Below the pieces are notes generated by a model that was given only the letters and a program-made list of their open reading frames with translations, had not been told where the DNA came from and did no database searches. A DNA stretch of 64,000 nt from Planctomycetota bacterium (lineage in GTDB: Bacteria > Planctomycetota > UBA1135 > UBA2386): contig JBKAGP010000001.1 in NCBI GenBank assembly GCA_046290465.1, forward strand, positions 3,200,001 to 3,264,000. The letters are read 5' to 3'. Shown one piece after another: positions 1 to 64,000 of the stretch. Position numbers and translations under genes: made by a program. Numbering within the stretch: the stretch's first letter is position 1; every line of letters begins with the position of its first letter.

Positions 1-477
1 CGGCGGCCGCGCGGTCGGTAGCACCACCGCGCGGCGCCCCGACCCGTCGTCGTCGAGCACCCAAGGAGTCAGCGGATTGTGTCCGCTGATGCCGCGGCTG
101 CGCGACGTGCCGGCACGCCAGCCCCTGTCGACGTTGTGGTGCACGCGCACGCTCTCCTTGCCGGTGCCGTGTTCGGACGCGACGTAGTCGAGCGCGCCGT
201 CGCCGTCGACGTCGACGAAGCAGCCGCCGCGGTGCTCGAGGTTGGAGATCACCGCGACCAGGCGCAGCTCGGAGCCCGACTCGGCCAGTGCCGCGACGAC
301 CTTCTCGGCGTCGGCGACGGTGCGCTTGGACGCGTAGAGAAGATCCCGAGCCAGGGTCTGGTCAGCCAGATCTTGGTCAGCCAGATCTTGGTCAGGTCGG
401 GTCTGGTCAGGCTGGTCCTGCGCGTGTGCGGTGGGCAGCACGCAGGCCGCGAAGATCAGGGCGCGGAGGGCATGCAC
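1..477 (-). CDS. Secreted protein with FG-GAP-like Ca-binding motif; partial, runs off the window start
   Basis: Manual translation: (M)HALRALIFAACVLPTAHA-QDQPDQ... signal peptide, QDLAD repeats, FVDVDGDGALDYV motif; open to position 1. Alternative start ATG 483. Confidence 0.6.
   Translation of the reverse strand, partial: MHALRALIFAACVLPTAHAQDQPDQTRPDQDLADQDLADQTLARDLLYASKRTVADAEKVVAALAESGSELRLVAVISNLEHRGGCFVDVDGDGALDYVASEHGTGKESVRVHHNVDRGWRAGTSRSRGISGHNPLTPWVLDDDGSGRRAVVLPTARPP
352..418 (-). repeat. 15-nt-period tandem repeat encoding QDLAD-like pentapeptides
   Basis: cagatcttggtcagc-type units repeated about four times. Confidence 0.7.
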
Positions 478-565
478 GGGCATCAAACTACCACTCTGAC
501 CGCCGAACGGGCGCGGCGTCAGGTCCGATGGGAATACCTCCGACGTCCGCAGCGTCCGAGCGGCC

Positions 566-994
566 ATGAGAGTCACCCTGAGTCTGGCCTCGCTGGCCAT
601 GGCCGCGCTGGCGTGCACCGCCGCGCGAACGAATCCCGCCGAAGGTCTGGTCGGCATGGAGCTGGCCGTCCTGCGCGAACGCCTCGGGCCGCCGGTGGAG
701 TTCCGGGCCGGCAGCGGCACGATGCAGCTCGGCTACGCGACCGCGAGCGGCGAGGTGTTCGAGGACGCCGTGCTGGTGATCGGCGACAAGGTCGTGCAGG
801 CCCGCGACGACCTGGTGCCCAACCCCGCCGCCGGGCTGGCCGACGAACTGACGCTGATGCCGGTGCAGCACGCCGTCGAACGGCTCGGCCCGATCCGACG
901 GGTGCTGCACGGCAGGCTGTCGACGAAGCTGCGCTTCGACGGATGGACCGCGACGGTCGTCGACGACCTCGTGATCGGCCTGGCAAAGTCCTGA
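566..994 (+). CDS. Hypothetical lipoprotein
   Basis: Hydrophobic N-terminus with ALAC lipobox; two internal LGP-containing half-repeats. Confidence 0.6.
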   Translation: MRVTLSLASLAMAALACTAARTNPAEGLVGMELAVLRERLGPPVEFRAGSGTMQLGYATASGEVFEDAVLVIGDKVVQARDDLVPNPAAGLADELTLMPVQHAVERLGPIRRVLHGRLSTKLRFDGWTATVVDDLVIGLAKS

Positions 995-1033
995 TCGTCG
1001 CGGCAGAGCGAGCGCGTATGCTCGCCGCCGCCG

Positions 1034-2182
1034 ATGTTCGACCGCTTCTCCGAGAACGCCAAGAAGGCGATGACGCTGGCGCGCGGCGCGGCAGTCCGGA
1101 AGCGCAGCGGTTGCCTCGACGCCGAACACGTGCTGATCGGCCTGCTCGAACTCGAGGGCAGCAACGCGCGTCGCGTGCTCGAGGACCTCGACGTCGACGT
1201 CGCGTCGCTGCACGAGGCGCTCGAGACGCTGCTGCCGGCCGGCACCCACACCGACGACGGCCCGCTGCCGTTCACGCCGACGATCAAGAACGTGCTGCAG
1301 CTGGCGATGGCCGACGCGGCGCGCCGCCGCCACAACCACATCGGCAGCCAGCACGTGCTGATGGGCATCGTGCGCGACGCCGACAACGACGCCGCCCGCA
1401 TCCTCGCACGCGTCGGCGCCGACGAACCGACCCTCGACCGAGCCATGACCGATTCCGTCCCGATGTCCGAACGTTCTCGCCTGCAGCTGCTGCTGATCAG
1501 CAACTCGACGATGCACGGCGGTGGCTACCTCGAGCACTGCAAGGCCGAGATCGAGCAGTTCCTGGGTGCACGCAAGAAGGTGCTGTTCGTGCCGTTCGCC
1601 CTGCACGACCACGACGGCTACGCCGAGAAGGCGCGGCGATCGTTCACCGCGATGGGCCACGAGCTGGTCTCGGTGCACACCTACGACGACAAGGTCAAGG
1701 CGCTCGACGACGGCGACGCGGTGTTCATCGGCGGCGGCAATACGTTCCGCCTGCTGAGCGCGCTGCACCACCACGGTCTGCTCGACGCGATCCGCAGGCG
1801 CGCGCTCGCCGGCATGCCCTACATGGGCAGCAGCGCCGGCACCAACGTCGCGACGCTGTCGATCCGCACCACCAACGACATGCCGATCGTGCAGCCGCCG
1901 TCGTTCGCCGCGCTGCAGCTGGTGCCGTTCCAGATCAACCCGCACTACCTCGATCCCGACCCGGGCAGCTCGCACATGGGCGAGACCCGCGAGGAGCGCA
2001 TCCTGCAGTTCCACGAAGAGCACGACGTGCCGGTGCTCGGCCTGCGCGAGGGCTGCATGCTGCGGGTCGACGGCGCCGCGATGACGCTGCGCGGCACGAC
2101 CGGAGCTCGGCTGTTCCGGCGCGGGACGCCGCCCGAGGAGTTCACGCCGCCGTGCGACCTGTCGTTGCTGCTCGAAGACTGA
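1034..2182 (+). CDS. pepE: Clp N-terminal (Clp R) domain fused to alpha-aspartyl dipeptidase PepE (peptidase S51)
   Basis: N-terminus MFDRFSENAKKAMTLAR...EHVLIGLL...LPFTP...HIGSQHVLMGI (ClpC-like double repeat); C-terminus LLLISNST, GGGNTFRLL, GSSAG (nucleophile Ser), TTNDMPIV, QINPHY, GETREERI. Confidence 0.85.
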   Translation: MFDRFSENAKKAMTLARGAAVRKRSGCLDAEHVLIGLLELEGSNARRVLEDLDVDVASLHEALETLLPAGTHTDDGPLPFTPTIKNVLQLAMADAARRRHNHIGSQHVLMGIVRDADNDAARILARVGADEPTLDRAMTDSVPMSERSRLQLLLISNSTMHGGGYLEHCKAEIEQFLGARKKVLFVPFALHDHDGYAEKARRSFTAMGHELVSVHTYDDKVKALDDGDAVFIGGGNTFRLLSALHHHGLLDAIRRRALAGMPYMGSSAGTNVATLSIRTTNDMPIVQPPSFAALQLVPFQINPHYLDPDPGSSHMGETREERILQFHEEHDVPVLGLREGCMLRVDGAAMTLRGTTGARLFRRGTPPEEFTPPCDLSLLLED

Positions 2183-2209
2183 CCACCCCCACCCGACGAG
2201 ACCTCCACC

Positions 2210-3853
2210 ATGCGAACCCGAATCCACGTCACGCTGGCCACGCTGGCGCTCCTGTGCGCCTGCGGCGGCGCCGAACCCAAGGTCACGACCGGCGACCACG
2301 ATCCGCAACAGGCCGAACAGCTGATCACCGAGCAGGTCCTGCGTGAGCACGTCACCTACCTGAGCAGCGACGAGCTCGAGGGCCGCGGGGTCGGCACCGA
2401 CGGCGACCGCAAGGCCCGCAAGTACATCGCCGACGAGCTGAAGAAGGTCGGCTGCGTGCCCGGAGCGGCCGACGGCAGCTGGGAGCAGCCGGTGCCGATC
2501 CTCGGCATCCAGTCCAACGTCACCACGCCGCTGAAGGCGACCGGCAAGGACGGCGAGGCCTCGTTCGAGGCGCCGATCGACTACACCGCGGTCGCCGGCA
2601 GCCCCGACGCGAGCGCGGCCTGGCAAGGCGCCGAACTGGTGTTCGTCGGCTACGGCATCGATGCGCCCGAGCAGGACTGGGACGACTACGGCGACGTCGA
2701 CGTCGCGGGCAAGGTGCTGCTGGTCATGAACAACGACCCGGCCGACGACCCCGAGCGCTTCGCCGGCAAGACCCGGCTCTACTACGGCCGCTGGAGCTAC
2801 AAGTACGAGGAGGCTGCGCGGCGCGGCGCGATCGGCTGCATCGTGATCCACACCAACCCGTCGGCGGGCTACCCGTTCCAGGTGATCCAGGCGAGCCACG
2901 GGCGTGAGAACTTCTGGCTGCCGTTTCCCGACGGCACGCCGACGCTCGCGGTGCGTTCGTGGTGCTCCGAGGACGCCGCCCGCAAGATGTGCCAGCTCGG
3001 CGGCCACGACCTCGACCAGCTGCGCGCCCGCGCCGAACGCGGCAACCAGCCGCCGGTGCCGCTCGGCGTCAAGGTCGACCTGGCGATCGAGAACGAGGTG
3101 CGCGAGATGCAGTCGGCGAACGTGCTCGGGGTGCTGCCGGGCACCGACGCGGACAAGCGCGACGAGTACGTCGTGCTGACCGCGCACTTCGACCACCTCG
3201 GCGTCGGCAAGCCGCGCGGCGACGACGCGATCTACAACGGCGCCGTCGACAACGCATCCGGCTGTGCGGGCCTGCTGGCGCTGGCGCGCGCCGCCGCCTC
3301 GCTGAAGGAGCGGCGACGCAGCATGCTGTTCCTGGCGGTCACCGCCGAGGAGTCGGGCCTGCTCGGCTCGAAGTTCTATGCGCAGAACCCGACCGTCGAT
3401 CGCAAGAAGCTGGTCGCCAACGTCAACGTCGACGGCCTCAACGTCTGGGGCGAGACCAAGGACATCGAGTTCGTCGGCTACGGCAAGAACAGCCTCAGCG
3501 ACGTCGCCGCCGAGATCGCCGAGGCGCGCGGCCGTTCGATCAAGCCCGACAGCCACCCGGACCGCGGCTACTTCTACCGCAGCGACCACTTCAACTTCGC
3601 GCGCATCGGCGTGCCGGCGGCCTACTTCAAGGCCGGCTCCGAGTTCCTCGATCGCCCGGCCGACCGCAAGCGCATGAAGGCCAGCTACACGACCGTGCAC
3701 TACCACCAGCCGACCGACGAACTGGCCAAGTGGTGGAACTTCAAGGGCGCCGTAGGCGACATGCAGGTGCTGTTCCAGCTGCTGGTCCGGACGGCGAACG
3801 ACGAGGGTGTCCCAAGCTGGTCGCCGGGCGACGAGTTCGAGAAGCTCCGTTAG
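2210..3853 (+). CDS. M28 family metallopeptidase with PA domain, lipoprotein
   Basis: Lipobox LCAC; LSSDELEGRG, VFVGYGI, AHFDHLG, NGAVDNASG, AEESGLLGS, RSDHFNF, YHQPTD. Confidence 0.9.
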   Translation: MRTRIHVTLATLALLCACGGAEPKVTTGDHDPQQAEQLITEQVLREHVTYLSSDELEGRGVGTDGDRKARKYIADELKKVGCVPGAADGSWEQPVPILGIQSNVTTPLKATGKDGEASFEAPIDYTAVAGSPDASAAWQGAELVFVGYGIDAPEQDWDDYGDVDVAGKVLLVMNNDPADDPERFAGKTRLYYGRWSYKYEEAARRGAIGCIVIHTNPSAGYPFQVIQASHGRENFWLPFPDGTPTLAVRSWCSEDAARKMCQLGGHDLDQLRARAERGNQPPVPLGVKVDLAIENEVREMQSANVLGVLPGTDADKRDEYVVLTAHFDHLGVGKPRGDDAIYNGAVDNASGCAGLLALARAAASLKERRRSMLFLAVTAEESGLLGSKFYAQNPTVDRKKLVANVNVDGLNVWGETKDIEFVGYGKNSLSDVAAEIAEARGRSIKPDSHPDRGYFYRSDHFNFARIGVPAAYFKAGSEFLDRPADRKRMKASYTTVHYHQPTDELAKWWNFKGAVGDMQVLFQLLVRTANDEGVPSWSPGDEFEKLR

Positions 3854-3891
3854 GTTTGCGTGGGTCTCGTCCTTTCCCTCGGAGATCCACC

Positions 3892-5058
3892 ATGCAACGA
3901 ACCACCCTCCTCGCGCTGTCGAGCAGCGCGCTCACTGCGCTGTGCTCGGCGCAGACCGCCAGCTTCACCGCCACCGAACTGGCGCCGCTCGTCTTCCAGT
4001 TCACGGACACGTCCACAGGCGGCACGCCGACCGCGTGGGCCTGGGACTTCGACGGCGACGGCAACCCCGACGACACCAACCAGAACCCGGTCTGGGTGTT
4101 CCAGGAAGGCGGCGGCTACCCGGTCACGCTGACCGTGACGTTCGCGTCGTCGACCGCGACGACAACGCAGGAGGTGTTCCCCAACGCGATCACGCTGCCG
4201 CCGTTCGGCAGCACGTTCTCGTCGGGCGCGCTGACCCGCGGCTACTGGTTCCAGACGCCGGAGCGGTTCTCGATCATCAGCCTGCAGGTACCGGACGAGT
4301 CGGCACACGGCACGCAGAACGTCGCGGTGTATCGGATGTCTAGCCCGCCGCCGGTCTTCTCCGCCAACGCCACCGGCGGCCTCGAGTTCTTCGAGGCCGG
4401 CACGCCGTCGAACGTCAAGATCCCGTGCGTCGTCAGCTACGACGTCGGGGAATACGTCGGCGTGCTCGGCGCCTGCGGCGACGCCACCACGATGCGCAAT
4501 TCGTATTGCAACGCGACCCAGGCGCAGCCCGGCGAACTGCTCGGCGTGCCGATCCAGCTGTCGCGCTTCCTGACGCAGACCAACATCGTCACCAACAACG
4601 GCATGGGCGCCTACTCGACCGAGGTCAACGGCTACGTGACGCGGATCTACACCGAGGTCACGCCGTGCGTCGGCATCCCCTACGGCGACGGCAGCCCGAG
4701 CTCGCAGGCGCCGGCCCCGGTACTCTCGACCACGGCCCTGCCGTTCCTCGGCCAGACGGCCGAGTTGACCGTCGAGAACAGTGACACCGCGGCGCTCGGC
4801 ATCGTGGCGGTCGGCATCGGCCGCGCCAACGTGCCGTCGCCGCTCGGGACCGTGCTGATCGGCAGCATCGACGGCTCGGTCGCGCTCAACAACGGCGCGC
4901 TGATGAACCCCGGCAGCTACACGTTCCAGTGGGCCATCCCGAACAACCCCGCGCTGCAGGGCTTCGGCCCGGTCAACTGGCAGGCGGCCAGCCTGGTCAC
5001 CGGCACCGGCGAGTTCGCGCTGTCCAACGGCAACGAGTGGTGGCTGTCGGCGCAGTAG
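3892..5058 (+). CDS. Secreted PKD-domain protein, paralog 1
   Basis: GGAG RBS at 3881; signal peptide; PKD motif FTDTSTGGTPTAWAWDFDGDG...YPVTLTV; C-terminal beta domain ending ALSNGNEWW. Confidence 0.8.
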   Translation: MQRTTLLALSSSALTALCSAQTASFTATELAPLVFQFTDTSTGGTPTAWAWDFDGDGNPDDTNQNPVWVFQEGGGYPVTLTVTFASSTATTTQEVFPNAITLPPFGSTFSSGALTRGYWFQTPERFSIISLQVPDESAHGTQNVAVYRMSSPPPVFSANATGGLEFFEAGTPSNVKIPCVVSYDVGEYVGVLGACGDATTMRNSYCNATQAQPGELLGVPIQLSRFLTQTNIVTNNGMGAYSTEVNGYVTRIYTEVTPCVGIPYGDGSPSSQAPAPVLSTTALPFLGQTAELTVENSDTAALGIVAVGIGRANVPSPLGTVLIGSIDGSVALNNGALMNPGSYTFQWAIPNNPALQGFGPVNWQAASLVTGTGEFALSNGNEWWLSAQ

Positions 5059-5083
5059 CGCCGTCGACCTGAAGAGCCCGCCC

Positions 5084-6277
5084 ATGCCCCGCCTGCTGCC
5101 CTGCCCGCGGCCCCGCCTGCTGGCCCACCCGCTGCCGCCCGTGACCGCGTGCCTGCTGCTCTGCGCAGCGGGCGTCGCCCAGACCGCCAGCTTCACCTAC
5201 CAGGAACTGGCGCAGCACGTCTACCAGTTCACCGACACCTCGTCGGGCGCGACCGCGACCGCGTGGGCGTGGGACTTCGACGACGACGGCATCGCCGACG
5301 ACACCAACCAGAACCCGGTCTGGGCGTTCCCCGGTGCCGGGGTCTATCCAGTGACGCTGACGACGACGTTCGGCGCGACGACCGCGAGCGTCACCGAGAC
5401 GCTGTTCGTCGACCACATCCAGATGTCGCCGTTCACCAACACCTACACGTCGTCGAGCCAGACGCGCGGCTACTGGTTCCAGGCGCCGCTGCGGTTCTCG
5501 ATCGTCGCGCTGTCGGTGCCCGACGAGAGCCAGCACGGCCTGCAGAACGTCGCCGTCTACCGCATGGACGGCGCACCGCCGATCTACACCGCGAGCACGA
5601 CCGGCGGGCTGGCGTTCTTCGAGGCGGGCGTGCAGACCGGCTCGCAGATCCCGTGCGTGATCAGCTTCGATGCCGGCGAATACGTCGGCGTGCTCGGCGC
5701 GTGCGGCGACGCGACCACGATGCGCAACTCGTATGGCGCACCGCTCAACGCCGACATCCTCGGCGTGCAGGCCCAACTGACCCGCTTCCTCACCCAGACC
5801 AACATCGTCAGCAACGGCGGCACCGGCCCCTACTCGCAGACGACCGGTGGTCCGATCGCGCGGGTCTACGCACAGGTGACGCCGTGTGCGGGCATCCCGT
5901 ACGGCGACGGCAGCCCGAGTTCGCAGGCGGCGGCGCCGCGACTGGCGACCACGGCGCTGCCGTTCCTTGGCCAGACCGGCGAGCTGACCGTCGACAACTT
6001 CGAACCGGGCGTGCTCGGCATCCTGGCGGTCGGCATCGGCCGCGCCAACGCGCCGTCACCGATCGGCACCGTGCTGCTCGCCACCGTCGACGGCTCGGTC
6101 ACGCTCAACAACGGCGCACCGATGAACGCCGGCAGCTACACCTTCCAGTGGCCGATCCCGAACAACCCCGCGCTGCAGGGCTTCGGCCCGGTCAACTGGC
6201 AGGCCCTGACGCTCAACCCGACCTCGGGCGAGTTCGCGCTGTCCAACGGCAACGAGTGGTGGCTCTCGACCCCGTAG
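5084..6277 (+). CDS. Secreted PKD-domain protein, paralog 2 (tandem duplicate)
   Basis: Collinear with paralog 1 (AQTASFT, AWAWDFD, RGYWFQ, GVLGACGDATTMRNSY, RFLTQTNIV, NNPALQGFGPVNWQA); start codon uncertain. Confidence 0.8.
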   Translation: MPRLLPCPRPRLLAHPLPPVTACLLLCAAGVAQTASFTYQELAQHVYQFTDTSSGATATAWAWDFDDDGIADDTNQNPVWAFPGAGVYPVTLTTTFGATTASVTETLFVDHIQMSPFTNTYTSSSQTRGYWFQAPLRFSIVALSVPDESQHGLQNVAVYRMDGAPPIYTASTTGGLAFFEAGVQTGSQIPCVISFDAGEYVGVLGACGDATTMRNSYGAPLNADILGVQAQLTRFLTQTNIVSNGGTGPYSQTTGGPIARVYAQVTPCAGIPYGDGSPSSQAAAPRLATTALPFLGQTGELTVDNFEPGVLGILAVGIGRANAPSPIGTVLLATVDGSVTLNNGAPMNAGSYTFQWPIPNNPALQGFGPVNWQALTLNPTSGEFALSNGNEWWLSTP

Positions 6278-6337
6278 GTCGAAGACCGCTCGGGGCCCCC
6301 GGCCGGCTTCGAAACCGGGCCGAGAGCCACCCCCCGA

Positions 6338-7234
6338 TCAGCGGCGCCGGCGCGGCTTCGCGTAGGCCTCGAGGTCCTCGGCGACGCGCCGGATCTCGGC
6401 CTCGGTGACCAGGTCACCCTTGGTGCGACGCAGCATCTCGACGAACCAGGCGCACTCCCATTCGCTGACGGGGCCGCCGATGTTCTTGCCGTCGTTCTTG
6501 TCGCCGGTCTGCGCGTTGGAGCTGAGCAGCTCCTTGCCGTCGGGACCGACGATCACCGACCAGGGCAGGCCGCCGCTGCGCTTGCCCTTGTAGCGTTCGT
6601 TGATCTCCTTGCCGTGCAGATCGCGGTCGACGTCGATCATCACGTCGATCCAGCCACGCTGGTAGATCGGCCCCGTCACCTCTCGCCCGAGGAACTCCTC
6701 GAGCACCTTGCACCAGCCTCACCAGGGGGCGTCGAAGCGGATCAGGATGTTGCGACCGGTCTTGCGGGCAAGCTTCTTGGCGGCTGCGAGCTTCTTCTCG
6801 GCGTCGACCGGCGCACAGAAGTGCGGCTTGACGGCCGCGAGCAGCGCCTTGCCGTCGACCTTGCCTTCGTCGAGGAACACGTCGGACGACAGCGTCGCCA
6901 TCGTCTTGCCGGCGGCGTCCTGCACGACCAGCGACGGGCGCTGCACGCCCTTCCAGAGTTCGGAGTTGAGCGAGACGACCTCGAACTCGTAGAGGAACGT
7001 GCGCGAGATGCTGCGCTCCCGCTTGATCAGCTTCTCGAGGTCCTTGCCGTCCTCGGGCAGGACGACGAGCACGCGCTTGTTGTGCATCGCAGCACGCGCG
7101 CGCGCCTTGCGAAGCTCGGCAGTCAGCGTCGGCTGCGTCTGCTGCGTCTGCTTCTGCGGGGTCTCCGACTCCTGTGCCGGCGCGACCGCCCCGAGGGCGA
7201 GCACCAGCGCGAACGGATACAGTCTGTGTTTCAT
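6338..7234 (-). CDS. Exported thioredoxin-fold selenoprotein (UxxC), in-frame UGA at 6719-6721
   Basis: ATG 7234 with GGAGG RBS; signal peptide; reads ...ILIRFDAPW-TGA-GWCKVLEEFL... in frame into ORF 6338-6706; GGLPW cis-Pro motif; SECIS-like hairpin. Confidence 0.85.
6685..6704 (-). promoter_or_regulatory. Candidate bacterial SECIS
   Basis: GCUCGAGG-AGUU-CCUCGGGC hairpin; loop starts 22 nt after UGA. Confidence 0.65.
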
Positions 7235-7272
7235 GGCTACCTCCTGCGGTGCCATGAGCATACCCGTCGCGG

Positions 7273-9102
7273 TCAGGCGATCGGCAGTTCGAGCACGAAG
7301 CAGGCACCACCGCCCGGGCCGTCCTGCAGATACAGCTCGCCGCCGAGGTCGCGGGCCAGGCCGCGCGCCAGCGGCAGCCCGAGGCCGACGCCGGGCACGT
7401 CGTTGCTGCCGCCGCGCACCGCGCCGCGATCGAACGGCACGAACACCGCTTCGCGATGCTCCGCGGCCACGCCCGGGCCGTGGTCGCAGGTCGTGAACGA
7501 GACTTGCCCGTCGCGCACGTCGATCGACAGGTGCACCGTCTTGTCGTGCGCACCGCTTGCGTACTTCGCCGCGTTGTCGGCGAGGTTGAACAGGATCTGG
7601 CCGACCGCCTCCTCGTCGGTCTCGAGCACCGCCGGCCTGGCGTCGTCCTCGAAACGCACGTCGAGCATCATGCCGACCTCGCCGAGGCGCCGGCCGATCA
7701 CCGGCACGACCCGATCGACGACCGCGTTGACGGCGACACGTTCGCGCCGCCCGGTGAAGCGGCCCTCCTCGAGGCGCGACCACGCCAGCACGTTCTCGAC
7801 GACGCGCGCGAGGCGGTCGGACTCGCGCTGCAGCGTGGTCAGGTATTCGCGCTGCGCGTCGGGGTCCTTGACGACGCCGTCGGCGAGCATCTCGCTGTAC
7901 ATCCGGAACGTCGTCAGCGGTGTGCGCAACTCGTGCGTCACCGCCGACGCGAAGCGCGCCCGCCGTTCGCCGAAGCCGATTGCGGTGCGCAGCGTGAATC
8001 CGAGCACGCACAGGCCGAGCAGCGTCACGCCCCACGTCGTCCACAGGATCGCGTTGATCGGCAGCTCCGCTTCCATCACCGGCCCGCGGAACTCGGCCTC
8101 GAGCCGCGCCGGCACCGAGGCGAGCATCGACGGCTGCTCGGCGGCGCTCGGCTCCTCGCAGCGCACGATGCGGGCGCAGCCGTGCTCGAACAGATCGGTC
8201 ACCAGCGCCAGCAATTCGCTCTCGAGGCGCGGCCAGTCGACCAACACGGCCTGCATGCGCGCGGCGCCACCGCTGACGACGCGCCGCGCGAACACCAGTT
8301 CGGCGCCCCCGCCGTCGAGCCAGACCGGCACCATCGGCCCGACCGCGTCGTCCTCCTTGCCGAGGTAGCCGCCCGGATTGCCGTAGTTGGCGACGTCGTT
8401 GGCGATGTTGTTGCGGAACGCACGCTGACGGTTGTCGAGCTCGTTGACGCTCTGCATCGTCTGCGCCTGCGACGCCAACTGGGCGCGCGGCCGCGGCGAC
8501 TCCGGCGTCTCGACCTGCTCGACCGGCGCCGGCGCCTGTTCGATCCCGGCGACATTGCCGCCGAGCTTGGGCAGCTCGAGGATCGCACACGAGAGCTTGC
8601 TGCTCAGGTCTTCGACCGGCAGCGAGCCCTGCAGCTCCAACAGCTTCTTGCGGGCGCGGTCGAGCACGTCGCCGGAGATGCCGTTGGCCTCGGCGAAGTC
8701 GCGTTCGTTGCCGGTCGGGCTCTGCGGGCTGCAGAGGCCCTGCGAGGTCACCTCGAAGTGCAGCGGGAACAGCTCCGACTCGGCGCCGAGCAGCGGCGAC
8801 TGCACCAACACCTGGTTCGGCGCGATCTTGTTGAAGCCGCTGGTCCACGCATTGGAGGTCCGCGGGAACGGGTCGTAGTCGGTCGCCGGGCGCAGCGATT
8901 CGCGCACCAGCTGCGGTGCCAGCCAGCTGTCCATGCGCCACAGCGCCAGCCGCAGCCGCTCCTGCCGCGCCGCCTCGCGGCGCGCGTCGCGTTCGTCGAG
9001 GTCGAGCTGCAGCAGCGTGACCGTCAGCCACGACAACACCGCCAGCATCACCGCGGTGACGCCGACGAACCACCACAGCGCAGCGCCGCGAGGGGAGCTC
9101 AA
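7273..9102 (-). CDS. Membrane sensor histidine kinase
   Basis: TTG start overlapping the regulator stop; two TM segments; H box THELRTPLT, N box NLADNAAKY, DHGPG, GLGLGL. Confidence 0.9.
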   Translation of the reverse strand: MSSPRGAALWWFVGVTAVMLAVLSWLTVTLLQLDLDERDARREAARQERLRLALWRMDSWLAPQLVRESLRPATDYDPFPRTSNAWTSGFNKIAPNQVLVQSPLLGAESELFPLHFEVTSQGLCSPQSPTGNERDFAEANGISGDVLDRARKKLLELQGSLPVEDLSSKLSCAILELPKLGGNVAGIEQAPAPVEQVETPESPRPRAQLASQAQTMQSVNELDNRQRAFRNNIANDVANYGNPGGYLGKEDDAVGPMVPVWLDGGGAELVFARRVVSGGAARMQAVLVDWPRLESELLALVTDLFEHGCARIVRCEEPSAAEQPSMLASVPARLEAEFRGPVMEAELPINAILWTTWGVTLLGLCVLGFTLRTAIGFGERRARFASAVTHELRTPLTTFRMYSEMLADGVVKDPDAQREYLTTLQRESDRLARVVENVLAWSRLEEGRFTGRRERVAVNAVVDRVVPVIGRRLGEVGMMLDVRFEDDARPAVLETDEEAVGQILFNLADNAAKYASGAHDKTVHLSIDVRDGQVSFTTCDHGPGVAAEHREAVFVPFDRGAVRGGSNDVPGVGLGLPLARGLARDLGGELYLQDGPGGGACFVLELPIA

Positions 9103-9803
9103 ACGGCCTCCCCCTGCGCCAGCATGTAGCCCTTGCCGCGAACCGTCAGCACGACCTGCGGCGCATCGGATGGATCGGCGAGCTTGCCGCGCAGGTTGAC
9201 GATGTGCATGTCGACAGCACGCGTCGACGAGTCCCCGCCGGGCGGCAGCCCCCAGACGCGCTCGAGGATCTCGCTGCGTGCGATCGCGCGACCGCGGTTC
9301 TGCACCAGGTAGCGCAGCAGTTCGGCCTCGCGCTCGGACAGCTGCACGCGGCTCTGGTCGGGACGCTCGATCTCGCGCCGCTCGAAGTCGATCGCGCGGC
9401 CGGCGACCTCGACGCGACCGACGTCCGACGGCCGCTCGGCGCTGCGGCGCAGCACCGCTTCGACGCGCGCCAGCAGTTCCTTGGACGAGAACGGCTTGAC
9501 CACGTAGTCGTCGGCGCCGGTCTTGAGCCCGTGCACGCGGTCCTGCTCGGCGCCGCGAGCCGTGACCAGGATCACCGGCAGCTGCGGCCGCGCCCGGCGC
9601 ACCTCGGCGAGGATCTCGAAGCCGTCGCGGCCGGGCAGCATCACGTCGAGCACGATCAGGTCGAGCTCGGCACCCAGCGCGGTCTGCATGCCGTCGTCCC
9701 CGTCCTCGCACGCGAGCACGGTGTAGCCGGCAAACTGCAACGCATCGACCAGCCCGCGACGGATCGCGGGGTCGTCTTCCACGACGAGGACGGTCTTCGA
9801 CAT
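9099..9803 (-). CDS. OmpR/PhoB-family response regulator
   Basis: VLVVEDD, LDVMLPGRDG, GADDYVVKPF, TRAVDMHIVNLRGKL, TVRGKGY. Confidence 0.95.
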   Translation of the reverse strand: MSKTVLVVEDDPAIRRGLVDALQFAGYTVLACEDGDDGMQTALGAELDLIVLDVMLPGRDGFEILAEVRRARPQLPVILVTARGAEQDRVHGLKTGADDYVVKPFSSKELLARVEAVLRRSAERPSDVGRVEVAGRAIDFERREIERPDQSRVQLSEREAELLRYLVQNRGRAIARSEILERVWGLPPGGDSSTRAVDMHIVNLRGKLADPSDAPQVVLTVRGKGYMLAQGEAV

Positions 9804-9850
9804 GAGCGGTCAGTCTACGTGGTTGTGGTTCGGGGCGGGGCGGGCGGCCA

Positions 9851-11197
9851 CTACTTGCGCACCTGCTTTCGGGCCTGCCGGACGTTGGCGGCCGGGGCCT
9901 CCTTCCGAGGCGCCTGCGGAGCCTTCTTCTCCGCCTTGATCGCCTCCTCCTGCTGGACCGGCTCCTCCTGGACCGGCTGCTGCTGGACCGGCTTCTCTGA
10001 CTCGGCCTTCTCCACGACCGACGGCGCCCGGCGCTCGAACCCGCGGCTGCGCGCCTGCGCCCGCACCGACTCCAGCATCGCCTCCTCGAACAGCTTCTCA
10101 CCCTTGCCGGCGAGCTTCTTGCGTTCGGCGAGCACGAAGGCGTCCCGCTGCTTGCCGATCTCGGCGACCTGCTTCTGGATCGCGCCGCGCTTCTTGGCCA
10201 TGCCGTCGACGTGCGCCTTCAGCTCCTCGACCGTCATCTTCTGCAGCGCCTCCGGCAGGTGCTCGGTCTTGACCGACGTCAGCACGAACTTCGGATCCTT
10301 GCAGGCATCGACCAGGTCGTAGCGCGGGTTGTGGTACAGGTTGCCGGCCTTGGTCTGGCAGCGTTGCGCGACGGCGCCGAGGTTGAGCGTGGCCGCGTTG
10401 CGATCCTGGGTGACCTGGTTCTGGGCCCACTGCACGCGGTTGGCGCCGTAGACGACGTAGGTCGAGTTGAGCTGGGTGCTGAGGTCCCGCAGCTGCTTGT
10501 CGAACGGCGTCTCGATCACGACCTGCTGGTTGTGTTCGATCGCGGTGAACTTGCCATCGGCGAGGCGGGCGACGTGGCGCCAGCCCTCGACCTCCGGCTT
10601 CTGCTGGCTGCCGCAGAAGATCGTGTTGACCAGGATGCCGCGCTGGATGGCGCGCTTCGCCATCTCGTCGGCGGCGAACTGCGGATCCTGCGTCGCCGGC
10701 TCGTTGCCGGCCACGAAGATCAGCTTGAGCGCCTGCTGGTCCTTCGACCAGTCGAGGTCGTCGAGCGATCGCTTGACCACGCGCGCGACGTATTCGCTGC
10801 CGCCGTTGGTCGACAGCGCGAACAGCTTCTGCGAGACCAGGTCGAGGTCGTCGGTCAGCCCGGTCTGGATCGCGACGAAGCCGCTGTCCTTGCCGTAGAG
10901 CGGGCTGCCGTAGGTCAGCAGGGCCACGCGCAGACGCGGCTGCGGCTGCAGCGTCGCCATGTCGTTGACGATCGACCAGAGGTTCTGGCGGGCCGAGTCG
11001 ATCAGGCCCTGCATGCTGCCGCTCACGTCGAGGCAGAGCACCAGGTCGATGTCGCGCGACGGCGACACTTCGCGGACCTCCGACACCACGGGCGCAGCCT
11101 CCGGGTCGGCGATCGGACGCATCGGAACGGACGGGAACGGCGCCTGCGCGAGGCTCATGCCGGCGAGCGCGAACAGCGTGGTCGTGGATCGGAACAT
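9851..11197 (-). CDS. Secreted vWA-domain protein
   Basis: Signal peptide; MIDAS motif DLVLCLDVSGSM; low-complexity C-terminal tail. Confidence 0.85.
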   Translation of the reverse strand: MFRSTTTLFALAGMSLAQAPFPSVPMRPIADPEAAPVVSEVREVSPSRDIDLVLCLDVSGSMQGLIDSARQNLWSIVNDMATLQPQPRLRVALLTYGSPLYGKDSGFVAIQTGLTDDLDLVSQKLFALSTNGGSEYVARVVKRSLDDLDWSKDQQALKLIFVAGNEPATQDPQFAADEMAKRAIQRGILVNTIFCGSQQKPEVEGWRHVARLADGKFTAIEHNQQVVIETPFDKQLRDLSTQLNSTYVVYGANRVQWAQNQVTQDRNAATLNLGAVAQRCQTKAGNLYHNPRYDLVDACKDPKFVLTSVKTEHLPEALQKMTVEELKAHVDGMAKKRGAIQKQVAEIGKQRDAFVLAERKKLAGKGEKLFEEAMLESVRAQARSRGFERRAPSVVEKAESEKPVQQQPVQEEPVQQEEAIKAEKKAPQAPRKEAPAANVRQARKQVRK

Positions 11198-13596
11198 CAG
11201 CGGATCTCCTTCTTCGGGTTCTTCTTCTTCGGGGTCGTCTTCTTCTGGGTCTTCTTCTTCTGGGTCGTCTTCTTTTGGGTCTCGTTCTGCTGCTGCGCCG
11301 GCGGCTTCCCATCCGGCACCTTCGGGGTGGCCGGCACGACGACGGGGTTGGTCACCAGCACGTTCTTGCCGTCGACCTCGACGAGGATCTCGCCGGGCAT
11401 CGACAGCAGGCCGCAGCGGCCTTCGGACTCGAGGCGGCGCGCCAGCGCAAAGTAGGCCGGACTCGCCAGCGCGATCGTCTGGTGCGGCGTGATCGTCTGC
11501 GCGACCACGCTGTTGCCGTCGACCCAGCGGTTGCCGCGCTTGAAGAAGCCGCGGTCACAGACCTGCTGGATCAGGCTCAGCTCGACGCGGTTGCGGTCCT
11601 GGTCGAGGTAGACGTTGCGCGGGTTGGCGTAGAGCTGCGCCTTCTGCTTCCAGAGGTTCTCGCCCTGGTTGACCGCGGCCTTGCCGCTGCGGGTCACGAC
11701 CGCCCGCCCCTTCAGGCTCGACTGGCACGCCATCGACAGCGCGTTCCAGTCGTCGAGGCGGCTGCCCTCACGCGCCAGGAACGCGGTGTATTCGCCGAGC
11801 ACGCCGAAGCGCGTCGACAGCCGCAGGATCTCGTCGCGCAGTTCGCGCAGGCGCGGATCCGAGAACGGGTCGCGCTGCGGCGTGCCGAACGGCGCGCCGA
11901 GGTCGCCGCCCTGCTGGCGCAGTTCGTCGACCAAGAACGCGATCTGCCGGCTGGCCCACAGCCGCGGCACGAACGCGTGGCGGGTCGACGCCGAGCGGAC
12001 CGGCAACGTGAAGCGATAGCGCTTCTCGCCGGCGGGCGTGCGGCCGTGCAGTTCGAACGTCAGGTCGTCCTCCCCGCGGTACTGCCCCATCAGCACCAGC
12101 TGCTCGCCGGCGAACAGGTCGTTGATCCGGCGCGGCAGCACCTCGGCGGTGCGCGCGACCGTGGCCCCCTGGGCGTCGATCGTGCGCAGCACGGGGCTGG
12201 CGAGCACCGGGTGGTCGAGCCGCGCGAACGTGCGCGCGACCTTGACCTCGACGTCCTCCTCGGGCTGCACGTAGGTCGTCACCGCGCGGGTCTCGTCGGC
12301 GATCCGGTCCAGCAGCGGCACGTTGACGTCGTTGCCGACGCCGAAGCAGAACACGCGACGGCTGTGCTGGTTGCCCTTCTCGATCAGCCGGAACAGGTCG
12401 CGTTCGCTGGTCGGCCCGACGGTCGGCAGGCCGTCCGTCAGGAACAGCACCAGCGGCAGCGTGTCCGGCATCACCGGCGCACGCAGCGCCTCGAGCAGCG
12501 CGTCGTGGATGTTGGTGCCGCCGTGCGGCCGGATGTCGTCGAGGAAGCGGCGCGCCCGCGCCGTGGTCCGTTCGTCCTTCGCGACCGGCTGCTCGAACGC
12601 GCGGCCGACGTCGTTGCCGTAGTGGATGATCTGGATGCCCTCGCCGTCGCCGAGGCCCTCGAGGACCTGCAGCGCCGCCGCCTTGGCCTGCTCGAGCTTG
12701 CGCCCGGCCATGCTGCCCGAACGATCGAGCACCAGCGTCACCTCGCGGCGCAGCGCCTTGGCGCGGGCCATCTTCGGCGCGTTGGCGAGCAGCAGGAAGT
12801 AGCCGCCGCCGACCGTCGGGTCGGGATAGGTGAACATCGCCGCGGTCGGCTCGTCGTTCTTGCCCGACGTCGTGAAGCACAGCCGGAACGCACCGGGATC
12901 GCGCTGCGAGCCCTCGGTCACCCGCAGCGTCATCTTCTTGGCGCCGCGACGCGTGACGTGCAGTTCGTGGCTCGGCGAGTAGCAGACCCCGATCGTCGCG
13001 CGCGCCTGCAGGTCGACCGTGATCGACCACGGCGCCTCGAGCGTCAGCATCTCGCTGCGCGGCAGCAGGTAGTCGACGCGATCCCCGTCGACCTCGAGCA
13101 CGTGATCGTAGGTGAGCCGGATCTTCTGGCGGCCGTTGGCCGGCACCGGGAAGACGCTGCTGCGCAGGCAGCCGTAGCCGGCGAACTCCAGCAACGCCGG
13201 GTCCTTCAGCCGCGACGTGATCTGGTCGTAGAGCTTGCGCGCTTCGTCACGCGGCAGGATCTTCGCGGTCGGCTCGCTCGCCGGGCCTTCGAACGTGAAG
13301 TTGCTGACCGCCGCGCCGTCCGGCACCGGCAGCAGCAGCGCCGCCTCCTGCTGGCGGCCCGCCGGGTTGTGCAGCTCGAACTCGAGCGTGGTGGTCGCGG
13401 CCCGGTCGCGGATCACGACGTCGGCCTTGGCCGCCTGCACGCGCACCGGCGGGGTGCCGTACGGCGCGAGCACCGCGCGGCTCGGCACCACCCATTGGTG
13501 GCGCCACGGCCCCGTGGCATGGGGCGATTGGGACGGCAGCAGGGCTGCGAGCGCTGCGGCCGCCAGCGCGATTCCGGCCTGGGTTGCTTGCTTCAC
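11197..13596 (-). CDS. Secreted VIT + vWA domain protein (inter-alpha-trypsin inhibitor-like)
   Basis: GTG start with GAGAGG RBS; VIT motifs (LPVPDGAAVSNF, DPALLEF); MIDAS LDRSGSM, GGTNIHDAL, FLTDGLPTVG, FGVGNDVN, PRLWASRQI. Confidence 0.9.
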   Translation of the reverse strand: MKQATQAGIALAAAALAALLPSQSPHATGPWRHQWVVPSRAVLAPYGTPPVRVQAAKADVVIRDRAATTTLEFELHNPAGRQQEAALLLPVPDGAAVSNFTFEGPASEPTAKILPRDEARKLYDQITSRLKDPALLEFAGYGCLRSSVFPVPANGRQKIRLTYDHVLEVDGDRVDYLLPRSEMLTLEAPWSITVDLQARATIGVCYSPSHELHVTRRGAKKMTLRVTEGSQRDPGAFRLCFTTSGKNDEPTAAMFTYPDPTVGGGYFLLLANAPKMARAKALRREVTLVLDRSGSMAGRKLEQAKAAALQVLEGLGDGEGIQIIHYGNDVGRAFEQPVAKDERTTARARRFLDDIRPHGGTNIHDALLEALRAPVMPDTLPLVLFLTDGLPTVGPTSERDLFRLIEKGNQHSRRVFCFGVGNDVNVPLLDRIADETRAVTTYVQPEEDVEVKVARTFARLDHPVLASPVLRTIDAQGATVARTAEVLPRRINDLFAGEQLVLMGQYRGEDDLTFELHGRTPAGEKRYRFTLPVRSASTRHAFVPRLWASRQIAFLVDELRQQGGDLGAPFGTPQRDPFSDPRLRELRDEILRLSTRFGVLGEYTAFLAREGSRLDDWNALSMACQSSLKGRAVVTRSGKAAVNQGENLWKQKAQLYANPRNVYLDQDRNRVELSLIQQVCDRGFFKRGNRWVDGNSVVAQTITPHQTIALASPAYFALARRLESEGRCGLLSMPGEILVEVDGKNVLVTNPVVVPATPKVPDGKPPAQQQNETQKKTTQKKKTQKKTTPKKKNPKKEIR
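11210..11282 (-). repeat. 15-nt-period repeat encoding a Lys-rich tail (KKTTQ KKKTQ KKTTP KKKNP)
   Basis: ttcttcttc-tgggtc-type units. Confidence 0.7.
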
Positions 13597-13681
13597 CGGG
13601 GCACCTCTCTCGGTCTGTTGGGTCACGTCGGGGTCCTGTTCTCTCTGTCGGACCAATAGACGTTGCAGACGCCCTGCTTTG

Positions 13682-13699
13682 GGTAAGGGGTCGGTAAGG
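13682..13699 (-). promoter_or_regulatory. Candidate OmpR-family binding site (direct repeat with 11-bp period) upstream of the VIT/vWA-RR-HK operon
   Basis: GGTAAGG at 13682-13688 and 13693-13699. Confidence 0.45.
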
Positions 13700-13703
13700 C
13701 GGC

Positions 13704-13742
13704 TTGACGGATCGCGGCGACCGACTACTTTCTGGCACAAAG
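13704..13742 (+). promoter_or_regulatory. Sigma70-like promoter with overlapping palindromic operator
   Basis: TTGACG(13704)-16 nt-TACTTT(13726); palindrome CTTTnTGnCAnAAAG at 13728-13742. Confidence 0.55.
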
Positions 13743-13761
13743 CCCAACCCCCGGGAGCCCC

Positions 13762-14388
13762 ATGGAACTCCGCGACGCGATCGACCAGATCACGACCATT
13801 CGCAGCCAGCTCGCTGCGACCGAACACCTCAAGAGCCTGCGCGCCGTGCCGGTCGCGTTCTCGGGTCTGCTGGCCATCGCCGCCGCGTTCGCGCAGGTGC
13901 TGTGGCTCGAGAACCCGCTCGACTACCCGCGGCGCTACCTGCTGATCTGGTGCGGCGCGGCGATCGTCAGCGGCATGCTGGCCACGATCGTGGTCGCGCG
14001 CCGCACGCTGCGCTGCCCGGGCGAGCTCAGCGCGGCCAACGCGTGGCAGGCGGTCCGACAGTTCGCACCGAGCCTGCTGGTCGGTGCGATCGTCACCTGG
14101 TTCGTCGTCGGCGAGCAGCCGCAGTTGCTGTGGCTGCTGCCGGGCCTCTGGCAGCTGCTGTTCGGCCTCGGCAACCTCGCGGCGCACCGCCTGCTGCCGC
14201 CGCCGGCGTTCTCGGTCGGACTGATGTTCGTCGTCACCGGTGCGTGCTGCCTCTACCTCGGCCCGCGCGCGCTCGAGCCGTGGGCGATGGGCGTGCCGTT
14301 CGCCGCCGGCCAGCTGGCGCTCGCGGCGATCCTGTGGTGGCACAACGAACGCAACGAACCCTTCCTCGCGATGGAGCGAACCCGATGA
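13762..14388 (+). CDS. Multi-TM membrane protein coupled to a wHTH regulator
   Basis: About six hydrophobic segments; ATGA overlap with the next gene. Confidence 0.8.
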   Translation: MELRDAIDQITTIRSQLAATEHLKSLRAVPVAFSGLLAIAAAFAQVLWLENPLDYPRRYLLIWCGAAIVSGMLATIVVARRTLRCPGELSAANAWQAVRQFAPSLLVGAIVTWFVVGEQPQLLWLLPGLWQLLFGLGNLAAHRLLPPPAFSVGLMFVVTGACCLYLGPRALEPWAMGVPFAAGQLALAAILWWHNERNEPFLAMERTR

Positions 14389-14771
14389 GAGCCGAAGAAA
14401 AGGACGACGGCCGCTACGCGTACGACGGCCTGGACCGCGTGCTGCACGAGAAGGCCCGACTGGGCATCGTCACGTCCCTGGCGGCCAAGGCCGACGGTCT
14501 GCTGTTCACCGACCTGAAGTCCCTGTGCCACCTGACCGACGGCAACCTCTCGCGGCACCTGACAGTGCTGCAGGAGGCCGGCATCGTCGAGATCCACAAG
14601 GGCTACAAGGGCAAGCGCCCGCAGACGCTATGCCGCCTGAGCGACGACGGCCGCAAGCGCTACCTCGACTACATCCACGTGCTCGAGAACGTGCTCGCCG
14701 ACGCCGTCGAGGCGTCCAAGGCCGCGCGCAAGTCGCGCCGCATCCTGCCGGACGGGTTCAGCCCGGCGTAG
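14385..14771 (+). CDS. Winged-helix transcriptional regulator (HTH_34/ArsR-MarR-like)
   Basis: LDRVLHEKARLGIVTSL, LTDGNLSRHLTVLQEAG, KGYKGKRPQT. Confidence 0.85.
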   Translation: MRAEEKDDGRYAYDGLDRVLHEKARLGIVTSLAAKADGLLFTDLKSLCHLTDGNLSRHLTVLQEAGIVEIHKGYKGKRPQTLCRLSDDGRKRYLDYIHVLENVLADAVEASKAARKSRRILPDGFSPA

Positions 14772-14813
14772 CTCATCCTCGGCAGCCCGGCGTAGCCCGT
14801 CCTCGGCACCCGG
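14759..14813 (+). repeat. 24-nt tandem duplication of the regulator gene 3' end, including the stop codon
   Basis: cagcccggcgtagctcatcctcgg / cagcccggcgtagcccgtcctcgg / cacccgg. Confidence 0.7.
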
Positions 14814-14822
14814 TCGCCCGGC

Positions 14823-16136
14823 TCAGTTCTCGCGATCGAACGACACGTCGACGCCGTTGTCGCGCAGCGCCTGCAGCAGGCTCTCGTCCGGATCGTCCAC
14901 CAAAGGCACGCCGCGGTCGAAGCGCAGCTGCAGCGACCGCAGCTTGTGCGCACGCCGCAGCGGCTCGAGCGAGTCCCGACCGCGCAACCGCAGCGTGACG
15001 CGTTCGAGGCTCGGGTGGCGAGCGATCGCCTCGAGCACGCGTTGGTCGAGCCACCCGTGCAGGAACACCGCCTTCAAGCGCAGCGCGCCGAGCAGGTCGA
15101 CCACCGCCTGGTAGTGGGTCGCGTGGTGGAAGATCAGCTCCTCGAGGTCGGCGAGCCGCTTGAGGTCGGCGATCGTCGACGGCGTCATCACGTGGTGACC
15201 CAGACGCAGCCGCTGCAGGCCCTGGGGCAGCCGCCGCATGAAGCGGTCGTCGAAGTTGCTCTCGTCGAGATCGAGATCCACCAGCGCCGGCATCTGCTCG
15301 AACGCGGCGAACGCGTGCTCGCCGAGCGCGGGCGTCTTCTCCGAGTAGCCGGTCATGAAGCGCACGGCGAGGTGGCCGACCGTCGGCAGCTTCGCGAGCT
15401 CGCGGTAGACCGTCGCGGCCGAGACCGGACAGCCGTTGAGTTCGAGGTGCGTCAGGCGCAGTGGCGCCAGCGCCTCGAGGAAGCCCGACCCGATCGTCGC
15501 CTGATGGATGCGGAGTTCGCGCAGCGCCGGCAGCCCGGTCAGCGCCGCCGCAGCCTCGGCATCGACCACGGTGCGGCCCGGCAGCGCCAGCGAGCGCAGC
15601 CGCTCTGCGCCGGCGAGGCTGCGCAGGTGCGGCGCGGTCAGCTTCATCTCCGCCGGCAGCTGCAGGACCTCCAGGGTCGTCAGCGTGCCGATCGGCCGCA
15701 GCGCATCCGGGTGCTCGTCGACCTTCTGCCAGGCAGCTCCTTCGCCGCGCGGGTTCAGCACGATCAGCTGACGCAACGCGCGGAACCGTTCGACGTGCGC
15801 GAGGTCGGTCGGGTCATCGAGCACCAGCAGCAGCGACGGCGCGTCGACGTCCAGCGCGAGCATCTGCTCGACGCTCGTGCACGCCTTGGGCTTGGGGATC
15901 GGCGCGGGGTCCTGGACCTCGCGCTCGCCGGCCTGGTGCGGCGTGCGACCCGACGACCACCAGAGGGTCACCGCGACGACGCCGATGCCAAGCAGCGCGA
16001 CCGCCGCCCCGAGCCAGCTACGCCGCGTCGACGGCGCCGCCGCAGGCGACGCCCCGGGGCGACCGAACACCTCGGCGAGCGACGCGTCCAGCAGCCGTTC
16101 GCGCGCGTTGGCCAGATCCTGTTCTCGATCGCTCAT
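14823..16136 (-). CDS. Single-TM protein with extracytoplasmic leucine-rich repeats; probable anti-sigma factor
   Basis: ATGA overlap with the ECF gene; TM segment WLGAAVALLGIGVVAVTLWW; repeated LxxLxxLxL motifs. Confidence 0.7.
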   Translation of the reverse strand: MSDREQDLANARERLLDASLAEVFGRPGASPAAAPSTRRSWLGAAVALLGIGVVAVTLWWSSGRTPHQAGEREVQDPAPIPKPKACTSVEQMLALDVDAPSLLLVLDDPTDLAHVERFRALRQLIVLNPRGEGAAWQKVDEHPDALRPIGTLTTLEVLQLPAEMKLTAPHLRSLAGAERLRSLALPGRTVVDAEAAAALTGLPALRELRIHQATIGSGFLEALAPLRLTHLELNGCPVSAATVYRELAKLPTVGHLAVRFMTGYSEKTPALGEHAFAAFEQMPALVDLDLDESNFDDRFMRRLPQGLQRLRLGHHVMTPSTIADLKRLADLEELIFHHATHYQAVVDLLGALRLKAVFLHGWLDQRVLEAIARHPSLERVTLRLRGRDSLEPLRRAHKLRSLQLRFDRGVPLVDDPDESLLQALRDNGVDVSFDREN

Positions 16137-16648
16137 CGGTTCCTCCTCCGCTCGATACACGCGTGCAGCGCCGACCGCAGCCGACGCAGCGCGCTCTTGA
16201 CGCCGTGCTCACTGATGCCCAACCGCCGCGCCGATGCCGCCCGGCCCGCACCTTCGTGGTAGGTCCGGTGCAGCAGCCGCCGGCTGCGCTCGGGCAGCTC
16301 GTCGATGCAGGCGCGCAGCGCGTCGACGTAGTCGTCGGCGCCGTCGTCGCCGCACTGCTGCTGCCACAGCTCGTCGGCGTGCTCGACCTCGCGGCGGGTC
16401 ATGCGGCAGCGCTGCGACTTGAGCCAGCGGTGCCGCGCCGTCGTGCGCAAGAACGAGAACGCCGCCGCCGGCGAAGACGCGTCAAAGCCGGGCCGCTCGA
16501 GCGCGACGACGAACGCCTCCTGCACGAGGTCGTCCGCGCTGGCGTCGTCGGCGCCCAGCACACGTAGATAGCGCCAGAGCGCGGCGCGGTGCCGCTCGAG
16601 GGCGGTGCCGACGTCGTTCGCGGTGGCGCGTTGTTCGGGGATGGTCAT
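16133..16648 (-). CDS. ECF-type RNA polymerase sigma factor
   Basis: ADDLVQEAF, FLRTTARH (region 2); LRACIDELPERSR, GVKSALRRLRSALHACIE (region 4). Confidence 0.9.
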   Translation of the reverse strand: MTIPEQRATANDVGTALERHRAALWRYLRVLGADDASADDLVQEAFVVALERPGFDASSPAAAFSFLRTTARHRWLKSQRCRMTRREVEHADELWQQQCGDDGADDYVDALRACIDELPERSRRLLHRTYHEGAGRAASARRLGISEHGVKSALRRLRSALHACIERRRNR

Positions 16649-16711
16649 CGGGGTCACGACGCCTGATCCCCCGGGATCGACCAAAGGGTGCAGCGTTTCC
16701 GACGCCGCGGA

Positions 16712-16999
16712 CTACTTGCGCTTCGCCGGTTCCCCGACGGCTTCGAGCGCCGCCAGCAGCTGGTCGACGCCGACCTTGTCGGGCTCGTAGCGTACCGAGA
16801 ACTGCTTCACGTTGGCCCGGATGTAGACGTCGTAGACGCCGTCGATCTGGCCCAGTTCGCCACGCACGGTGGCGACGCACTGCAGTCAGGGCGAGATGTC
16901 GAGCACGAGGTCGACCTGCTCGAGGTTCTCCGGCGGCGGCGGCGCGCTGCACGCGACCAGCGCGGCGAACAGGACGAACGGGGAGGTGCGGAGGTTCAT
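16712..16999 (-). CDS. HMA-domain (CopZ/MerP-like) lipoprotein selenoprotein 1, UGA at 16886-16888
   Basis: Manual translation MNLRTSPFVLFAALVAC SAPPPENLEQVDLVLDISP-U-LQCVATVRGELGQIDGVYDVYIRANVKQFSVRYEPDKVGVDQLLAALEAVGEPAKRK*; lipobox LVAC; absent from the ORF track. Confidence 0.85.
16853..16882 (-). promoter_or_regulatory. Candidate bacterial SECIS
   Basis: CAGU-gcg-UCGCCAC-CGUGC-GUGGCGA-ACUG; loop 17 nt after UGA. Confidence 0.7.
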
Positions 17000-17027
17000 G
17001 ACGGGGCCATGCTACGACGGCCCCGTC
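17000..17027 (-). promoter_or_regulatory. 9-bp inverted repeat enclosing a TAGCAT -10-like box directly upstream of HMA selenoprotein 1
   Basis: GACGGGGCC-N10-GGCCCCGTC. Confidence 0.45.
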
Positions 17028-17072
17028 GATCGGTTCGACATCGCCCGATACCGCGCCCGACCGCCCGCTCGC

Positions 17073-19658
17073 CTAACTGGCGCGCGGGTCGCCGAACGTG
17101 CCGCCGACCGGCAGCGCGCGCAGGTTGGAGTGCAGCACCTGGAAGTGCGGCCGCCCCTGCGCGTCCGGGCCGCGGAACACCAGCGTCGCCGCGGCGGCCT
17201 GCGGGATCGCCTGGCCGAGCAGCTGCACCAGCGGCGTCGTCTTGCGCACCGGCACGTCGACGCCGTCCTGTTGCGGCACCAGCAGCACCGCGCGGCCGGC
17301 GAAGCGCGGCAGGTGGACCTGCAGCTCGCCGACGATCGCCTGCAGGTGGGCCTCGTCGTCGCCGGCGGCGACGCCGAGCACGACCATCGGCGGCACCGAT
17401 TCGTCGCGGCGGCCCAGCAGCTTGAGCAGCGGTCCGTCCGTCGACGCGGCGGCGGGCGACGACCCGGGCGCCGACGTCGCCGGCACCGGCGGCGGTGTCG
17501 CGGGCACCGGCGGCGGCGTCGCCGCCGCAGCCGAACTGTCCCCGACCGGCTCGGGCGCGACCGCGTCGTCGGCGGTCAGCTCCGGGATCTCCTCGGCGGC
17601 CGGCTGCGGTTCGGGGTGCAGCTGCACCTCGTCACCTTCGCCGCGCGCCAGCACGACCTTGGACGCCTTCTTGTCGCGCAGCGCCGCGACCAGCTTCTGC
17701 ACCGCATCGCCGTCGGCGTCGCCACCCGGCCACGTGACCGTGACGGTCGCGCCGACCAGCATGCCGAGCGCCTTCAGGCGATCGGGCAGTTCGCGTTCGA
17801 CCATGCGGGCGTCCATCGCGGCGTCGCCGGTCGGCTCGACCACGAACGTGGCCTGCTTGCCCTTCTTGTCGGCCGCCTCGAACAGCGGCGGGTGCAGCCG
17901 GATCGGCTCGGCGCCGTCCAGCACCACCTGCGAGGCGCCCTGTTCGAGCACGTAGTCGGCCACCAGCGTCGCCGCCGCCGAGTCCTTGATGGTCACCGAC
18001 TGCAGCGCGACCTCGACGCCCTCGAGCTCGCGCACGACGGCGCGCTGCTGCTGGCCTTCGTTGCGACCGTCGACGACGCAGCTGACGGTCAGCCCCTGGC
18101 TGCCTTCGGCGACCGCGAGCATCGGCGGCAGCAGCACGTCGACCTCACCGCCCTCGGCGAGCTCGAGGCGCATCGCGCCGGCCTCGGCCACGGCGCCACA
18201 GAGGCCGTTGCGCAGCGTGCGCGACAGCGCGACCTCACCGTGCACCTCGATGCGCACGGCCTGGCCGTGCAGCTTGGCGAGATGCGCCGGCAGGCGGCGG
18301 TCGATCGCTCGCTGCAGTTCCTTGGGCTTGCCCGCTTCGCTCTCGACCACGATTACCTGCACGTCGCCGTCGACGCCGAAGTGGATCGGAGCCGGCACGA
18401 ACGGCTCGCGTTCGTCGCCGTGCACGGTGCACGCGAGGCGGTGCGGCGCCATCGTCCTGGTCGCCTCCTCGAGCGTCTTGACGGCCTCCTCGTCGAGCGC
18501 GAAGTCCTGCGGCCAGTCGATCACGACGTCCTTGCCGGCGGTGTCGTCATGGTGCTCGGCGAGTTCGCGCACGAACGTCGACAGCACCGCGGCGCGCGAG
18601 CGGCCATTGGGGGTCAGCCGCAGCTCGACCTCCTTGCCGGCGCGCACGCTGATCAGCGGCGGCCAGACGATGTCGAAGTCGTCGGCGCCGCCGACCTCGA
18701 CCAGCGTCGCACCGGCGTCGCGCGCGAAGTCGACGCAGAACGACTGCACCGCGTTCGACTCCCGCGCGAACTGGAAGCGCACGTTCTTGCCGTCGAGACC
18801 CGCCTTGTGGTTGGGCAGCACCAGCGTCAGCGCGTCGATGCAGTCGGCGTCGCTGTCGGTCAGCGAGATCGTGATCGTCGCCTTGCTGCCGCTGACCGAG
18901 CACTGCACACGCTCCTCGAGGTCACGGTCGAACAGCACGCGCGCGCCGACCGCCATGCTGCGGGCGCCGGCATCGCGCAGCGCCATCGCGAGCGCGTCGC
19001 GTGTGGTCGCACCCGGCTTGGCGCCGCCCTTGAACTGGAACACGAAGCGGCCACCCTTGGCGTACGCGACCAGCTTGGCGAGGTGCGGATCGAGCGCGAC
19101 CGGCAGGTCGGCCTGCTCGCAGTCTCCGGTCGCGACCTGGACCATGGTGACGCCGTCTCCGACCTCGGTCTGGACCTCGACGGTCGGCAGGCTGCCCTCG
19201 TGCACGGTCTCGTCGCCGAAGCCGCGGCGCACGACCACCAGCAGCGGCTTCTGCGGCTGCAGCTGCTCGGCGACCTGCGCCTTGACCGCGCTGCCGACCA
19301 GCCCGTCGCCGGTGAACCGCACCAGCACCTTCTTGTGGCGCAGCCTGGCGCCGAACGCGCCGGCGATGCGACCGAGCGGTCCCTCGACCGCATCGGACAC
19401 CTCCTTCTTGGGCATGTCCGGGACGTCGAGCGTGACCACCGTGTCGAAGCCGTCTTCGTCGCCGTCGGCGCAGGACCCCTTGACCGGACCTTCGTCCTGC
19501 TCGACCGCCTCGAGCTCGGGCAGCTCCGGCAGGTCGTCGAGCGACTCGAGCTCGGGGAGATCCGCGAGCGGCTCGAGTTCGGGCAGTTCGGCTTCGATTT
19601 CGTCCTTGGCGGAGCGACCTGGTCGCTTGCGGGGCAGCCCGTGGCCGTGCTTCGTCAT
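17073..19658 (-). CDS. Large hypothetical cytoplasmic protein with about eight degenerate ~85-95 aa alpha/beta repeats
   Basis: Strong coding-like GC3; acidic LPELE N-terminal repeats; recurring unit ends such as DAGATLVEV..DIVWPPL, EAGAMRLEL..VLLPPM and EQGASQVVL..RLHPPL. Confidence 0.8.
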   Translation of the reverse strand: MTKHGHGLPRKRPGRSAKDEIEAELPELEPLADLPELESLDDLPELPELEAVEQDEGPVKGSCADGDEDGFDTVVTLDVPDMPKKEVSDAVEGPLGRIAGAFGARLRHKKVLVRFTGDGLVGSAVKAQVAEQLQPQKPLLVVVRRGFGDETVHEGSLPTVEVQTEVGDGVTMVQVATGDCEQADLPVALDPHLAKLVAYAKGGRFVFQFKGGAKPGATTRDALAMALRDAGARSMAVGARVLFDRDLEERVQCSVSGSKATITISLTDSDADCIDALTLVLPNHKAGLDGKNVRFQFARESNAVQSFCVDFARDAGATLVEVGGADDFDIVWPPLISVRAGKEVELRLTPNGRSRAAVLSTFVRELAEHHDDTAGKDVVIDWPQDFALDEEAVKTLEEATRTMAPHRLACTVHGDEREPFVPAPIHFGVDGDVQVIVVESEAGKPKELQRAIDRRLPAHLAKLHGQAVRIEVHGEVALSRTLRNGLCGAVAEAGAMRLELAEGGEVDVLLPPMLAVAEGSQGLTVSCVVDGRNEGQQQRAVVRELEGVEVALQSVTIKDSAAATLVADYVLEQGASQVVLDGAEPIRLHPPLFEAADKKGKQATFVVEPTGDAAMDARMVERELPDRLKALGMLVGATVTVTWPGGDADGDAVQKLVAALRDKKASKVVLARGEGDEVQLHPEPQPAAEEIPELTADDAVAPEPVGDSSAAAATPPPVPATPPPVPATSAPGSSPAAASTDGPLLKLLGRRDESVPPMVVLGVAAGDDEAHLQAIVGELQVHLPRFAGRAVLLVPQQDGVDVPVRKTTPLVQLLGQAIPQAAAATLVFRGPDAQGRPHFQVLHSNLRALPVGGTFGDPRAS

Positions 19659-19818
19659 TCGTTCTGTCTGAGGGGTCGAGGGGAGAGGGGTCGCACAAGG
19701 TAACGGAGCGCGAGCCGACGCCAAGGGCGAGGGCCTGGCAACGGCCCCAAATCGGCCGGCGCGCCCGATCCGATCCGAGAACGGCCTTGCGACTCCGCGC
19801 CCCCGCCCCGCTCCGCCG

Positions 19819-20349
19819 CTACCGGCCCAGCAGCTCGGCGAACTCGCCGGCGGAGAGCGACAGCACCTCCTCGGCGACGATGCGGTCGTCGGCGTCCACC
19901 AGGTAGCTCGGCGAGCCCCAGATGACGCCGACCTCCCAGGCCTCTCGCGCGCCGGCCGCGTCGGCCAGGATCGCGAACGGCAGCTGCTCCTCGTCGAGGA
20001 ACGCCAGGGTCTCGTCGACGCTGGCGTCGGTCACGCCGAGCACGAGCAAGCCGTCGCCACGATGGTCGGCCGCGATCTTCACGAGATGCGGCAGTTCGTC
20101 ACGACAAGGGCCTCAATGCGGCTGCAGGAACACGACCAGCCGCCAGCGCACGTCCGGCGGCACCCAGTCGTCGGGCGCGTCGCGCGCGCCGTCGTCCTCG
20201 TCGGGCGGCAGCAGCCAGGCGCCGTCGGACAGCGCGGGCGCGGTGCGACCAGCGAGGTCGGTGTTGCCCCAGTCGCGCCAGAGCGACCGGAACGAGGACG
20301 CGCAGCCGGTCAGCAGGACCAGCGACGCGAGCAGCAGCGTGCGAAGCAT
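19819..20349 (-). CDS. TlpA/ResA-like redoxin lipoprotein, selenoprotein (HUGPC), UGA at 20113-20115
   Basis: Lipobox LTGC; GRTAPAL; LVVFLQPH-TGA-GPCRDELPHLVKI... continues in frame into ORF 19819-20082 (LLVLGV, LPFAILAD, SYLVDADDRI). Confidence 0.87.
20069..20092 (-). promoter_or_regulatory. Candidate bacterial SECIS
   Basis: GCCGC-AUCU-CGUGA-AGAU-c-GCGGC; loop 29 nt after UGA. Confidence 0.6.
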
Positions 20350-20441
20350 GGCGCGAGGATACGAGCCCGTCCCGGTTCGGTTGCGCGCGATCGTGGGTCG
20401 GCGCGAGGTCGCACCGCGGGCGCCCGTCCGGGCGCTCCCCA

Positions 20442-21605
20442 TCAGCCGTCGACCTTGCCGCCGCGGCGCTCGCGCTCGACCAGCCGGCGGACCCGGCCGT
20501 CGTGCGAACCGAACCACAGCGAGCCGTCGACCACGGTCGGCGAGCTCCACACGGTGCGGCCGATGCCGAACCGCCAGACCACCTCGCCGCGGATCCGGTC
20601 GATCGCGAACAGCGCGCCCGGATCGTCGCCGCCGGCCCCCTCACCGCCGACGTAGAGGTGCTCGCCGACCAACGCCGGGGTGCCGAGCACGCGGCCGCGC
20701 AGGTTGCAGCGCCACAGTTCGCGGCCTTCGGCGAGCGTGCAGGCGTAGAGATGGTGGTCGCCGGAGCCGACGTAGACGACGCCCTCGCCGCGGTGCACGA
20801 CGGGCGACGAGAACACCGGACCGCCGGTCGGCAGGCGCCAGGCCTCGCGTCCGGTGACCGCGTCGAGCGCGTAGAGGTTGCCGTCGTCGGAGCCGACCAG
20901 CACGAGGCCGTCGACGATCGCCGGCGACGACCAGACCGGGGCGCCGGTCTGGTAGCGGAACCGTTCGGCTCCGGATTCGGCCTCGAGGCCGTAGACGCGG
21001 CCGTCCTGCGAACCGATCGCCACCAACCCGTCGACGACGGCGGGGGACGACAGGATCCGACCGTCGGTCTCGAACGTCCAGCGCAGTTCGCCGTCGCGCT
21101 TGCCGATCGCATAGACGAGCTGGTCGAAGCCGCCGAAGTAGACGGTGTCGCCGACCACGGCCGGCGACGACTGTTGGCCGCCCTCGCCGAGCTGCACGAA
21201 CCAGCGCAGCTCACCGCTCCGGGCGTCGAGCGCGTAGAAGCGGTCGTCGTCGGCGCCGAAGTAGACGACGCCGTCGACCACCGACGGCGAACAGCGCACC
21301 AGTCCGTCGACCGCGTAGCGCCAGCGTTCGTCGCCGGTCTCGGCGTCCAGGGCGTAGAGGTGGTCCGCGAACGTGCCGACGTAGACGACCCCGTGCACGA
21401 CGGTCGGCGACGACTCGACCGTGCCGCCGGTGTCGAACTCCCAGACCTGCTGGGGCTGTCCGATCGGCCGCGCGCCGTCGGCGCTGCCGTGGTGCAGCGG
21501 CCCGCCGCGGAACGCACTCCAGGCGCGCGGCATGCCCGGACCGAGCTTGCAGCCCGCCGCGAACACGAGCGACAGCAGGCAACCGAGGTGCACGGCGTTG
21601 GTCAT
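20442..21605 (-). CDS. PQQ-like beta-propeller repeat lipoprotein (BamB-like repeats)
   Basis: Lipobox AAGC; about eight repeats of SSPxVxDGxVYxGSxDxxLYALDAxTGxxxW. Confidence 0.88.
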   Translation of the reverse strand: MTNAVHLGCLLSLVFAAGCKLGPGMPRAWSAFRGGPLHHGSADGARPIGQPQQVWEFDTGGTVESSPTVVHGVVYVGTFADHLYALDAETGDERWRYAVDGLVRCSPSVVDGVVYFGADDDRFYALDARSGELRWFVQLGEGGQQSSPAVVGDTVYFGGFDQLVYAIGKRDGELRWTFETDGRILSSPAVVDGLVAIGSQDGRVYGLEAESGAERFRYQTGAPVWSSPAIVDGLVLVGSDDGNLYALDAVTGREAWRLPTGGPVFSSPVVHRGEGVVYVGSGDHHLYACTLAEGRELWRCNLRGRVLGTPALVGEHLYVGGEGAGGDDPGALFAIDRIRGEVVWRFGIGRTVWSSPTVVDGSLWFGSHDGRVRRLVERERRGGKVDG

Positions 21606-21729
21606 GCCGCGATCGTGCGCGGCGACGGCACGCGCATCAACCTCCTGGGAAAGCCGCATCGAAGGCGCCGATCCGGCCGAAACGGACTCCCGGTGTTTTC
21701 CGGCCGCCCTCGTGGCGTACAACCCACAC

Positions 21730-22713
21730 ATGTCCGAACCGACCCTCGCCTTCCGCAATCCACCCGACTGGAGCCGGCTGCGCGTCCTGAAGTGGATCGT
21801 GCCCGCCGTGCTCGTCGTCATCCTGGCGCTGACGATGTACTACACCGTGCCGCCGGACTCGCAGGGCGTGGTGCTGCGCTTCGGCCGCTTCAGCTCGATC
21901 GAAGAGCCGGGCCTGCACTTCAAGCTGCCGTTCGGCGTCGACTCAGTCGAGACCGTCCCGGTCCGGCGCCAGCTCAAGCTCGAGTTCGGCTTCGGCACTT
22001 CCGGTGCGACCAACTCGAGCCAGCGCAGCAGCAGCCGCGAGGCGCAGGTGCGCGAGAAGAGCATGGTGACCGGCGACCTCAACGCCGCGCTGGTCGAGTG
22101 GGTCGTGCAGTATCGGATCGACGATCCGCGCTCGTTCCTGTTCGTCGTGCGCGCGCCGGAACAGACGCTGCGTGACCTGAGCGAGGCGGTCATGCGCGAG
22201 GTGATCGGCGACCGCACCGTCGACGAGGTCATCACCACCGGCCGCCAGGAGATCGAGGACCGCGCGCTGCAGCGGCTGCGCGAGATGGCGGCCGACTACC
22301 AGCTCGGCGTCAAGGTCGACCAGCTGCAGCTCAAGAACGTCAACCCGCCCCGCGAGGTGCAGAAGTCCTTCAACGAGGTCAACAAGGCCCAGCAGGAGCG
22401 CGAGCAGATGATCAACGTCGCCAACGGCGAGTACAACAAGGTCGTGCCGCGCGCCAAGGGCGAGGCGGAGCAGAAGATCAGCGAGGCCGAAGGCTACAAG
22501 CTGAAGCGCGTCAACGAGGCGCTCGGGGACGCGGCCGCGTTCAACTCGGTGCTGACCGAATACCTGAAGGCGCCCGACGTGACGCGCAAGCGCCTCTATC
22601 TCGAGACGATGGCCGAGGTCATCCCCGGCCTGTCGGGCACCTGGATCGTCGACGACTCGGTCACGCAGCTGCTGCCGATGGTGCAGGGCAAGGGCCTGGG
22701 AGGTGGAAAGTGA
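21730..22713 (+). CDS. hflK: FtsH modulator HflK
   Basis: GVVLRFG, PGLHFKLP, MVTGDLN, VNPPREVQKSFNEVNKAQQE, YLKAPDVTRKRLYLETM. Confidence 0.92.
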   Translation: MSEPTLAFRNPPDWSRLRVLKWIVPAVLVVILALTMYYTVPPDSQGVVLRFGRFSSIEEPGLHFKLPFGVDSVETVPVRRQLKLEFGFGTSGATNSSQRSSSREAQVREKSMVTGDLNAALVEWVVQYRIDDPRSFLFVVRAPEQTLRDLSEAVMREVIGDRTVDEVITTGRQEIEDRALQRLREMAADYQLGVKVDQLQLKNVNPPREVQKSFNEVNKAQQEREQMINVANGEYNKVVPRAKGEAEQKISEAEGYKLKRVNEALGDAAAFNSVLTEYLKAPDVTRKRLYLETMAEVIPGLSGTWIVDDSVTQLLPMVQGKGLGGGK

Positions 22714-23654
22714 AGATCTGGCCGATCCTGGTGGGCCTGGTGGCCCTGTTCCTGGTGCTGGTGCTCGGCGGTGCGTTCTACACCGTGCACGAGACCGACA
22801 CCGTGATCCTGACGCAGTTCGGCCGCCCCGTCGGAGATCCCGTCACCGAACCCGGGCTGCACTTCAAGACGCCGTTCGTGCAGGAGGTCAACCGCCTCGA
22901 GAAGCGCGTGCTCGAATGGGACGGGCCGGCGACCGAGATGCCGACCAAGGACAAGACCTACATCGAGGTCGACACGTTCGCGCGCTGGCGCATCGGCGAT
23001 CCGGCGCAGTACTTCGTCAAGCTGCGCGACGAGCGCAGCGCGCAGTCGCGCCTCGAGGACATCATCGGCAGTGAGGTGCGCACGGCGGTGGCCGCGCACG
23101 AACTGATCGAGGTCGTGCGCAGCGACAAGAACCGCGTCGCCGTGACCGACCCGAACTCCGACGAGACCAGCACCTCGGTGCTGCCGCCCGCAACGCGGGG
23201 ACGACTCGAGCTGCAGGCCGACGTGCTGAAGGCGGCCGCGCCGAAGCTCGCGACCATCGGCATCGAGCTGCTCGACGTGCGCATCAAGCGCGTCAACTAC
23301 AACCGCGACGTCGGCATCGACATCTACAAGCGCATGATCAGCGAACGCGAGCAGATCGCGGCGCGCTTCCGCAGTGAAGGCGAGGGCGAGGCGGCGCGCA
23401 TCAACGGGCGCCGCGAGCGCGACCTGCGCGAGATCGAGTCGAACGCCTACAAGCGCGTGCAGGAGCTGCGCGGCGAGGCCGACGCGGAGGCGACGCGGAT
23501 CTATGCGGAGGCCTACGACCAGAGCGCCGAATCGCGCCAGTTCTACGGCTTCTTGAAGACGCTCGACACCTACCGTTCGATCCTCGGCAGCCAGACCAAC
23601 GTGATCCTGTCGACGGACAGCGAGCTGTTCCGCCTGCTGGAGAAGACCAACTAG
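22710..23654 (+). CDS. hflC: FtsH modulator HflC
   Basis: TQFGRP, PGLHFKTPFVQ, DVRIKR, RMISEREQIAARFRSEGEGEA, FYGFLKTL; GTGA overlap with hflK. Confidence 0.92.
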   Translation: MKIWPILVGLVALFLVLVLGGAFYTVHETDTVILTQFGRPVGDPVTEPGLHFKTPFVQEVNRLEKRVLEWDGPATEMPTKDKTYIEVDTFARWRIGDPAQYFVKLRDERSAQSRLEDIIGSEVRTAVAAHELIEVVRSDKNRVAVTDPNSDETSTSVLPPATRGRLELQADVLKAAAPKLATIGIELLDVRIKRVNYNRDVGIDIYKRMISEREQIAARFRSEGEGEAARINGRRERDLREIESNAYKRVQELRGEADAEATRIYAEAYDQSAESRQFYGFLKTLDTYRSILGSQTNVILSTDSELFRLLEKTN

Positions 23655-23679
23655 CCCACCGGCCACCACGCTTCGCACC

Positions 23680-24681
23680 ATGGACCGACGCACGTTCCTC
23701 GCTTCCGGCGCCGGCGCCGCGGCCTTCGCCGCGACCGGCCACGCCCTGCAAGACCCGAAGGGTTCCAAGCCGAAGGCCCCAGATCCGCAGCAGAAGGATC
23801 CGCAGCAGCAGGATCCGCAAAAGTCGGATCCGCAAAAGTCGGATCCGGGGGCCGCGCCCGGCGGCAAGCCGTTCCAGCTGCTGTATGCGCCGCACTTCGG
23901 CATGTTCCGCCACCACGCCAAGGACCTCGAGGACCAGCTGCAGTTCGCGGCGGACCAGGGCTTCCGCGCCTGGGAGGACAATGGCATGGGTCGCAAGGAC
24001 GAGGCGACCCAGCGGCGCCTCGCGGCCCGGATGGCCAAGCTCGACATGAAGATGGGCGTGTTCGTCGCGCACGGCGACTTCGGCAAGCCGACCTTCACGT
24101 CGGGCAAGAAGGACTTCCAGGAGCGCGTGCTGGCCGACATCGACAAGGCCTGCACGATCGCCGGGCGCGTCAACGCGAAGTGGTGCACGGTGGTGCCTGG
24201 CGCAATCGACCCGAGGCTCGACGACGGCTACCAGTTCGCCAACTGCGTCGAGCTGCTGAAGCGCTGCTGCGACAAGATCGAGCAGAACAAGAGCGAGCTG
24301 GTGATGGTGCTCGAGCCGCTCAACTTCCGGGACCACCCCAACCTCTACCTGACCAAGATCGCCCAGGGGTTCGCCATCTGCCGCGCGGTCGGCAGCCCGC
24401 ACTGCAAGATCCTCGACGACCTGTACCACCAGCAGATCACCGAGGGCAACCTGATCCCGAACATCGACGCGGCGTGGTCGGAGATCGCCTACTTCCAGAC
24501 CGGCGACAACCCCGGCCGCAAGGAGCCCTACACCGGCGAGATCAACTACCGGAACGTGTTCCGGCACATCCACGGCAAGGGCTTCGCGGGCATCGTCGGC
24601 ATGGAGCACGGCCTGTCGAAGGGCGGCAAGGAGGGGGAGCTGCAGCTGATCCGCGCCTACCGCGACGCCGACGCGTTCTAG
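23680..24681 (+). CDS. Tat-exported hydroxypyruvate isomerase-like TIM-barrel protein
   Basis: MDRRTFL Tat motif; MVLEPLN, KILDDLYHQQITEGNLI, GDNPGRKEPYTGEINY. Confidence 0.85.
   Translation: MDRRTFLASGAGAAAFAATGHALQDPKGSKPKAPDPQQKDPQQQDPQKSDPQKSDPGAAPGGKPFQLLYAPHFGMFRHHAKDLEDQLQFAADQGFRAWEDNGMGRKDEATQRRLAARMAKLDMKMGVFVAHGDFGKPTFTSGKKDFQERVLADIDKACTIAGRVNAKWCTVVPGAIDPRLDDGYQFANCVELLKRCCDKIEQNKSELVMVLEPLNFRDHPNLYLTKIAQGFAICRAVGSPHCKILDDLYHQQITEGNLIPNIDAAWSEIAYFQTGDNPGRKEPYTGEINYRNVFRHIHGKGFAGIVGMEHGLSKGGKEGELQLIRAYRDADAF
23782..23847 (+). repeat. 15-nt-period repeat encoding a DPQQK/DPQKS linker
   Basis: gatccgcagcagaag gatccgcagcagcag gatccgcaaaagtcg gatccgcaaaagtcg gatccg. Confidence 0.8.
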
Positions 24682-24690
24682 CCAGCGCGT

Positions 24691-25737
24691 CTATCGCCCG
24701 CCGCCGCCGGCCTTCGGCTTGTCGACCCGCTCCGCCTCTGGCGCGGCGGGCGCCACCTGCACCTCCCGCACCACCGGCGCCGGCGCCGAGTCCACTCCTG
24801 ACATCAGGAACAGCGGCGCCATCACCATCGCGAGGTTGCCGACCGCGTTGCGGGTGCGGCCGAGGTCGACGCGAACGATCACGTCCGAGCCGCGGGTCTC
24901 CTTCTCGGCCGACTTCAGGATCTTGCGGAACAGCCGCAGTTCCTTCATCGCGAGCGCGCGCTCGAGCAACGCGTCGACGGCCTCGTCGCTGGCCTTGACG
25001 CCCGGCCCGACCTTGGCGTGGCGCAACGTCATCGTCAGCGTCAGGTGGCGGTCGTCCTCGTCGCCGGTCACCGCGACGCGCCCGGCGAAGAACGCCGGCA
25101 TGTCGTCCTCGGGCCAGGTCGAGCCTTCGAACAGCTGGTCGAGGAACGTGCGGCGTGCCGACCGTTCGCTGAGGTCGGCGACCATGTGCGCGATGCCGCG
25201 GCCCTTGCCGACCGACAGCGACATCACGTCGGCGCTCGGCAGACCGGGCTTACGCTTGCCGTCCATCGCCTGCTCGATGATGTCGGCCGGCGCCATCACG
25301 TGCAGCTTGTCCGTCGGCCACACAAGCGCATGCTCCCGATCCTCGAACCGCAGGTAGACGTCGCGGCCGCGGTGCCGGTAGCTGGTGAACTTCTCCGCCA
25401 TGCCTTCGGGCCTGGCCAGCTTCTGCGCGCCCTCGAACACGAAGATGCGCAGTCGCCGTTCGTCCGCGCCCTCGGCATCCCCGCTCGGCAAGCGCATCGT
25501 CAGCGAGAAGCGATCGAGGGCCTCGAGCGGGAAGCCCAGCGCGTCCCGAGCCATGCCGAACGCCATCTTGAGGGCCGACGACTCGAGCTCGTCGAGGACC
25601 TCCAGCTCGCGCATCGCCCGGAAGTCCGCGGCGACGACGTTGGTGTAGTCGTGCACCATGAAGCAACGGGGATCGACGGCATCTTGCGCGACGAGCACGC
25701 CGGCAGCAAACAGCGACAACAACGGGGCGCGGATCAT
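24691..25737 (-). CDS. Hypothetical secreted protein
   Basis: Signal peptide MIRAPLLSLFAAGVLVA-Q; coding-like composition; TATAGT 6 nt upstream. Confidence 0.7.
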   Translation of the reverse strand: MIRAPLLSLFAAGVLVAQDAVDPRCFMVHDYTNVVAADFRAMRELEVLDELESSALKMAFGMARDALGFPLEALDRFSLTMRLPSGDAEGADERRLRIFVFEGAQKLARPEGMAEKFTSYRHRGRDVYLRFEDREHALVWPTDKLHVMAPADIIEQAMDGKRKPGLPSADVMSLSVGKGRGIAHMVADLSERSARRTFLDQLFEGSTWPEDDMPAFFAGRVAVTGDEDDRHLTLTMTLRHAKVGPGVKASDEAVDALLERALAMKELRLFRKILKSAEKETRGSDVIVRVDLGRTRNAVGNLAMVMAPLFLMSGVDSAPAPVVREVQVAPAAPEAERVDKPKAGGGGR

Positions 25738-25773
25738 GCCGGGACTATATCGAGCCGCAACGGCCCCATGCGC

Positions 25774-26292
25774 TCAGCTGGACCCGAAGGGCAATTCCCC
25801 CGCCCGCGGCAGCGCACCTTCCAGTTCGAGCAGCGCCCGCTTGTTGTCGATGCCGCTCGCAAACCCGGTCAGCTGGCCACCCGAGCCGATCACGCGATGG
25901 CAGGGGACCACGATCGTCAGCGGGTTGCGCCCGTTGGCGGCGCCGATCGCCCGCACCGCCGACGGCCGGCCGATCGCCGCCGCCTGCTCGGCGTAGCTGC
26001 GGGTCTCGCCGAACGGGATCTCGCGCAACGCGCGCCAGGCAGCCTGCTGGAACGGCGTTCCGACGGGATCGAGCGGCAGATCGAAGGCGCGCCGCCGCCC
26101 GGCGAAGTACTCGCCGAGCTGTGCGAAGCAGGCGCGCAGCAGGTCGTTGCGCGGTGCCTCACGCAGCTCCCCCACCACGCCGTTGGTAGCCGGATCGCTG
26201 CCGTCGAACAAGATCGCCCGCAGGCCGACGTCGCTGGCGAAGGCGTGCATCGGACCGAGCGGGGTCGGAAAGGTCGTGTGCTCCAGGGTCAT
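25774..26292 (-). CDS. ogt: Methylated-DNA--protein-cysteine methyltransferase
   Basis: GTPFQQAAW, IPFGETRSY, RAIGAANGRNP, active site VPCHRVIG; ATGA overlap with alkA. Confidence 0.93.
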   Translation of the reverse strand: MTLEHTTFPTPLGPMHAFASDVGLRAILFDGSDPATNGVVGELREAPRNDLLRACFAQLGEYFAGRRRAFDLPLDPVGTPFQQAAWRALREIPFGETRSYAEQAAAIGRPSAVRAIGAANGRNPLTIVVPCHRVIGSGGQLTGFASGIDNKRALLELEGALPRAGELPFGSS

Positions 26293-27716
26293 GCTCGTCG
26301 GTTCCTGTTCTGCTTCGGGGCCGCGGAGTCGGCCATCCAGAGGTAGGCACAGGCGGTGGTACGGTAGGGTCGCCACGCGGCGGCCAGGCCTTCGAGTTCG
26401 CGGGCCGCGGGCACCTCGCCGCCGCGACACGCACCCGCGCCCTTGCGCAGACCGAGGTCGCTGGCCGGAAACGCATCGGCCTGGTCGAACACCCGCGCGG
26501 CGATCAGGTGCGCGCTCCACGGCCCGATCCCGCGCAGGTCGGTCAGCCGCGCGACCAGTTCGTCGAGGTCGAAGGCTGCGGTCAGGTCGAGCTGCCCGTC
26601 GGCGACGGTGCGAGCGAACGCCAGGATCGCCTCGGCGCGCGCCCGCGGCATGTCGAGCACGTCGGGAGACGCTTCGGCGAGTTGCTGCGGCGTCGGGAAC
26701 AGCGAGTGCAGCGAGCCGGTCAGCGGCAGCTCGATGCGCCGGCCGATGCGTTCGACCAGGCGGCCGGCGACCGTCGACGCGCCGGCGACGCTGACCTGCT
26801 GGCCGACCAACACCCGCACGCTGGTCTCGAACGGATCCCACGCGCCCGGCACGCGCAGCCCCGGGTTGTCGCGCACCAGCGCGCCGAGCAGCGGGTCACG
26901 GCGCAGCGCGCGCTCGGCATCCGCGTCGCCACGCGTCAGGCCGAACATGGCGCGCGCGCTCCGGACCTGGTCGAGGATCGAACCGAACGTCGCGAGGTGC
27001 AGCGTCACCTCGAGGTGCTCGCCATCGCCGGCGTCGCACACCTCGGCGACCCCCGGATGCCCGCAGGTCTCGATCGTTCGCCGGTAGACGCCGTCGACGA
27101 CCTCCTCGATCCCGGGGATCGCCCGGCCTGCCAGGTAGCCGAGCATGCGGCTTGGATCGATCACCCCGCCGTGCGGCACCCGCAGGCGCAGGCCGCCGTC
27201 GAGCGGGTCGAGCACGTCGCCGCGACGCCGCTTGCGACGCAGCTCCGACGGCGCGAACCCGAACAGCTGCCGCATCACGCGGTTCATCTGGCGGATGCTG
27301 GAGAATCCGGCCGCGAACGCCACCTCGGTGATGCCGAGGTCGGACTCGTCGAGCAGCCGGCGCGCCAGGTGGGCGCGGTTGGCGCGCGCGACGAAGTCCG
27401 GCGTCGCGCCAACCTCGGCCTCGAACAGCCGGTTCAGCTGACGCGCGCTGTAGCCGACGCGCGCCGCGAGCTGTTCGGTGCTGGCCTCGTCGAGGAAGCC
27501 CGACACCACCAGCCGCAGCGCCTGCGCGACGGCCGGGGTCTGCGCCGACAGGCCGAGGTCGGGCAGCCGATCGGGGCGACACAGCAGGCACGGCCGGAAG
27601 CCGTGGGCGAGCGCCGCGATCGCGTTGGGCATCGGGCGCACGTGGTCGGGGCGCGGCCGCGCCCGACAGTTCGCCCGACAGTAGATGCCGGTCGTCACCA
27701 CGCCCTCGATCTGCAT
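26289..27716 (-). CDS. alkA: Ada Zn/AraC + AlkA DNA-3-methyladenine glycosylase fusion
   Basis: TTGIYCRANC...GFRPCLLCRP, AraC HTH, AlkA-N domain, GQQVSV, LRGIGPWSA HhH motif, AFPASDLG, AWRPYR. Confidence 0.9.
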   Translation of the reverse strand: MQIEGVVTTGIYCRANCRARPRPDHVRPMPNAIAALAHGFRPCLLCRPDRLPDLGLSAQTPAVAQALRLVVSGFLDEASTEQLAARVGYSARQLNRLFEAEVGATPDFVARANRAHLARRLLDESDLGITEVAFAAGFSSIRQMNRVMRQLFGFAPSELRRKRRRGDVLDPLDGGLRLRVPHGGVIDPSRMLGYLAGRAIPGIEEVVDGVYRRTIETCGHPGVAEVCDAGDGEHLEVTLHLATFGSILDQVRSARAMFGLTRGDADAERALRRDPLLGALVRDNPGLRVPGAWDPFETSVRVLVGQQVSVAGASTVAGRLVERIGRRIELPLTGSLHSLFPTPQQLAEASPDVLDMPRARAEAILAFARTVADGQLDLTAAFDLDELVARLTDLRGIGPWSAHLIAARVFDQADAFPASDLGLRKGAGACRGGEVPAARELEGLAAAWRPYRTTACAYLWMADSAAPKQNRNRRA

Positions 27717-27935
27717 GGCCGACAGTCTTGCACCCGGACCGGCTCGATGCTGGCCGGATTCGGACATGCATGCACACATTCCTCACTGCCGTCCGGCCGA
27801 GCCTTAACACGGCGCGCGAATCTGACGGACCGCCGCGATCCCAACCGGCGACGCCGCACTCCCCGACCGCACCCGCGTGTCGTGCGGCCGCCGAGATCGC
27901 CGGCGCCTCCAGATCATCCCGCAACAACTCGAGCC

Positions 27936-30275
27936 ATGAACCTCACCACCACTCCGATCGCCATCGCGGCGCTCGGCCTCATGACGGCCGTCGCCGGCGC
28001 GCAGACGCGCGTGCAGATCCTCCACGCCTCGGACCTCGAAGGCGGCGTCGACGCCGTCCAGGACGCGCCGAACTTCGCCGCCGTCGTCGAAGCCCTCGAA
28101 GCGGACGCGCAGAGCGGCGCGATCCCGTCGCTGCTGCTGTCGGCCGGCGACAACTACATCCCCGGCCCGTTCTTCTCGGCCGCCGGCGACTTCACGCTGC
28201 GCAACACGTTCCGGACCGTGCTCGGCCAGCCCGACGCCCGCGAAGGCGAAGGCCGCGTCGACGTCTCGATCATGAACCTGCTCGGCTTCGACGCCTCGGC
28301 GGTGGGCAACCACGAGTTCGACGCCGGCACCGGCGCGTTCGCGAGCATCATCGGCACCGACATCCGCAACAACTTCACCGAGGCTCGCTGGCTCGGCGCG
28401 CAGTTTCCGTACCTGAGCACGAACCTGGACTTCAGCAACTCGTCGCTGGCCGGCCTCTACACCGCGCAGATCCTTCCGAACACGGACTTCCAGGGCGACC
28501 TCGCGGACCTGGTCGCGGCGGCCAACGCGCCGAAGCTGGCGCCGGCCACGACCGTCACGCGCGGCGGCCAGACGTTCGGCATCGTCGGCGCGACCACCCC
28601 GTTGGTCGAATCGATCTCGTCGACGGGCGGCGTCACCGTCAACAACCCGGGTGCCGGCACCAACGACATGGCCGCGCTCGCCTCGCTGATCCAGCCGAGC
28701 ATCGACGCGCTGACCAACCAGGGCATCGACAAGATCATCCTGGTCAGCCACCTGCAGCAGTTCGCGCTCGAGCAGCAACTGGTGTCGCTGCTGAGCGGCG
28801 TCGACATCGTCATCGCCGGCGGCTCGGACACGCTGCTCGCCGATGCCGGCGACCGGCTGCGCGCGGGCGACGTCGCCCAGGGCAACTACCCGACGGTCGC
28901 AACCAACGGCGACGGTGACCCGGCGCTGCTGCTGAGCACCGACGGACAGTACTCGTACGTCGGCCGCCTGGTCGTCGACTTCGACGCCAACGGCGTCGTC
29001 GATCCCAACAGCGTCGTCGCCGCCGAGTCGGGCGCCTACGCGACCGACAACCAGGGCGTGATCGACCTGTTCGGCAACCTGGTCGACCCGTTCCTGGCCG
29101 GCACCGACGCGGCCGCGGTCAAGACCCTGACCGACGCGGTCAGCGCCATCGTCATCGCGCGCGACGCGAACATCGTCGGCCGCGCCGACGTCTTCCTGGA
29201 GGGTCGCCGCACGCCGATCCGCACCGAGGAGACCAACATGGGCAACCTGACGGCCGACGCGAACCTGTTCGTCGCCCGCCAGTTCGACCCCACGGTGCTC
29301 GTCAGCCACAAGAACGGTGGCGGCATCCGTAACCCGATCGGCTCGATCGGCCAGAACGGCGAACTCGGCCCCAACGAGGCCAACCCGCTGTCGGGCAAGC
29401 AGGCGGGCGAGGTCAGCCAGCTGGACGTCGAGAACGCGCTGCGCTTCAACAACGGCCTCGCGCTGCAGACGCTGTCGCGCCAGCAGTTCAAGGACGTGCT
29501 CGAGCACGCGGTCGCCGGCAGCGGGCCGGGCAGCACGCCGGGCCAGTTCGGCCAGTGGGCGGGCGTGTCGTTCAGCTTCGACGTCAGCCTGCCGGCCGGC
29601 AGCCGCGTCCGCTACGCCGCGCTGACCGACGCGACGTCGGAGGCGGTCGTCGTGCAGAACGGCGCGGTCGTCGGCAGCCAGCCGATCCGCATCGTCACGC
29701 TCGACTTCCTCGCCGGCGGCGGTGACGGCTACCCGTTCGACACGTTCGCGGCGGCCGATCCGGTGTTCGCCGACTTCGTCGAGCTCGAGACCGCCGGCCT
29801 GCCGGCCGGCGCCGCGACGTTCGCCGCCGCGGGCTCGGAGCAGGACGCGTTCGCCGAGTACATGCTCGCGAACTTCGCGGCGAGCGCGTTCGGCGCGGCC
29901 GACCGGACGGTCGCGGCCGACCAGCGCGTGCAGCAGATCGGCACCCGCCCGGGCTTCACGGTCGTGCAGAACCAGACGACCTCGCGCGACTACGCGGTCA
30001 CGGCGGCGGCGCCGTTCGCGTTCGGCTTCGTCTCGGTCGGCCTGCGCGCCGGCACCACGTCGTTCGACCTCGGCCTGCTGGGCATGCTGGACAACGGCGT
30101 CGAGACCCTGCTGATCGAGCCGCTCGGCCTCACCGACGGCAACGGTTCGCTGGTGGGTTCGTGGCCGGCGCCGTTCAACGGCACGGTCGGCCTGGTCGGG
30201 CAGGTCCAGCTGCTGTCGCTCGGCAGCACCGGTTTCGCGGCGGCTTCGACCGAATCGGTCGCGTTCGACCTCTAG
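27936..30275 (+). CDS. Secreted metallophosphoesterase / 5'-nucleotidase (alkaline-phosphatase-like)
   Basis: Signal peptide; LHASDLEG, LSAGDNY, GNHEFD, LVSHLQ, IAGGS, ETNMGNLTADA, NGGGIR, FLAGGGDGYP. Confidence 0.9.
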   Translation: MNLTTTPIAIAALGLMTAVAGAQTRVQILHASDLEGGVDAVQDAPNFAAVVEALEADAQSGAIPSLLLSAGDNYIPGPFFSAAGDFTLRNTFRTVLGQPDAREGEGRVDVSIMNLLGFDASAVGNHEFDAGTGAFASIIGTDIRNNFTEARWLGAQFPYLSTNLDFSNSSLAGLYTAQILPNTDFQGDLADLVAAANAPKLAPATTVTRGGQTFGIVGATTPLVESISSTGGVTVNNPGAGTNDMAALASLIQPSIDALTNQGIDKIILVSHLQQFALEQQLVSLLSGVDIVIAGGSDTLLADAGDRLRAGDVAQGNYPTVATNGDGDPALLLSTDGQYSYVGRLVVDFDANGVVDPNSVVAAESGAYATDNQGVIDLFGNLVDPFLAGTDAAAVKTLTDAVSAIVIARDANIVGRADVFLEGRRTPIRTEETNMGNLTADANLFVARQFDPTVLVSHKNGGGIRNPIGSIGQNGELGPNEANPLSGKQAGEVSQLDVENALRFNNGLALQTLSRQQFKDVLEHAVAGSGPGSTPGQFGQWAGVSFSFDVSLPAGSRVRYAALTDATSEAVVVQNGAVVGSQPIRIVTLDFLAGGGDGYPFDTFAAADPVFADFVELETAGLPAGAATFAAAGSEQDAFAEYMLANFAASAFGAADRTVAADQRVQQIGTRPGFTVVQNQTTSRDYAVTAAAPFAFGFVSVGLRAGTTSFDLGLLGMLDNGVETLLIEPLGLTDGNGSLVGSWPAPFNGTVGLVGQVQLLSLGSTGFAAASTESVAFDL

Positions 30276-30319
30276 CCACGCGATCGCCCGGCGCCGTGCG
30301 GCGTCGGGCCAGCGCGCGC

Positions 30320-32554
30320 TCAGCGCACGGTCTTCGCCGCGAGGTACTGCGGCGGGAACGCGTGGCTTGCGACCTCACGGCGCACCGCCTCGCGCTGCAC
30401 CATGTAGGGATCCGCGAGGAAGCCGCGCGCGATCGCGCACAGGTCGGCACGCCCGGCCGCGACGATCGTGTGCGCGTGGTCGAGGCCCTGGATGCCGCCG
30501 ACCGCCATCACCGGCACGCCGGCCTCGTAGCGGATCCGTTCGGCGAACGGGACCTGGTACATCCGGCCGTACTGCGGCCGTGACTCCGGCGCGTTGCCCG
30601 CCGACGACACGTCGATCACGTCGACGCCAGCGTCCTTGAGCCAGCGCGCCACCTGCACCGCCTCGTCGACGGTGAAGCCCTTGCCGTCGTCGTCGAACCA
30701 GTCGGTCGCCGAGATCCGCGCGAACAGCGGCTTGTCGTCCGGCCATGCCGCGCGGACCGCGCGCGCCACCTCCAGCGGAAACCGGGCGCGGTTCTCGAGC
30801 GCGCCGCCGTAGTCGTCGTCGCGACGGTTGCTGAGCGGCGACAGGAAGCTCGACAGCAGATAGCCGTGCGCCATGTGCAGTTCGATGACGTCGAAGCCGG
30901 CCCGCGCGCAGCGGCCGGCGCTGGCGACGAACGCGTCGCGGACGCGCGCCATGTCGGCCTCGTCCATCTGCTTCGGCACGTGCCAGCCCTGGTCGAACGG
31001 CATCGCCGACGGACCGATCGTCTGCCAGGCATCCGCCCCCCGCAGCGGCGCGTCGCCCTGCCACGGCCGGCTGCACGACGCCTTGCGCCCGGCGTGCGCC
31101 AGCTGCATGCCGATCCGGGCCGCCGAGTGGCCGTGCACGAAGCCGACGACGCGCTGCCACGCCGCCTCCTGTTCGTCGGTGTACATCCCCGCGCAACCGG
31201 GCGTGATGCGGCCGTCGGCGGTGACGTTGGTCATCTCGGTGAACACCAGCCCGGCGCCGCCGACGGCGCGGCTGCCGAGGTGCACGAAGTGCCAGTCGTC
31301 GACGACGCCGTCGGTCGCCGAATACATGCACATCGGCGACACGACGACGCGGTTGGGCAAGGTCACCCCGCGGCACGCGAACGGCAGGAACGCGGGCAGC
31401 TCGGTGCCGGCGGCACCGTTCTCCTCGGCGACGACCCGGTCGACCTTCGCCACCAGCTCCGGGTCGCGGGTCTCGAGGTTGTCGTGGGTGATGCGCTTGC
31501 TGCGCGTCATCAAGTTGAAGACGAACTGATCCGGGCTCTGGCCGAGGTAGCGCGCGCTGTTCTCGAACCACTCCAGGCTGGTCTGCGCGGCGCGCTGCAC
31601 CTTGAGAACGTCGATGCGGCGCGCGTCCTCGTAGGCCTCGAGCGCGCGCGGGATCGAGTCGACGTTGGCGGCGACCGCGTCGGCCAGCGCGATCGAGTCC
31701 TCCATCGCGAGCTTGGTGCCCGAGCCAATCGAGAAGTGCGCGGTGTGCGCCGCGTCGCCGAGCAACACGACGTTCTGGTGACGCCACGAGCCGCAGCGGA
31801 TCGTCGGGAACGTGCGCCAGATCGAACGGTTGATCAGCAGGTCCTCGTCGCGCAGGTGGTCGGCGAACAGCTCGCGGCAGAACTGCGCCGACTGCTGCTC
31901 GTCGAGCCGGTCGAGCCCCGCGTTCTTCCAGGTCTCCTCGCGACACTCGACGATCCACGTGCCGCGCCCCTGCTCGAACGGGTAGGCGTGCACCTGGAAC
32001 AGCCCCCACTGCGTCTCCTTGAATACGAACGTGAACGCGGTCATCTCCTTGGTCGTCCCGAACCACGCGAACTTGCACTTGCGCCAGTCGAGGTCCGGCT
32101 GGAAGGAGCTGGCGAAATGCGTGCGCACCTTGGAATTGACGCCGTCGGCAGCGACCACGAGGTCGTGGCTCGCGACCAGCGCGTCGATGTCGTCGACGAC
32201 GTGCTCGAAGTGCATGCGCACGCCGAACTCGCGGCAGCGGTCCTGCAGCAGCAGCAGCAGCTTCTTGCGCGCGAGGCCACAGAAACCGTGGCCGGTGCTG
32301 GTCACCTTGGTGCCGGCGTAGAACGTGTCGATGTCGGTCCAGTAGGCGAAGTTCTCGCGGATCCGGCGGTAGCTCTCCGGGTCCGCCTCCTCGAAGTTGC
32401 CGAGCGTCTCGTCGGAGAACACGACGCCCCAGCCGAACGTGTCGTCGGCCTTGTTCTGCTCGTAGATGTCGATCTCCGCCGACGGCAGACGCTTCTTGAG
32501 CAGGATGGCGAAGTAGAGCGACGCCGGGCCACCACCGATGCAGGCGATCTTCAT
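30320..32554 (-). CDS. Bifunctional FAD monooxygenase / Old-Yellow-Enzyme reductase (salicylyl-CoA 5-hydroxylase / 2-aminobenzoyl-CoA monooxygenase-reductase family)
   Basis: IGGGPAS, DTFGWGVVFSDET, GDAAHTAHFSIGSGTKLA, TSLEWFE; C-terminal NRVVVSPMCMYSA, QLAHAGRK, ELHMAHGYLLSSFLSPLSN. Confidence 0.9.
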   Translation of the reverse strand: MKIACIGGGPASLYFAILLKKRLPSAEIDIYEQNKADDTFGWGVVFSDETLGNFEEADPESYRRIRENFAYWTDIDTFYAGTKVTSTGHGFCGLARKKLLLLLQDRCREFGVRMHFEHVVDDIDALVASHDLVVAADGVNSKVRTHFASSFQPDLDWRKCKFAWFGTTKEMTAFTFVFKETQWGLFQVHAYPFEQGRGTWIVECREETWKNAGLDRLDEQQSAQFCRELFADHLRDEDLLINRSIWRTFPTIRCGSWRHQNVVLLGDAAHTAHFSIGSGTKLAMEDSIALADAVAANVDSIPRALEAYEDARRIDVLKVQRAAQTSLEWFENSARYLGQSPDQFVFNLMTRSKRITHDNLETRDPELVAKVDRVVAEENGAAGTELPAFLPFACRGVTLPNRVVVSPMCMYSATDGVVDDWHFVHLGSRAVGGAGLVFTEMTNVTADGRITPGCAGMYTDEQEAAWQRVVGFVHGHSAARIGMQLAHAGRKASCSRPWQGDAPLRGADAWQTIGPSAMPFDQGWHVPKQMDEADMARVRDAFVASAGRCARAGFDVIELHMAHGYLLSSFLSPLSNRRDDDYGGALENRARFPLEVARAVRAAWPDDKPLFARISATDWFDDDGKGFTVDEAVQVARWLKDAGVDVIDVSSAGNAPESRPQYGRMYQVPFAERIRYEAGVPVMAVGGIQGLDHAHTIVAAGRADLCAIARGFLADPYMVQREAVRREVASHAFPPQYLAAKTVR

Positions 32555-32621
32555 GGACCGCCAACTCTAGTGGGCGAGCACCGCCTCGGACAACCGGACG
32601 AAGGCCCGGTCCGCCCGGCGA

Positions 32622-33869
32622 TCAGGCGGACTGCTGCACCGGCTCGCCCGGCTGCGACAGCTCGCGGCCGGTCAGACGTTCGAGCAGACGCACGTAGCCG
32701 CCGAACTCGTTCTCCCAGGCTCGCTCGCGCGTGAAGCGCCGCGCCCGTTCGGCCATCGCACGGCCGAAGGACGGGTCGTCGTGCAATCGGACCAGCAGGT
32801 CGGCGAACGTCTGGTGGTCCCCGTCCTCGAACAGGCAGACCTCGTCGTCGTGGAGCAACGACTGCATGATCGACGTGCGCACGGCGACGACCGGCACGTC
32901 CATCGCGACGAACTCGGGCACCTTCAGCGACAGCGCCATGTCGATGTGCACGTCCATGTGCGGCGTGAACACGCCGACCGACGCGCGACTCATCGCAGCG
33001 GGCACTTCCTGCAGCGGCAGCGGCGGACCGATCTCGACGCGATCCGCGACGCCGAGCTCCTCGGCGATCTGCTTCAGCTCCTCGAGCGGCGTGCCCTCCC
33101 CCTCCGACAGCTTGCAGTGGATGCGCAGCTTGATGCCGGGGATCCGTTCGGCCGCGAGCGGCAGCACGCGCACGCACTGGTCGACTCCGTGGCGGTGCGA
33201 CACGGTGCCGAGGTAGAGCATCACGAACTCGCCCGGATCATCCGGGCCGGTCCACGGGTGCTTGACGCGATCGAACAGGGTCGTGTCCGCCGCGTTCATG
33301 CACGCGATCGAGCGGTCGTCGCGCACGGTGCCGCGCGCGATCGCCCCCTGTCGGAACCGTTCGGTCGCGAACACGCAGGCGCTGGCGAAGCGGTGCGAGA
33401 CCCACTCCTGGATGCGGATCGGCCAGATGCCCGGGTGCTTGATGCTGGTCTTGAACTTGCTGCAGTAGACCTCCGGCATCAGGTCGTGCACGTCGAGCAC
33501 GACCGCGCGGCCGAACAGCCTCGGCACCAGCGCGGCGAACACCAGGAAGTCGGGCATGTTGTGCACGTGCACGACGTCGTAGCGACGCGCGCGGAAGGTC
33601 AGCACCCAGCCGCACAGCAGCGTGAACCACAGGTATTCGAACAGGTAGCGCAGCGTGCCGCCGCGACGGCGCGACAGCGGCAGGCGCTCGAGCTGCACGC
33701 CGCGCAACTCCTCGCGCTTGGGCTTGTCGCGGGCGCGCAGCGCCAGCACGTCGACCCGGTGGCCGCCGGCCGCGAGGCTCTCGGCGTAGCGACGCACGCG
33801 CGCATCGCCTTCGTAGTAGGCGTGCACGACCATGCAGACGCGCAACGGTCGCTCGGATGCGCTCATCAC
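32622..33869 (-). CDS. Glycosyltransferase family 4
   Basis: DARVRRYAESL, VHVHNMPDFL, DVHDLMPE, KVPEFVAMDVPVV. Confidence 0.88.
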   Translation of the reverse strand: MMSASERPLRVCMVVHAYYEGDARVRRYAESLAAGGHRVDVLALRARDKPKREELRGVQLERLPLSRRRGGTLRYLFEYLWFTLLCGWVLTFRARRYDVVHVHNMPDFLVFAALVPRLFGRAVVLDVHDLMPEVYCSKFKTSIKHPGIWPIRIQEWVSHRFASACVFATERFRQGAIARGTVRDDRSIACMNAADTTLFDRVKHPWTGPDDPGEFVMLYLGTVSHRHGVDQCVRVLPLAAERIPGIKLRIHCKLSEGEGTPLEELKQIAEELGVADRVEIGPPLPLQEVPAAMSRASVGVFTPHMDVHIDMALSLKVPEFVAMDVPVVAVRTSIMQSLLHDDEVCLFEDGDHQTFADLLVRLHDDPSFGRAMAERARRFTRERAWENEFGGYVRLLERLTGRELSQPGEPVQQSA

Positions 33870-34594
33870 TCGATGGTGCCGACCGCCGGGCCGCCGAGCT
33901 GGAACGGCAGCAGACGACGGATGTAGAGTTCGACCCAGTTGCCGACCTCGGCGATCGACGACGTCTGCGCGTAGACGACGTCACCGGGCAGCAGCAGGAA
34001 GTCGGGCTGCTCGTCGTAGAGCACGTCCAGCATGTTGACGCGGAACGTGCGCTGGGTGCCGTCCGGGTTGATGCGGAGGATGCGGATGTCGTTGTGCTTG
34101 ACGGTGATGTCGAAGCTGCCGGCCATCGTGATGGCCTGCGTCATCGTCATGCCCGGCTGGTAGGCGATGGCGCCGGGCGCGTTGACCTCGCCGGCGACGT
34201 AGACCGACTGGGCGGCGGCCTCGGTCAGCTGCACGCCGATGCGGACCTCGGTGAACTCGCGCTTGTAGGCCTCGAGCACGAGCGTGCGCACTTCGCTGAC
34301 CGACTTGCCGGCGACCTGCAGCGGGCCGGGCAGGCGGCGCAGGTCGATGGTGCCGGTCGGCGACACGATCACGGCCTGCACGTTGTCGGTCCGGTCGCCC
34401 TGCTCGGCGCCCGACGTGGGCAGGTCGACGCGGACCGACAGGCTGTCCCCGGCGCGCACGATGTAGTCGCGCTGCATGTAGGCGGCCCACTCCATCGCGA
34501 CGGCCTTGGCGTCGAACGGGGGTGCGGACGCGCAGGAGGTCAGCAACAGCGCCAGCGACGCGGCGATCAGAATGCGCAGGGACTTCGTGCTCAC
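33866..34594 (-). CDS. Polysaccharide export lipoprotein (Wza/SLBB-type)
   Basis: Lipobox LTSC; YIVRAGDSL, SPTGTIDL, VYVAGEVNAPG, LLPGDVVY. Confidence 0.85.
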   Translation of the reverse strand: MSTKSLRILIAASLALLLTSCASAPPFDAKAVAMEWAAYMQRDYIVRAGDSLSVRVDLPTSGAEQGDRTDNVQAVIVSPTGTIDLRRLPGPLQVAGKSVSEVRTLVLEAYKREFTEVRIGVQLTEAAAQSVYVAGEVNAPGAIAYQPGMTMTQAITMAGSFDITVKHNDIRILRINPDGTQRTFRVNMLDVLYDEQPDFLLLPGDVVYAQTSSIAEVGNWVELYIRRLLPFQLGGPAVGTIE

Positions 34595-34810
34595 GAGTGG
34601 GATCTGGAATGGGGTTTCGCCGACGAAGGAGCACGACACTGGAATCGCGCGCTCCCTCAGACGATCTTCGACTGCAGCGGCACGTCGGCTGAAGCGCCCA
34701 CGACATCGAACATGTGGTCAAGCCAGCAGGGTCGACGTGCCGAGCAAAGCATGGCGGGTCCGACGGGGCCCATCCATGGTGAACCAGCCATCGCGAACCG
34801 GTAGTCGAAG

Positions 34811-36151
34811 GTGCTGACGCTCTTGTTCCAGGACCCGGTCCCCGCCCAGGCGGGGGCCGACTTCGGGGGATCCACCGAGATCCACCCCGTCGGCGTCATG
34901 GCGCTCGGGCTGCTGTCCGCCCTCGCCGTATTGGCGCCGCGGCGGTTCTCCGCGCTGCCGATCATCCTGCTGCTGTGCTTCATCCCCGCCGGCCAGCGCC
35001 TGGTCATCGCGACGGTCGACTTCACGTTCATCCGGCTGCTGATGCTGGTCGTGTGGTTCCGGCTGTTCATCCGGCGGGAGATGCGGCCGATCGTCTGGAA
35101 CCACCTGGATCGCGCGATGCTGCTGTGGGCGTTCGTGTCGGTGGTCACCGGGGGCCTGCTGGGCTGGACGCTGTCGATCCTGATCAACCGCCTCGGCATC
35201 GCGATCGACGCGATGATGGTCTACTTCTTCTTCCGGATGCTGATCCGGAGCCACGAGGACCTGGCTGCGATCGCCAAGCAGTTCCTGCTCAGCAGCTTCG
35301 CGGTGGCGATGTTCTTCCTGGTCGAGAACCGCACCCAGAAGAACCTGTTCTCGATGTTCGGCGGCGTGCCTGCCTTCACCGACATCCGCGACGGCCGCCT
35401 GCGCTGCCAGGGCGCGTTCGCGCACGCGATCCTGGCCGGCTGCTTCTGGGCGTGCCTGATCCCGTTCTACGCCGTGCGGGGCTTCTTGGGGAAGGGCTGG
35501 CTGCTGGTCGGCGCCGGCACCGTGGCGGCCGTCGCGATCATCGGCATGTGCGCTTCCAGCACCCCGGTGATGGCGTTCGCGTTCGGCATGGTCGGAGCCA
35601 GCGCGTTCCTGATCCGGAGCTCGCTGCGCTGGCTGCGCTGGCTGACGCTGGCCTGGCTGTGCGTGCTGCACTTCCTGATCATGAAGCAGCCGGTCTGGCA
35701 CCTGCTGGCGCGCGTCGACGTCGTCGGCGGCTCGACCGGCTGGCACCGCTTCCACCTCGTCGACAAGTTCTTCGTCTACTTCCACGAGTGGTGGCAGGTC
35801 GGCACGCTCGGCACCGGCCACTGGGGCCCGGGGCTGCACGACGTCACCAACCAATACGTCGCCGAAGGCGTCAACGGCGGCGTCTGGCGGCTGGCGATGT
35901 TCACGATCATCGTGCTGCTGGCGTTCGCCGGGATCTCGCGCAGCATGCGACTGCAGGCCGGCGGCAAGACCTACTGGCTGTGCACCTGGGCTCTGGGCAC
36001 GGCCCTGTTCATGCACTGCATGAACTTCATCGCCGTGAGCTACTTCGAGCAGATCGTCGTCCAGTGGAACATGCTGCTCGCCGCAATCGGCTCGCTGACG
36101 CTGGTTCCGGGTGCTTCGACCACCCGCCAACTGGCCCAGCTGCAGACCTGA
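34811..36151 (+). CDS. O-antigen ligase / Wzy polymerase-like membrane protein
   Basis: About 11 TM segments; RCQGAFAHAILAG; DVTNQY; sits in an EPS gene cluster. Confidence 0.75.
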   Translation: MLTLLFQDPVPAQAGADFGGSTEIHPVGVMALGLLSALAVLAPRRFSALPIILLLCFIPAGQRLVIATVDFTFIRLLMLVVWFRLFIRREMRPIVWNHLDRAMLLWAFVSVVTGGLLGWTLSILINRLGIAIDAMMVYFFFRMLIRSHEDLAAIAKQFLLSSFAVAMFFLVENRTQKNLFSMFGGVPAFTDIRDGRLRCQGAFAHAILAGCFWACLIPFYAVRGFLGKGWLLVGAGTVAAVAIIGMCASSTPVMAFAFGMVGASAFLIRSSLRWLRWLTLAWLCVLHFLIMKQPVWHLLARVDVVGGSTGWHRFHLVDKFFVYFHEWWQVGTLGTGHWGPGLHDVTNQYVAEGVNGGVWRLAMFTIIVLLAFAGISRSMRLQAGGKTYWLCTWALGTALFMHCMNFIAVSYFEQIVVQWNMLLAAIGSLTLVPGASTTRQLAQLQT

Positions 36152-36394
36152 CCGGACCAACCCGGAAACCGTGGCGGGCGTCGGTCGAGACGGACGCCGG
36201 ACGGGTGTCGGAGCCCGGTGCCATCGCGACCTCGACGAACCCAGGTCGAATCGGTGGAAAACCCGAGTGCGCCTGCAACGAAAAAACGCTTCAACCGTTG
36301 TCCCGCGGTTCGATCAGCGACCGATAAATCGAGCGGGTACCTCGTACCCGCCTGCACCACAACCACTAGTAGCCGCCGCCACCAACTCGCCGCG

Positions 36395-37772
36395 ATGTCG
36401 CGCTCCCCCCGTCGACTCAACACCACCATCGCAGAACTGCTCTGCATCCTCGCCGCACTGAGCGCCGCGGGGCTGTGGGCAACGTCTGCACAAGTCTCCA
36501 CGGAAGCCCAGGTCGGCGCCGCGCTGGGGCTGTGGGGGTTGTTCGGCGCGGGCTGGCTGCTGATCGCCCGGCGACTCGGCGCGCAGTCGATTCCGCCTAG
36601 CCGCAACCTGACGCTGTCGCTGCGGCGCACGCTCGAGTCCTGGGCCGCAACCTGGGGCATCACCGGTCCTGCTGGCGGTCACGACGATCGCACCCGCCCA
36701 CCTGCAGATCTGGATCGTACTGGTCGTCGGCGCCGCGCTGCTGGCCTTCCTCCGGCTGGCGACGTCGTTCTCCAGCGCCGGCGCGGGCAGCGACCGCCTG
36801 CGCGCGATCGTGGTCGGCTCGTGCCCGAGCGCGCGCGCCCTGACCTCGACCCGCGACGCCGGCGAGGCGTTCGAGTTCTTCGGCTTCGTGCCGTTCACCA
36901 ACGAAGACCCCCACAACATGCCGCACCTCGCCAAGCTCGGCCGGGTGCACGACCTCGCCGACATGCTGCGCGAGCACGAGATCGACGTCGCGTTCGTCAG
37001 CCCTTCGGACGACGCCATCACCGGCGAGGTCCACCAAGCCATGGACACCTGCGAGGCCCTCGGGCTGCAGACGCAGTACTTCCCTTCGTTCCTGGACGTC
37101 GACGACATGCGCGTCGGCATGACCTGGAGCGCCAACCGCCCTGGCCTCAACGTGCAGGCCGTCGGCGAGACCTCGCTGTCGGCGATCGCCAAGCGCGCCA
37201 TCGACATCGTCGGCGCCACCATCGGCCTGCTGATCCTGCTGCCGGTGTTCGTGGCCTGCGCCCTCGCCGTCAAGCTGACCAGCGCCGGCCCGATCTTCTA
37301 TCGCCAGACGCGCGTCGGGAAAGCCGGCCGCAGCTTCGGGTGCCTGAAGTTCCGCACCATGAAGGTCGGAGCCCACGCCCAGCAAGAACTGCTGCGCGCC
37401 GCGAGCCAGCAGGACGGCCCGGCGTTCAAGATCAAGGGCGACCCGCGCATCACCGCCGTCGGCCGCGTGCTGCGCAAGTTCAGCCTGGACGAACTGCCGC
37501 AGCTGTTCAACGTGCTGCTCGGCGACATGAGCCTGGTCGGGCCGCGCCCGCCGATCCCGAGCGAGGTCGACAAATACACCTGGTGGCAGCGCCGCCGGAT
37601 CTCGATCAAGCCGGGCCTGACGTGCGTCTGGCAGGTCTACGGCCGCAACCGCGTGTCGTTCAAGCGGTGGGTCGAGATGGACCTCTACTACATCGACAAC
37701 TGGTCGCTGTGGTTGGACCTGAAGCTGATCCTGCACACGGTGCGGGTGGTCGCGCGCGGCACCGGCATGTAG
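36395..37772 (+). pseudogene. Polyprenyl-phosphate sugar-1-phosphate transferase (priming GT), frameshifted near 36668
   Basis: N-terminal TM region in one frame to ...TWGITG; continues in the +1 frame as LLAVTTIAP...KRAIDIVG, KFRTM, KFSLDELPQLFNVLLGDMSLVGPRP, PGLTCVWQV, YIDNWSLWLD. Confidence 0.8.
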
Positions 37773-37773
37773 C

Positions 37774-37791
37774 GGGCAGCCCCCGCTGCCC
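37774..37791. terminator. Hairpin between convergent genes
   Basis: GGGCAGC-cccc-GCTGCCC. Confidence 0.4.
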
Positions 37792-37799
37792 CGCCCCCA

Positions 37800-39131
37800 T
37801 CACGCCTCCATCAGGCGTTCGATTTCGCGGATCGACTTCGGCACGTCCGCGGTCAGGACCTCCGGGCCGGACCTGGTGACCAGCACGTCGTCCTCGATCC
37901 GGATGCCGATGCCGCGCAGCTCCTTCGGCACGCTGCGATCGCTCGATGCGAAGTAGAGGCCGGGCTCGACGGTCAGCACGGCGCCCACCGGCAGCTTCGC
38001 CGGCTTGCCCCGCTCGTCCTCGTAGCCACCGACGTCGTGCACGTCGCGACCGAGCCAGTGGCTGGTGCCGTGCATGTACCACGGCCGGAACTTCTGCGCC
38101 TTGACCAGCGCCGGCACCTCACCGCGCAGCACGCCGAGCTCGACCAGCCCGCGCGTCAGCGCACGCACGCACGCACGGTGCGCGCTGTCCCACGCAGCGC
38201 CCGGCTTGCACGCCCGGATGCCGGCCTGCTGGGCGCGCAGCACCACCCGGTAGACGGCCGCCTGCGCCTCGGAGAACCGCCCGTTGACCGGGAACGTGCG
38301 CGTCACGTCCGCGGTCACGCCAGCGACCTCGGCGCCGGCGTCGATCAGCAGCAGGTCGCCGTCGCGCATGCGCCGGTCGTTCTCGTGGTAGTGCAGCACA
38401 CACGCGTTGGGGCCGCTGGCGACGATCGACGGATAGCCGTTGCGCGGGCTGCCGGCAGCGCGGAACGCCTGCTCGAGCGCCGCCTGCGCCTCGTACTCGA
38501 ACATCCGGGGCCGCGTCGCCGCCATCGCCGCGGCGTGGCCGGCGCAAGTGATGCGGGCCGCGCGCCGCATCGCGTCGAGTTCGCTGCGGTCCTTGACCAG
38601 GCGCTGGGCGGCGAGCTCGGGCGACGGATCGCGCAGGACCGGGTGCGAGGGCAGCCGCGCTCGACGACGGCGCCGCGAGACCTCCCGGAACACGCCGAAC
38701 AGGCGCGCATCGAACTCGGCATCGCGACCGAACGTGTGGAACACCGTGCCGTCGAGCTGCACCAGCTCCGCCAGGTCCGACCACAGGTCGCCGATCGGCC
38801 GCCCTTCGTCGACCCCGAACTTCTGCCGCGCGCCTCGGGTACCGAAGCGCACCCCGTCCCAGACCTCGCGCTCGCGGTTCCGTTCGCGCACGAACAGGAT
38901 CGCGCGATGGCGGCGGCCGTCCAGCCGCCACGCGACCAGCACCGCATCCGGCTCGGGGAAGCCGGTCAGGTGCAGCAGATCCGACCCCGGCCGGAACTCG
39001 TGCAGCACGTCGCCGTTGCGCGGCGCCTCGGCGGGGGTCGGCAGGACGAGGAGGCCGTCGCCGAGCGCGTTCAGCAGCCGCTGGCGGCGCGAACGATGCA
39101 GGGACGGATCGAGGAGGGCGTCGCGGCTCAC
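37800..39131 (-). CDS. pepP: Xaa-Pro aminopeptidase P
   Basis: SDLLHLTGFPEP, ACVLHY, LIDAGAE, ADVTRTFP, HGTSHWLGRDVHD, TVEPGLYF, GIRIEDD. Confidence 0.92.
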   Translation of the reverse strand: MSRDALLDPSLHRSRRQRLLNALGDGLLVLPTPAEAPRNGDVLHEFRPGSDLLHLTGFPEPDAVLVAWRLDGRRHRAILFVRERNREREVWDGVRFGTRGARQKFGVDEGRPIGDLWSDLAELVQLDGTVFHTFGRDAEFDARLFGVFREVSRRRRRARLPSHPVLRDPSPELAAQRLVKDRSELDAMRRAARITCAGHAAAMAATRPRMFEYEAQAALEQAFRAAGSPRNGYPSIVASGPNACVLHYHENDRRMRDGDLLLIDAGAEVAGVTADVTRTFPVNGRFSEAQAAVYRVVLRAQQAGIRACKPGAAWDSAHRACVRALTRGLVELGVLRGEVPALVKAQKFRPWYMHGTSHWLGRDVHDVGGYEDERGKPAKLPVGAVLTVEPGLYFASSDRSVPKELRGIGIRIEDDVLVTRSGPEVLTADVPKSIREIERLMEA

Positions 39132-39171
39132 GCCGCGCGAGTTTGCCGTGCGACCCGCCGCCGGAAAAGGC

Positions 39172-40080
39172 TCAGGAGCTCATCGAGTCGACGACCGACA
39201 TCTGCACGCCGGTGCCACCTGCCTTCTTGGTGACCATCAGGAACTCGACCGAGAACTCCATGCCTTCGATCGAGAACGGCGCGTGGAAGCACAGATCGTC
39301 GGTCACCGCCCGGCGCTGCAGGTCGTCGCCCATGTAGACGCTCGGCACCGAGATGTCGAACAGCGGCGCCTTCTGGAACAGCTCGGTCTTGATGTTGCCG
39401 CCGACCATGTTGGTCAGTTCCCCGATCGCGTCGACGACGTCGCCGTCCTGCAGCTCCTCGGGCTCCATCATCAGCAGCGAGCCGCAGGCCTTCTTGGCCA
39501 GTTCGCGCGGCAGAAACAGCGAGATCGAACCGGTCAGGAAACCGGCGACGCCGATGCTGCCGATGACCTCGGCCTTGCGCATCTCGGCCTTCTCGACCCG
39601 CACGTCGCCGGCGCTGACGCGCAACCCCATCATGGTGCGGAACACCTCGACGGTCGCCTTGGTGATGCAGCGGCCCATGTCCTGGTCGAGCGAGAAGCCC
39701 GGCAGGCTCGACTTGTAGTCGTCGATCAGGCTCTCGATCTGGCCGAGCAGCTGGTCGGTACCGTTGCTCTTGGCGAGCACGAGGTTGGCGCCCGCCTCGC
39801 GACAACGCGCCGCCGTCTGTTCGTCCTCGAGCGCGGTGAACACGACGATCGGCAGCACCGCCGAGGCCTTCTTGGCGCGCACGGTCTCGACGATGTCGAC
39901 ACCTTCACGATCGCCGACGATGTAGTCCGTCAGGATCAGGTCGACGTCGTGACGGATGAAGGCCTCGTAGGCGCCGACGATGTCGGACACGGCGATGACG
40001 CTGAGGCCGGCCTCGGCGAAGTGCGAGGTCAACACCTTGGTGAGCGTAGCCGAGTCGTTTACGAGCAGAATCGTGTGCAA
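39172..40080 (-). CDS. Receiver domain-CheX phosphatase fusion
   Basis: TTG start with GGAGGGG RBS at 40089-40095; ILLVND, LILTD, VFTA, LAK receiver motifs; CheX motif DAIGELTNMVGGNIK and ISVPSV. Confidence 0.85.
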   Translation of the reverse strand: MHTILLVNDSATLTKVLTSHFAEAGLSVIAVSDIVGAYEAFIRHDVDLILTDYIVGDREGVDIVETVRAKKASAVLPIVVFTALEDEQTAARCREAGANLVLAKSNGTDQLLGQIESLIDDYKSSLPGFSLDQDMGRCITKATVEVFRTMMGLRVSAGDVRVEKAEMRKAEVIGSIGVAGFLTGSISLFLPRELAKKACGSLLMMEPEELQDGDVVDAIGELTNMVGGNIKTELFQKAPLFDISVPSVYMGDDLQRRAVTDDLCFHAPFSIEGMEFSVEFLMVTKKAGGTGVQMSVVDSMSS

Positions 40081-40108
40081 AGTCTGGTCCCCTCCGTCTA
40101 ACTGCTTT

Positions 40109-40134
40109 GATGCCAACATCGACTCGTTGGCATC
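40109..40134. promoter_or_regulatory. 9-bp perfect inverted repeat in the 5' region of the receiver-CheX gene
   Basis: GATGCCAAC-N8-GTTGGCATC. Confidence 0.45.
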
Positions 40135-40183
40135 GAGCCTTTACAGGAGCAGTCCCTTCAGGGAGATCCCGGTAGACACAGTT

Positions 40184-40207
40184 CGAGCGCGGGAAAACCC
40201 GCGCTCG
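40184..40207 (-). terminator. 10-bp hairpin after the lipoprotein gene
   Basis: CGAGCGCGGG-AAAA-CCCGCGCTCG; no clear U-tract. Confidence 0.5.
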
Positions 40208-40216
40208 CGCACACGA

Positions 40217-40675
40217 CTAGAAGAACGGGACCTCGACGAAGACGTCCGGTTGGTCCCACGACAACGGCACTTCGACGAACACCGGCGCGAACCCGACCGC
40301 GTCGATCTCGAGCACGACCAACGCCTCGTCTTCGTCGAAAGCGGGGCTCAGGATCGCAGCACCGGTGCTGTCCTCGAGGAAGCCAACCTCGGCGTCGGCC
40401 AGGATGTACTCGTCGATCAGCACCCGGCCATTGCCGTCGGTCAGGAACCAGTCGAGGTACGGGCTGACACAGGTGCACCCCGACCATTCCTGGTCCGCCT
40501 CGACCACGCGGACCGACACGTTCTCCCAGGCGAGGTTGGTGTTGGGGTCGTAGACCTCGACCAGGATCGAAGTGAGCCGCGCCTGTTCGACGACGATCGT
40601 GCCGCGGCGGCCGCTCCCGCCACAGGCGGCCAGCAGGAGAGCAGCGGAAAGAAGGATCGGCAGTTGGAAGCGCAT
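40217..40675 (-). CDS. Acidic hypothetical lipoprotein
   Basis: MRFQLPILLSAALLLAAC lipobox. Confidence 0.75.
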   Translation of the reverse strand: MRFQLPILLSAALLLAACGGSGRRGTIVVEQARLTSILVEVYDPNTNLAWENVSVRVVEADQEWSGCTCVSPYLDWFLTDGNGRVLIDEYILADAEVGFLEDSTGAAILSPAFDEDEALVVLEIDAVGFAPVFVEVPLSWDQPDVFVEVPFF

Positions 40676-40861
40676 GGTTTCGGTCTCTGGAAAGGTCCGG
40701 GACGAAGCATCCCGGCGCAGGCTTGAAGCAACCGCCGTGCCGCCCGAACGGGCCCACGGCGCGCGTGCCACCGACGGTTCGGGCCGCGCCGGGCGAAGCG
40801 TGTCGCGCCAGCAGGACACCGGGAGGAGCCCCCCGGCGACACGGCGGCTACCAGCGCACGC

Positions 40862-41672
40862 TCACGGCGAGCGTGGCGACCGTGCCCCAGAACGGTAGTA
40901 GGCCAACAGCTCGTCGATGACGTCCATGGCCTTGCCGTGGAAGTGGTTGTTGGCGACCACCAGCGTGCGCGTGGCGTCCTGATCGATGCGTTGCACGCGC
41001 CCCCCACAGCTGCCGCACCTCCTGCTCGGAGTACTGCCAGTCGTAGACTTCGTTGCGGCTCGCACCGCGACGGAACCAGGCCCGGTTGCGACCGTGCAGG
41101 CGGAAGTAGCTGACGCCGCCGGCGCGCACGCCGGTCACGTCCCGCGAGAAGCCGCCGACCATGCCAGGATAGTCGAGCTCGAGCACCCCGACGCCGCACG
41201 CCTTCATCGCGTCGAGCCCGGCCGCGGCGTTCCAGCTGCGGTGGCGAAGTTCGACGAACAGCGGCGCGACCGGCGTGAACGCGTCGGCGAGGCGCCGCAC
41301 CAGATCGACGGCGCGCGGATCGAACGGCAGTTCGTGGTTGAACTGGGCCAGCAGCCCGACGAGACGACCCGACTCCTCGAGCGGTGCGAACCCCTCGCGC
41401 ACCTTGGCGACCAGCGCGTCGTCGAAGCGGCGCAGGTGCGTGAACTCCTGCGGCAGCTTGGCCGTGAACCGCGTGCCGAGGTCTTCGGTGCGGCTCGCCC
41501 ACGACGCGCAGCTCTTCGCCGAGGGCAGGCCGTAGAACGTGCTGTTGACCTCGATCAGATCGAGGCGCTCGGCAACCGCGCGCAGCGTGTCCTTGCAGTT
41601 GCGCGGATAGACGACGTCCTTCCAGTCGTCGTAGGACCACCCTGCGACGCCGAACAGCACGTCGTCAGCCAT
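40862..41672 (-). CDS. DUF72-family protein, frameshifted at the G6 run (41000-41005)
   Basis: GVAGWSYDDW, IEVNSTFY, VELRHRSW, YFRLHGRN; the conserved C-terminus VVANNHFHGKA is in a different frame after the homopolymer. Confidence 0.85.
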
Positions 41673-43002
41673 CGCGCCCCCGCCGCAGGTCGTCGTGCTC
41701 GCGCATGCGCTCGGCGATGCGCTGCTCGAAGCCGCGCGACCCCGGCCGATAGAAGCGCGCGTCCTTCAACGCATCCGGCAGGCACTGCATCGCGGCGACA
41801 CCTTGCTCGGTGTCGTGCGCGTAGACGTAGCCCTTGCCGTGCCCCAGGTCGCGCGCGAGCCCGCTGACCGCGTTGCGCAGATGCGTCGGCACCGGGTGCT
41901 GGTCGCCGCCGCGAACCTGTTCCTGCGCCGCCGCGATCGCCCGGTAGACGGCATTGCTCTTCGGCGCCGCTGCCAGGTAGACCACCGCCTCGGTCAGCGG
42001 CAGCCGCCCTTCGGGCAGACCGAGGAACTGCACCGCGTGCACCGCGGCCATCGCCACCTGCAGCGCCATCGGGTCGGCCAACCCGACGTCCTCGGCAGCC
42101 ACCGCGACGACCCGTCGCGCGGCATGGATCGGATCTGCGCCCGCTTCGAGCGCGCGCGCCAGCCAGTAGACCGCCGCCTGCACATCGGAGTTGCGCAGGC
42201 TCTTGTGCAGCGCCGACAGCAGGTCGTAGTGCAGGTCTCCCGACTTGTCGTGCTGCAGCGCGCGGTGCTGGAAGGCCTCGACGATCATCTGCTCATCGAT
42301 CTCGTCGCCGTCGAGGCAGGTCGCCGCGCACGCCTCGAGGCAGACCAGCGAACGACGGGCGTCCCCGCCGGCCAGCGCGGCCAGCCGTTCGACCGCCGGG
42401 TCCGAGATCGTCAACCGCCGCACGCCGAGGCCGCGCTCCTCGTCGGCCAACGCCTTGCGCACCAGCCCGCCGATCCGCTCCGGATCGAGCGGCTGCAGCG
42501 GCACCACGCGACACCGCGACAGCAGCGCGCCGTTGATCGAGAACGACGGGTTCTCGGTCGTCGCACCGACCAGCACGATGTCGCCGCGTTCGACGTGCGG
42601 CAGGAACGCATCCTGCTGGGCCTTGTTGAAGCGGTGGATCTCGTCGACGAACAGCAGCGTTCCGCGGCCGTCACGCCGCCGCCGCTGCTGCGCCTCGGCG
42701 ACCGCCTCGCGAACCTGCGCGACGCCCGACAGCACCGCCGAGAACGGCTGGAAGTGCAGGTCCGCGTGCTTGGCGATCAGCAGCCCCAGCGTCGTCTTGC
42801 CGACCCCGGGGGGACCGAACAGCAGCAGCGAGCCGGCGACGCCCTGCTCGATCGCGGCGCGCAGCGCGCGGCCCTCACCGAGCAGTTCGTCCTGGCCGAG
42901 ATACTCGTCGAGGCTGACCGGCCGCATGCGCTCGGCCAACGGCGCGAGCGGCGACTTCTTCTGCTGCCCGCCGTCCTCGCTGAGGTCTCCGAACAGGCTC
43001 AT
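41665..43002 (-). CDS. rarA: Replication-associated recombination protein A (RarA/MgsA)
   Basis: PLAERMRP, GPPGVGKTT, FVDEIHRFNKAQQD, GATTENPSF, SALHKSLRNSD, EDVGLADP, APKSNAVY. Confidence 0.95.
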   Translation of the reverse strand: MSLFGDLSEDGGQQKKSPLAPLAERMRPVSLDEYLGQDELLGEGRALRAAIEQGVAGSLLLFGPPGVGKTTLGLLIAKHADLHFQPFSAVLSGVAQVREAVAEAQQRRRRDGRGTLLFVDEIHRFNKAQQDAFLPHVERGDIVLVGATTENPSFSINGALLSRCRVVPLQPLDPERIGGLVRKALADEERGLGVRRLTISDPAVERLAALAGGDARRSLVCLEACAATCLDGDEIDEQMIVEAFQHRALQHDKSGDLHYDLLSALHKSLRNSDVQAAVYWLARALEAGADPIHAARRVVAVAAEDVGLADPMALQVAMAAVHAVQFLGLPEGRLPLTEAVVYLAAAPKSNAVYRAIAAAQEQVRGGDQHPVPTHLRNAVSGLARDLGHGKGYVYAHDTEQGVAAMQCLPDALKDARFYRPGSRGFEQRIAERMREHDDLRRGRDG

Positions 43003-43796
43003 CCGTCGGTCCGCTGCCGCTGCGCCTCGAACAACAACACCCCCGCCGCGACCGCGACGTTGAGGCTCTCGACCGGCTCGCGCAGCGGGATGCGCACGTG
43101 CTCGTCGGCTGCCTCCAACCACTCCGAGGCGACGCCGTCGGCCTCGGCCCCGACCACCAGCATCACCGGACGTCGCAGGTCGACCCGGGTGTGCGGGAGA
43201 CGCCCGCCGCCGTCGGCGACGACGATCTGCAGGCGCTGCTTGCGGGCGAACGCGATCGCCTCGGCCGCGGTCATGCCGTGCCGCACCGGCAGCCGGAACA
43301 CCGAACCCATCGAGCCGCGCACGGCCTTGTCACGGAACGGATCGGCGCCACCGCGCAGCGTCAGGCAACCGGTCGCCCCCGCCGCCTCGGCCGCGCGCAG
43401 CACCGCGCCGACGTTGCCGGGATCGCGCAGCCCCGCGGCCACCACGACCAGCGGTGCCAGTTCGTCACCGAGCAGCGCCGCGTCGTCGTACTCCGGCCGC
43501 CGCAACAGGGCCGCCACGCCCTGCGGCGTGTCGAGAGCGCTGAGCCGCGCCAGCAGCGTTTCGGTGCAGTCGAGGAACGACCCGGCCCGTTCGGCCACGG
43601 CGTCGCGCAGGTCGATGTCGGAGAGCTTCGGAGACACCGCGACCTCGACGATCTCGACCCCTGCGCGAACGGCCTCCCAGACCAGCCGCACGCCCTCTGC
43701 CAGCATGATGCCGTCGGCCTTGCCGTTGGCCGCGTCGCGGAAACGCTGCACGGCCGGGTTCTTCGCCGAAGTCACGGTGCGGGGCTTGTGCGCCAT
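42999..43796 (-). CDS. TrmH/SpoU-family RNA methyltransferase
   Basis: AEGVRL, TPQGVAA, RDPGNVGAVLRAA, RGSMG, VGAEADG, ESLNVAVAAG. Confidence 0.93.
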   Translation of the reverse strand: MAHKPRTVTSAKNPAVQRFRDAANGKADGIMLAEGVRLVWEAVRAGVEIVEVAVSPKLSDIDLRDAVAERAGSFLDCTETLLARLSALDTPQGVAALLRRPEYDDAALLGDELAPLVVVAAGLRDPGNVGAVLRAAEAAGATGCLTLRGGADPFRDKAVRGSMGSVFRLPVRHGMTAAEAIAFARKQRLQIVVADGGGRLPHTRVDLRRPVMLVVGAEADGVASEWLEAADEHVRIPLREPVESLNVAVAAGVLLFEAQRQRTDG

Positions 43797-43953
43797 CTCC
43801 CCATGATGGCTGCGTCGAAGTCCCCGTGCCATCCACGAATCCGGCGTTCGGCAGCCGGAGGCATCGACGCAGACCAGCGGACCGGAGCACACCGCGGGGC
43901 AAGGCCAGCCGTTCTGCGTCGACGTCACCGCGAGGCACGGTATCGTCGTCTTC

Positions 43954-46155
43954 GTGGACATGTCCGGAAGGCTGCTGATCGTCGCCAATCGTCTCCCGCT
44001 CGCCGTCGCAGCAGGGCCGGAGGGCCCGCGCATCGAGCACAACGCCGGCGGCCTCGCGACCGGCCTGCGCGGCCCGCACGAGTCGGGTGACGGCCTGTGG
44101 TTCGGCTGGGCCGGGACCATGACCGGCATGAAGGCGGCGCAGAAGAAGCAGGCGCTGCAGATGCTGCGCGACGAGCGCTTCGTGCCGATCGAGCTGAGCC
44201 GTCAGGAGGTCGAGGGCTACTACAACCAGTTCAGCAACGGCGTGCTGTGGCCGACCTTCCACTACCTCGTCGACCGCTTTCCCAATGAGGCGCCCGACTG
44301 GGAGACCTACCGGGCCATCAACGAGCGCTTCGCCGACGAGGTCGCCAGGGAATGGCGTCCCGGCGACCGCATCTGGGTGCACGACTTCCACCTGATGCTG
44401 CTACCGCAGCTGCTGCGCGAACGGCTGCCCGACGCGCGCATCGGGTTCTTCCTGCACATCCCGTTTCCGTCGTCGGAGGTCTTCCGGGTGCTGCCGTGGC
44501 GCGAACAGCTGCTGCGCGGCCTGCTCGGCGCCGACCTGATCGGCTTCCACACCCTCGGCTACCTGCGCCACTTCGCATCGTCGCTGCTGCGCGTGCTCGG
44601 CCTCGAGGTGGGCATCGACCGCGTCGACCTCGGCGATCGATCGGCGCGCCTGGTCGCGATGCCGATGGGCATCGACGTCGAGATGTTCGACGGCCTCGCC
44701 GACGAACCGGCCATCCGCGAGGCCGCCGAGTCGATGCGCACGCAGGCCAACGGCGCCAAGATCGTGCTCGGGGTCGACCGACTCGACTACACCAAGGGTC
44801 TGCCACGCCGCCTGCTGGCGTTCGAGCGACTGCTCGACATGCGCGGCCCGGATGCCCCGCGCGTGCAGCTGGTGCAGGTCGCGGTGACGTCGCGCAACAA
44901 CGTCAACGAATACAAGAAGCACAAGCGCGCCGTCGACGAACTCGTCGGCCGCATCAACGGCCGCTTCGCCACGCCCGACTTCACGCCGATCCGCTACATC
45001 AACAGTGGCCAGGACGCGCGCGAGGTCACGGCGCTCTACCAGGCGGCCGACGTCATGCTGGTGACCCCCCTGCGCGACGGCCTCAACCTGGTCGCCAAGG
45101 AGTTCGTGGCGTCGCGCAAGGACGACGACGGCGTGCTGGTGCTCAGCGAGTTCGCCGGCGTCGCCGCCGAGCTGCCCGAGGCGCTGAAGATGAACCCGTT
45201 CGACCTGCAGGGCACGGCCGAGGTCATCGCGGCGGCGCTGGCGCTGCCGCGCGAGGAGCGGCAGCGCCGCATGCAGGGCATGCGCGAGGCGGTCCAGCAC
45301 GGCGACGTGCACGCCTGGGTGCGCACGTTCCTGGACGAACTCGGGGACGCGAACGCCGACCAGCACGCACAGCCGGCCGACAAGGAGGAGCTGACGCAGG
45401 CGTTCGCCGAAGCCTCGGAGCGCGGGCCGATGCGGCTGTTCCTCGACTACGACGGCACGCTGGTGGACTTCCAGCCGCGCCCGGAGATGGCCGTGCCCGA
45501 TGCCCAGCTGCTGGAGACGATCCGGCAGCTGGCGAGCAGCGACGACTTCGACGTGCACGTCGTCAGCGGCCGACCGCGCGACTTCCTCGAACAACACTTC
45601 GGCCTGCTGCCGGTCGGCCTGCACGGCGAACACGGACTGGTCTCACGCATGGCCGGCAGGACCAACTGGGTGACCGCGCCGACGGGTCCCGGGCTGTGGC
45701 AGCCGCGCGTGCTCAACGTGCTGCGGCGGTTCGCTGCGCGCGTCCCCGGTTCGATCGTCGAGACCAAGGCGCAGTCGATCGCGTTCCACTATCGCCAGGT
45801 CGATCCGGAGTACGCGGCTTCGGTCGTCAAGGAGATCCGCGTGCACCTGACCGAGATGCTGAGCCAGTTCGGCGCGACGGTCATCTCAGGCAACAAGGTG
45901 CTCGAGGTGCGGCCGATGGGCATCAACAAGGGCAACGTGATCTCTCGCATCCAGGCCGAGGACGACGAGGCGACCACCGCGATGATCTTCGGCGACGACC
46001 GCACCGACGAGGACATGTTCGACGCCGCACCGAGAGGCGCGCTGACGGTCAAGATCGGCGGCGGCCGCACCGGTGCGCGCTTCCGGCTGGCTGACTGCCG
46101 CGAGACCCGCGCGTTCTTGCAGACGATGCTGACCCGCAGCAAGGCGCACGGCTGA
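43954..46155 (+). CDS. otsA: Bifunctional trehalose-6-phosphate synthase/phosphatase
   Basis: VANRLP, GGLATG, WVHDFHLMLLP, FLHIPFP, VDRLDYTKG, RDGLNLVAKE; HAD domain LDYDGTL, GDDRTDEDMF. Confidence 0.95.
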   Translation: MDMSGRLLIVANRLPLAVAAGPEGPRIEHNAGGLATGLRGPHESGDGLWFGWAGTMTGMKAAQKKQALQMLRDERFVPIELSRQEVEGYYNQFSNGVLWPTFHYLVDRFPNEAPDWETYRAINERFADEVAREWRPGDRIWVHDFHLMLLPQLLRERLPDARIGFFLHIPFPSSEVFRVLPWREQLLRGLLGADLIGFHTLGYLRHFASSLLRVLGLEVGIDRVDLGDRSARLVAMPMGIDVEMFDGLADEPAIREAAESMRTQANGAKIVLGVDRLDYTKGLPRRLLAFERLLDMRGPDAPRVQLVQVAVTSRNNVNEYKKHKRAVDELVGRINGRFATPDFTPIRYINSGQDAREVTALYQAADVMLVTPLRDGLNLVAKEFVASRKDDDGVLVLSEFAGVAAELPEALKMNPFDLQGTAEVIAAALALPREERQRRMQGMREAVQHGDVHAWVRTFLDELGDANADQHAQPADKEELTQAFAEASERGPMRLFLDYDGTLVDFQPRPEMAVPDAQLLETIRQLASSDDFDVHVVSGRPRDFLEQHFGLLPVGLHGEHGLVSRMAGRTNWVTAPTGPGLWQPRVLNVLRRFAARVPGSIVETKAQSIAFHYRQVDPEYAASVVKEIRVHLTEMLSQFGATVISGNKVLEVRPMGINKGNVISRIQAEDDEATTAMIFGDDRTDEDMFDAAPRGALTVKIGGGRTGARFRLADCRETRAFLQTMLTRSKAHG

Positions 46156-46180
46156 CCCGCGTCGGGGCTAGCATGCGGAC

Positions 46181-46780
46181 ATGAAGTTCTGCAGCGACTG
46201 CGGCGGCGCCCTGGTCGACCGGGTGCCGCCCGGCGACGACCGCACGCGCCGATGGTGCGACGCCTGCGAGAAGGCGCACTACCAGAACCCGCTGGTCGTC
46301 GTCGGCTGCCTGGTCGCACGCGGCGACGAGATCCTGCTGTGCCGCCGCGCGATCGAGCCGGCGCACGGCAAGTGGACGGTGCCGGCCGGCTTCCTCGAAC
46401 TCGGCGAGACGCTGGCCGCGGGCGCGGCGCGCGAGACCTTCGAAGAGGCCGGCGCACGCGTCGAGATCGTCGCGCCGCACAGCCTGCTCGACCTGACCCA
46501 CATCGGCCAGCACTACGCGATGTTCCGTGCGCGGCTGACGTCGCCCGAGATCGAGGCCGGCGTCGAGAGCCTCGAGTGCGCCTTCTTCCCGCTCGACGAC
46601 CTGCCGTGGCGCGAACTGGCGTTCCCCGCGGTGCACTTCGCGCTGCGCCTGCTCCTCGACGACCGCGCGGCTGCGACCACGCATGTGCACCACGGCCAGC
46701 TGCACTGGACCGGCGAAGGCTCGCGCTTCGACGCGGCCAACTACGTAATCGAGGAACACCTACGCACACCTTTGGCGTAG
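46181..46780 (+). CDS. NUDIX hydrolase with N-terminal zinc ribbon
   Basis: CSDC..CDAC..HYQNP; PAGFLELGETLAAGAARETFEEA. Confidence 0.92.
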   Translation: MKFCSDCGGALVDRVPPGDDRTRRWCDACEKAHYQNPLVVVGCLVARGDEILLCRRAIEPAHGKWTVPAGFLELGETLAAGAARETFEEAGARVEIVAPHSLLDLTHIGQHYAMFRARLTSPEIEAGVESLECAFFPLDDLPWRELAFPAVHFALRLLLDDRAAATTHVHHGQLHWTGEGSRFDAANYVIEEHLRTPLA

Positions 46781-46923
46781 ACGCCGCGCCACCTACGCCC
46801 CACGCCCCAGCGCCGGCACACGGCGTACCGAAGATGCGCGCCCTGCTTCCGTAAAGCGGCCGGCAGGTTGCACTTTTGAAGCATGCGAACGGATTGCCGG
46901 GAGGCACCGCTCACCTAGGATCC

Positions 46924-46945
46924 GGTCGCGACGAACGTCGCGACC
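46924..46945. promoter_or_regulatory. 10-bp perfect palindrome upstream of the collagen-like gene
   Basis: GGTCGCGACG-AA-CGTCGCGACC. Confidence 0.4.
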
Positions 46946-47002
46946 AAGCCCCTACGCGCGAGGAGAGATTCGCGCGTCCCCTTCTCCCAGAGGAACCGTT
47001 CC

Positions 47003-50000
47003 ATGCGTCTGTACGCGTCCCTGCTCTGCGCCGCGCTTGCCCTCACGGGCATCGCCCGCGCCCAGTCCACCCCTCCGTCCACGCTGCCGTTCCAGGCCCG
47101 GCTCACGCTGCAGTCGGGCGGCGTCGACGTGAACGCCTTCCTGCCGATCTCGTTCCGCGTCTACACGCAAGCGGTCGGCGGCTCGCCGCTCTGGGTCGAG
47201 ACGCACCCGCTGGTCGAGGTGAAGAACGGTCTGTTCAAGGTCGAGCTCGGCAGCCTCGTCGGCTTCCCCGCACAGCTGTTCGAGAACGGAGACCTCTACC
47301 TCGGCATCCAGGTCGCGACCGACAACGAGATGGCGCCGCGCACGCGGATCTCGTCGCAGGCCTTTGCCCAGGTCGCGAAGAACGCCATCGACGTCAAGAA
47401 CCAGGACATCAACCCCAACAGCGTGACGGTCAACGGCGTGCCGGTCATCGACGCCGGCGGCAACTGGGTCGGCCCGAACAGCGGCCTCGTCGGCCCCCAG
47501 GGCCCGGTCGGCCCGCAGGGCCCCACCGGTCCGCAGGGTCCGCAGGGCGCGCAGGGTGACGCCGGCCTGCAGGGCGCGACCGGCCCGCAGGGACCGCAAG
47601 GGGATCAGGGCATCCAGGGCCCAATCGGCCCCATCGGTCCGCAGGGTCCGCAGGGCGACCCGGGCATCCAGGGCGCCGTCGGCCCGCAGGGCGATCCCGG
47701 CATTCAGGGCCCCATCGGCCCGATCGGTCCCATCGGTCCGCAGGGCCCGCAGGGCGATCCCGGCGCCGCCGCGGCGCGCTACCTCGTCGCTCCGACGCTG
47801 ACCGACGGCGCGACCCACACCAGCATCCAGGCCGCCATCGACCAGGCCGTGCTCGACGGCTTCGGCACCGGTAACCAGACCAGCATCCAGGTCCGTCCCG
47901 GCTCCTACACCGAGGACGTCACGCTCGTCTCCGGCATCCACGTCTCCGCCGTCGTCGGCGCCAAGTCGTTCGCGACGCGCATCGCCGGCCAGGTCACGCA
48001 CACCAGCGGCGTCGTCTCGATGCAGGGCATCGACATCGACGCGCCCAGCGGCGACGCGCTGACGCTGTCCGGCGCCACCGCCCCGACGCAGCTCTACCTC
48101 AGCAACTGCGTCGTCTACGCGCGCGGCAACGACAACGCCCTCGAGCTGTCGCTCCCCGTCGCCAGCTCGTCCGGCCTGATCTTCGACAACGTCAACTTCC
48201 GCATCGTCGGCGGCGGCGCCGGCATCGCCGTCAACCTGCTCAGCGGCACGCTGCAGGGACGCAGCGGCACCTTCTGGCCCACCGCCCCGACCACCCCGTC
48301 GATCGCCATCAGCGGCACCGGCGCCAACCGCGGCCGCGCCTGGCTCAACAGCTGCGACATCTTCGGCAAGATCACGGTCATCGACGAAGGCGAGTGCTCC
48401 GTCTCCGGCGGCCAGATCCGATCCGGCCTCGGCTTCTGCGTCGAGGATTCGTCGGCCGGCACGATCGGCCTCTACGACGCCTTCCTGCAGCCCGACCTCG
48501 CCTACGCCGGCGAACTCGTCGTCACCGACGGCGACCTCGCCTACGGCCGCCTGACCTACAGCAGCCCGCTGCAGACCATGCCCGCCGCCGCGTTCCTGCT
48601 GCCCGGCTCGGGCCCCACGGGGCCGCAGGGTCCGCAAGGCGTCGCCGGTCCGCAGGGCCCGCAGGGCGATCCCGGCGTCGCCGGAGCGCAAGGCCCGCAG
48701 GGTGACGTCGGCCCGCAAGGTCCCGTCGGCGCGACCGGCCCGCAGGGCCCGCAGGGGGACGCCGGCCCGATCGGCCCGGTGGGCGCGACCGGCCCGCAGG
48801 GCGACCCCGGCCCGCAAGGCCCGGCCGGTCCGCAGGGCCCCGCCGGCGCCGACGGCGCCGCCAGCGCGCGCTACGTCGTCGGCATGGCGTCCGGCTTCGG
48901 CGTCACGCACACCAGCATCCAGGCCGCCATCGACCAGGCCGTTCTCGACGGCTTCGGCGGCAGCAGCCGCACCGCGATCCTGGTTCGTCCCGGTAGCTAC
49001 ACCGGCAACGTCAACCTCGTCGGCGGCATCAACCTGACCGCGCTCGTGCCGGGCAAGTCGTTCGCGACGCAGATCCTCGGCAACGTGACGCACACCGCCG
49101 GCGTGACCTCGATGATCGGCATCGACATCAACGCGACAGCCGGCGGCGACGCCCTGACCGTCAGCGGCGAGAACGCGTCGACGCAGCTCTACCTGAGCGA
49201 CTGCGTCGTCTACGGCTACGGCGTCGACAACGCGGTCGAACTCGACGTCACGACGGCGGGCAGCTCGGGCGTGTTGTTCGACAACGTCAACTTCCGCATC
49301 GTCGGCGGCGGCGCCGGCGTCGCGGCCAACATCGTGCGCGGCACGATCCAGGGCCGCAGCGGCACGTTCTGGCCGACGGCGCAGACCACCGCGGCGATCG
49401 CGATCACCGGCGACGGCTCGGCCAACGGCAAGGGCCGCGCCTGGCTGCGCGACCCGGACGTGTTCGGCAAGGTCACGCTCACCGGCAACGGCGAGCTGCA
49501 GGTCGGCAACGGCCAGATCCGCAGCGGCGCCGGCGTCGCGATCGAAGACGCGTCAACCGGCCCGATCTCGATCGGTAACTGCTCGATCCAGTCGACGCTG
49601 CCGAGCGGCGACGTGTTCACGACCGACGGCGACCTGTTCTACACGGGCCTGACGTTCTTGAGCCCGTTCCAGACGGTGCCGGCTGCTGCGATGCAGGCGC
49701 CGGGGACGAGCGTGATGAGTGTCGAGGTGTTCAGCGGGCAGCTGAGCAATGACATCGAGTTCACCAGCAGTTCGAGCAACACATACATCAACGCCAAGTA
49801 CGACACCGTGCTGCAGAACACTGCGCCGACGGCGGTCTTCGACAAGCAGGCGGATGGAAGCTTCATTATCCGACGCGCTGGCGTGCTCACGATTTCACCC
49901 ACGGTGTTTGCTCAGGGTAGCTCGTTCCTTTCGGTCTTCATCAAGGTCAACGGGGTGACGGTCAGCCAACTTCTCGACTATGGAAACTCAGCGCCAAGCA

Positions 50001-50134
50001 CGCCTGCTGGAACACACCACGTGAAGGTAGACGCGAACGACGTCGTGGAAATCCAGATGTCTCCGAGCCTGATCACCAACATCATCGTTGGCGGCTACAA
50101 CCAGCTCTCCATGAAGTGGACGGGAATCAAGTAA
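47003..50134 (+). CDS. Secreted collagen-like surface protein with two Gly-X-Y tracts, two duplicated globular modules and a C-terminal beta domain
   Basis: Signal peptide; GPQ-rich tracts; duplicated [18 protein letters not shown]...VRPGSYT...[14 protein letters not shown]...[11 protein letters not shown] modules. Confidence 0.9.
47483..47767 (+). repeat. Collagen Gly-X-Y tract 1
   Basis: About 31 uninterrupted GXY triplets. Confidence 0.9.
48611..48862 (+). repeat. Collagen Gly-X-Y tract 2
   Basis: About 28 GXY triplets. Confidence 0.9.
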
Positions 50135-50979
50135 TGCACCCTCTCCCCACCATCGCGACGCTGGCGGCGCTGCTCCTCGCAGCCCCCACCCTCACCGCCC
50201 AACACAAGGAACCCGGCCAGTCCAGCAGCCAGACCTACTACATGGTCAGCACCGAGTTCGGCAGCGCAGAGGCCGCGACGTCCCTGCTCTACCAGCTCCA
50301 GGGCAGCCAGGGCAGCGGCGTGGTCAACGAGCCGCACGCGGTCTCGCAGACCTACCAGATGCGCGGCGCGTTCTACGGCGCGAGCACCGCGCCGGTGCTC
50401 GGCCAGCCGCGGCTGACCGCCGCGCGGCCGTTCTTCGTGCGGCGCATCAACAACGGGCAGCTGTCGCTGACCGGCACTGAGCTGTGGCTCGGCCCGACGC
50501 CGACGATCACCGTCGGCGGCCAGAACGCGACGGTCATCACCCGCACGGTCGACGAGATCGTCGTGTCGCTACCCGATCAGCCGGAGCCCGGCTTCCAGCC
50601 GGTGACGTTCAGCAACCCGGTCGGCACGACGACGCTCGAAGAAGGCGTCGGGGTGCTGCCCATGCTGCAGCGCCGCGAGCCGCTCAACGGCGTCGACCCG
50701 AACTACCTCCGGATCGACACGCTGCCGAACAACGTCGTGCTGCTGGCGCTCGCGACCGACCTCGGCCCGGGCATCCAGACGCTGAACTTCGGCTTCCAAC
50801 TGCTGCTGGACCCGAGCTCGGTGTTCTTCACCAACGCCTACTTCGTCGCCGACCCGGACGGCCGCACGATCATCCCGCTGCCGCCGTTCCCGCCGGGGAT
50901 GCTGCACGCGCAGGTGCTCGACGTCACCGCCGACCCGGACGACTTCCCGGGCTCGTGGACCAACGTGGTCTCGCTGTGA
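50134..50979 (+). CDS. Secreted IPT/TIG-like domain protein coupled to the collagen gene
   Basis: TAATG overlap; signal peptide; LSLTGTEL..PTITVGGQNATVI...EIVVSLP...VTFSNPVG. Confidence 0.75.
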   Translation: MHPLPTIATLAALLLAAPTLTAQHKEPGQSSSQTYYMVSTEFGSAEAATSLLYQLQGSQGSGVVNEPHAVSQTYQMRGAFYGASTAPVLGQPRLTAARPFFVRRINNGQLSLTGTELWLGPTPTITVGGQNATVITRTVDEIVVSLPDQPEPGFQPVTFSNPVGTTTLEEGVGVLPMLQRREPLNGVDPNYLRIDTLPNNVVLLALATDLGPGIQTLNFGFQLLLDPSSVFFTNAYFVADPDGRTIIPLPPFPPGMLHAQVLDVTADPDDFPGSWTNVVSL

Positions 50980-50982
50980 TCC

Positions 50983-51008
50983 CTGGCGCCGGCTGCCGCC
51001 GGCGCCAG
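50983..51008 (+). terminator. 11-bp hairpin after the collagen/IPT operon
   Basis: CTGGCGCCGGC-tgcc-GCCGGCGCCAG. Confidence 0.55.
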
Positions 51009-51028
51009 ATCCGGCTAGCATGCTCAGC

Positions 51029-51331
51029 ATGAAGCCACCGTCGATGCTGGGGTCCGCCGCCCTCACGATGCTGTTCGCCTCCTGCGGCTCCTCTCCGGCG
51101 GACGATGTCAACGCTACCGCCAGCGTGCAGCTGGTGCTCAACAAGGTCCCCGATTGAGCCAGCTGTTGCGCCACCGTGCGTGGCGTCATCAAGAAGCTCC
51201 CCGGAACGGGCAAAGTCGACGTGCAGCCGGACAATGCCGAGATCACCGTCGCCTACGACCCGGACAAGATCACGGTCGACCAGCTGCTCGAAGGCATGCT
51301 GATGGGCGGCCAGCCGGCGAAGCGCCGCTAG
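51029..51331 (+). CDS. HMA-domain lipoprotein selenoprotein 2, UGA at 51155-51157
   Basis: MKPPSMLGSAALTMLFASC GSSPADDVNATASVQLVLNKVPD-U-ASCCATVRGVIKKLPGTGKVDVQPDNAEITVAYDPDKITVDQLLEGMLMGGQPAKRR*; paralog of 16712-16999; absent from the ORF track; alternative start 51020. Confidence 0.85.
51168..51186 (+). promoter_or_regulatory. Candidate bacterial SECIS
   Basis: GCGCCAC-CGUGC-GUGGCGU; core 15-mer and offset identical to HMA selenoprotein 1. Confidence 0.7.
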
Positions 51332-51801
51332 CCGCGCGCTTCGTGCTGCCGGCGGTGCAGGTAGCTCTGCAGGTCGCGCAGGTGTCGGCCCCAGTGGTAG
51401 TGGAACAGTTCCCCGGCGCAGCGCTCACCGTCGCCGGCGGCGCCGTGTTCGCGGTACCAGCGCGCGTCGAGCAGGTCCGACGTGATGTCGAGCAGGTCGT
51501 CGACAGCGTCGCCGAGCGTCACGGCACCGTCGTCGCCACCGTCGTCGGGCTCGGCCGGCACCACCACCCGGTAGAAGCCGAAGTCGGGGAAGCGCGCGCA
51601 CAAGGCCTCGCGGCGCGCGCCGGCATCGCGACCGGGCGGATCGTCGTCGCTGGCCGGCAGCTCGCCGCCCCACGGCGGCAGCGTCACAGCCAGCTCGTCC
51701 AGCAGCCGGACGAGCTGCGGCAGTTCTTCGGGGATCAGCGGCGTCGACGCCTCGACGAACGCGAGCCACGCGTCGACGACCTGCCAGAAGCCGCGCGCCA
51801 T
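51328..51801 (-). CDS. DUF5063-like protein
   Basis: FGFY..V, GDAVDDLLDITSDL, FHYHWGRHL..LQSYLH. Confidence 0.65.
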   Translation of the reverse strand: MARGFWQVVDAWLAFVEASTPLIPEELPQLVRLLDELAVTLPPWGGELPASDDDPPGRDAGARREALCARFPDFGFYRVVVPAEPDDGGDDGAVTLGDAVDDLLDITSDLLDARWYREHGAAGDGERCAGELFHYHWGRHLRDLQSYLHRRQHEARG

Positions 51802-51805
51802 CGCG

Positions 51806-52792
51806 CTACTGCTGGCAGGCCTTGATCGCGCGCGCGACGTAGACCGGCGCGACCTTGCGGCGCCAGTAGACGTCGAGGTCGGTGTTGTCCATCGTGCGCG
51901 TCGGCTTCATGGCCGCGTTGCCGGCCTCGGCGATCAGCTCGTCGGTCAGCTGGTTGCCGACCAGCATCTCCTCGGACTTGGTGGCCGGGATCGCGTAGGA
52001 ACCGGCACCCCCGAGGCGGATGTTGGCCTTCTCGACCGTGCCGTCCTCGGCGAACCAGATCGCCGCGCCGACGCCGAGCACCGGGAAGTCGTAGGTGTCG
52101 CGGCGCCGCAGCTTGAGGTAGCTGGACTTCCAGTTGCCGGGGGCGGGCAGCGTGATTCTGGTCAGCAGCTCCTCCGGCTTCTTGGTCAGATACTGGATGC
52201 CGTCGTCCTGGTAGAGCTCGTCGGCCTTGATGGTGCGCGTGCCGTTCTCGTCGGCGAGCTCGACCTCGGCCTCCATCGCGCAGACGACCGGCACCGAGTC
52301 ACTGGACTGCACCGCCCAGCAGCGCGGGCTGCCCGGGGCGACCCAGCAGATCGCGCCTTCCTTCGACTTCATGCAGAAGTCGATCGACTCGCGCCACTCG
52401 TGCGACTGGTCGTAGTAGGTGCAGCGCGTGTCGAGCAGCAGGTTGCCGCCGATCGTGCCCATGTTGCGCAGCAGCGGCGTGGAGATCTCGCGCACCGCGT
52501 GGGCCAGCGACGGGTAGTGCGCCTTGAGGTGCGGGTAGTGCTCGAGCGCGGTCAGCGTGACCATCGCGCCGATCTGCAGGCGGCCGTCCTCGAGCACCTC
52601 GAGCGTGTGCAGCTCGGCAACGTCGCGCAGCGAGATCACCTGCTCGGGCGTCTGGTGACGCCGCTTCATGTTGGGGTAGAGGTCGGTGCCGCCGGCGACG
52701 TACATCGCCGCCTTGCCGTGTTGCTTGCTGAGCGCGACCGCTTCGCTGGCCGACTTCGGCGTGTGGTAGGAGAACGTGGGGAGACGCAGCAT
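51806..52792 (-). CDS. Xanthine dehydrogenase family FAD subunit with 4Fe-4S insert (HcrB-like)
   Basis: AGGTDLYPNMK, RNMGTIGGNL; insert C-X15-C-X8-C-X8-C. Confidence 0.88.
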   Translation of the reverse strand: MLRLPTFSYHTPKSASEAVALSKQHGKAAMYVAGGTDLYPNMKRRHQTPEQVISLRDVAELHTLEVLEDGRLQIGAMVTLTALEHYPHLKAHYPSLAHAVREISTPLLRNMGTIGGNLLLDTRCTYYDQSHEWRESIDFCMKSKEGAICWVAPGSPRCWAVQSSDSVPVVCAMEAEVELADENGTRTIKADELYQDDGIQYLTKKPEELLTRITLPAPGNWKSSYLKLRRRDTYDFPVLGVGAAIWFAEDGTVEKANIRLGGAGSYAIPATKSEEMLVGNQLTDELIAEAGNAAMKPTRTMDNTDLDVYWRRKVAPVYVARAIKACQQ

Positions 52793-52805
52793 TTCGGGTT
52801 GCTCC

Positions 52806-55373
52806 TTACTTCGCGGCCTTCTTGGTGCGGTGCGGGTCGTTGTGGGCCTTGCCGTCGCCGCCCTGCCACGGAGTCTTGACCTGCAGCGACTCCCCGAAGT
52901 CGACGTTCGGCACGCCGGTCTCGTCGTTGGCCGGGCCGTAGCGCCCCTCCTTGCCTTCCTTCTTCGCCTGCATCGCGGCGAACACCTTCTCGAACGAGAT
53001 CGGGTTCTCGTCGACGCGCACGCCGACGGCGTCGAACACCGCGTTGGCGACCGCCGGCATGATCGGGAGCAGCGGCCCCTGGCCGACCTCCTTGGCGCCG
53101 AACGGGCCGTTCTTGTCCGGGTCCTCGATGACGTAGGTCGTGCACTCCGGCATCTCGAACACGCTCGGGCTCTTGTACTCGAGCATCGACGGGATCTTGT
53201 GCAGGAACACCCGCTTGCCCTTGTGCGAGCGATCGCGGTAGGCCATCTCCTCCATCATCGCTTCGCCGAGGCCCATGTAGATCGAGCCCTCGATCTGGCC
53301 CATCGCGATCGCGGCGTTGAGCGCGCGGCCGATGTCGTGCGCCATCCAGACCTTCGGCACGCTGTAGATGCCGGTATCCGGATCGACCTCGACCTCGACG
53401 ACGGTCGCCGAGTAGCTGTAGCTCGGGCTCGGACCGACGCCGCCGCCGCGGAACTTGGCGGCGGTCTTCGGCGGCGTGTAGCTGCCGACCGTGCCGATCG
53501 TGCCGAGCGCGGCCTCGGCGAAGCCGACGGCCTCCTTGAACGTCACGCCCTTCTCGGGGTCCTGCGAGTCGAACACGCGGCCGCCGTGGAACACCAGCCG
53601 GCCGGCCGGCACCTCGAGCTTCTTCGAGGCGCCCTGCGCGACCAGGTCGCGGGCCCGTTCGGCGGCCTGCATCGCGGCGTTGCCGGTCATCACCGTCACG
53701 CGCGAGCTGTAGCTGCCGAGGTCGACCGGCGTCAGGTCGGTGTCGCTGGTGACGACCTTGATGTCGAGCGGATCGATGCCGAGCACCTCGCCGACGATCC
53801 AGCCGAGCACGCTGTCGCTGCCCTGGCCGATGTCGGTGCTGCCGCAGAACACCGTGCACAGGCCCGAACGGTCCAGCTGCAGCTGCACGCCGGAGTGCGG
53901 CATGCCGTTCCAGTAGATCGGCAGGCCAGCACCCGACAGGTAGCTGGAGCACGCCAGGCCGAGGCCGCGGATGCGGCCGTTCGGCAGCACCTCCTGCTTG
54001 CCGCGGCGCTCCTTCCAGCCCGAGCCCTCGACGACCTTCTCGATGCACTGGCCGAGGCCCATCGAGCCGATGCGCAGGAAGTTCGCGGTCAGCGAGTCGC
54101 GCTCGGCGAGGTTGTCGAGGCGCATCTGCGCCGGATCGAGGCCGAGGTCACAGGCGACCTTGTCCAGCTGCACCTCGAGCGCGAAGCGCGGCTGCACGGT
54201 GCCGTGGCCGCGCTTGGGGCCGCACGGCGCCTTGTTGGTGAAGAACCGCGCGCCGCGGAAGTGGTAGTTCTCGACCGCGTAGGTCACCGTCTGCAGCGCA
54301 CCCGTATAGAACGTGCTGGCCGTGCCGTAGCTGCCGTAGGCGCCGCCGTCGAGGAAGCTGTGGAAGTCGAGCGCGGTGATGCGGCCGGTCTTGGTGACGC
54401 CGATCTTGCTGCGCATCAGCACCGGGTGCCGACCGCGGTGGCACCAGAACACCTCTTCGCGGGTCAGCGCGACCTTGACCGGGCGGCCGGTCAGCATCGA
54501 CATCTTGGCCGCGCAGATCTCGTGGTTGAACGGGTCGCTCTTGCCGCCGAAGCCGCCGCCGTTCGGGCACGCGATGACGCGGATCCGGTTGGCGGGCAGC
54601 GGCGCCAGCACCCGGGCGAGCGCGCGGTGCAGGTAGTGCGGCGTCTGCGTCGACGACCAGACGGTCAGCTTGCCGTCCTTGTCGAAGTGCGCGAGGGTCG
54701 CGTGCTGCTCCATCGGCAGGTGCGTGTTGCCCTCGAACCAGACGGTGTCCTCGCGGATGTGGTCGGCGCGGTCGAAGCCGTCCTTCATGTCGCCGAACTC
54801 GAGGTTCTCGAGACGGTGGATGTTGCCGCGCACACCGTAGTCGTGCAGGCGCGGCTCGTCGTTGTCGGCGGCTTCGTGCACGCCGCCGATGGTGCGCAGC
54901 TCGCGGTACTCGACGTCGACGAGGCGGCACGCGTCCCACGCGATCTCCTCCTCGGTCGCCGCGATCGCGACCACCGGGTCGCCGACGAAGCGCACCTGGT
55001 CGGGGCACAGCGCGTGCTCGTCCTGGCTGACCGGCAGGATGCCGAACGGCGTCGGCATGTCCTTGCCGGTCAGGATGCCCTTGACGCCCGGCAGCTGCTC
55101 GGCCTTGGACGTGTCGATGCTGACGATCTCGGCGTGCGCCATGGTGCTGCGCAGCAGCTTCATGTGCAGCATGCGCGGCAGCGTCATGTCATCGGCGAAC
55201 TGCGTCAGGCCCGAGACCTTGCTGCGCGCGTCGACCTTGCGGATCGGCTTGCCGATGTGCTCGAGCTCGTCCTTCTTCTTGTCGTGCTGCCACGGCGCGT
55301 CGTCGCGCGCCTGCGGAGCCGCCGGCTCGTTCGACTGCCCGTCGAGGCGGGCCTGCGGGTCATCAAGAACCAT
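52806..55373 (-). CDS. Xanthine dehydrogenase family molybdopterin subunit (HcrA-like)
   Basis: SSTQTPH, GGGFGGK, RGHGTV, DIGQGS, GSYSSR, GQIEGS, GAKEVGQG. Confidence 0.9.
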   Translation of the reverse strand: MVLDDPQARLDGQSNEPAAPQARDDAPWQHDKKKDELEHIGKPIRKVDARSKVSGLTQFADDMTLPRMLHMKLLRSTMAHAEIVSIDTSKAEQLPGVKGILTGKDMPTPFGILPVSQDEHALCPDQVRFVGDPVVAIAATEEEIAWDACRLVDVEYRELRTIGGVHEAADNDEPRLHDYGVRGNIHRLENLEFGDMKDGFDRADHIREDTVWFEGNTHLPMEQHATLAHFDKDGKLTVWSSTQTPHYLHRALARVLAPLPANRIRVIACPNGGGFGGKSDPFNHEICAAKMSMLTGRPVKVALTREEVFWCHRGRHPVLMRSKIGVTKTGRITALDFHSFLDGGAYGSYGTASTFYTGALQTVTYAVENYHFRGARFFTNKAPCGPKRGHGTVQPRFALEVQLDKVACDLGLDPAQMRLDNLAERDSLTANFLRIGSMGLGQCIEKVVEGSGWKERRGKQEVLPNGRIRGLGLACSSYLSGAGLPIYWNGMPHSGVQLQLDRSGLCTVFCGSTDIGQGSDSVLGWIVGEVLGIDPLDIKVVTSDTDLTPVDLGSYSSRVTVMTGNAAMQAAERARDLVAQGASKKLEVPAGRLVFHGGRVFDSQDPEKGVTFKEAVGFAEAALGTIGTVGSYTPPKTAAKFRGGGVGPSPSYSYSATVVEVEVDPDTGIYSVPKVWMAHDIGRALNAAIAMGQIEGSIYMGLGEAMMEEMAYRDRSHKGKRVFLHKIPSMLEYKSPSVFEMPECTTYVIEDPDKNGPFGAKEVGQGPLLPIMPAVANAVFDAVGVRVDENPISFEKVFAAMQAKKEGKEGRYGPANDETGVPNVDFGESLQVKTPWQGGDGKAHNDPHRTKKAAK

Positions 55374-55884
55374 AGATCGACTCCTTGCTCGGCTCGGCGT
55401 CCTCACCGCGCATGCGCGCGGCGGCGAGTTCGATCGCCTCGAAGATCTTCAGGTAGCCCGTGCAGCGACACAGGTTGCCGGCGAGGGCCTCCTTGATCTC
55501 GTCGCGCGTCGGGTTGGGGTTGTCCTTCAGCAGCGAGTCGGCCGCCATCAGCACGCCCGGCGTGCAGTAGCCGCACTGGGCGCCACCGAGGTTCGCCATG
55601 CAGTCCTGCAGCGGCGCGAGGTCGCTGCCGCACGCGAGCCCCTCGACCGTGCGAACCTCCTTGCCGACCGCGTCGACGGCGAGCACCAGGCAGCTGAGCA
55701 CCGGCGTGCCGTCGACCTGCACCGTGCACGTGCCGCACTCGCCGAGTTCGCAGCCGTGTTTGGTGCCCGTCAGGGTCATCTCCTCGCGGAGGACCTCCAA
55801 CAGGGTCTTGTGCGGCAGGAACGCCACCTCGTGCGGCTCGCCGTTCACCTGGAACGTCGCGAGTACCTTGTTCGTCTCGGTCAT
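55363..55884 (-). CDS. Xanthine dehydrogenase family 2x[2Fe-2S] subunit (HcrC-like)
   Basis: GTKHGCELGECGTCTV, SCL, QCGYCTPG, GNLCRCTGY. Confidence 0.95.
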   Translation of the reverse strand: MTETNKVLATFQVNGEPHEVAFLPHKTLLEVLREEMTLTGTKHGCELGECGTCTVQVDGTPVLSCLVLAVDAVGKEVRTVEGLACGSDLAPLQDCMANLGGAQCGYCTPGVLMAADSLLKDNPNPTRDEIKEALAGNLCRCTGYLKIFEAIELAAARMRGEDAEPSKESIYGS

Positions 55885-56035
55885 GGGGGCGAGCAGGATA
55901 GCGGCGGCTCTGCGGCGGAGCGAGGGCGACGTCGCCCGATTGGCGCCCCCCGCCACAAGCGGCAGCACGGCCCTCGGATACGCCAATCGTCGGCCGGTGC
56001 CCGCAAACCGGCCGCGGCGCACGTAGGGTGACGCC

Positions 56036-56989
56036 ATGCCCACCGTGCGCCCAATCCTCGTTGCCATCGCGCTGCTCGCCGCCGCACCGACCGTCGCCAG
56101 CCAGGCGGGACCGCCGCCGCCGGTCGTCTGGCGGATCGGCTCCCAGCTCGACGAGTTGCTGTCCGGGTCGACCCCATGGGTGCCGATGCTCGGCCGCAGC
56201 ACGCTCAGCGTCGGTCGCTACCGCCTGCCGGCCGGCAGCCGCGACGGCCAGTCGCCGCACGACCGCGACGAGGTCTATTTCGTGGTCGCCGGCAAGGCGA
56301 AGTTCACCGCCGCCGGCGAGACCCGCGACCTGCGCGCCGGCGACACGGTGTTCGTGGCCGGCAAGGCGAAGCACCACTTCCACGACATCACCGAGGACCT
56401 CGACGTGCTGGTGTTCTTCAGCGACGCGGTCCCGACCACCGGCGGCATGATCGCCGGCCCGAAGCCGACCGAGCAGACGCCCTATCCGGAGACCAGCGCC
56501 CGCGGCTCGACGCGCATCTTCTACTGGTACGGCCCCGACTCGGCCGGCCAGGTCGCGATCGACCATGGCCGCCCCCGCTGGAACGGCCGCTACCAGCGGT
56601 TCCTCGATCAGCCGTCGAAGCGCCGCTGGCGGCTCGGCGAGAACTTCTGGACGACGCTCGACACCAACATGGCGCTGACCATCGGCGACACCGAAGTGCC
56701 GATCGGCGCGTACTACTGCGTGCTGCAGAACGACGCCAACGCAGGCCTCGAGCTGGTGCTGCTCGACCCCGACGAGGTGCGCCGCCGCCGCCTCGACGCC
56801 TACGAGGTGAGCAAGACCACGGGCGGCATCCGGATCGGTCTCGAGAAGGGCAAGGCCGCGGTGCCGGCGGGCCGGCTGGAGATCACGCTGGACGTGGACC
56901 GCGCCCATCGCGACACGGGCACGTTTCGGATCCGCTTCGGCGCGCACGAGATGTCGGCGGGACTGAAGATGCACCCCCATCGCAAGTAG
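56036..56989 (+). CDS. Secreted cupin + DUF2911-like domain fusion
   Basis: Signal peptide; cupin QSPHDRDEVYFV...HHFHDITEDL; second domain IDHGRP, WRLGENFWTTL, IPIGAY-type motif. Confidence 0.7.
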   Translation: MPTVRPILVAIALLAAAPTVASQAGPPPPVVWRIGSQLDELLSGSTPWVPMLGRSTLSVGRYRLPAGSRDGQSPHDRDEVYFVVAGKAKFTAAGETRDLRAGDTVFVAGKAKHHFHDITEDLDVLVFFSDAVPTTGGMIAGPKPTEQTPYPETSARGSTRIFYWYGPDSAGQVAIDHGRPRWNGRYQRFLDQPSKRRWRLGENFWTTLDTNMALTIGDTEVPIGAYYCVLQNDANAGLELVLLDPDEVRRRRLDAYEVSKTTGGIRIGLEKGKAAVPAGRLEITLDVDRAHRDTGTFRIRFGAHEMSAGLKMHPHRK

Positions 56990-57029
56990 GCGGGTTGCGG
57001 AGCCCGCGCGCGACCGCCAGCATGAAGGC

Positions 57030-59042
57030 GTGAGCCACCGCCGGATCGTCGCCCCGTTCGCCCCGCTGCTGCTGGCCTGCGCCGCAGCAGCGCAGTTCAC
57101 GCCCGAGGACCTGCTCGCCAAGGACTGGCAGCAGCGCAACGAAGCTGCGCGGGCGCTGGCGCAGCAGGCGCCCGACGTCAAGGCGCTGTGCCAGGTGCTC
57201 GAGACCGAGTGGGACGAGTGGCTGCCGACCTTCGGCCTCTACGGCGGCGGTGCCGGCGGTCGCTTCCCGCCGAAGGAGCCGCGCATGGTCACGCTGAAGA
57301 ACGTTCGCGACGGGCTGGTCCGTCGACAGCAGTCGCCGCTGACGTGGTACCACGGCGTCGAGAGCCTCGACGACCTGGTCTACCCCTGCCACCCGCACGA
57401 ACTCGTGCGGCTGATCCTGCAGCAGCATCCCGACACCCGCAACGACCGCGCGCCGATCCCGACCACGATCGAACGGGCCCGCGTCTGGCTGCAGCTGAAG
57501 CAGCCCGAGGACGAACTGGTCGAGAAGTGCTGCCTCGAGCAACGCACGTCCGAGTCCCTCGTCTGCGCGCTGTGGCTCGGCGGCGAGCAGACCCGCGACC
57601 AGCTGCGCCGGCTGCTCGTCGGCGACAACCAGGACCTTCGGCGTGCGGCGCTCGCTCTCGGCCAGACCGAACTGTTCGACGCACCGGCGCGCATCGACGT
57701 CGTGGTCCACCAGCTGTGCCACGGCGAGCGCACCGACGACTACAGCCACGCCGGCTACCTGCTGCGCCAGCTCGGCCGCGCGGCCGCCGCGCCGCTGGCG
57801 CGCGCGATCGGGGACGAGCGCATTCCGCGCAGCCGAGCCGTCGGCATCCTGGCGCTGCTGGGCGCGGACGCGGCGCCCGCTGCCGAAGCGCTGGCACGCG
57901 TCGCCAACGCCGACCGCATCACGCGGCGGCGCGCGCTGATCGCGCTGTCCGACCTCGAGATCCCCGCACCGCTGCGGAGCAAGGTCGCCCGGACCGCGTG
58001 GCAGGTGTTCGAAGAACGCGACTACGCCAGCAAGCTGCTGGCGCTCGACGCGCTCGGCAACTGCGGCGACGGCGTCGACGCAGAGCTGCGAACCAAGCTG
58101 CGTGCGGCGATCGCGAAGCCGCCGACCGGCGGCATCAAGGCGCGCCTGCTCGGCTGCGTGCGCGACCTCGGCATCGCCACCGACCTGACCACCGCGGAGA
58201 AGGCCTACATCGCGACGACGATCCACGCCAACACGTCGACCTACCTCGCGGTCGCCGACGACGGTGCGGACGCCGCGCCAGAACTCGCGCGCCTGCTGCT
58301 GGACCCGGCCGCGGGCATCGACTCCGAGGCGGTCGCCAGGCGGTTTGCGCAAACCGCGCCACACGCGCTGCGCAGCTGGCTCGACAAGCCCGAACCGAGG
58401 CTGCGCGTGCTGGCCCTGAAGGGTCTGCGCACGCTGGGGGACGCCGCCGGCGTTTCGAGCGAACGGCTGGTCGAGCTGATGGACACCCGCGCGTGGCTCG
58501 CCAACACCTGCGTCGCGTGGCTGCGCGAACGCCCGGACGCCACCGCGTTCGTACCGCAGGTGGTGGCCTTCTGCGAGCAGCTCGAGTCCGACCACCTCGC
58601 CGACGACTTCACGGCGTTCCTCACCGACGTCGGCCTGCCGTTCGCGCAGAAGCTGTCGCTGTACGAGCCGCTGCTGCGCCGCGGCATCGCCTGGCAGACG
58701 CTGCGACGCGACGAGCTGGACGCGAGTGACCGCGCGCTGCTGCGCAAGGAGGCCGAACGCCTGCTCGACGCCGCCGAAGGGACCGAGGTGCGCAACCGCC
58801 TGCTCTCGGTGCTGGTCCGGATCGGCGTGCAGCGCGAGCAGGACATCGAACTTGCAAGGCAGGTGCTGCGCAGCGACCGCAACTACCCGGTGATGTGGCA
58901 CCTCGACGACGCGCCCGAGCTACCAGGGGTGCTGCGGGCCGAGCTGCATCGCATCCTGTCGACGCCCGAGGACCAGGACGGCATGCCGTCCGCCGACGCG
59001 TGGTACGCGCGGGAGATCCTGCGCAAGCACGCTCAGCGCTGA
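57030..59042 (+). CDS. Secreted alpha-helical (HEAT-like) repeat protein
   Basis: Signal peptide; recurring RxxALxALG/LG.DAAPA motifs. Confidence 0.65.
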   Translation: MSHRRIVAPFAPLLLACAAAAQFTPEDLLAKDWQQRNEAARALAQQAPDVKALCQVLETEWDEWLPTFGLYGGGAGGRFPPKEPRMVTLKNVRDGLVRRQQSPLTWYHGVESLDDLVYPCHPHELVRLILQQHPDTRNDRAPIPTTIERARVWLQLKQPEDELVEKCCLEQRTSESLVCALWLGGEQTRDQLRRLLVGDNQDLRRAALALGQTELFDAPARIDVVVHQLCHGERTDDYSHAGYLLRQLGRAAAAPLARAIGDERIPRSRAVGILALLGADAAPAAEALARVANADRITRRRALIALSDLEIPAPLRSKVARTAWQVFEERDYASKLLALDALGNCGDGVDAELRTKLRAAIAKPPTGGIKARLLGCVRDLGIATDLTTAEKAYIATTIHANTSTYLAVADDGADAAPELARLLLDPAAGIDSEAVARRFAQTAPHALRSWLDKPEPRLRVLALKGLRTLGDAAGVSSERLVELMDTRAWLANTCVAWLRERPDATAFVPQVVAFCEQLESDHLADDFTAFLTDVGLPFAQKLSLYEPLLRRGIAWQTLRRDELDASDRALLRKEAERLLDAAEGTEVRNRLLSVLVRIGVQREQDIELARQVLRSDRNYPVMWHLDDAPELPGVLRAELHRILSTPEDQDGMPSADAWYAREILRKHAQR

Positions 59043-60838
59043 CCGCGGCGCGGCCCGGTCAGCACCGGCAGCTGCGCCTGCTTCAAGAACAGCAGGGCGA
59101 AGCAGACGTCGGTGTGGTTGGCCCCGCCGAACCCACCGCGCGAGTCTTGCAGCGCCATCAGCACCTCGGCGCCTTCGTAGTACCAGTCCCAATCGCCGAT
59201 CCACGCGACGCGCGACAGCTCACAGGCGCGCTCGAGGCTGTAGATCCAGTAGAACCATCGCTGGTTGCGCTGCGCGGGGTTGCGGCCGGCGTTGTAGCGG
59301 ATGCCGCGATGCTGCCAGAGGTAGGCGAAGCCGTCGCTGCGCGCCTGGTCGAGCTCCTTCGCCTCGGCGGCGGGCCGCTTGCCTGGTGGCGCCAGGTGCG
59401 ACAGGCAGATGGTCATGCTCGACACGCCACCGGCCGTCATGCTGCCGTACGGTTCGTCGGCAGGCGAGTTGTAGGTGAAGCCGCGAGCGCGCGACCTGGC
59501 AGCCGTGCGCATGAGCATGCGTGGATGCGGCTGCTTGCGCGCTTCGGCGTGCGACACGAGCGGCAGCCGGATCGACTTGTTGTCGTGGCCGGCATGCTGC
59601 GCGTCGAGGAAGTGCCGCGCCGCGGTGTGCCAGACACCGCGCGAGACCTCGACGCCGCACATCTCGGCCGCGTGCACGGCGAGCAACGCGAACTGCGTGT
59701 TGCTGTTGTCGTAGCCGACGCCTTCGTAGCCCCAGCGCGAGACGTAGGCGCTGTCGACGCGGCTGTCGCGATTGGCCAGCAGCCGCTCGGTCCACTGCTT
59801 CAGGATCGCGAGGTCCTCCGCGCTCGGCTGCCGTGCAATCGGCTGCTGGCGCGCGCCGGACAGCAGCGCCTCGCGTTCGCCCGCCGGCGCGTAGAGCTTC
59901 TCGAGCACGAGGATCGCCAGCGACAACGGATAGGTGCGGGTCAGTTCGGCGCGTCGCAGCTGGTTGAGACGCGCCCGCAGCACGGTGTCGGTCGGTCGAT
60001 ACTCGGCGTGCAGGAGCGCCAGCAGGCCGAGCGCGCGCTCCCCGTGCAGGCGGTTCTCGCGCAGCTCACGTCGATCGCTGTCTGCCAGTTGCTCGTGGAT
60101 GTTGGCAGCCGTCCGCTCGACCGCCTTGGCGACGCGCGCCTCGAACCCGGCGCCGCGGTTCTCGCGCAGCTCCTCGAGCTGCCAGTCGAGCTCGAACGTG
60201 AACACCCGATGCACGCCGTTGCCCTTGCCGCTCTCCTCGTCGCGACCTTCGCACTGCAGGTTGCCGGTGACCCGGACCGCCTCGATCGCGCCGCGCTCGC
60301 GGTCGACGCGGCGATCGACCACCACGGTGCCGTTCATCTGCCATCGGCACATCACCCGCTGGAAGTAGTCGAACAGACGATCCTCCCAATCCTGCTGGCG
60401 CACCGGCACGGTCGCGAGCTCGAGCTCGATGCGCTGCCAACCGTCCTCCCGAGGCGGCTCCGCGCGCCCGGTGACGCGCACGTCGCCAAACCCGGACACC
60501 CACGGGATGCGCCGCTTGATCGGCCCGCCGCGCAGCCGCGACCAGTCGAACGCAACGCTCAGGCCGATCCAGCGCACGTCGTTGGGCTCGACCCGCATGC
60601 GCATCTGCTTGTCGTCGAGGTCGCTGTGAAACAACAGCGGCACGTGCGGCGCGCGCGCCACCGGCAGTGCCTTGCGTTCGCGCGGCTTGCCGACGGTGTG
60701 GAAGTGCGCGCGCTCCTTCGCCCGGAAGACGGCACATCCACCCGGGGGGATCTGCCACTGGGCACGCACGGCGGCGGCAGACAGCAGCAGGACGCTGCAC
60801 AACGCAGTGGTGCGCGATCGGGACAGCAGAGCGGGCAT
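59033..60838 (-). CDS. Secreted protein with C-terminal prenyltransferase/squalene-cyclase-like alpha/alpha barrel
   Basis: TYPLSL, DNSNTQFALLA, GSMTAGG, YWIYSLERAC, DWYYEGAEVL..QDSRGGF, CFALLFL. Confidence 0.7.
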   Translation of the reverse strand: MPALLSRSRTTALCSVLLLSAAAVRAQWQIPPGGCAVFRAKERAHFHTVGKPRERKALPVARAPHVPLLFHSDLDDKQMRMRVEPNDVRWIGLSVAFDWSRLRGGPIKRRIPWVSGFGDVRVTGRAEPPREDGWQRIELELATVPVRQQDWEDRLFDYFQRVMCRWQMNGTVVVDRRVDRERGAIEAVRVTGNLQCEGRDEESGKGNGVHRVFTFELDWQLEELRENRGAGFEARVAKAVERTAANIHEQLADSDRRELRENRLHGERALGLLALLHAEYRPTDTVLRARLNQLRRAELTRTYPLSLAILVLEKLYAPAGEREALLSGARQQPIARQPSAEDLAILKQWTERLLANRDSRVDSAYVSRWGYEGVGYDNSNTQFALLAVHAAEMCGVEVSRGVWHTAARHFLDAQHAGHDNKSIRLPLVSHAEARKQPHPRMLMRTAARSRARGFTYNSPADEPYGSMTAGGVSSMTICLSHLAPPGKRPAAEAKELDQARSDGFAYLWQHRGIRYNAGRNPAQRNQRWFYWIYSLERACELSRVAWIGDWDWYYEGAEVLMALQDSRGGFGGANHTDVCFALLFLKQAQLPVLTGPRRGQR

Positions 60839-60950
60839 CGCGCCCCTCTTCGCAAGCGCAGTGCCAGACGACGTGCAACCCCGGTTCGACCGGCGCCGCG
60901 ATCTGGCGGATGGTCGCGATGCGGCCATCGCCCGAGGGTAGGCTCAGGCG

Positions 60951-61472
60951 ATGCACGCCCACCATCGCCTACGCGCGCCCGAGCCGACGATCGCTGCCTG
61001 GGCGGAGCACGTGCCCACCAGCGCGCGAGCGCTCGATGTGGCAGCCGGCGGCGGCCGCCACGCGCGGCTGTTCGCCGAGCGCGGCTGCGCGGTGACCGCC
61101 GTCGACCGCGACACCGAAGCGCTGCGTAAGCTCGACGCCGCGGGCATCGAGGTCGTCGAGGCGGACCTCGAGAACGACGCCTGGCCGTTCGGCGAACGCA
61201 CCTGGGACGCGGTGATCGTCGTCGACTACCTGTGGCGCCCCCTGCTGCCGCAGCTGGTGGCCGCTCTCGACGACGGCGGCCAGCTGCTCTACGAGACGTT
61301 CATGGTCGGCAACGAACGCCACGACCGGCCGCGCAACCCGGACTTCCTGCTGCGCGACGGCGAGCTGCGCGAACTCGCCGAGCGGCACGGGCTCGAGGTC
61401 CTGTCGTTCTCACAGGGTGAGGTCGGTGCGCCGGCCACCGCAGTGCGCCAGCGGATGCACGCGCGTCGGTGA
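60951..61472 (+). CDS. Class I SAM-dependent methyltransferase (TehB-like)
   Basis: ALDVAAGGGRHA, VTAVD, ADLE, YLWRPL, GGQLLYETF, PRNPDFLL. Confidence 0.88.
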   Translation: MHAHHRLRAPEPTIAAWAEHVPTSARALDVAAGGGRHARLFAERGCAVTAVDRDTEALRKLDAAGIEVVEADLENDAWPFGERTWDAVIVVDYLWRPLLPQLVAALDDGGQLLYETFMVGNERHDRPRNPDFLLRDGELRELAERHGLEVLSFSQGEVGAPATAVRQRMHARR

Positions 61473-61500
61473 GGGACGGCGACCGACCGTTCCACCAGCC

Positions 61501-62043
61501 CTACCGCGGCGCGTCTGGCGGCGGCGCGTCTGGCGGCAACCCGTCGCGCAGCGAACGCTCGTACCACGACACGTCGCGCCACGCCCCGAACTTGAAGCCG
61601 ATGCGGTGGTAGACGCCGATGGGCGCGAAGCCCATGCGTCGGTGGAACGCCACGCTCTTGTCGTTGGGCATCGTGATGCCGGCGACGGCGTTGCAGTAGC
61701 CGAGTTCGGCGAGTTGCTCGAACAACCGCTGGTAGAGGCGGGCACCGACGCCGCGACGTTGCGCCGTGTCGAGCACGTAGGCCGAGACCTCGACCGTGTA
61801 GCGGTAGGCCTCACGGGTGCGGTGCGTGACCCCGTAGGCGTAGCCGATCACCGCACCGTCGGCCTCGGCGACCAACCACTCGTGCCGCTGTTGCGCGTTC
61901 GCCACCCGCTGCGCGAACTCGTCGACCGACGGCGTCACCAGCTCGAACGACACGCAGGAGCGTTCGACGTGCGGGCGGTAGATCTCGACCATGGCGGCCG
62001 CGTCGTCGGCGCGCGCGGGGCGGATCAGCAGGTCCTCGGGCAT
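61501..62043 (-). CDS. GNAT N-acetyltransferase (phosphinothricin/ArsN-like)
   Basis: IRPA, SFE..P, GYAYG, RRGVGARLY, AGITMPNDKSVAFH, GFKFGAWRDV. Confidence 0.9.
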   Translation of the reverse strand: MPEDLLIRPARADDAAAMVEIYRPHVERSCVSFELVTPSVDEFAQRVANAQQRHEWLVAEADGAVIGYAYGVTHRTREAYRYTVEVSAYVLDTAQRRGVGARLYQRLFEQLAELGYCNAVAGITMPNDKSVAFHRRMGFAPIGVYHRIGFKFGAWRDVSWYERSLRDGLPPDAPPPDAPR

Positions 62044-62212
62044 TGCGCCACAGGCTAGCTGCGCCGCCGGATGGGCGCACCGGTCGTTGGGATGGGCTCT
62101 TGAGCTCCCCGCGCCTGGGATCTACGGGGCAAATGCGAGATGCTAACCGCCGGGAGGTGGGGCATCGGCCGGCACCTGCCAGCACACCCACCGGAGCACC
62201 AACGAGAGCGTC

Positions 62213-64000
62213 ATGAGCCCTGGCCGCATCATCTCGAACCTCGGCAACCCGTTTGCAGCCATGCTCGCCCTGCTCGGCATGGCCGCGGGTCAGTCGGCCC
62301 TGGATGCGGACCAGACCCGCTTCCCGCCGGGCCCACCGCTGGCGTCCAACGGCACCCACGTTCCGGTCATCACGACCCAGACCCGCAACGCTCGCTTCAT
62401 CACGTCAGACACGACCTGGGCCGCAGGCCGTGTCCACCGCGTCGAGAACCCCGGCGGCAATCGCTGCGACCTGGTCATCGACGCCGGCGCCGACCTTCGC
62501 CTCAAGGGGGCCCGCGTCGAGGTGCGCGGCGACGTCTACATCCGCGAGGGCGGGTCGCTGCACCTCGAGGACTGCGAGTTCCTGGTCTACAACAGCTTCA
62601 ACCGCGAGTTCAGCATCTACTTCGAAGGGGGTCGACTGGACAGCGAACGGAGCATCATCGGCGGCCGCCTCGATGCGCAGGGCAGAGGTCAGCTGTGCAA
62701 CATCTACCTCAACAACGGGGTCTGGACGGCGCGTGACACCACCTACGTGAACACCGGCGGGATCCTGGTGGGCCTGCTGGCCGACGACGGCAACGGCGGC
62801 ATCACCGGATTCCGCGGCGAGCCCAACCTCACGGGTGGCGAGCTGATCGCCGACGGCCTGTTCGGCGGGGCCAACAGCGATGCCGTGCACGTGTCCGGCT
62901 GGGGGGACGTGACGATGCGAAACTCGACGAGTTCGATCTCGCTCTACCTCTACGACAACGGCGTCAGCACGGTCGACCTGGACCTCGACAACCAGCAGCG
63001 CATCGTGCACGACGTCTACGGCGATCCGGCGCTGCACGACGCGACCTTCCGAGCCCCCATCAACCACCCGGTCCCGGGCGCGCCGTGGCGACTCGAACTC
63101 GAGAACCACCTCGCGCCCGACTGGCGGCTGCGGATTCTCGAGGTGCGCGACTCGAACGGCGGCAATCTCCGGCGGTTCCGCCTCGCCAATGCCGGGCAGG
63201 TCGTGATCGGAATCGGCGGACTGGGTCTGACACAGGCGCCGGTGCTCGTGGGTCCCTGGCGCAACTACTTCCCGCTGCCCCGCCCGCTGCCGGCACTCCC
63301 CACCGTGCGCCCCCCGGGCGAGAACGCGATCCCACCGGGCTGTGGTGTCCGGATCGGCAACGTGTTGATCGAAGCACCGACCAGCAGTCCGGCGACGTTG
63401 CGCGATTGGATCCACGTGATCAGCTGGGCGTTCAACCTGGACGAGAACTCCGACCTGACGATCCAGGGCAACATGCGGATCGCCGAGGTCATTCTGCAGG
63501 ACTCGCAGCTGTCGCTCAGCAGCGGGAACGGCTTCGACGCGGAGATGGTCGCCTCGTCGTTCAACGTGCTGACCGGACTGCAGTATCCGGGCTTTCCGAC
63601 AACGGCGGACCTGCGGATCTCGGACGCGATCATCGGGGAAACCGGCCTGCAGCCTCAGATCAACTCGTTCGGGCTGGGGACGGTCCTGCTCGAGCGCGTG
63701 CTCGCGCGAAGCCTCAACCTGAGGACCGGCCCGCAGAAGTTCGGCCCGCAACCGCCGCCGAACAACGCGCAGATCCTGGCACGGGAGCTGTGGGACGACG
63801 GGGCGACGACCAGCAACACGACGGCAGGCGGGTCGATCACCATCATGCGCCCGACCACGGCGCAGAACTACGACTTCCAGAACGCCGACTTCGAGGCCCC
63901 CGTGTCGGCTGGCGTACCGCACTATTGGGCGGGCGCCAACGTCGCGGGGTCGAGTTCGACTTCGGTACGCGGCCAGAGTGACGGCGTCACCAGCTACCGC
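62213..64000 (+). CDS. Large secreted beta-rich (beta-helix-like) protein; partial, runs off the window end
   Basis: Open frame from ATG 62213 to the end with no stop; hydrophobic N-terminus; ITSDTTWAAG, LVIDAGADLRL repeats. Confidence 0.7.
   Translation, partial: MSPGRIISNLGNPFAAMLALLGMAAGQSALDADQTRFPPGPPLASNGTHVPVITTQTRNARFITSDTTWAAGRVHRVENPGGNRCDLVIDAGADLRLKGARVEVRGDVYIREGGSLHLEDCEFLVYNSFNREFSIYFEGGRLDSERSIIGGRLDAQGRGQLCNIYLNNGVWTARDTTYVNTGGILVGLLADDGNGGITGFRGEPNLTGGELIADGLFGGANSDAVHVSGWGDVTMRNSTSSISLYLYDNGVSTVDLDLDNQQRIVHDVYGDPALHDATFRAPINHPVPGAPWRLELENHLAPDWRLRILEVRDSNGGNLRRFRLANAGQVVIGIGGLGLTQAPVLVGPWRNYFPLPRPLPALPTVRPPGENAIPPGCGVRIGNVLIEAPTSSPATLRDWIHVISWAFNLDENSDLTIQGNMRIAEVILQDSQLSLSSGNGFDAEMVASSFNVLTGLQYPGFPTTADLRISDAIIGETGLQPQINSFGLGTVLLERVLARSLNLRTGPQKFGPQPPPNNAQILARELWDDGATTSNTTAGGSITIMRPTTAQNYDFQNADFEAPVSAGVPHYWAGANVAGSSSTSVRGQSDGVTSYR

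Follow-up and report, generated by a model that had tools for sequence, protein, structure and literature searches.

Why do four genes in one part of a bacterial genome each carry an in-frame TGA at the position of the first cysteine of a CxxC motif? The genes, called g1 to g4 here, lie in a stretch of 64,000 nucleotides (the window, whose numbering is used throughout) on contig JBKAGP010000001.1 of a marine planctomycete, Planctomycetota bacterium GCA_046290465.1. An earlier note on this DNA had read them as a dense set of exported UxxC selenoproteins, two of them redox catalysts and two with metal-binding domains. Judged from their sequences, the four TGA-interrupted genes are almost certain to code for exported selenoproteins of known kinds, two of redox type and two metal-binding, and it is very probable that all four are intact selenoprotein genes recoded by a SelB/SECIS-type mechanism.

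The four genes and their products

The four TGAs and the motifs around them stand where the earlier note had placed them, and the frames and translations agree (Table 1). In each gene the TGA takes the place of the first Cys of CxxC inside a recognisable domain, which is Thioredoxin_7 in g1, AhpC-TSA/redoxin in g3 and HMA in both g2 and g4. The Pfam or NCBIfam alignments cross the selenocysteine residue (U) or begin at it. The division into two redox and two metal-binding proteins follows domain membership; the functions are predicted from the domains. In the NCBIfam profile comparison no curated selenoprotein family was matched above its cut-off by any of the four genes. They are interspersed with unrelated genes and do not form an operon.

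Table 1. Predicted features of the four genes, in positions of the window.
Feature	Position	Strand	Details
g1 gene	6338..7234	-	two-domain thioredoxin-fold selenoprotein, 298 aa; stop TGA 6338-6340
g1 Sec codon	6719..6721	-	UGA, U172, WUGWC; Sec/Cys column
g1 SECIS-like hairpin	6684..6705	-	9-bp stem, AGUU loop; V-L-E-E-F-L-G-R codons
g1 signal peptide	7175..7234	-	type I, with A-x-A ahead of Q; read by eye
g2 gene	16712..16999	-	HMA-domain lipoprotein selenoprotein, 95 aa, UxxC; stop TAG
g2 Sec codon	16886..16888	-	U38, SPULQC
g2 SECIS-like hairpin	16857..16875	-	7-bp stem, CGUGC loop; A-T-V-R-G codons
g2 lipoprotein signal peptide	16949..16999	-	lipobox L-V-A-C, C17; read by eye
g3 gene	19819..20349	-	TlpA/redoxin-like lipoprotein selenoprotein, 176 aa; stop TAG
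g3 Sec codon	20113..20115	-	U79, PHUGPC
g3 SECIS-like hairpin	20069..20092	-	5 + 4 bp, one bulged C, CGUGA loop; P-H-L-V-K-I-A-A codons
g3 lipoprotein signal peptide	20302..20349	-	lipobox L-T-G-C, C16; read by eye
g4 gene	51020..51331	+	HMA-domain lipoprotein selenoprotein, 103 aa; stop TAG
g4 Sec codon	51155..51157	+	U46, PDUASCC
g4 SECIS-like hairpin	51168..51186	+	7-bp stem, CGUGC loop
g4 lipoprotein signal peptide	51020..51085	+	lipobox F-A-S-C, C22; read by eye

Signal or lipoprotein peptides had been assigned to all four products, and our reading by eye agrees, with a type I peptide in g1 and a lipobox Cys in g2, g3 and g4. The hydrophobic N-terminus of g1 ending in AxAQ is kept in its orthologues. 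The lipobox Cys of g2 is kept in those aligned orthologues whose sequence extends to the N-terminus, that of g3 as LTGC and LTSC in its orthologues G002 and G011, and that of g4 as LAACG, LVACG and FAGCS. It is proposed that the products are exported, g2, g3 and g4 as lipid-anchored lipoproteins and g1 as a soluble periplasmic protein.

Selenocysteine machinery, hairpins and the reading of TGA

All the components of selenocysteine (Sec) insertion, selA, selB, selC (tRNA-Sec) and selD, were found in the genome. The tRNA-Sec scores 72.8 bits with RF01852 (cut-off 47) and ARAGORN gives its anticodon as tca. A profile search gave 453.1 bits for selA, 353.7 for selB and 352.1 for selD, all above the cut-offs, and the selD gene itself has an in-frame TGA. 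In coding frames across the genome, 20 UxxC or CxxU motifs have TGA and 4 have TAG, which served as the control. In the proposed mechanism, SelB with Sec-tRNA(Sec) would be drawn in by a short hairpin whose loop has GU as its second and third bases and which begins 10-20 nt past the A of the UGA; selenocysteine would then be put in at the exposed N-terminal position of UxxC.

Downstream of the TGA, all four genes have a hairpin whose loop carries GU at positions 2-3, as had been claimed. The E. coli fdhF-type bacterial SECIS element has an apical loop with GU, lies about 11 nt after the UGA and is bound by SelB. The candidate hairpins resemble it in that they lie within coding sequence immediately 3' of the UGA, 10-20 nt from the A, with GU in the loop; however, their stems are shorter and simpler, and the bulged U was not identified in them. 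There was no Rfam match within the window. Counted from the U of UGA, the hairpin starts at an offset of 16 in g1, 13 in g2 and g4, and 23 in g3. A strict hairpin, defined as a perfect stem of at least 5 bp with a loop NGU.. and a start at 8-30 nt, was found at three of the four sites (g1, g2 and g4); the g3 site fails because its stem is bulged. The strict hairpin occurs at 15 of the 21 domain-validated Sec sites of the genome, versus 6.3% of 20,000 random sense codons. The minimum free energy (MFE) z-scores are -2.30 for g1, -0.06 for g2, -2.95 for g3, whose hairpin forms part of an MFE fold, and -0.06 for g4. By this measure the g2 and g4 hairpins are unremarkable and their case rests on conservation and covariation.

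The cores of these two hairpins (5-bp stem plus loop) are identical. Across the HMA family 94.4% of 144 cells are paired, versus 18-54% in slid controls; four of the six pairs have changed on both sides and the covariation score was reached by none of 500 shuffles. For g1, the hairpin was seen in 20 of the 21 Sec forms evaluated, having changed on both sides in G017 and on one side in G023, and in none of the eight Cys forms, which read LEDWMA where the Sec forms have LEEFLG. A hairpin with a CGUGC loop stands at the place of the g3 hairpin in G002, G011 and G039. The presence of the hairpin follows the TGA, being in Sec forms and not in Cys forms; since the hairpins sit in conserved codons, part of this conservation is at the protein level.

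Could the TGAs be real stops, in pseudogenes or split genes or through assembly errors at these codons? Such a reading would fit with the standard code (table 11), which breaks each gene into fragments, with public collections holding the g1 family mostly as stumps of about 165-185 residues, and with a degraded remnant of g3 in G013. However, the same single TGA stands in the same column in orthologues of 53-73% identity from many independent assemblies, and the sequence is equally conserved on both sides of it. Distant homologues in the families examined have Cys at this column, Pfam domains span it, and the parts downstream of the TGA have no N-terminal export signal of their own. Contigs from four other studies span positions 6300-20400 at about 98% identity; none of the six g1 substitutions among the 40 of 319 differences listed touches the TGA, and the comparison also gave a 15-nt in-frame deletion in the g1 linker. 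The real-stop explanation is largely refuted and its probability is minimal. It is also conceivable that UGA is recoded as another residue, whether through a suppressor tRNA that inserts Trp or Cys or through tRNA-Sec charged with Cys under selenium scarcity, and sequence alone cannot separate Sec from Cys at the ribosome. Against this stand the complete set of Sec components, the SelB-type hairpin that follows the TGA, and the site itself, which is the nucleophilic Cys of CxxC and is Cys rather than Trp in homologues. TGA is an ordinary stop in many genes of the genome, including g1, and therefore there is no change of the genetic code. Recoding to a residue other than Sec is considered very unlikely. 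The reading as Sec genes is supported by the machinery, the Cys in homologues, the TGA kept in orthologues and the conserved hairpins together, and each possible refutation named in the earlier note was decided in its favour.

Probable thioredoxin-fold selenoproteins

Both kinds of protein represented here, UxxC thioredoxin-fold selenoproteins and Sec-containing HMA domains, are already known, and g1 to g4 are new members of them. The product of g1 scores 34.1 bits with PF13899 (Thioredoxin_7, cut-off 27) over residues 145-202. It has an N-terminal thioredoxin (Trx)-like domain lacking CxxC and a C-terminal Thioredoxin_7 domain that bears WUGWC. An AlphaFold model (pLDDT 89.1, below 50 for residues 1-34) predicts two Trx folds, with a strand at 162-168, a helix at 173-182 and U172 at the start of the helix. 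The PDB matches comprise PDI-like tandem Trx proteins and, as the best matches among single domains, 3fk8, 3f9u and 7tkv. Like the eukaryotic PDI 'b-a' tandems (PDB 3idv, 3wt2), g1 has two Trx folds in tandem, although the TM-scores are low (0.23-0.27) and thus only the domain content is alike, not the arrangement. The N-terminal domain of g1 has lost its CxxC; in G032, a distant relative, WCVWC persists in this domain. The score above the PF13899 cut-off and the cis-Pro loop GGLPW place g1 with the Thioredoxin_7/DsbD-gamma/DsbH group. It differs from the curated Trx7/PDZ selenoproteins (NF041199, CxxU) in having Sec first (UxxC) and no PDZ domain, and from the VPGUxxT selenoproteins (NF041382/3) in having UxxC and not VPGU; no NCBIfam selenoprotein model matched g1.

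In an alignment of 30 homologues of g1 the Sec column holds 22 U and 8 C, and all 13 strong matches from the same genus have exactly one in-frame TGA. The expectation that standard gene callers would split or miss such genes was confirmed for g1. Its database homologues cover only 39-57% of the protein in 59 of 65 cases, and the product of the window's own gene is stored as a stump of 171 residues. With the homologues stored truncated in this way, redox and metal chemistry of this sort is absent from gene catalogues.

The product of g3 scores 37 bits with PF00578 (AhpC-TSA, cut-off 26) and 25.9 bits with PF08534 (Redoxin), just below the cut-off of 26.6. Its scores are below the cut-offs of DsbE/CcmG (TIGR00385, 30.2 bits vs 123.15), ResA (NF002854, 19.4 vs 170) and the SelL-related family (17.9 vs 120). 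Thiol-disulfide isomerase-like/TlpA-like and Redoxin-family UxxC selenoproteins are among those listed, with cd02966 and PF08534, in a 2026 review (PMC13188914). The product of g3 shares with them the fold family and the position of Sec in UxxC, and is predicted to be exported as well. However, it has PHUGPC in place of the usual WxxWUGPC, is a short predicted lipoprotein and lies below the curated NCBIfam cut-offs. Both orthologues, G002 (73% identity) and G011 (70%), have one TGA and keep U. Among distant TlpA-like matches the WxxW[U/C]xPC motif has U in 10 and C in 6, and at least five further TlpA/Redoxin-type genes of this genome have WUGPC or WUPPC. The coding score of g3 downstream of the TGA is low (0.11-0.26).

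It is suggested that g3 acts as a TlpA/ResA-type thiol:disulfide reductase and g1 as a PDI-like Trx pair, with an inactive 'b'-type domain and an active UxxC 'a'-type domain. Both may exchange selenenylsulfide and disulfide bonds with client proteins in the envelope.

Probable HMA-domain lipoproteins and the predicted selenoproteome of the genome

The products of g2 and g4 score 27.9 and 35.0 bits with PF00403 (HMA, cut-off 24.8). As in other Sec-containing HMA proteins, whose Cys prototypes are MerP and CopZ, they have the HMA fold with Sec as the first ligand of the CxxC metal-binding loop. Unlike classical HMA domains, they have SPU or PDU where GMTC stands. The family of UxxU metal-binding (seleno)proteins, NF041115, aligns with g2 over residues 28-92, across U, but the scores (32.5 bits for g2, 36.2 for g4) are below its cut-off of 95; g2 and g4 differ from these proteins in being stand-alone predicted lipoproteins with UxxC instead of UxxU. 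The g2 orthologues (54-62% identity) have one TGA each, as do the g4 orthologues G014 (62%) and G007 (53%). The Sec column of the HMA family holds U in 26 of 28 aligned members and C in the other two, which are HMA domains that form part of large proteins. All the Sec-HMA forms found belong to the taxonomic family of the window or to one neighbouring family.

It is proposed that the HMA domains of g2 and g4 are of the MerP/CopZ type and would hold a soft metal, most likely Cu(I), between selenolate and thiolate. It is also possible, if rather unlikely, that they are selenoproteins with a redox or a selenium- or sulfur-carrying role rather than metal chaperones, or that their metal is Hg(II) instead of Cu(I). 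No metal-handling gene, for copper or mercury, adjoins g2 or g4 among the neighbour genes examined, and the gene order g3-g2-g1 is conserved, which puts g2 alongside two thiol-redox selenoproteins. Of the named families, MerP (TIGR02052, cut-off 92.55) gives g4 its highest score, 37.9 bits, and gives 24.2 bits for g2, both below the cut-off. However, HMA membership is above the Pfam cut-off. A third HMA paralogue shares a gene string and strand with a copA-type ATPase 1.1 kb away, and the second copA-type ATPase has a tandem Sec-HMA gene at a distance of 8 kb. The binding of a soft metal such as Cu(I) is preferred.

The genome is unusually selenoprotein-rich: its selenoprotein genes number at least about 24, and many of the products are apparently exported. 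The local density asserted in the earlier note holds, as four of about 24 such genes fall within 0.7% of the genome. The g3 gene is sparse; of 14 other genomes in the genus, only 2 gave an orthologue. Each of the five HMA domains detected in this genome is of the Sec type, and the thioredoxin domain of a DsbD-like protein carries UxxC. The genome also has oxygen respiration genes (heme-copper oxidase). From the number of genes, the Sec-type HMA domains and the DsbD-like protein, it is tentatively suggested, at somewhat less than an even chance, that marine, oxygen-respiring Planctomycetota of one family-level clade have shifted to selenium a large part of the thiol-redox and soft-metal chemistry of their envelope. 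The g3-g2-g1 order might be the sign of a periplasmic relay, based on selenium, from reductase to metallochaperone.

The organisms most enriched in selenoproteins are described as mostly anaerobic, and Deltaproteobacteria, Clostridia and Synergistetes are named as rich phyla (PMC5029168, PMC13188914); neither review has the string 'Planctomycet' anywhere in its main text. Heme-copper oxidase genes beside so many selenoprotein genes, with apparently mostly exported products, would broaden this picture, and such a clade, if real, would be a selenoprotein-rich lineage beyond the groups that the reviews name. The predicted lipoproteins of 95-176 residues would be tractable small proteins for comparing selenium with sulfur in an oxidising compartment, where selenium may offer an advantage, and for studying metal binding.

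Four genes with in-frame TGA codons

Four genes of the window, g1 to g4, carry an in-frame TGA in place of the first Cys of a CxxC motif. This observation of an earlier note was confirmed, and the positions it had assigned to the four TGA codons proved exact when the genes were re-translated with TGA read as selenocysteine (Sec, U). The genome, G000, is a single contig of 6.59 Mb with 70% G+C, in which the window occupies C1:3200001-3264000. Each protein has a Pfam domain above cut-off, Thioredoxin_7 for g1 (34.1 bits), HMA for g2 and g4 (27.9 and 35.0 bits) and AhpC-TSA for g3 (37 bits), and the alignments cross the U or begin at it. NCBIfam gave sub-threshold matches only, among them those of g2 and g4 to 'UxxU metal-binding (seleno)protein' and to MerP and those of g3 to DsbE/ResA. 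Judged by family, g3 is predicted to be a short TlpA/ResA-type redoxin, and g2 and g4 MerP/CopZ-like HMA domains. All four products are predicted by eye to be exported; the signal peptide of g1 ends in AxAQ, and the lipobox Cys is kept in orthologues of g2, g3 and g4.

The structural model of g1 (pLDDT 89.1) has a disordered N-terminus followed by two thioredoxin folds. Compared with PDI tandems, g1 has PDB matches to 3idv, 3wt2 and ERp57 at low TM; its C-terminal domain matches bacterial single domains, namely the Xylella disulphide isomerase 3fk8, the DsbD-like exported domain 3f9u and the DsbH-domain protein 7tkv. The N-terminal domain has lost its CxxC, although a distant relative in G032 retains WCVWC there. 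In this respect g1 resembles the 'b-a' pair of PDI, its active domain being the one that has Sec.

Features discussed in the text. TGA is read as U; positions without a contig are those of the window.
Feature	Position	Strand	Product	Motif	Hairpin after UGA
g1	6341-7234	minus	298 aa	WUGWC	9 bp, AGUU loop
g2	16715-16999	minus	95 aa	SPULQC	7 bp, CGUGC loop
Protein between g2 and g3	17076-19724	minus	883 aa		
g3	19822-20349	minus	176 aa	PHUGPC	5 + 4 bp, one bulge, CGUGA loop
Collagen-repeat protein	47003-50131	plus	1043 aa		
g4	51020-51328	plus	103 aa	PDUASCC	7 bp, CGUGC loop
Two-domain Sec-HMA gene	G000:C1:2991644-2992141	minus	two HMA domains	GMTUGGC in each	CGUGA loop in each
Second copA-type ATPase	G000:C1:3000084-3001799				
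DsbD-like protein	G000:C1:4519981-4520796	plus	membrane part and C-terminal thioredoxin domain	FNUGSC	

The Sec machinery, for which the earlier note had proposed a search, is present in G000: a tRNA-Sec (72.8 bits, anticodon tca), selA (453 bits), selB (354 bits) and selD (352 bits), the last with one in-frame TGA of its own. As far as the genes can tell, UGA would be readable as Sec in this organism. TGA is also in use as an ordinary stop in G000, including the stop of g1 itself, so the recoding is local and the genetic code is not altered. The genes g2, g3 and g4 end in TAG. At coding-like frame ends, which are not real gene calls, TAG is about as frequent as TGA in scans of G000, and this parity is unusual at 70% G+C.

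Conservation of the UGA and of the downstream hairpin

Each of the four proteins was searched in six frames against 41 related genomes. For g1, matches were found in 39, and all 13 strong same-genus matches (53-70% identity) have exactly one TGA. The g1 alignment takes the best match from 30 of the 39 matching genomes; the nine omitted are G012, G026, G027, G028, G030, G035, G036 and G037, with weak best matches (E above 1e-11), and G022, with a match that contains TAG. In this alignment the column APW[U/C]GWC holds U in 22 and C in 8 of the 30 homologues. The HMA family has U in 26 of 28 aligned members from 17 genomes, the two C members being HMA domains within reading frames of 451 and 743 aa. 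Orthologues of g3 were found in 2 of the 14 other genomes of the genus (G002, 73% identity; G011, 70%), both with U; G013 has a degraded N-terminal remnant, and more distant TlpA-like matches divide into 10 with U and 6 with C. Cys homologues, which the earlier note had proposed to align, are seen for g1, for the HMA family and among the distant TlpA-like matches. Of 301 genomes sampled across the phylum, 5 have a match to g4 (E up to 1e-5), and TGA forms among these are confined to G000 and a second genome from its family.

Contigs from sequencing runs of four other studies span window positions 6300-20400 at about 98% identity; a look for RNA data found none in the list of runs. At least six g1 substitutions among these strains miss the TGA, as counted for g1 only among the 40 of 319 differences listed. 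The other strains also have a 15-nt in-frame deletion at 7139, in a low-complexity Q/T-rich linker of g1, and GC-rich repeat insertions of 16 or 24 nt at 17053, in the spacer upstream of g2.

Downstream of the UGA all four genes have a hairpin in which positions 2-3 of the loop are GU, and the hairpins of g2 and g4 share a common core. In the g1 family the hairpin was found in 20 of the 21 Sec forms evaluated (the exception is G029; G032 was left out of the count) and in none of the 8 Cys forms. Sec forms have LEEFLG where Cys forms have LEDWMA, as if the RNA element were shaping the protein sequence, and in the hairpin of G017 two pairs are altered on both sides. For the HMA hairpin (26 sequences, 24 distinct), 94.4% of 144 cells are paired and changes on both sides occur in four of the six pairs (15 cells). 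Its covariation score was reached by 0 of 500 shuffles, and controls slid along the sequence were 18-54% paired. In several of the HMA compensations, a change in the 5' arm that alters the amino acid is matched by a synonymous one in an Arg or Gly codon of the 3' arm, and this speaks for selection acting on the RNA. Across G000, a strict hairpin (perfect stem of at least 5 bp, loop NGU.., start at 8-30 nt) follows 15 of 21 domain-validated Sec sites, compared with 6.3% of 20,000 random sense codons. A scan of the window at the Rfam gathering threshold gave no matches; the hairpins have no Rfam model that detects them.

The selenoprotein reading of the earlier note is thus supported by the Sec machinery, the conserved TGA, the Cys homologues and the hairpins. 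Almost certainly g1, g2 and g4 are genuine selenoprotein genes; for g3 this is very probable.

The selenoproteome of G000 and its relation to known families

A codon-bias read-through scan was tried as a genome-wide census and gave 140 TGA sites and 139 TAG control sites; it was dropped because its signal could not be separated from same-frame gene junctions, and motif and domain tests were used instead. The genome-wide motif scan, which the earlier note had proposed for UxxC, yielded 20 TGA compared with 4 TAG control sites for UxxC or CxxU in coding frames. Outside the window, 36 candidates were covered by Pfam (30) and NCBIfam (20, with 3 repeats) together. A Pfam domain spans the TGA in 16 of the 30 scanned. 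The classes are TlpA-like (5), other AhpC-TSA/redoxin or Prx-type (5), Thioredoxin_7 or DsbD-like (2), MsrA (2), rhodanese (1), FG-GAP (1) and HMA (1 site, the first domain of the tandem gene). NCBIfam adds three candidates, an ArsC-family (seleno)protein above cut-off and, below it, a deiodinase-like protein and a zinc-ribbon DG protein. No family was matched across the TGA, in whichever of the Pfam and NCBIfam scans were applied to each candidate, at 330867, 5243672, 5453429, 3133117, 3141743, 3355751, 1516015, 3076350, 5536339, 3548088, 4743133, 4533748, 5060358, 1368444 and 1401922, some of which may be real selenoprotein sites although uncounted. Candidates 4048604 and 6219125, likewise with no family across the TGA, are transposases and were also left uncounted.

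When the other HMA site of the tandem gene is added, together with the third HMA paralogue (a Sec gene outside the window), selD and g1 to g4, the total for G000 comes to a minimum of 26 Sec codons, spread over about 24 genes. These counts are lower bounds, since the codon-bias scan missed the third HMA paralogue and selD. The window holds 4 of the approximately 24 genes within 0.7% of the genome, and about 10 of the approximately 26 supported Sec codons lie at about 2.97-3.36 Mb of G000:C1, a region of 0.39 Mb (6% of the genome) that includes the window; the selenoprotein genes are thus regionally clustered. Most candidates with a visible N-terminus have, by eye, a signal peptide or lipobox. 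The DsbD-like FNUGSC protein might supply the exported UxxC reductases with electrons. Heme-copper oxidase genes are present (488.8 and 377.8 bits).

The third HMA paralogue has a copA-type ATPase gene 1.1 kb away, in the same orientation. The two-domain Sec-HMA gene, in which the motif is classical and each domain has its own hairpin, is 8 kb from the second copA-type ATPase, and all five PF00403 matches in G000 are of the Sec type. Mainly on these grounds, copper is favoured as the putative metal.

A 2026 review of prokaryotic selenoproteomes (PMC13188914) lists UxxC thiol-disulfide isomerase-like (cd02966) and Redoxin-family selenoproteins, the UxxU metal-binding protein NF041115, a UxxC cation-transporting ATPase and a CxxU Trx7/PDZ protein. 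Since all three kinds already appear there, g1 to g4 are new members captured by no curated model, and their novelty at the level of kind is modest. 'Planctomycet' does not occur in the main texts of PMC13188914 and the 2016 survey PMC5029168, and literature searches on Planctomycetota selenoproteins found nothing relevant; supplementary tables may list such genes. Nothing relevant was found on heavy metal-associated selenoproteins with SECIS. The novelty is larger for the pattern: a planctomycete lineage that respires oxygen and has an extensive selenoproteome, mostly exported as judged by eye, with Sec in every HMA domain found in G000.

Gene neighbourhood

The four genes form no operon with their neighbours. 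The interval from g1 to g2 contains genes for a histidine kinase, an OmpR-type regulator, two VWA/VIT proteins, an LRR protein and, from its translation, a likely ECF sigma factor. The 883-aa protein between g2 and g3 matches no Pfam family, and in a protein atlas its structural hints, STAS-like and MinC-like, were all sub-threshold. The order g3, X, HMA, g1 is repeated on contigs of G002, G008, G009, G010 and G013, and on G002:C103 the g3-HMA spacing would leave room for a gene as large as that of the 883-aa protein. In several relatives two Sec-HMA genes stand in tandem, with a second one (L058/L077 on G010:C16, L057 on G002:C103, L056 on G009:C5, L100 on G013:C35 and L071/L090 on G024:C112) that is absent at that place in G000, where there is only g2. 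In the upstream copy the motif is IUGGC, and its visible part shows no lipobox. On one side of g4 is a collagen-repeat protein, on the other a CoxL/M-type molybdenum hydroxylase cluster. The 1043-aa protein, whose collagen triple-helix repeats score 90.2 bits (PF01391), is found immediately upstream of the neighbour of g4.
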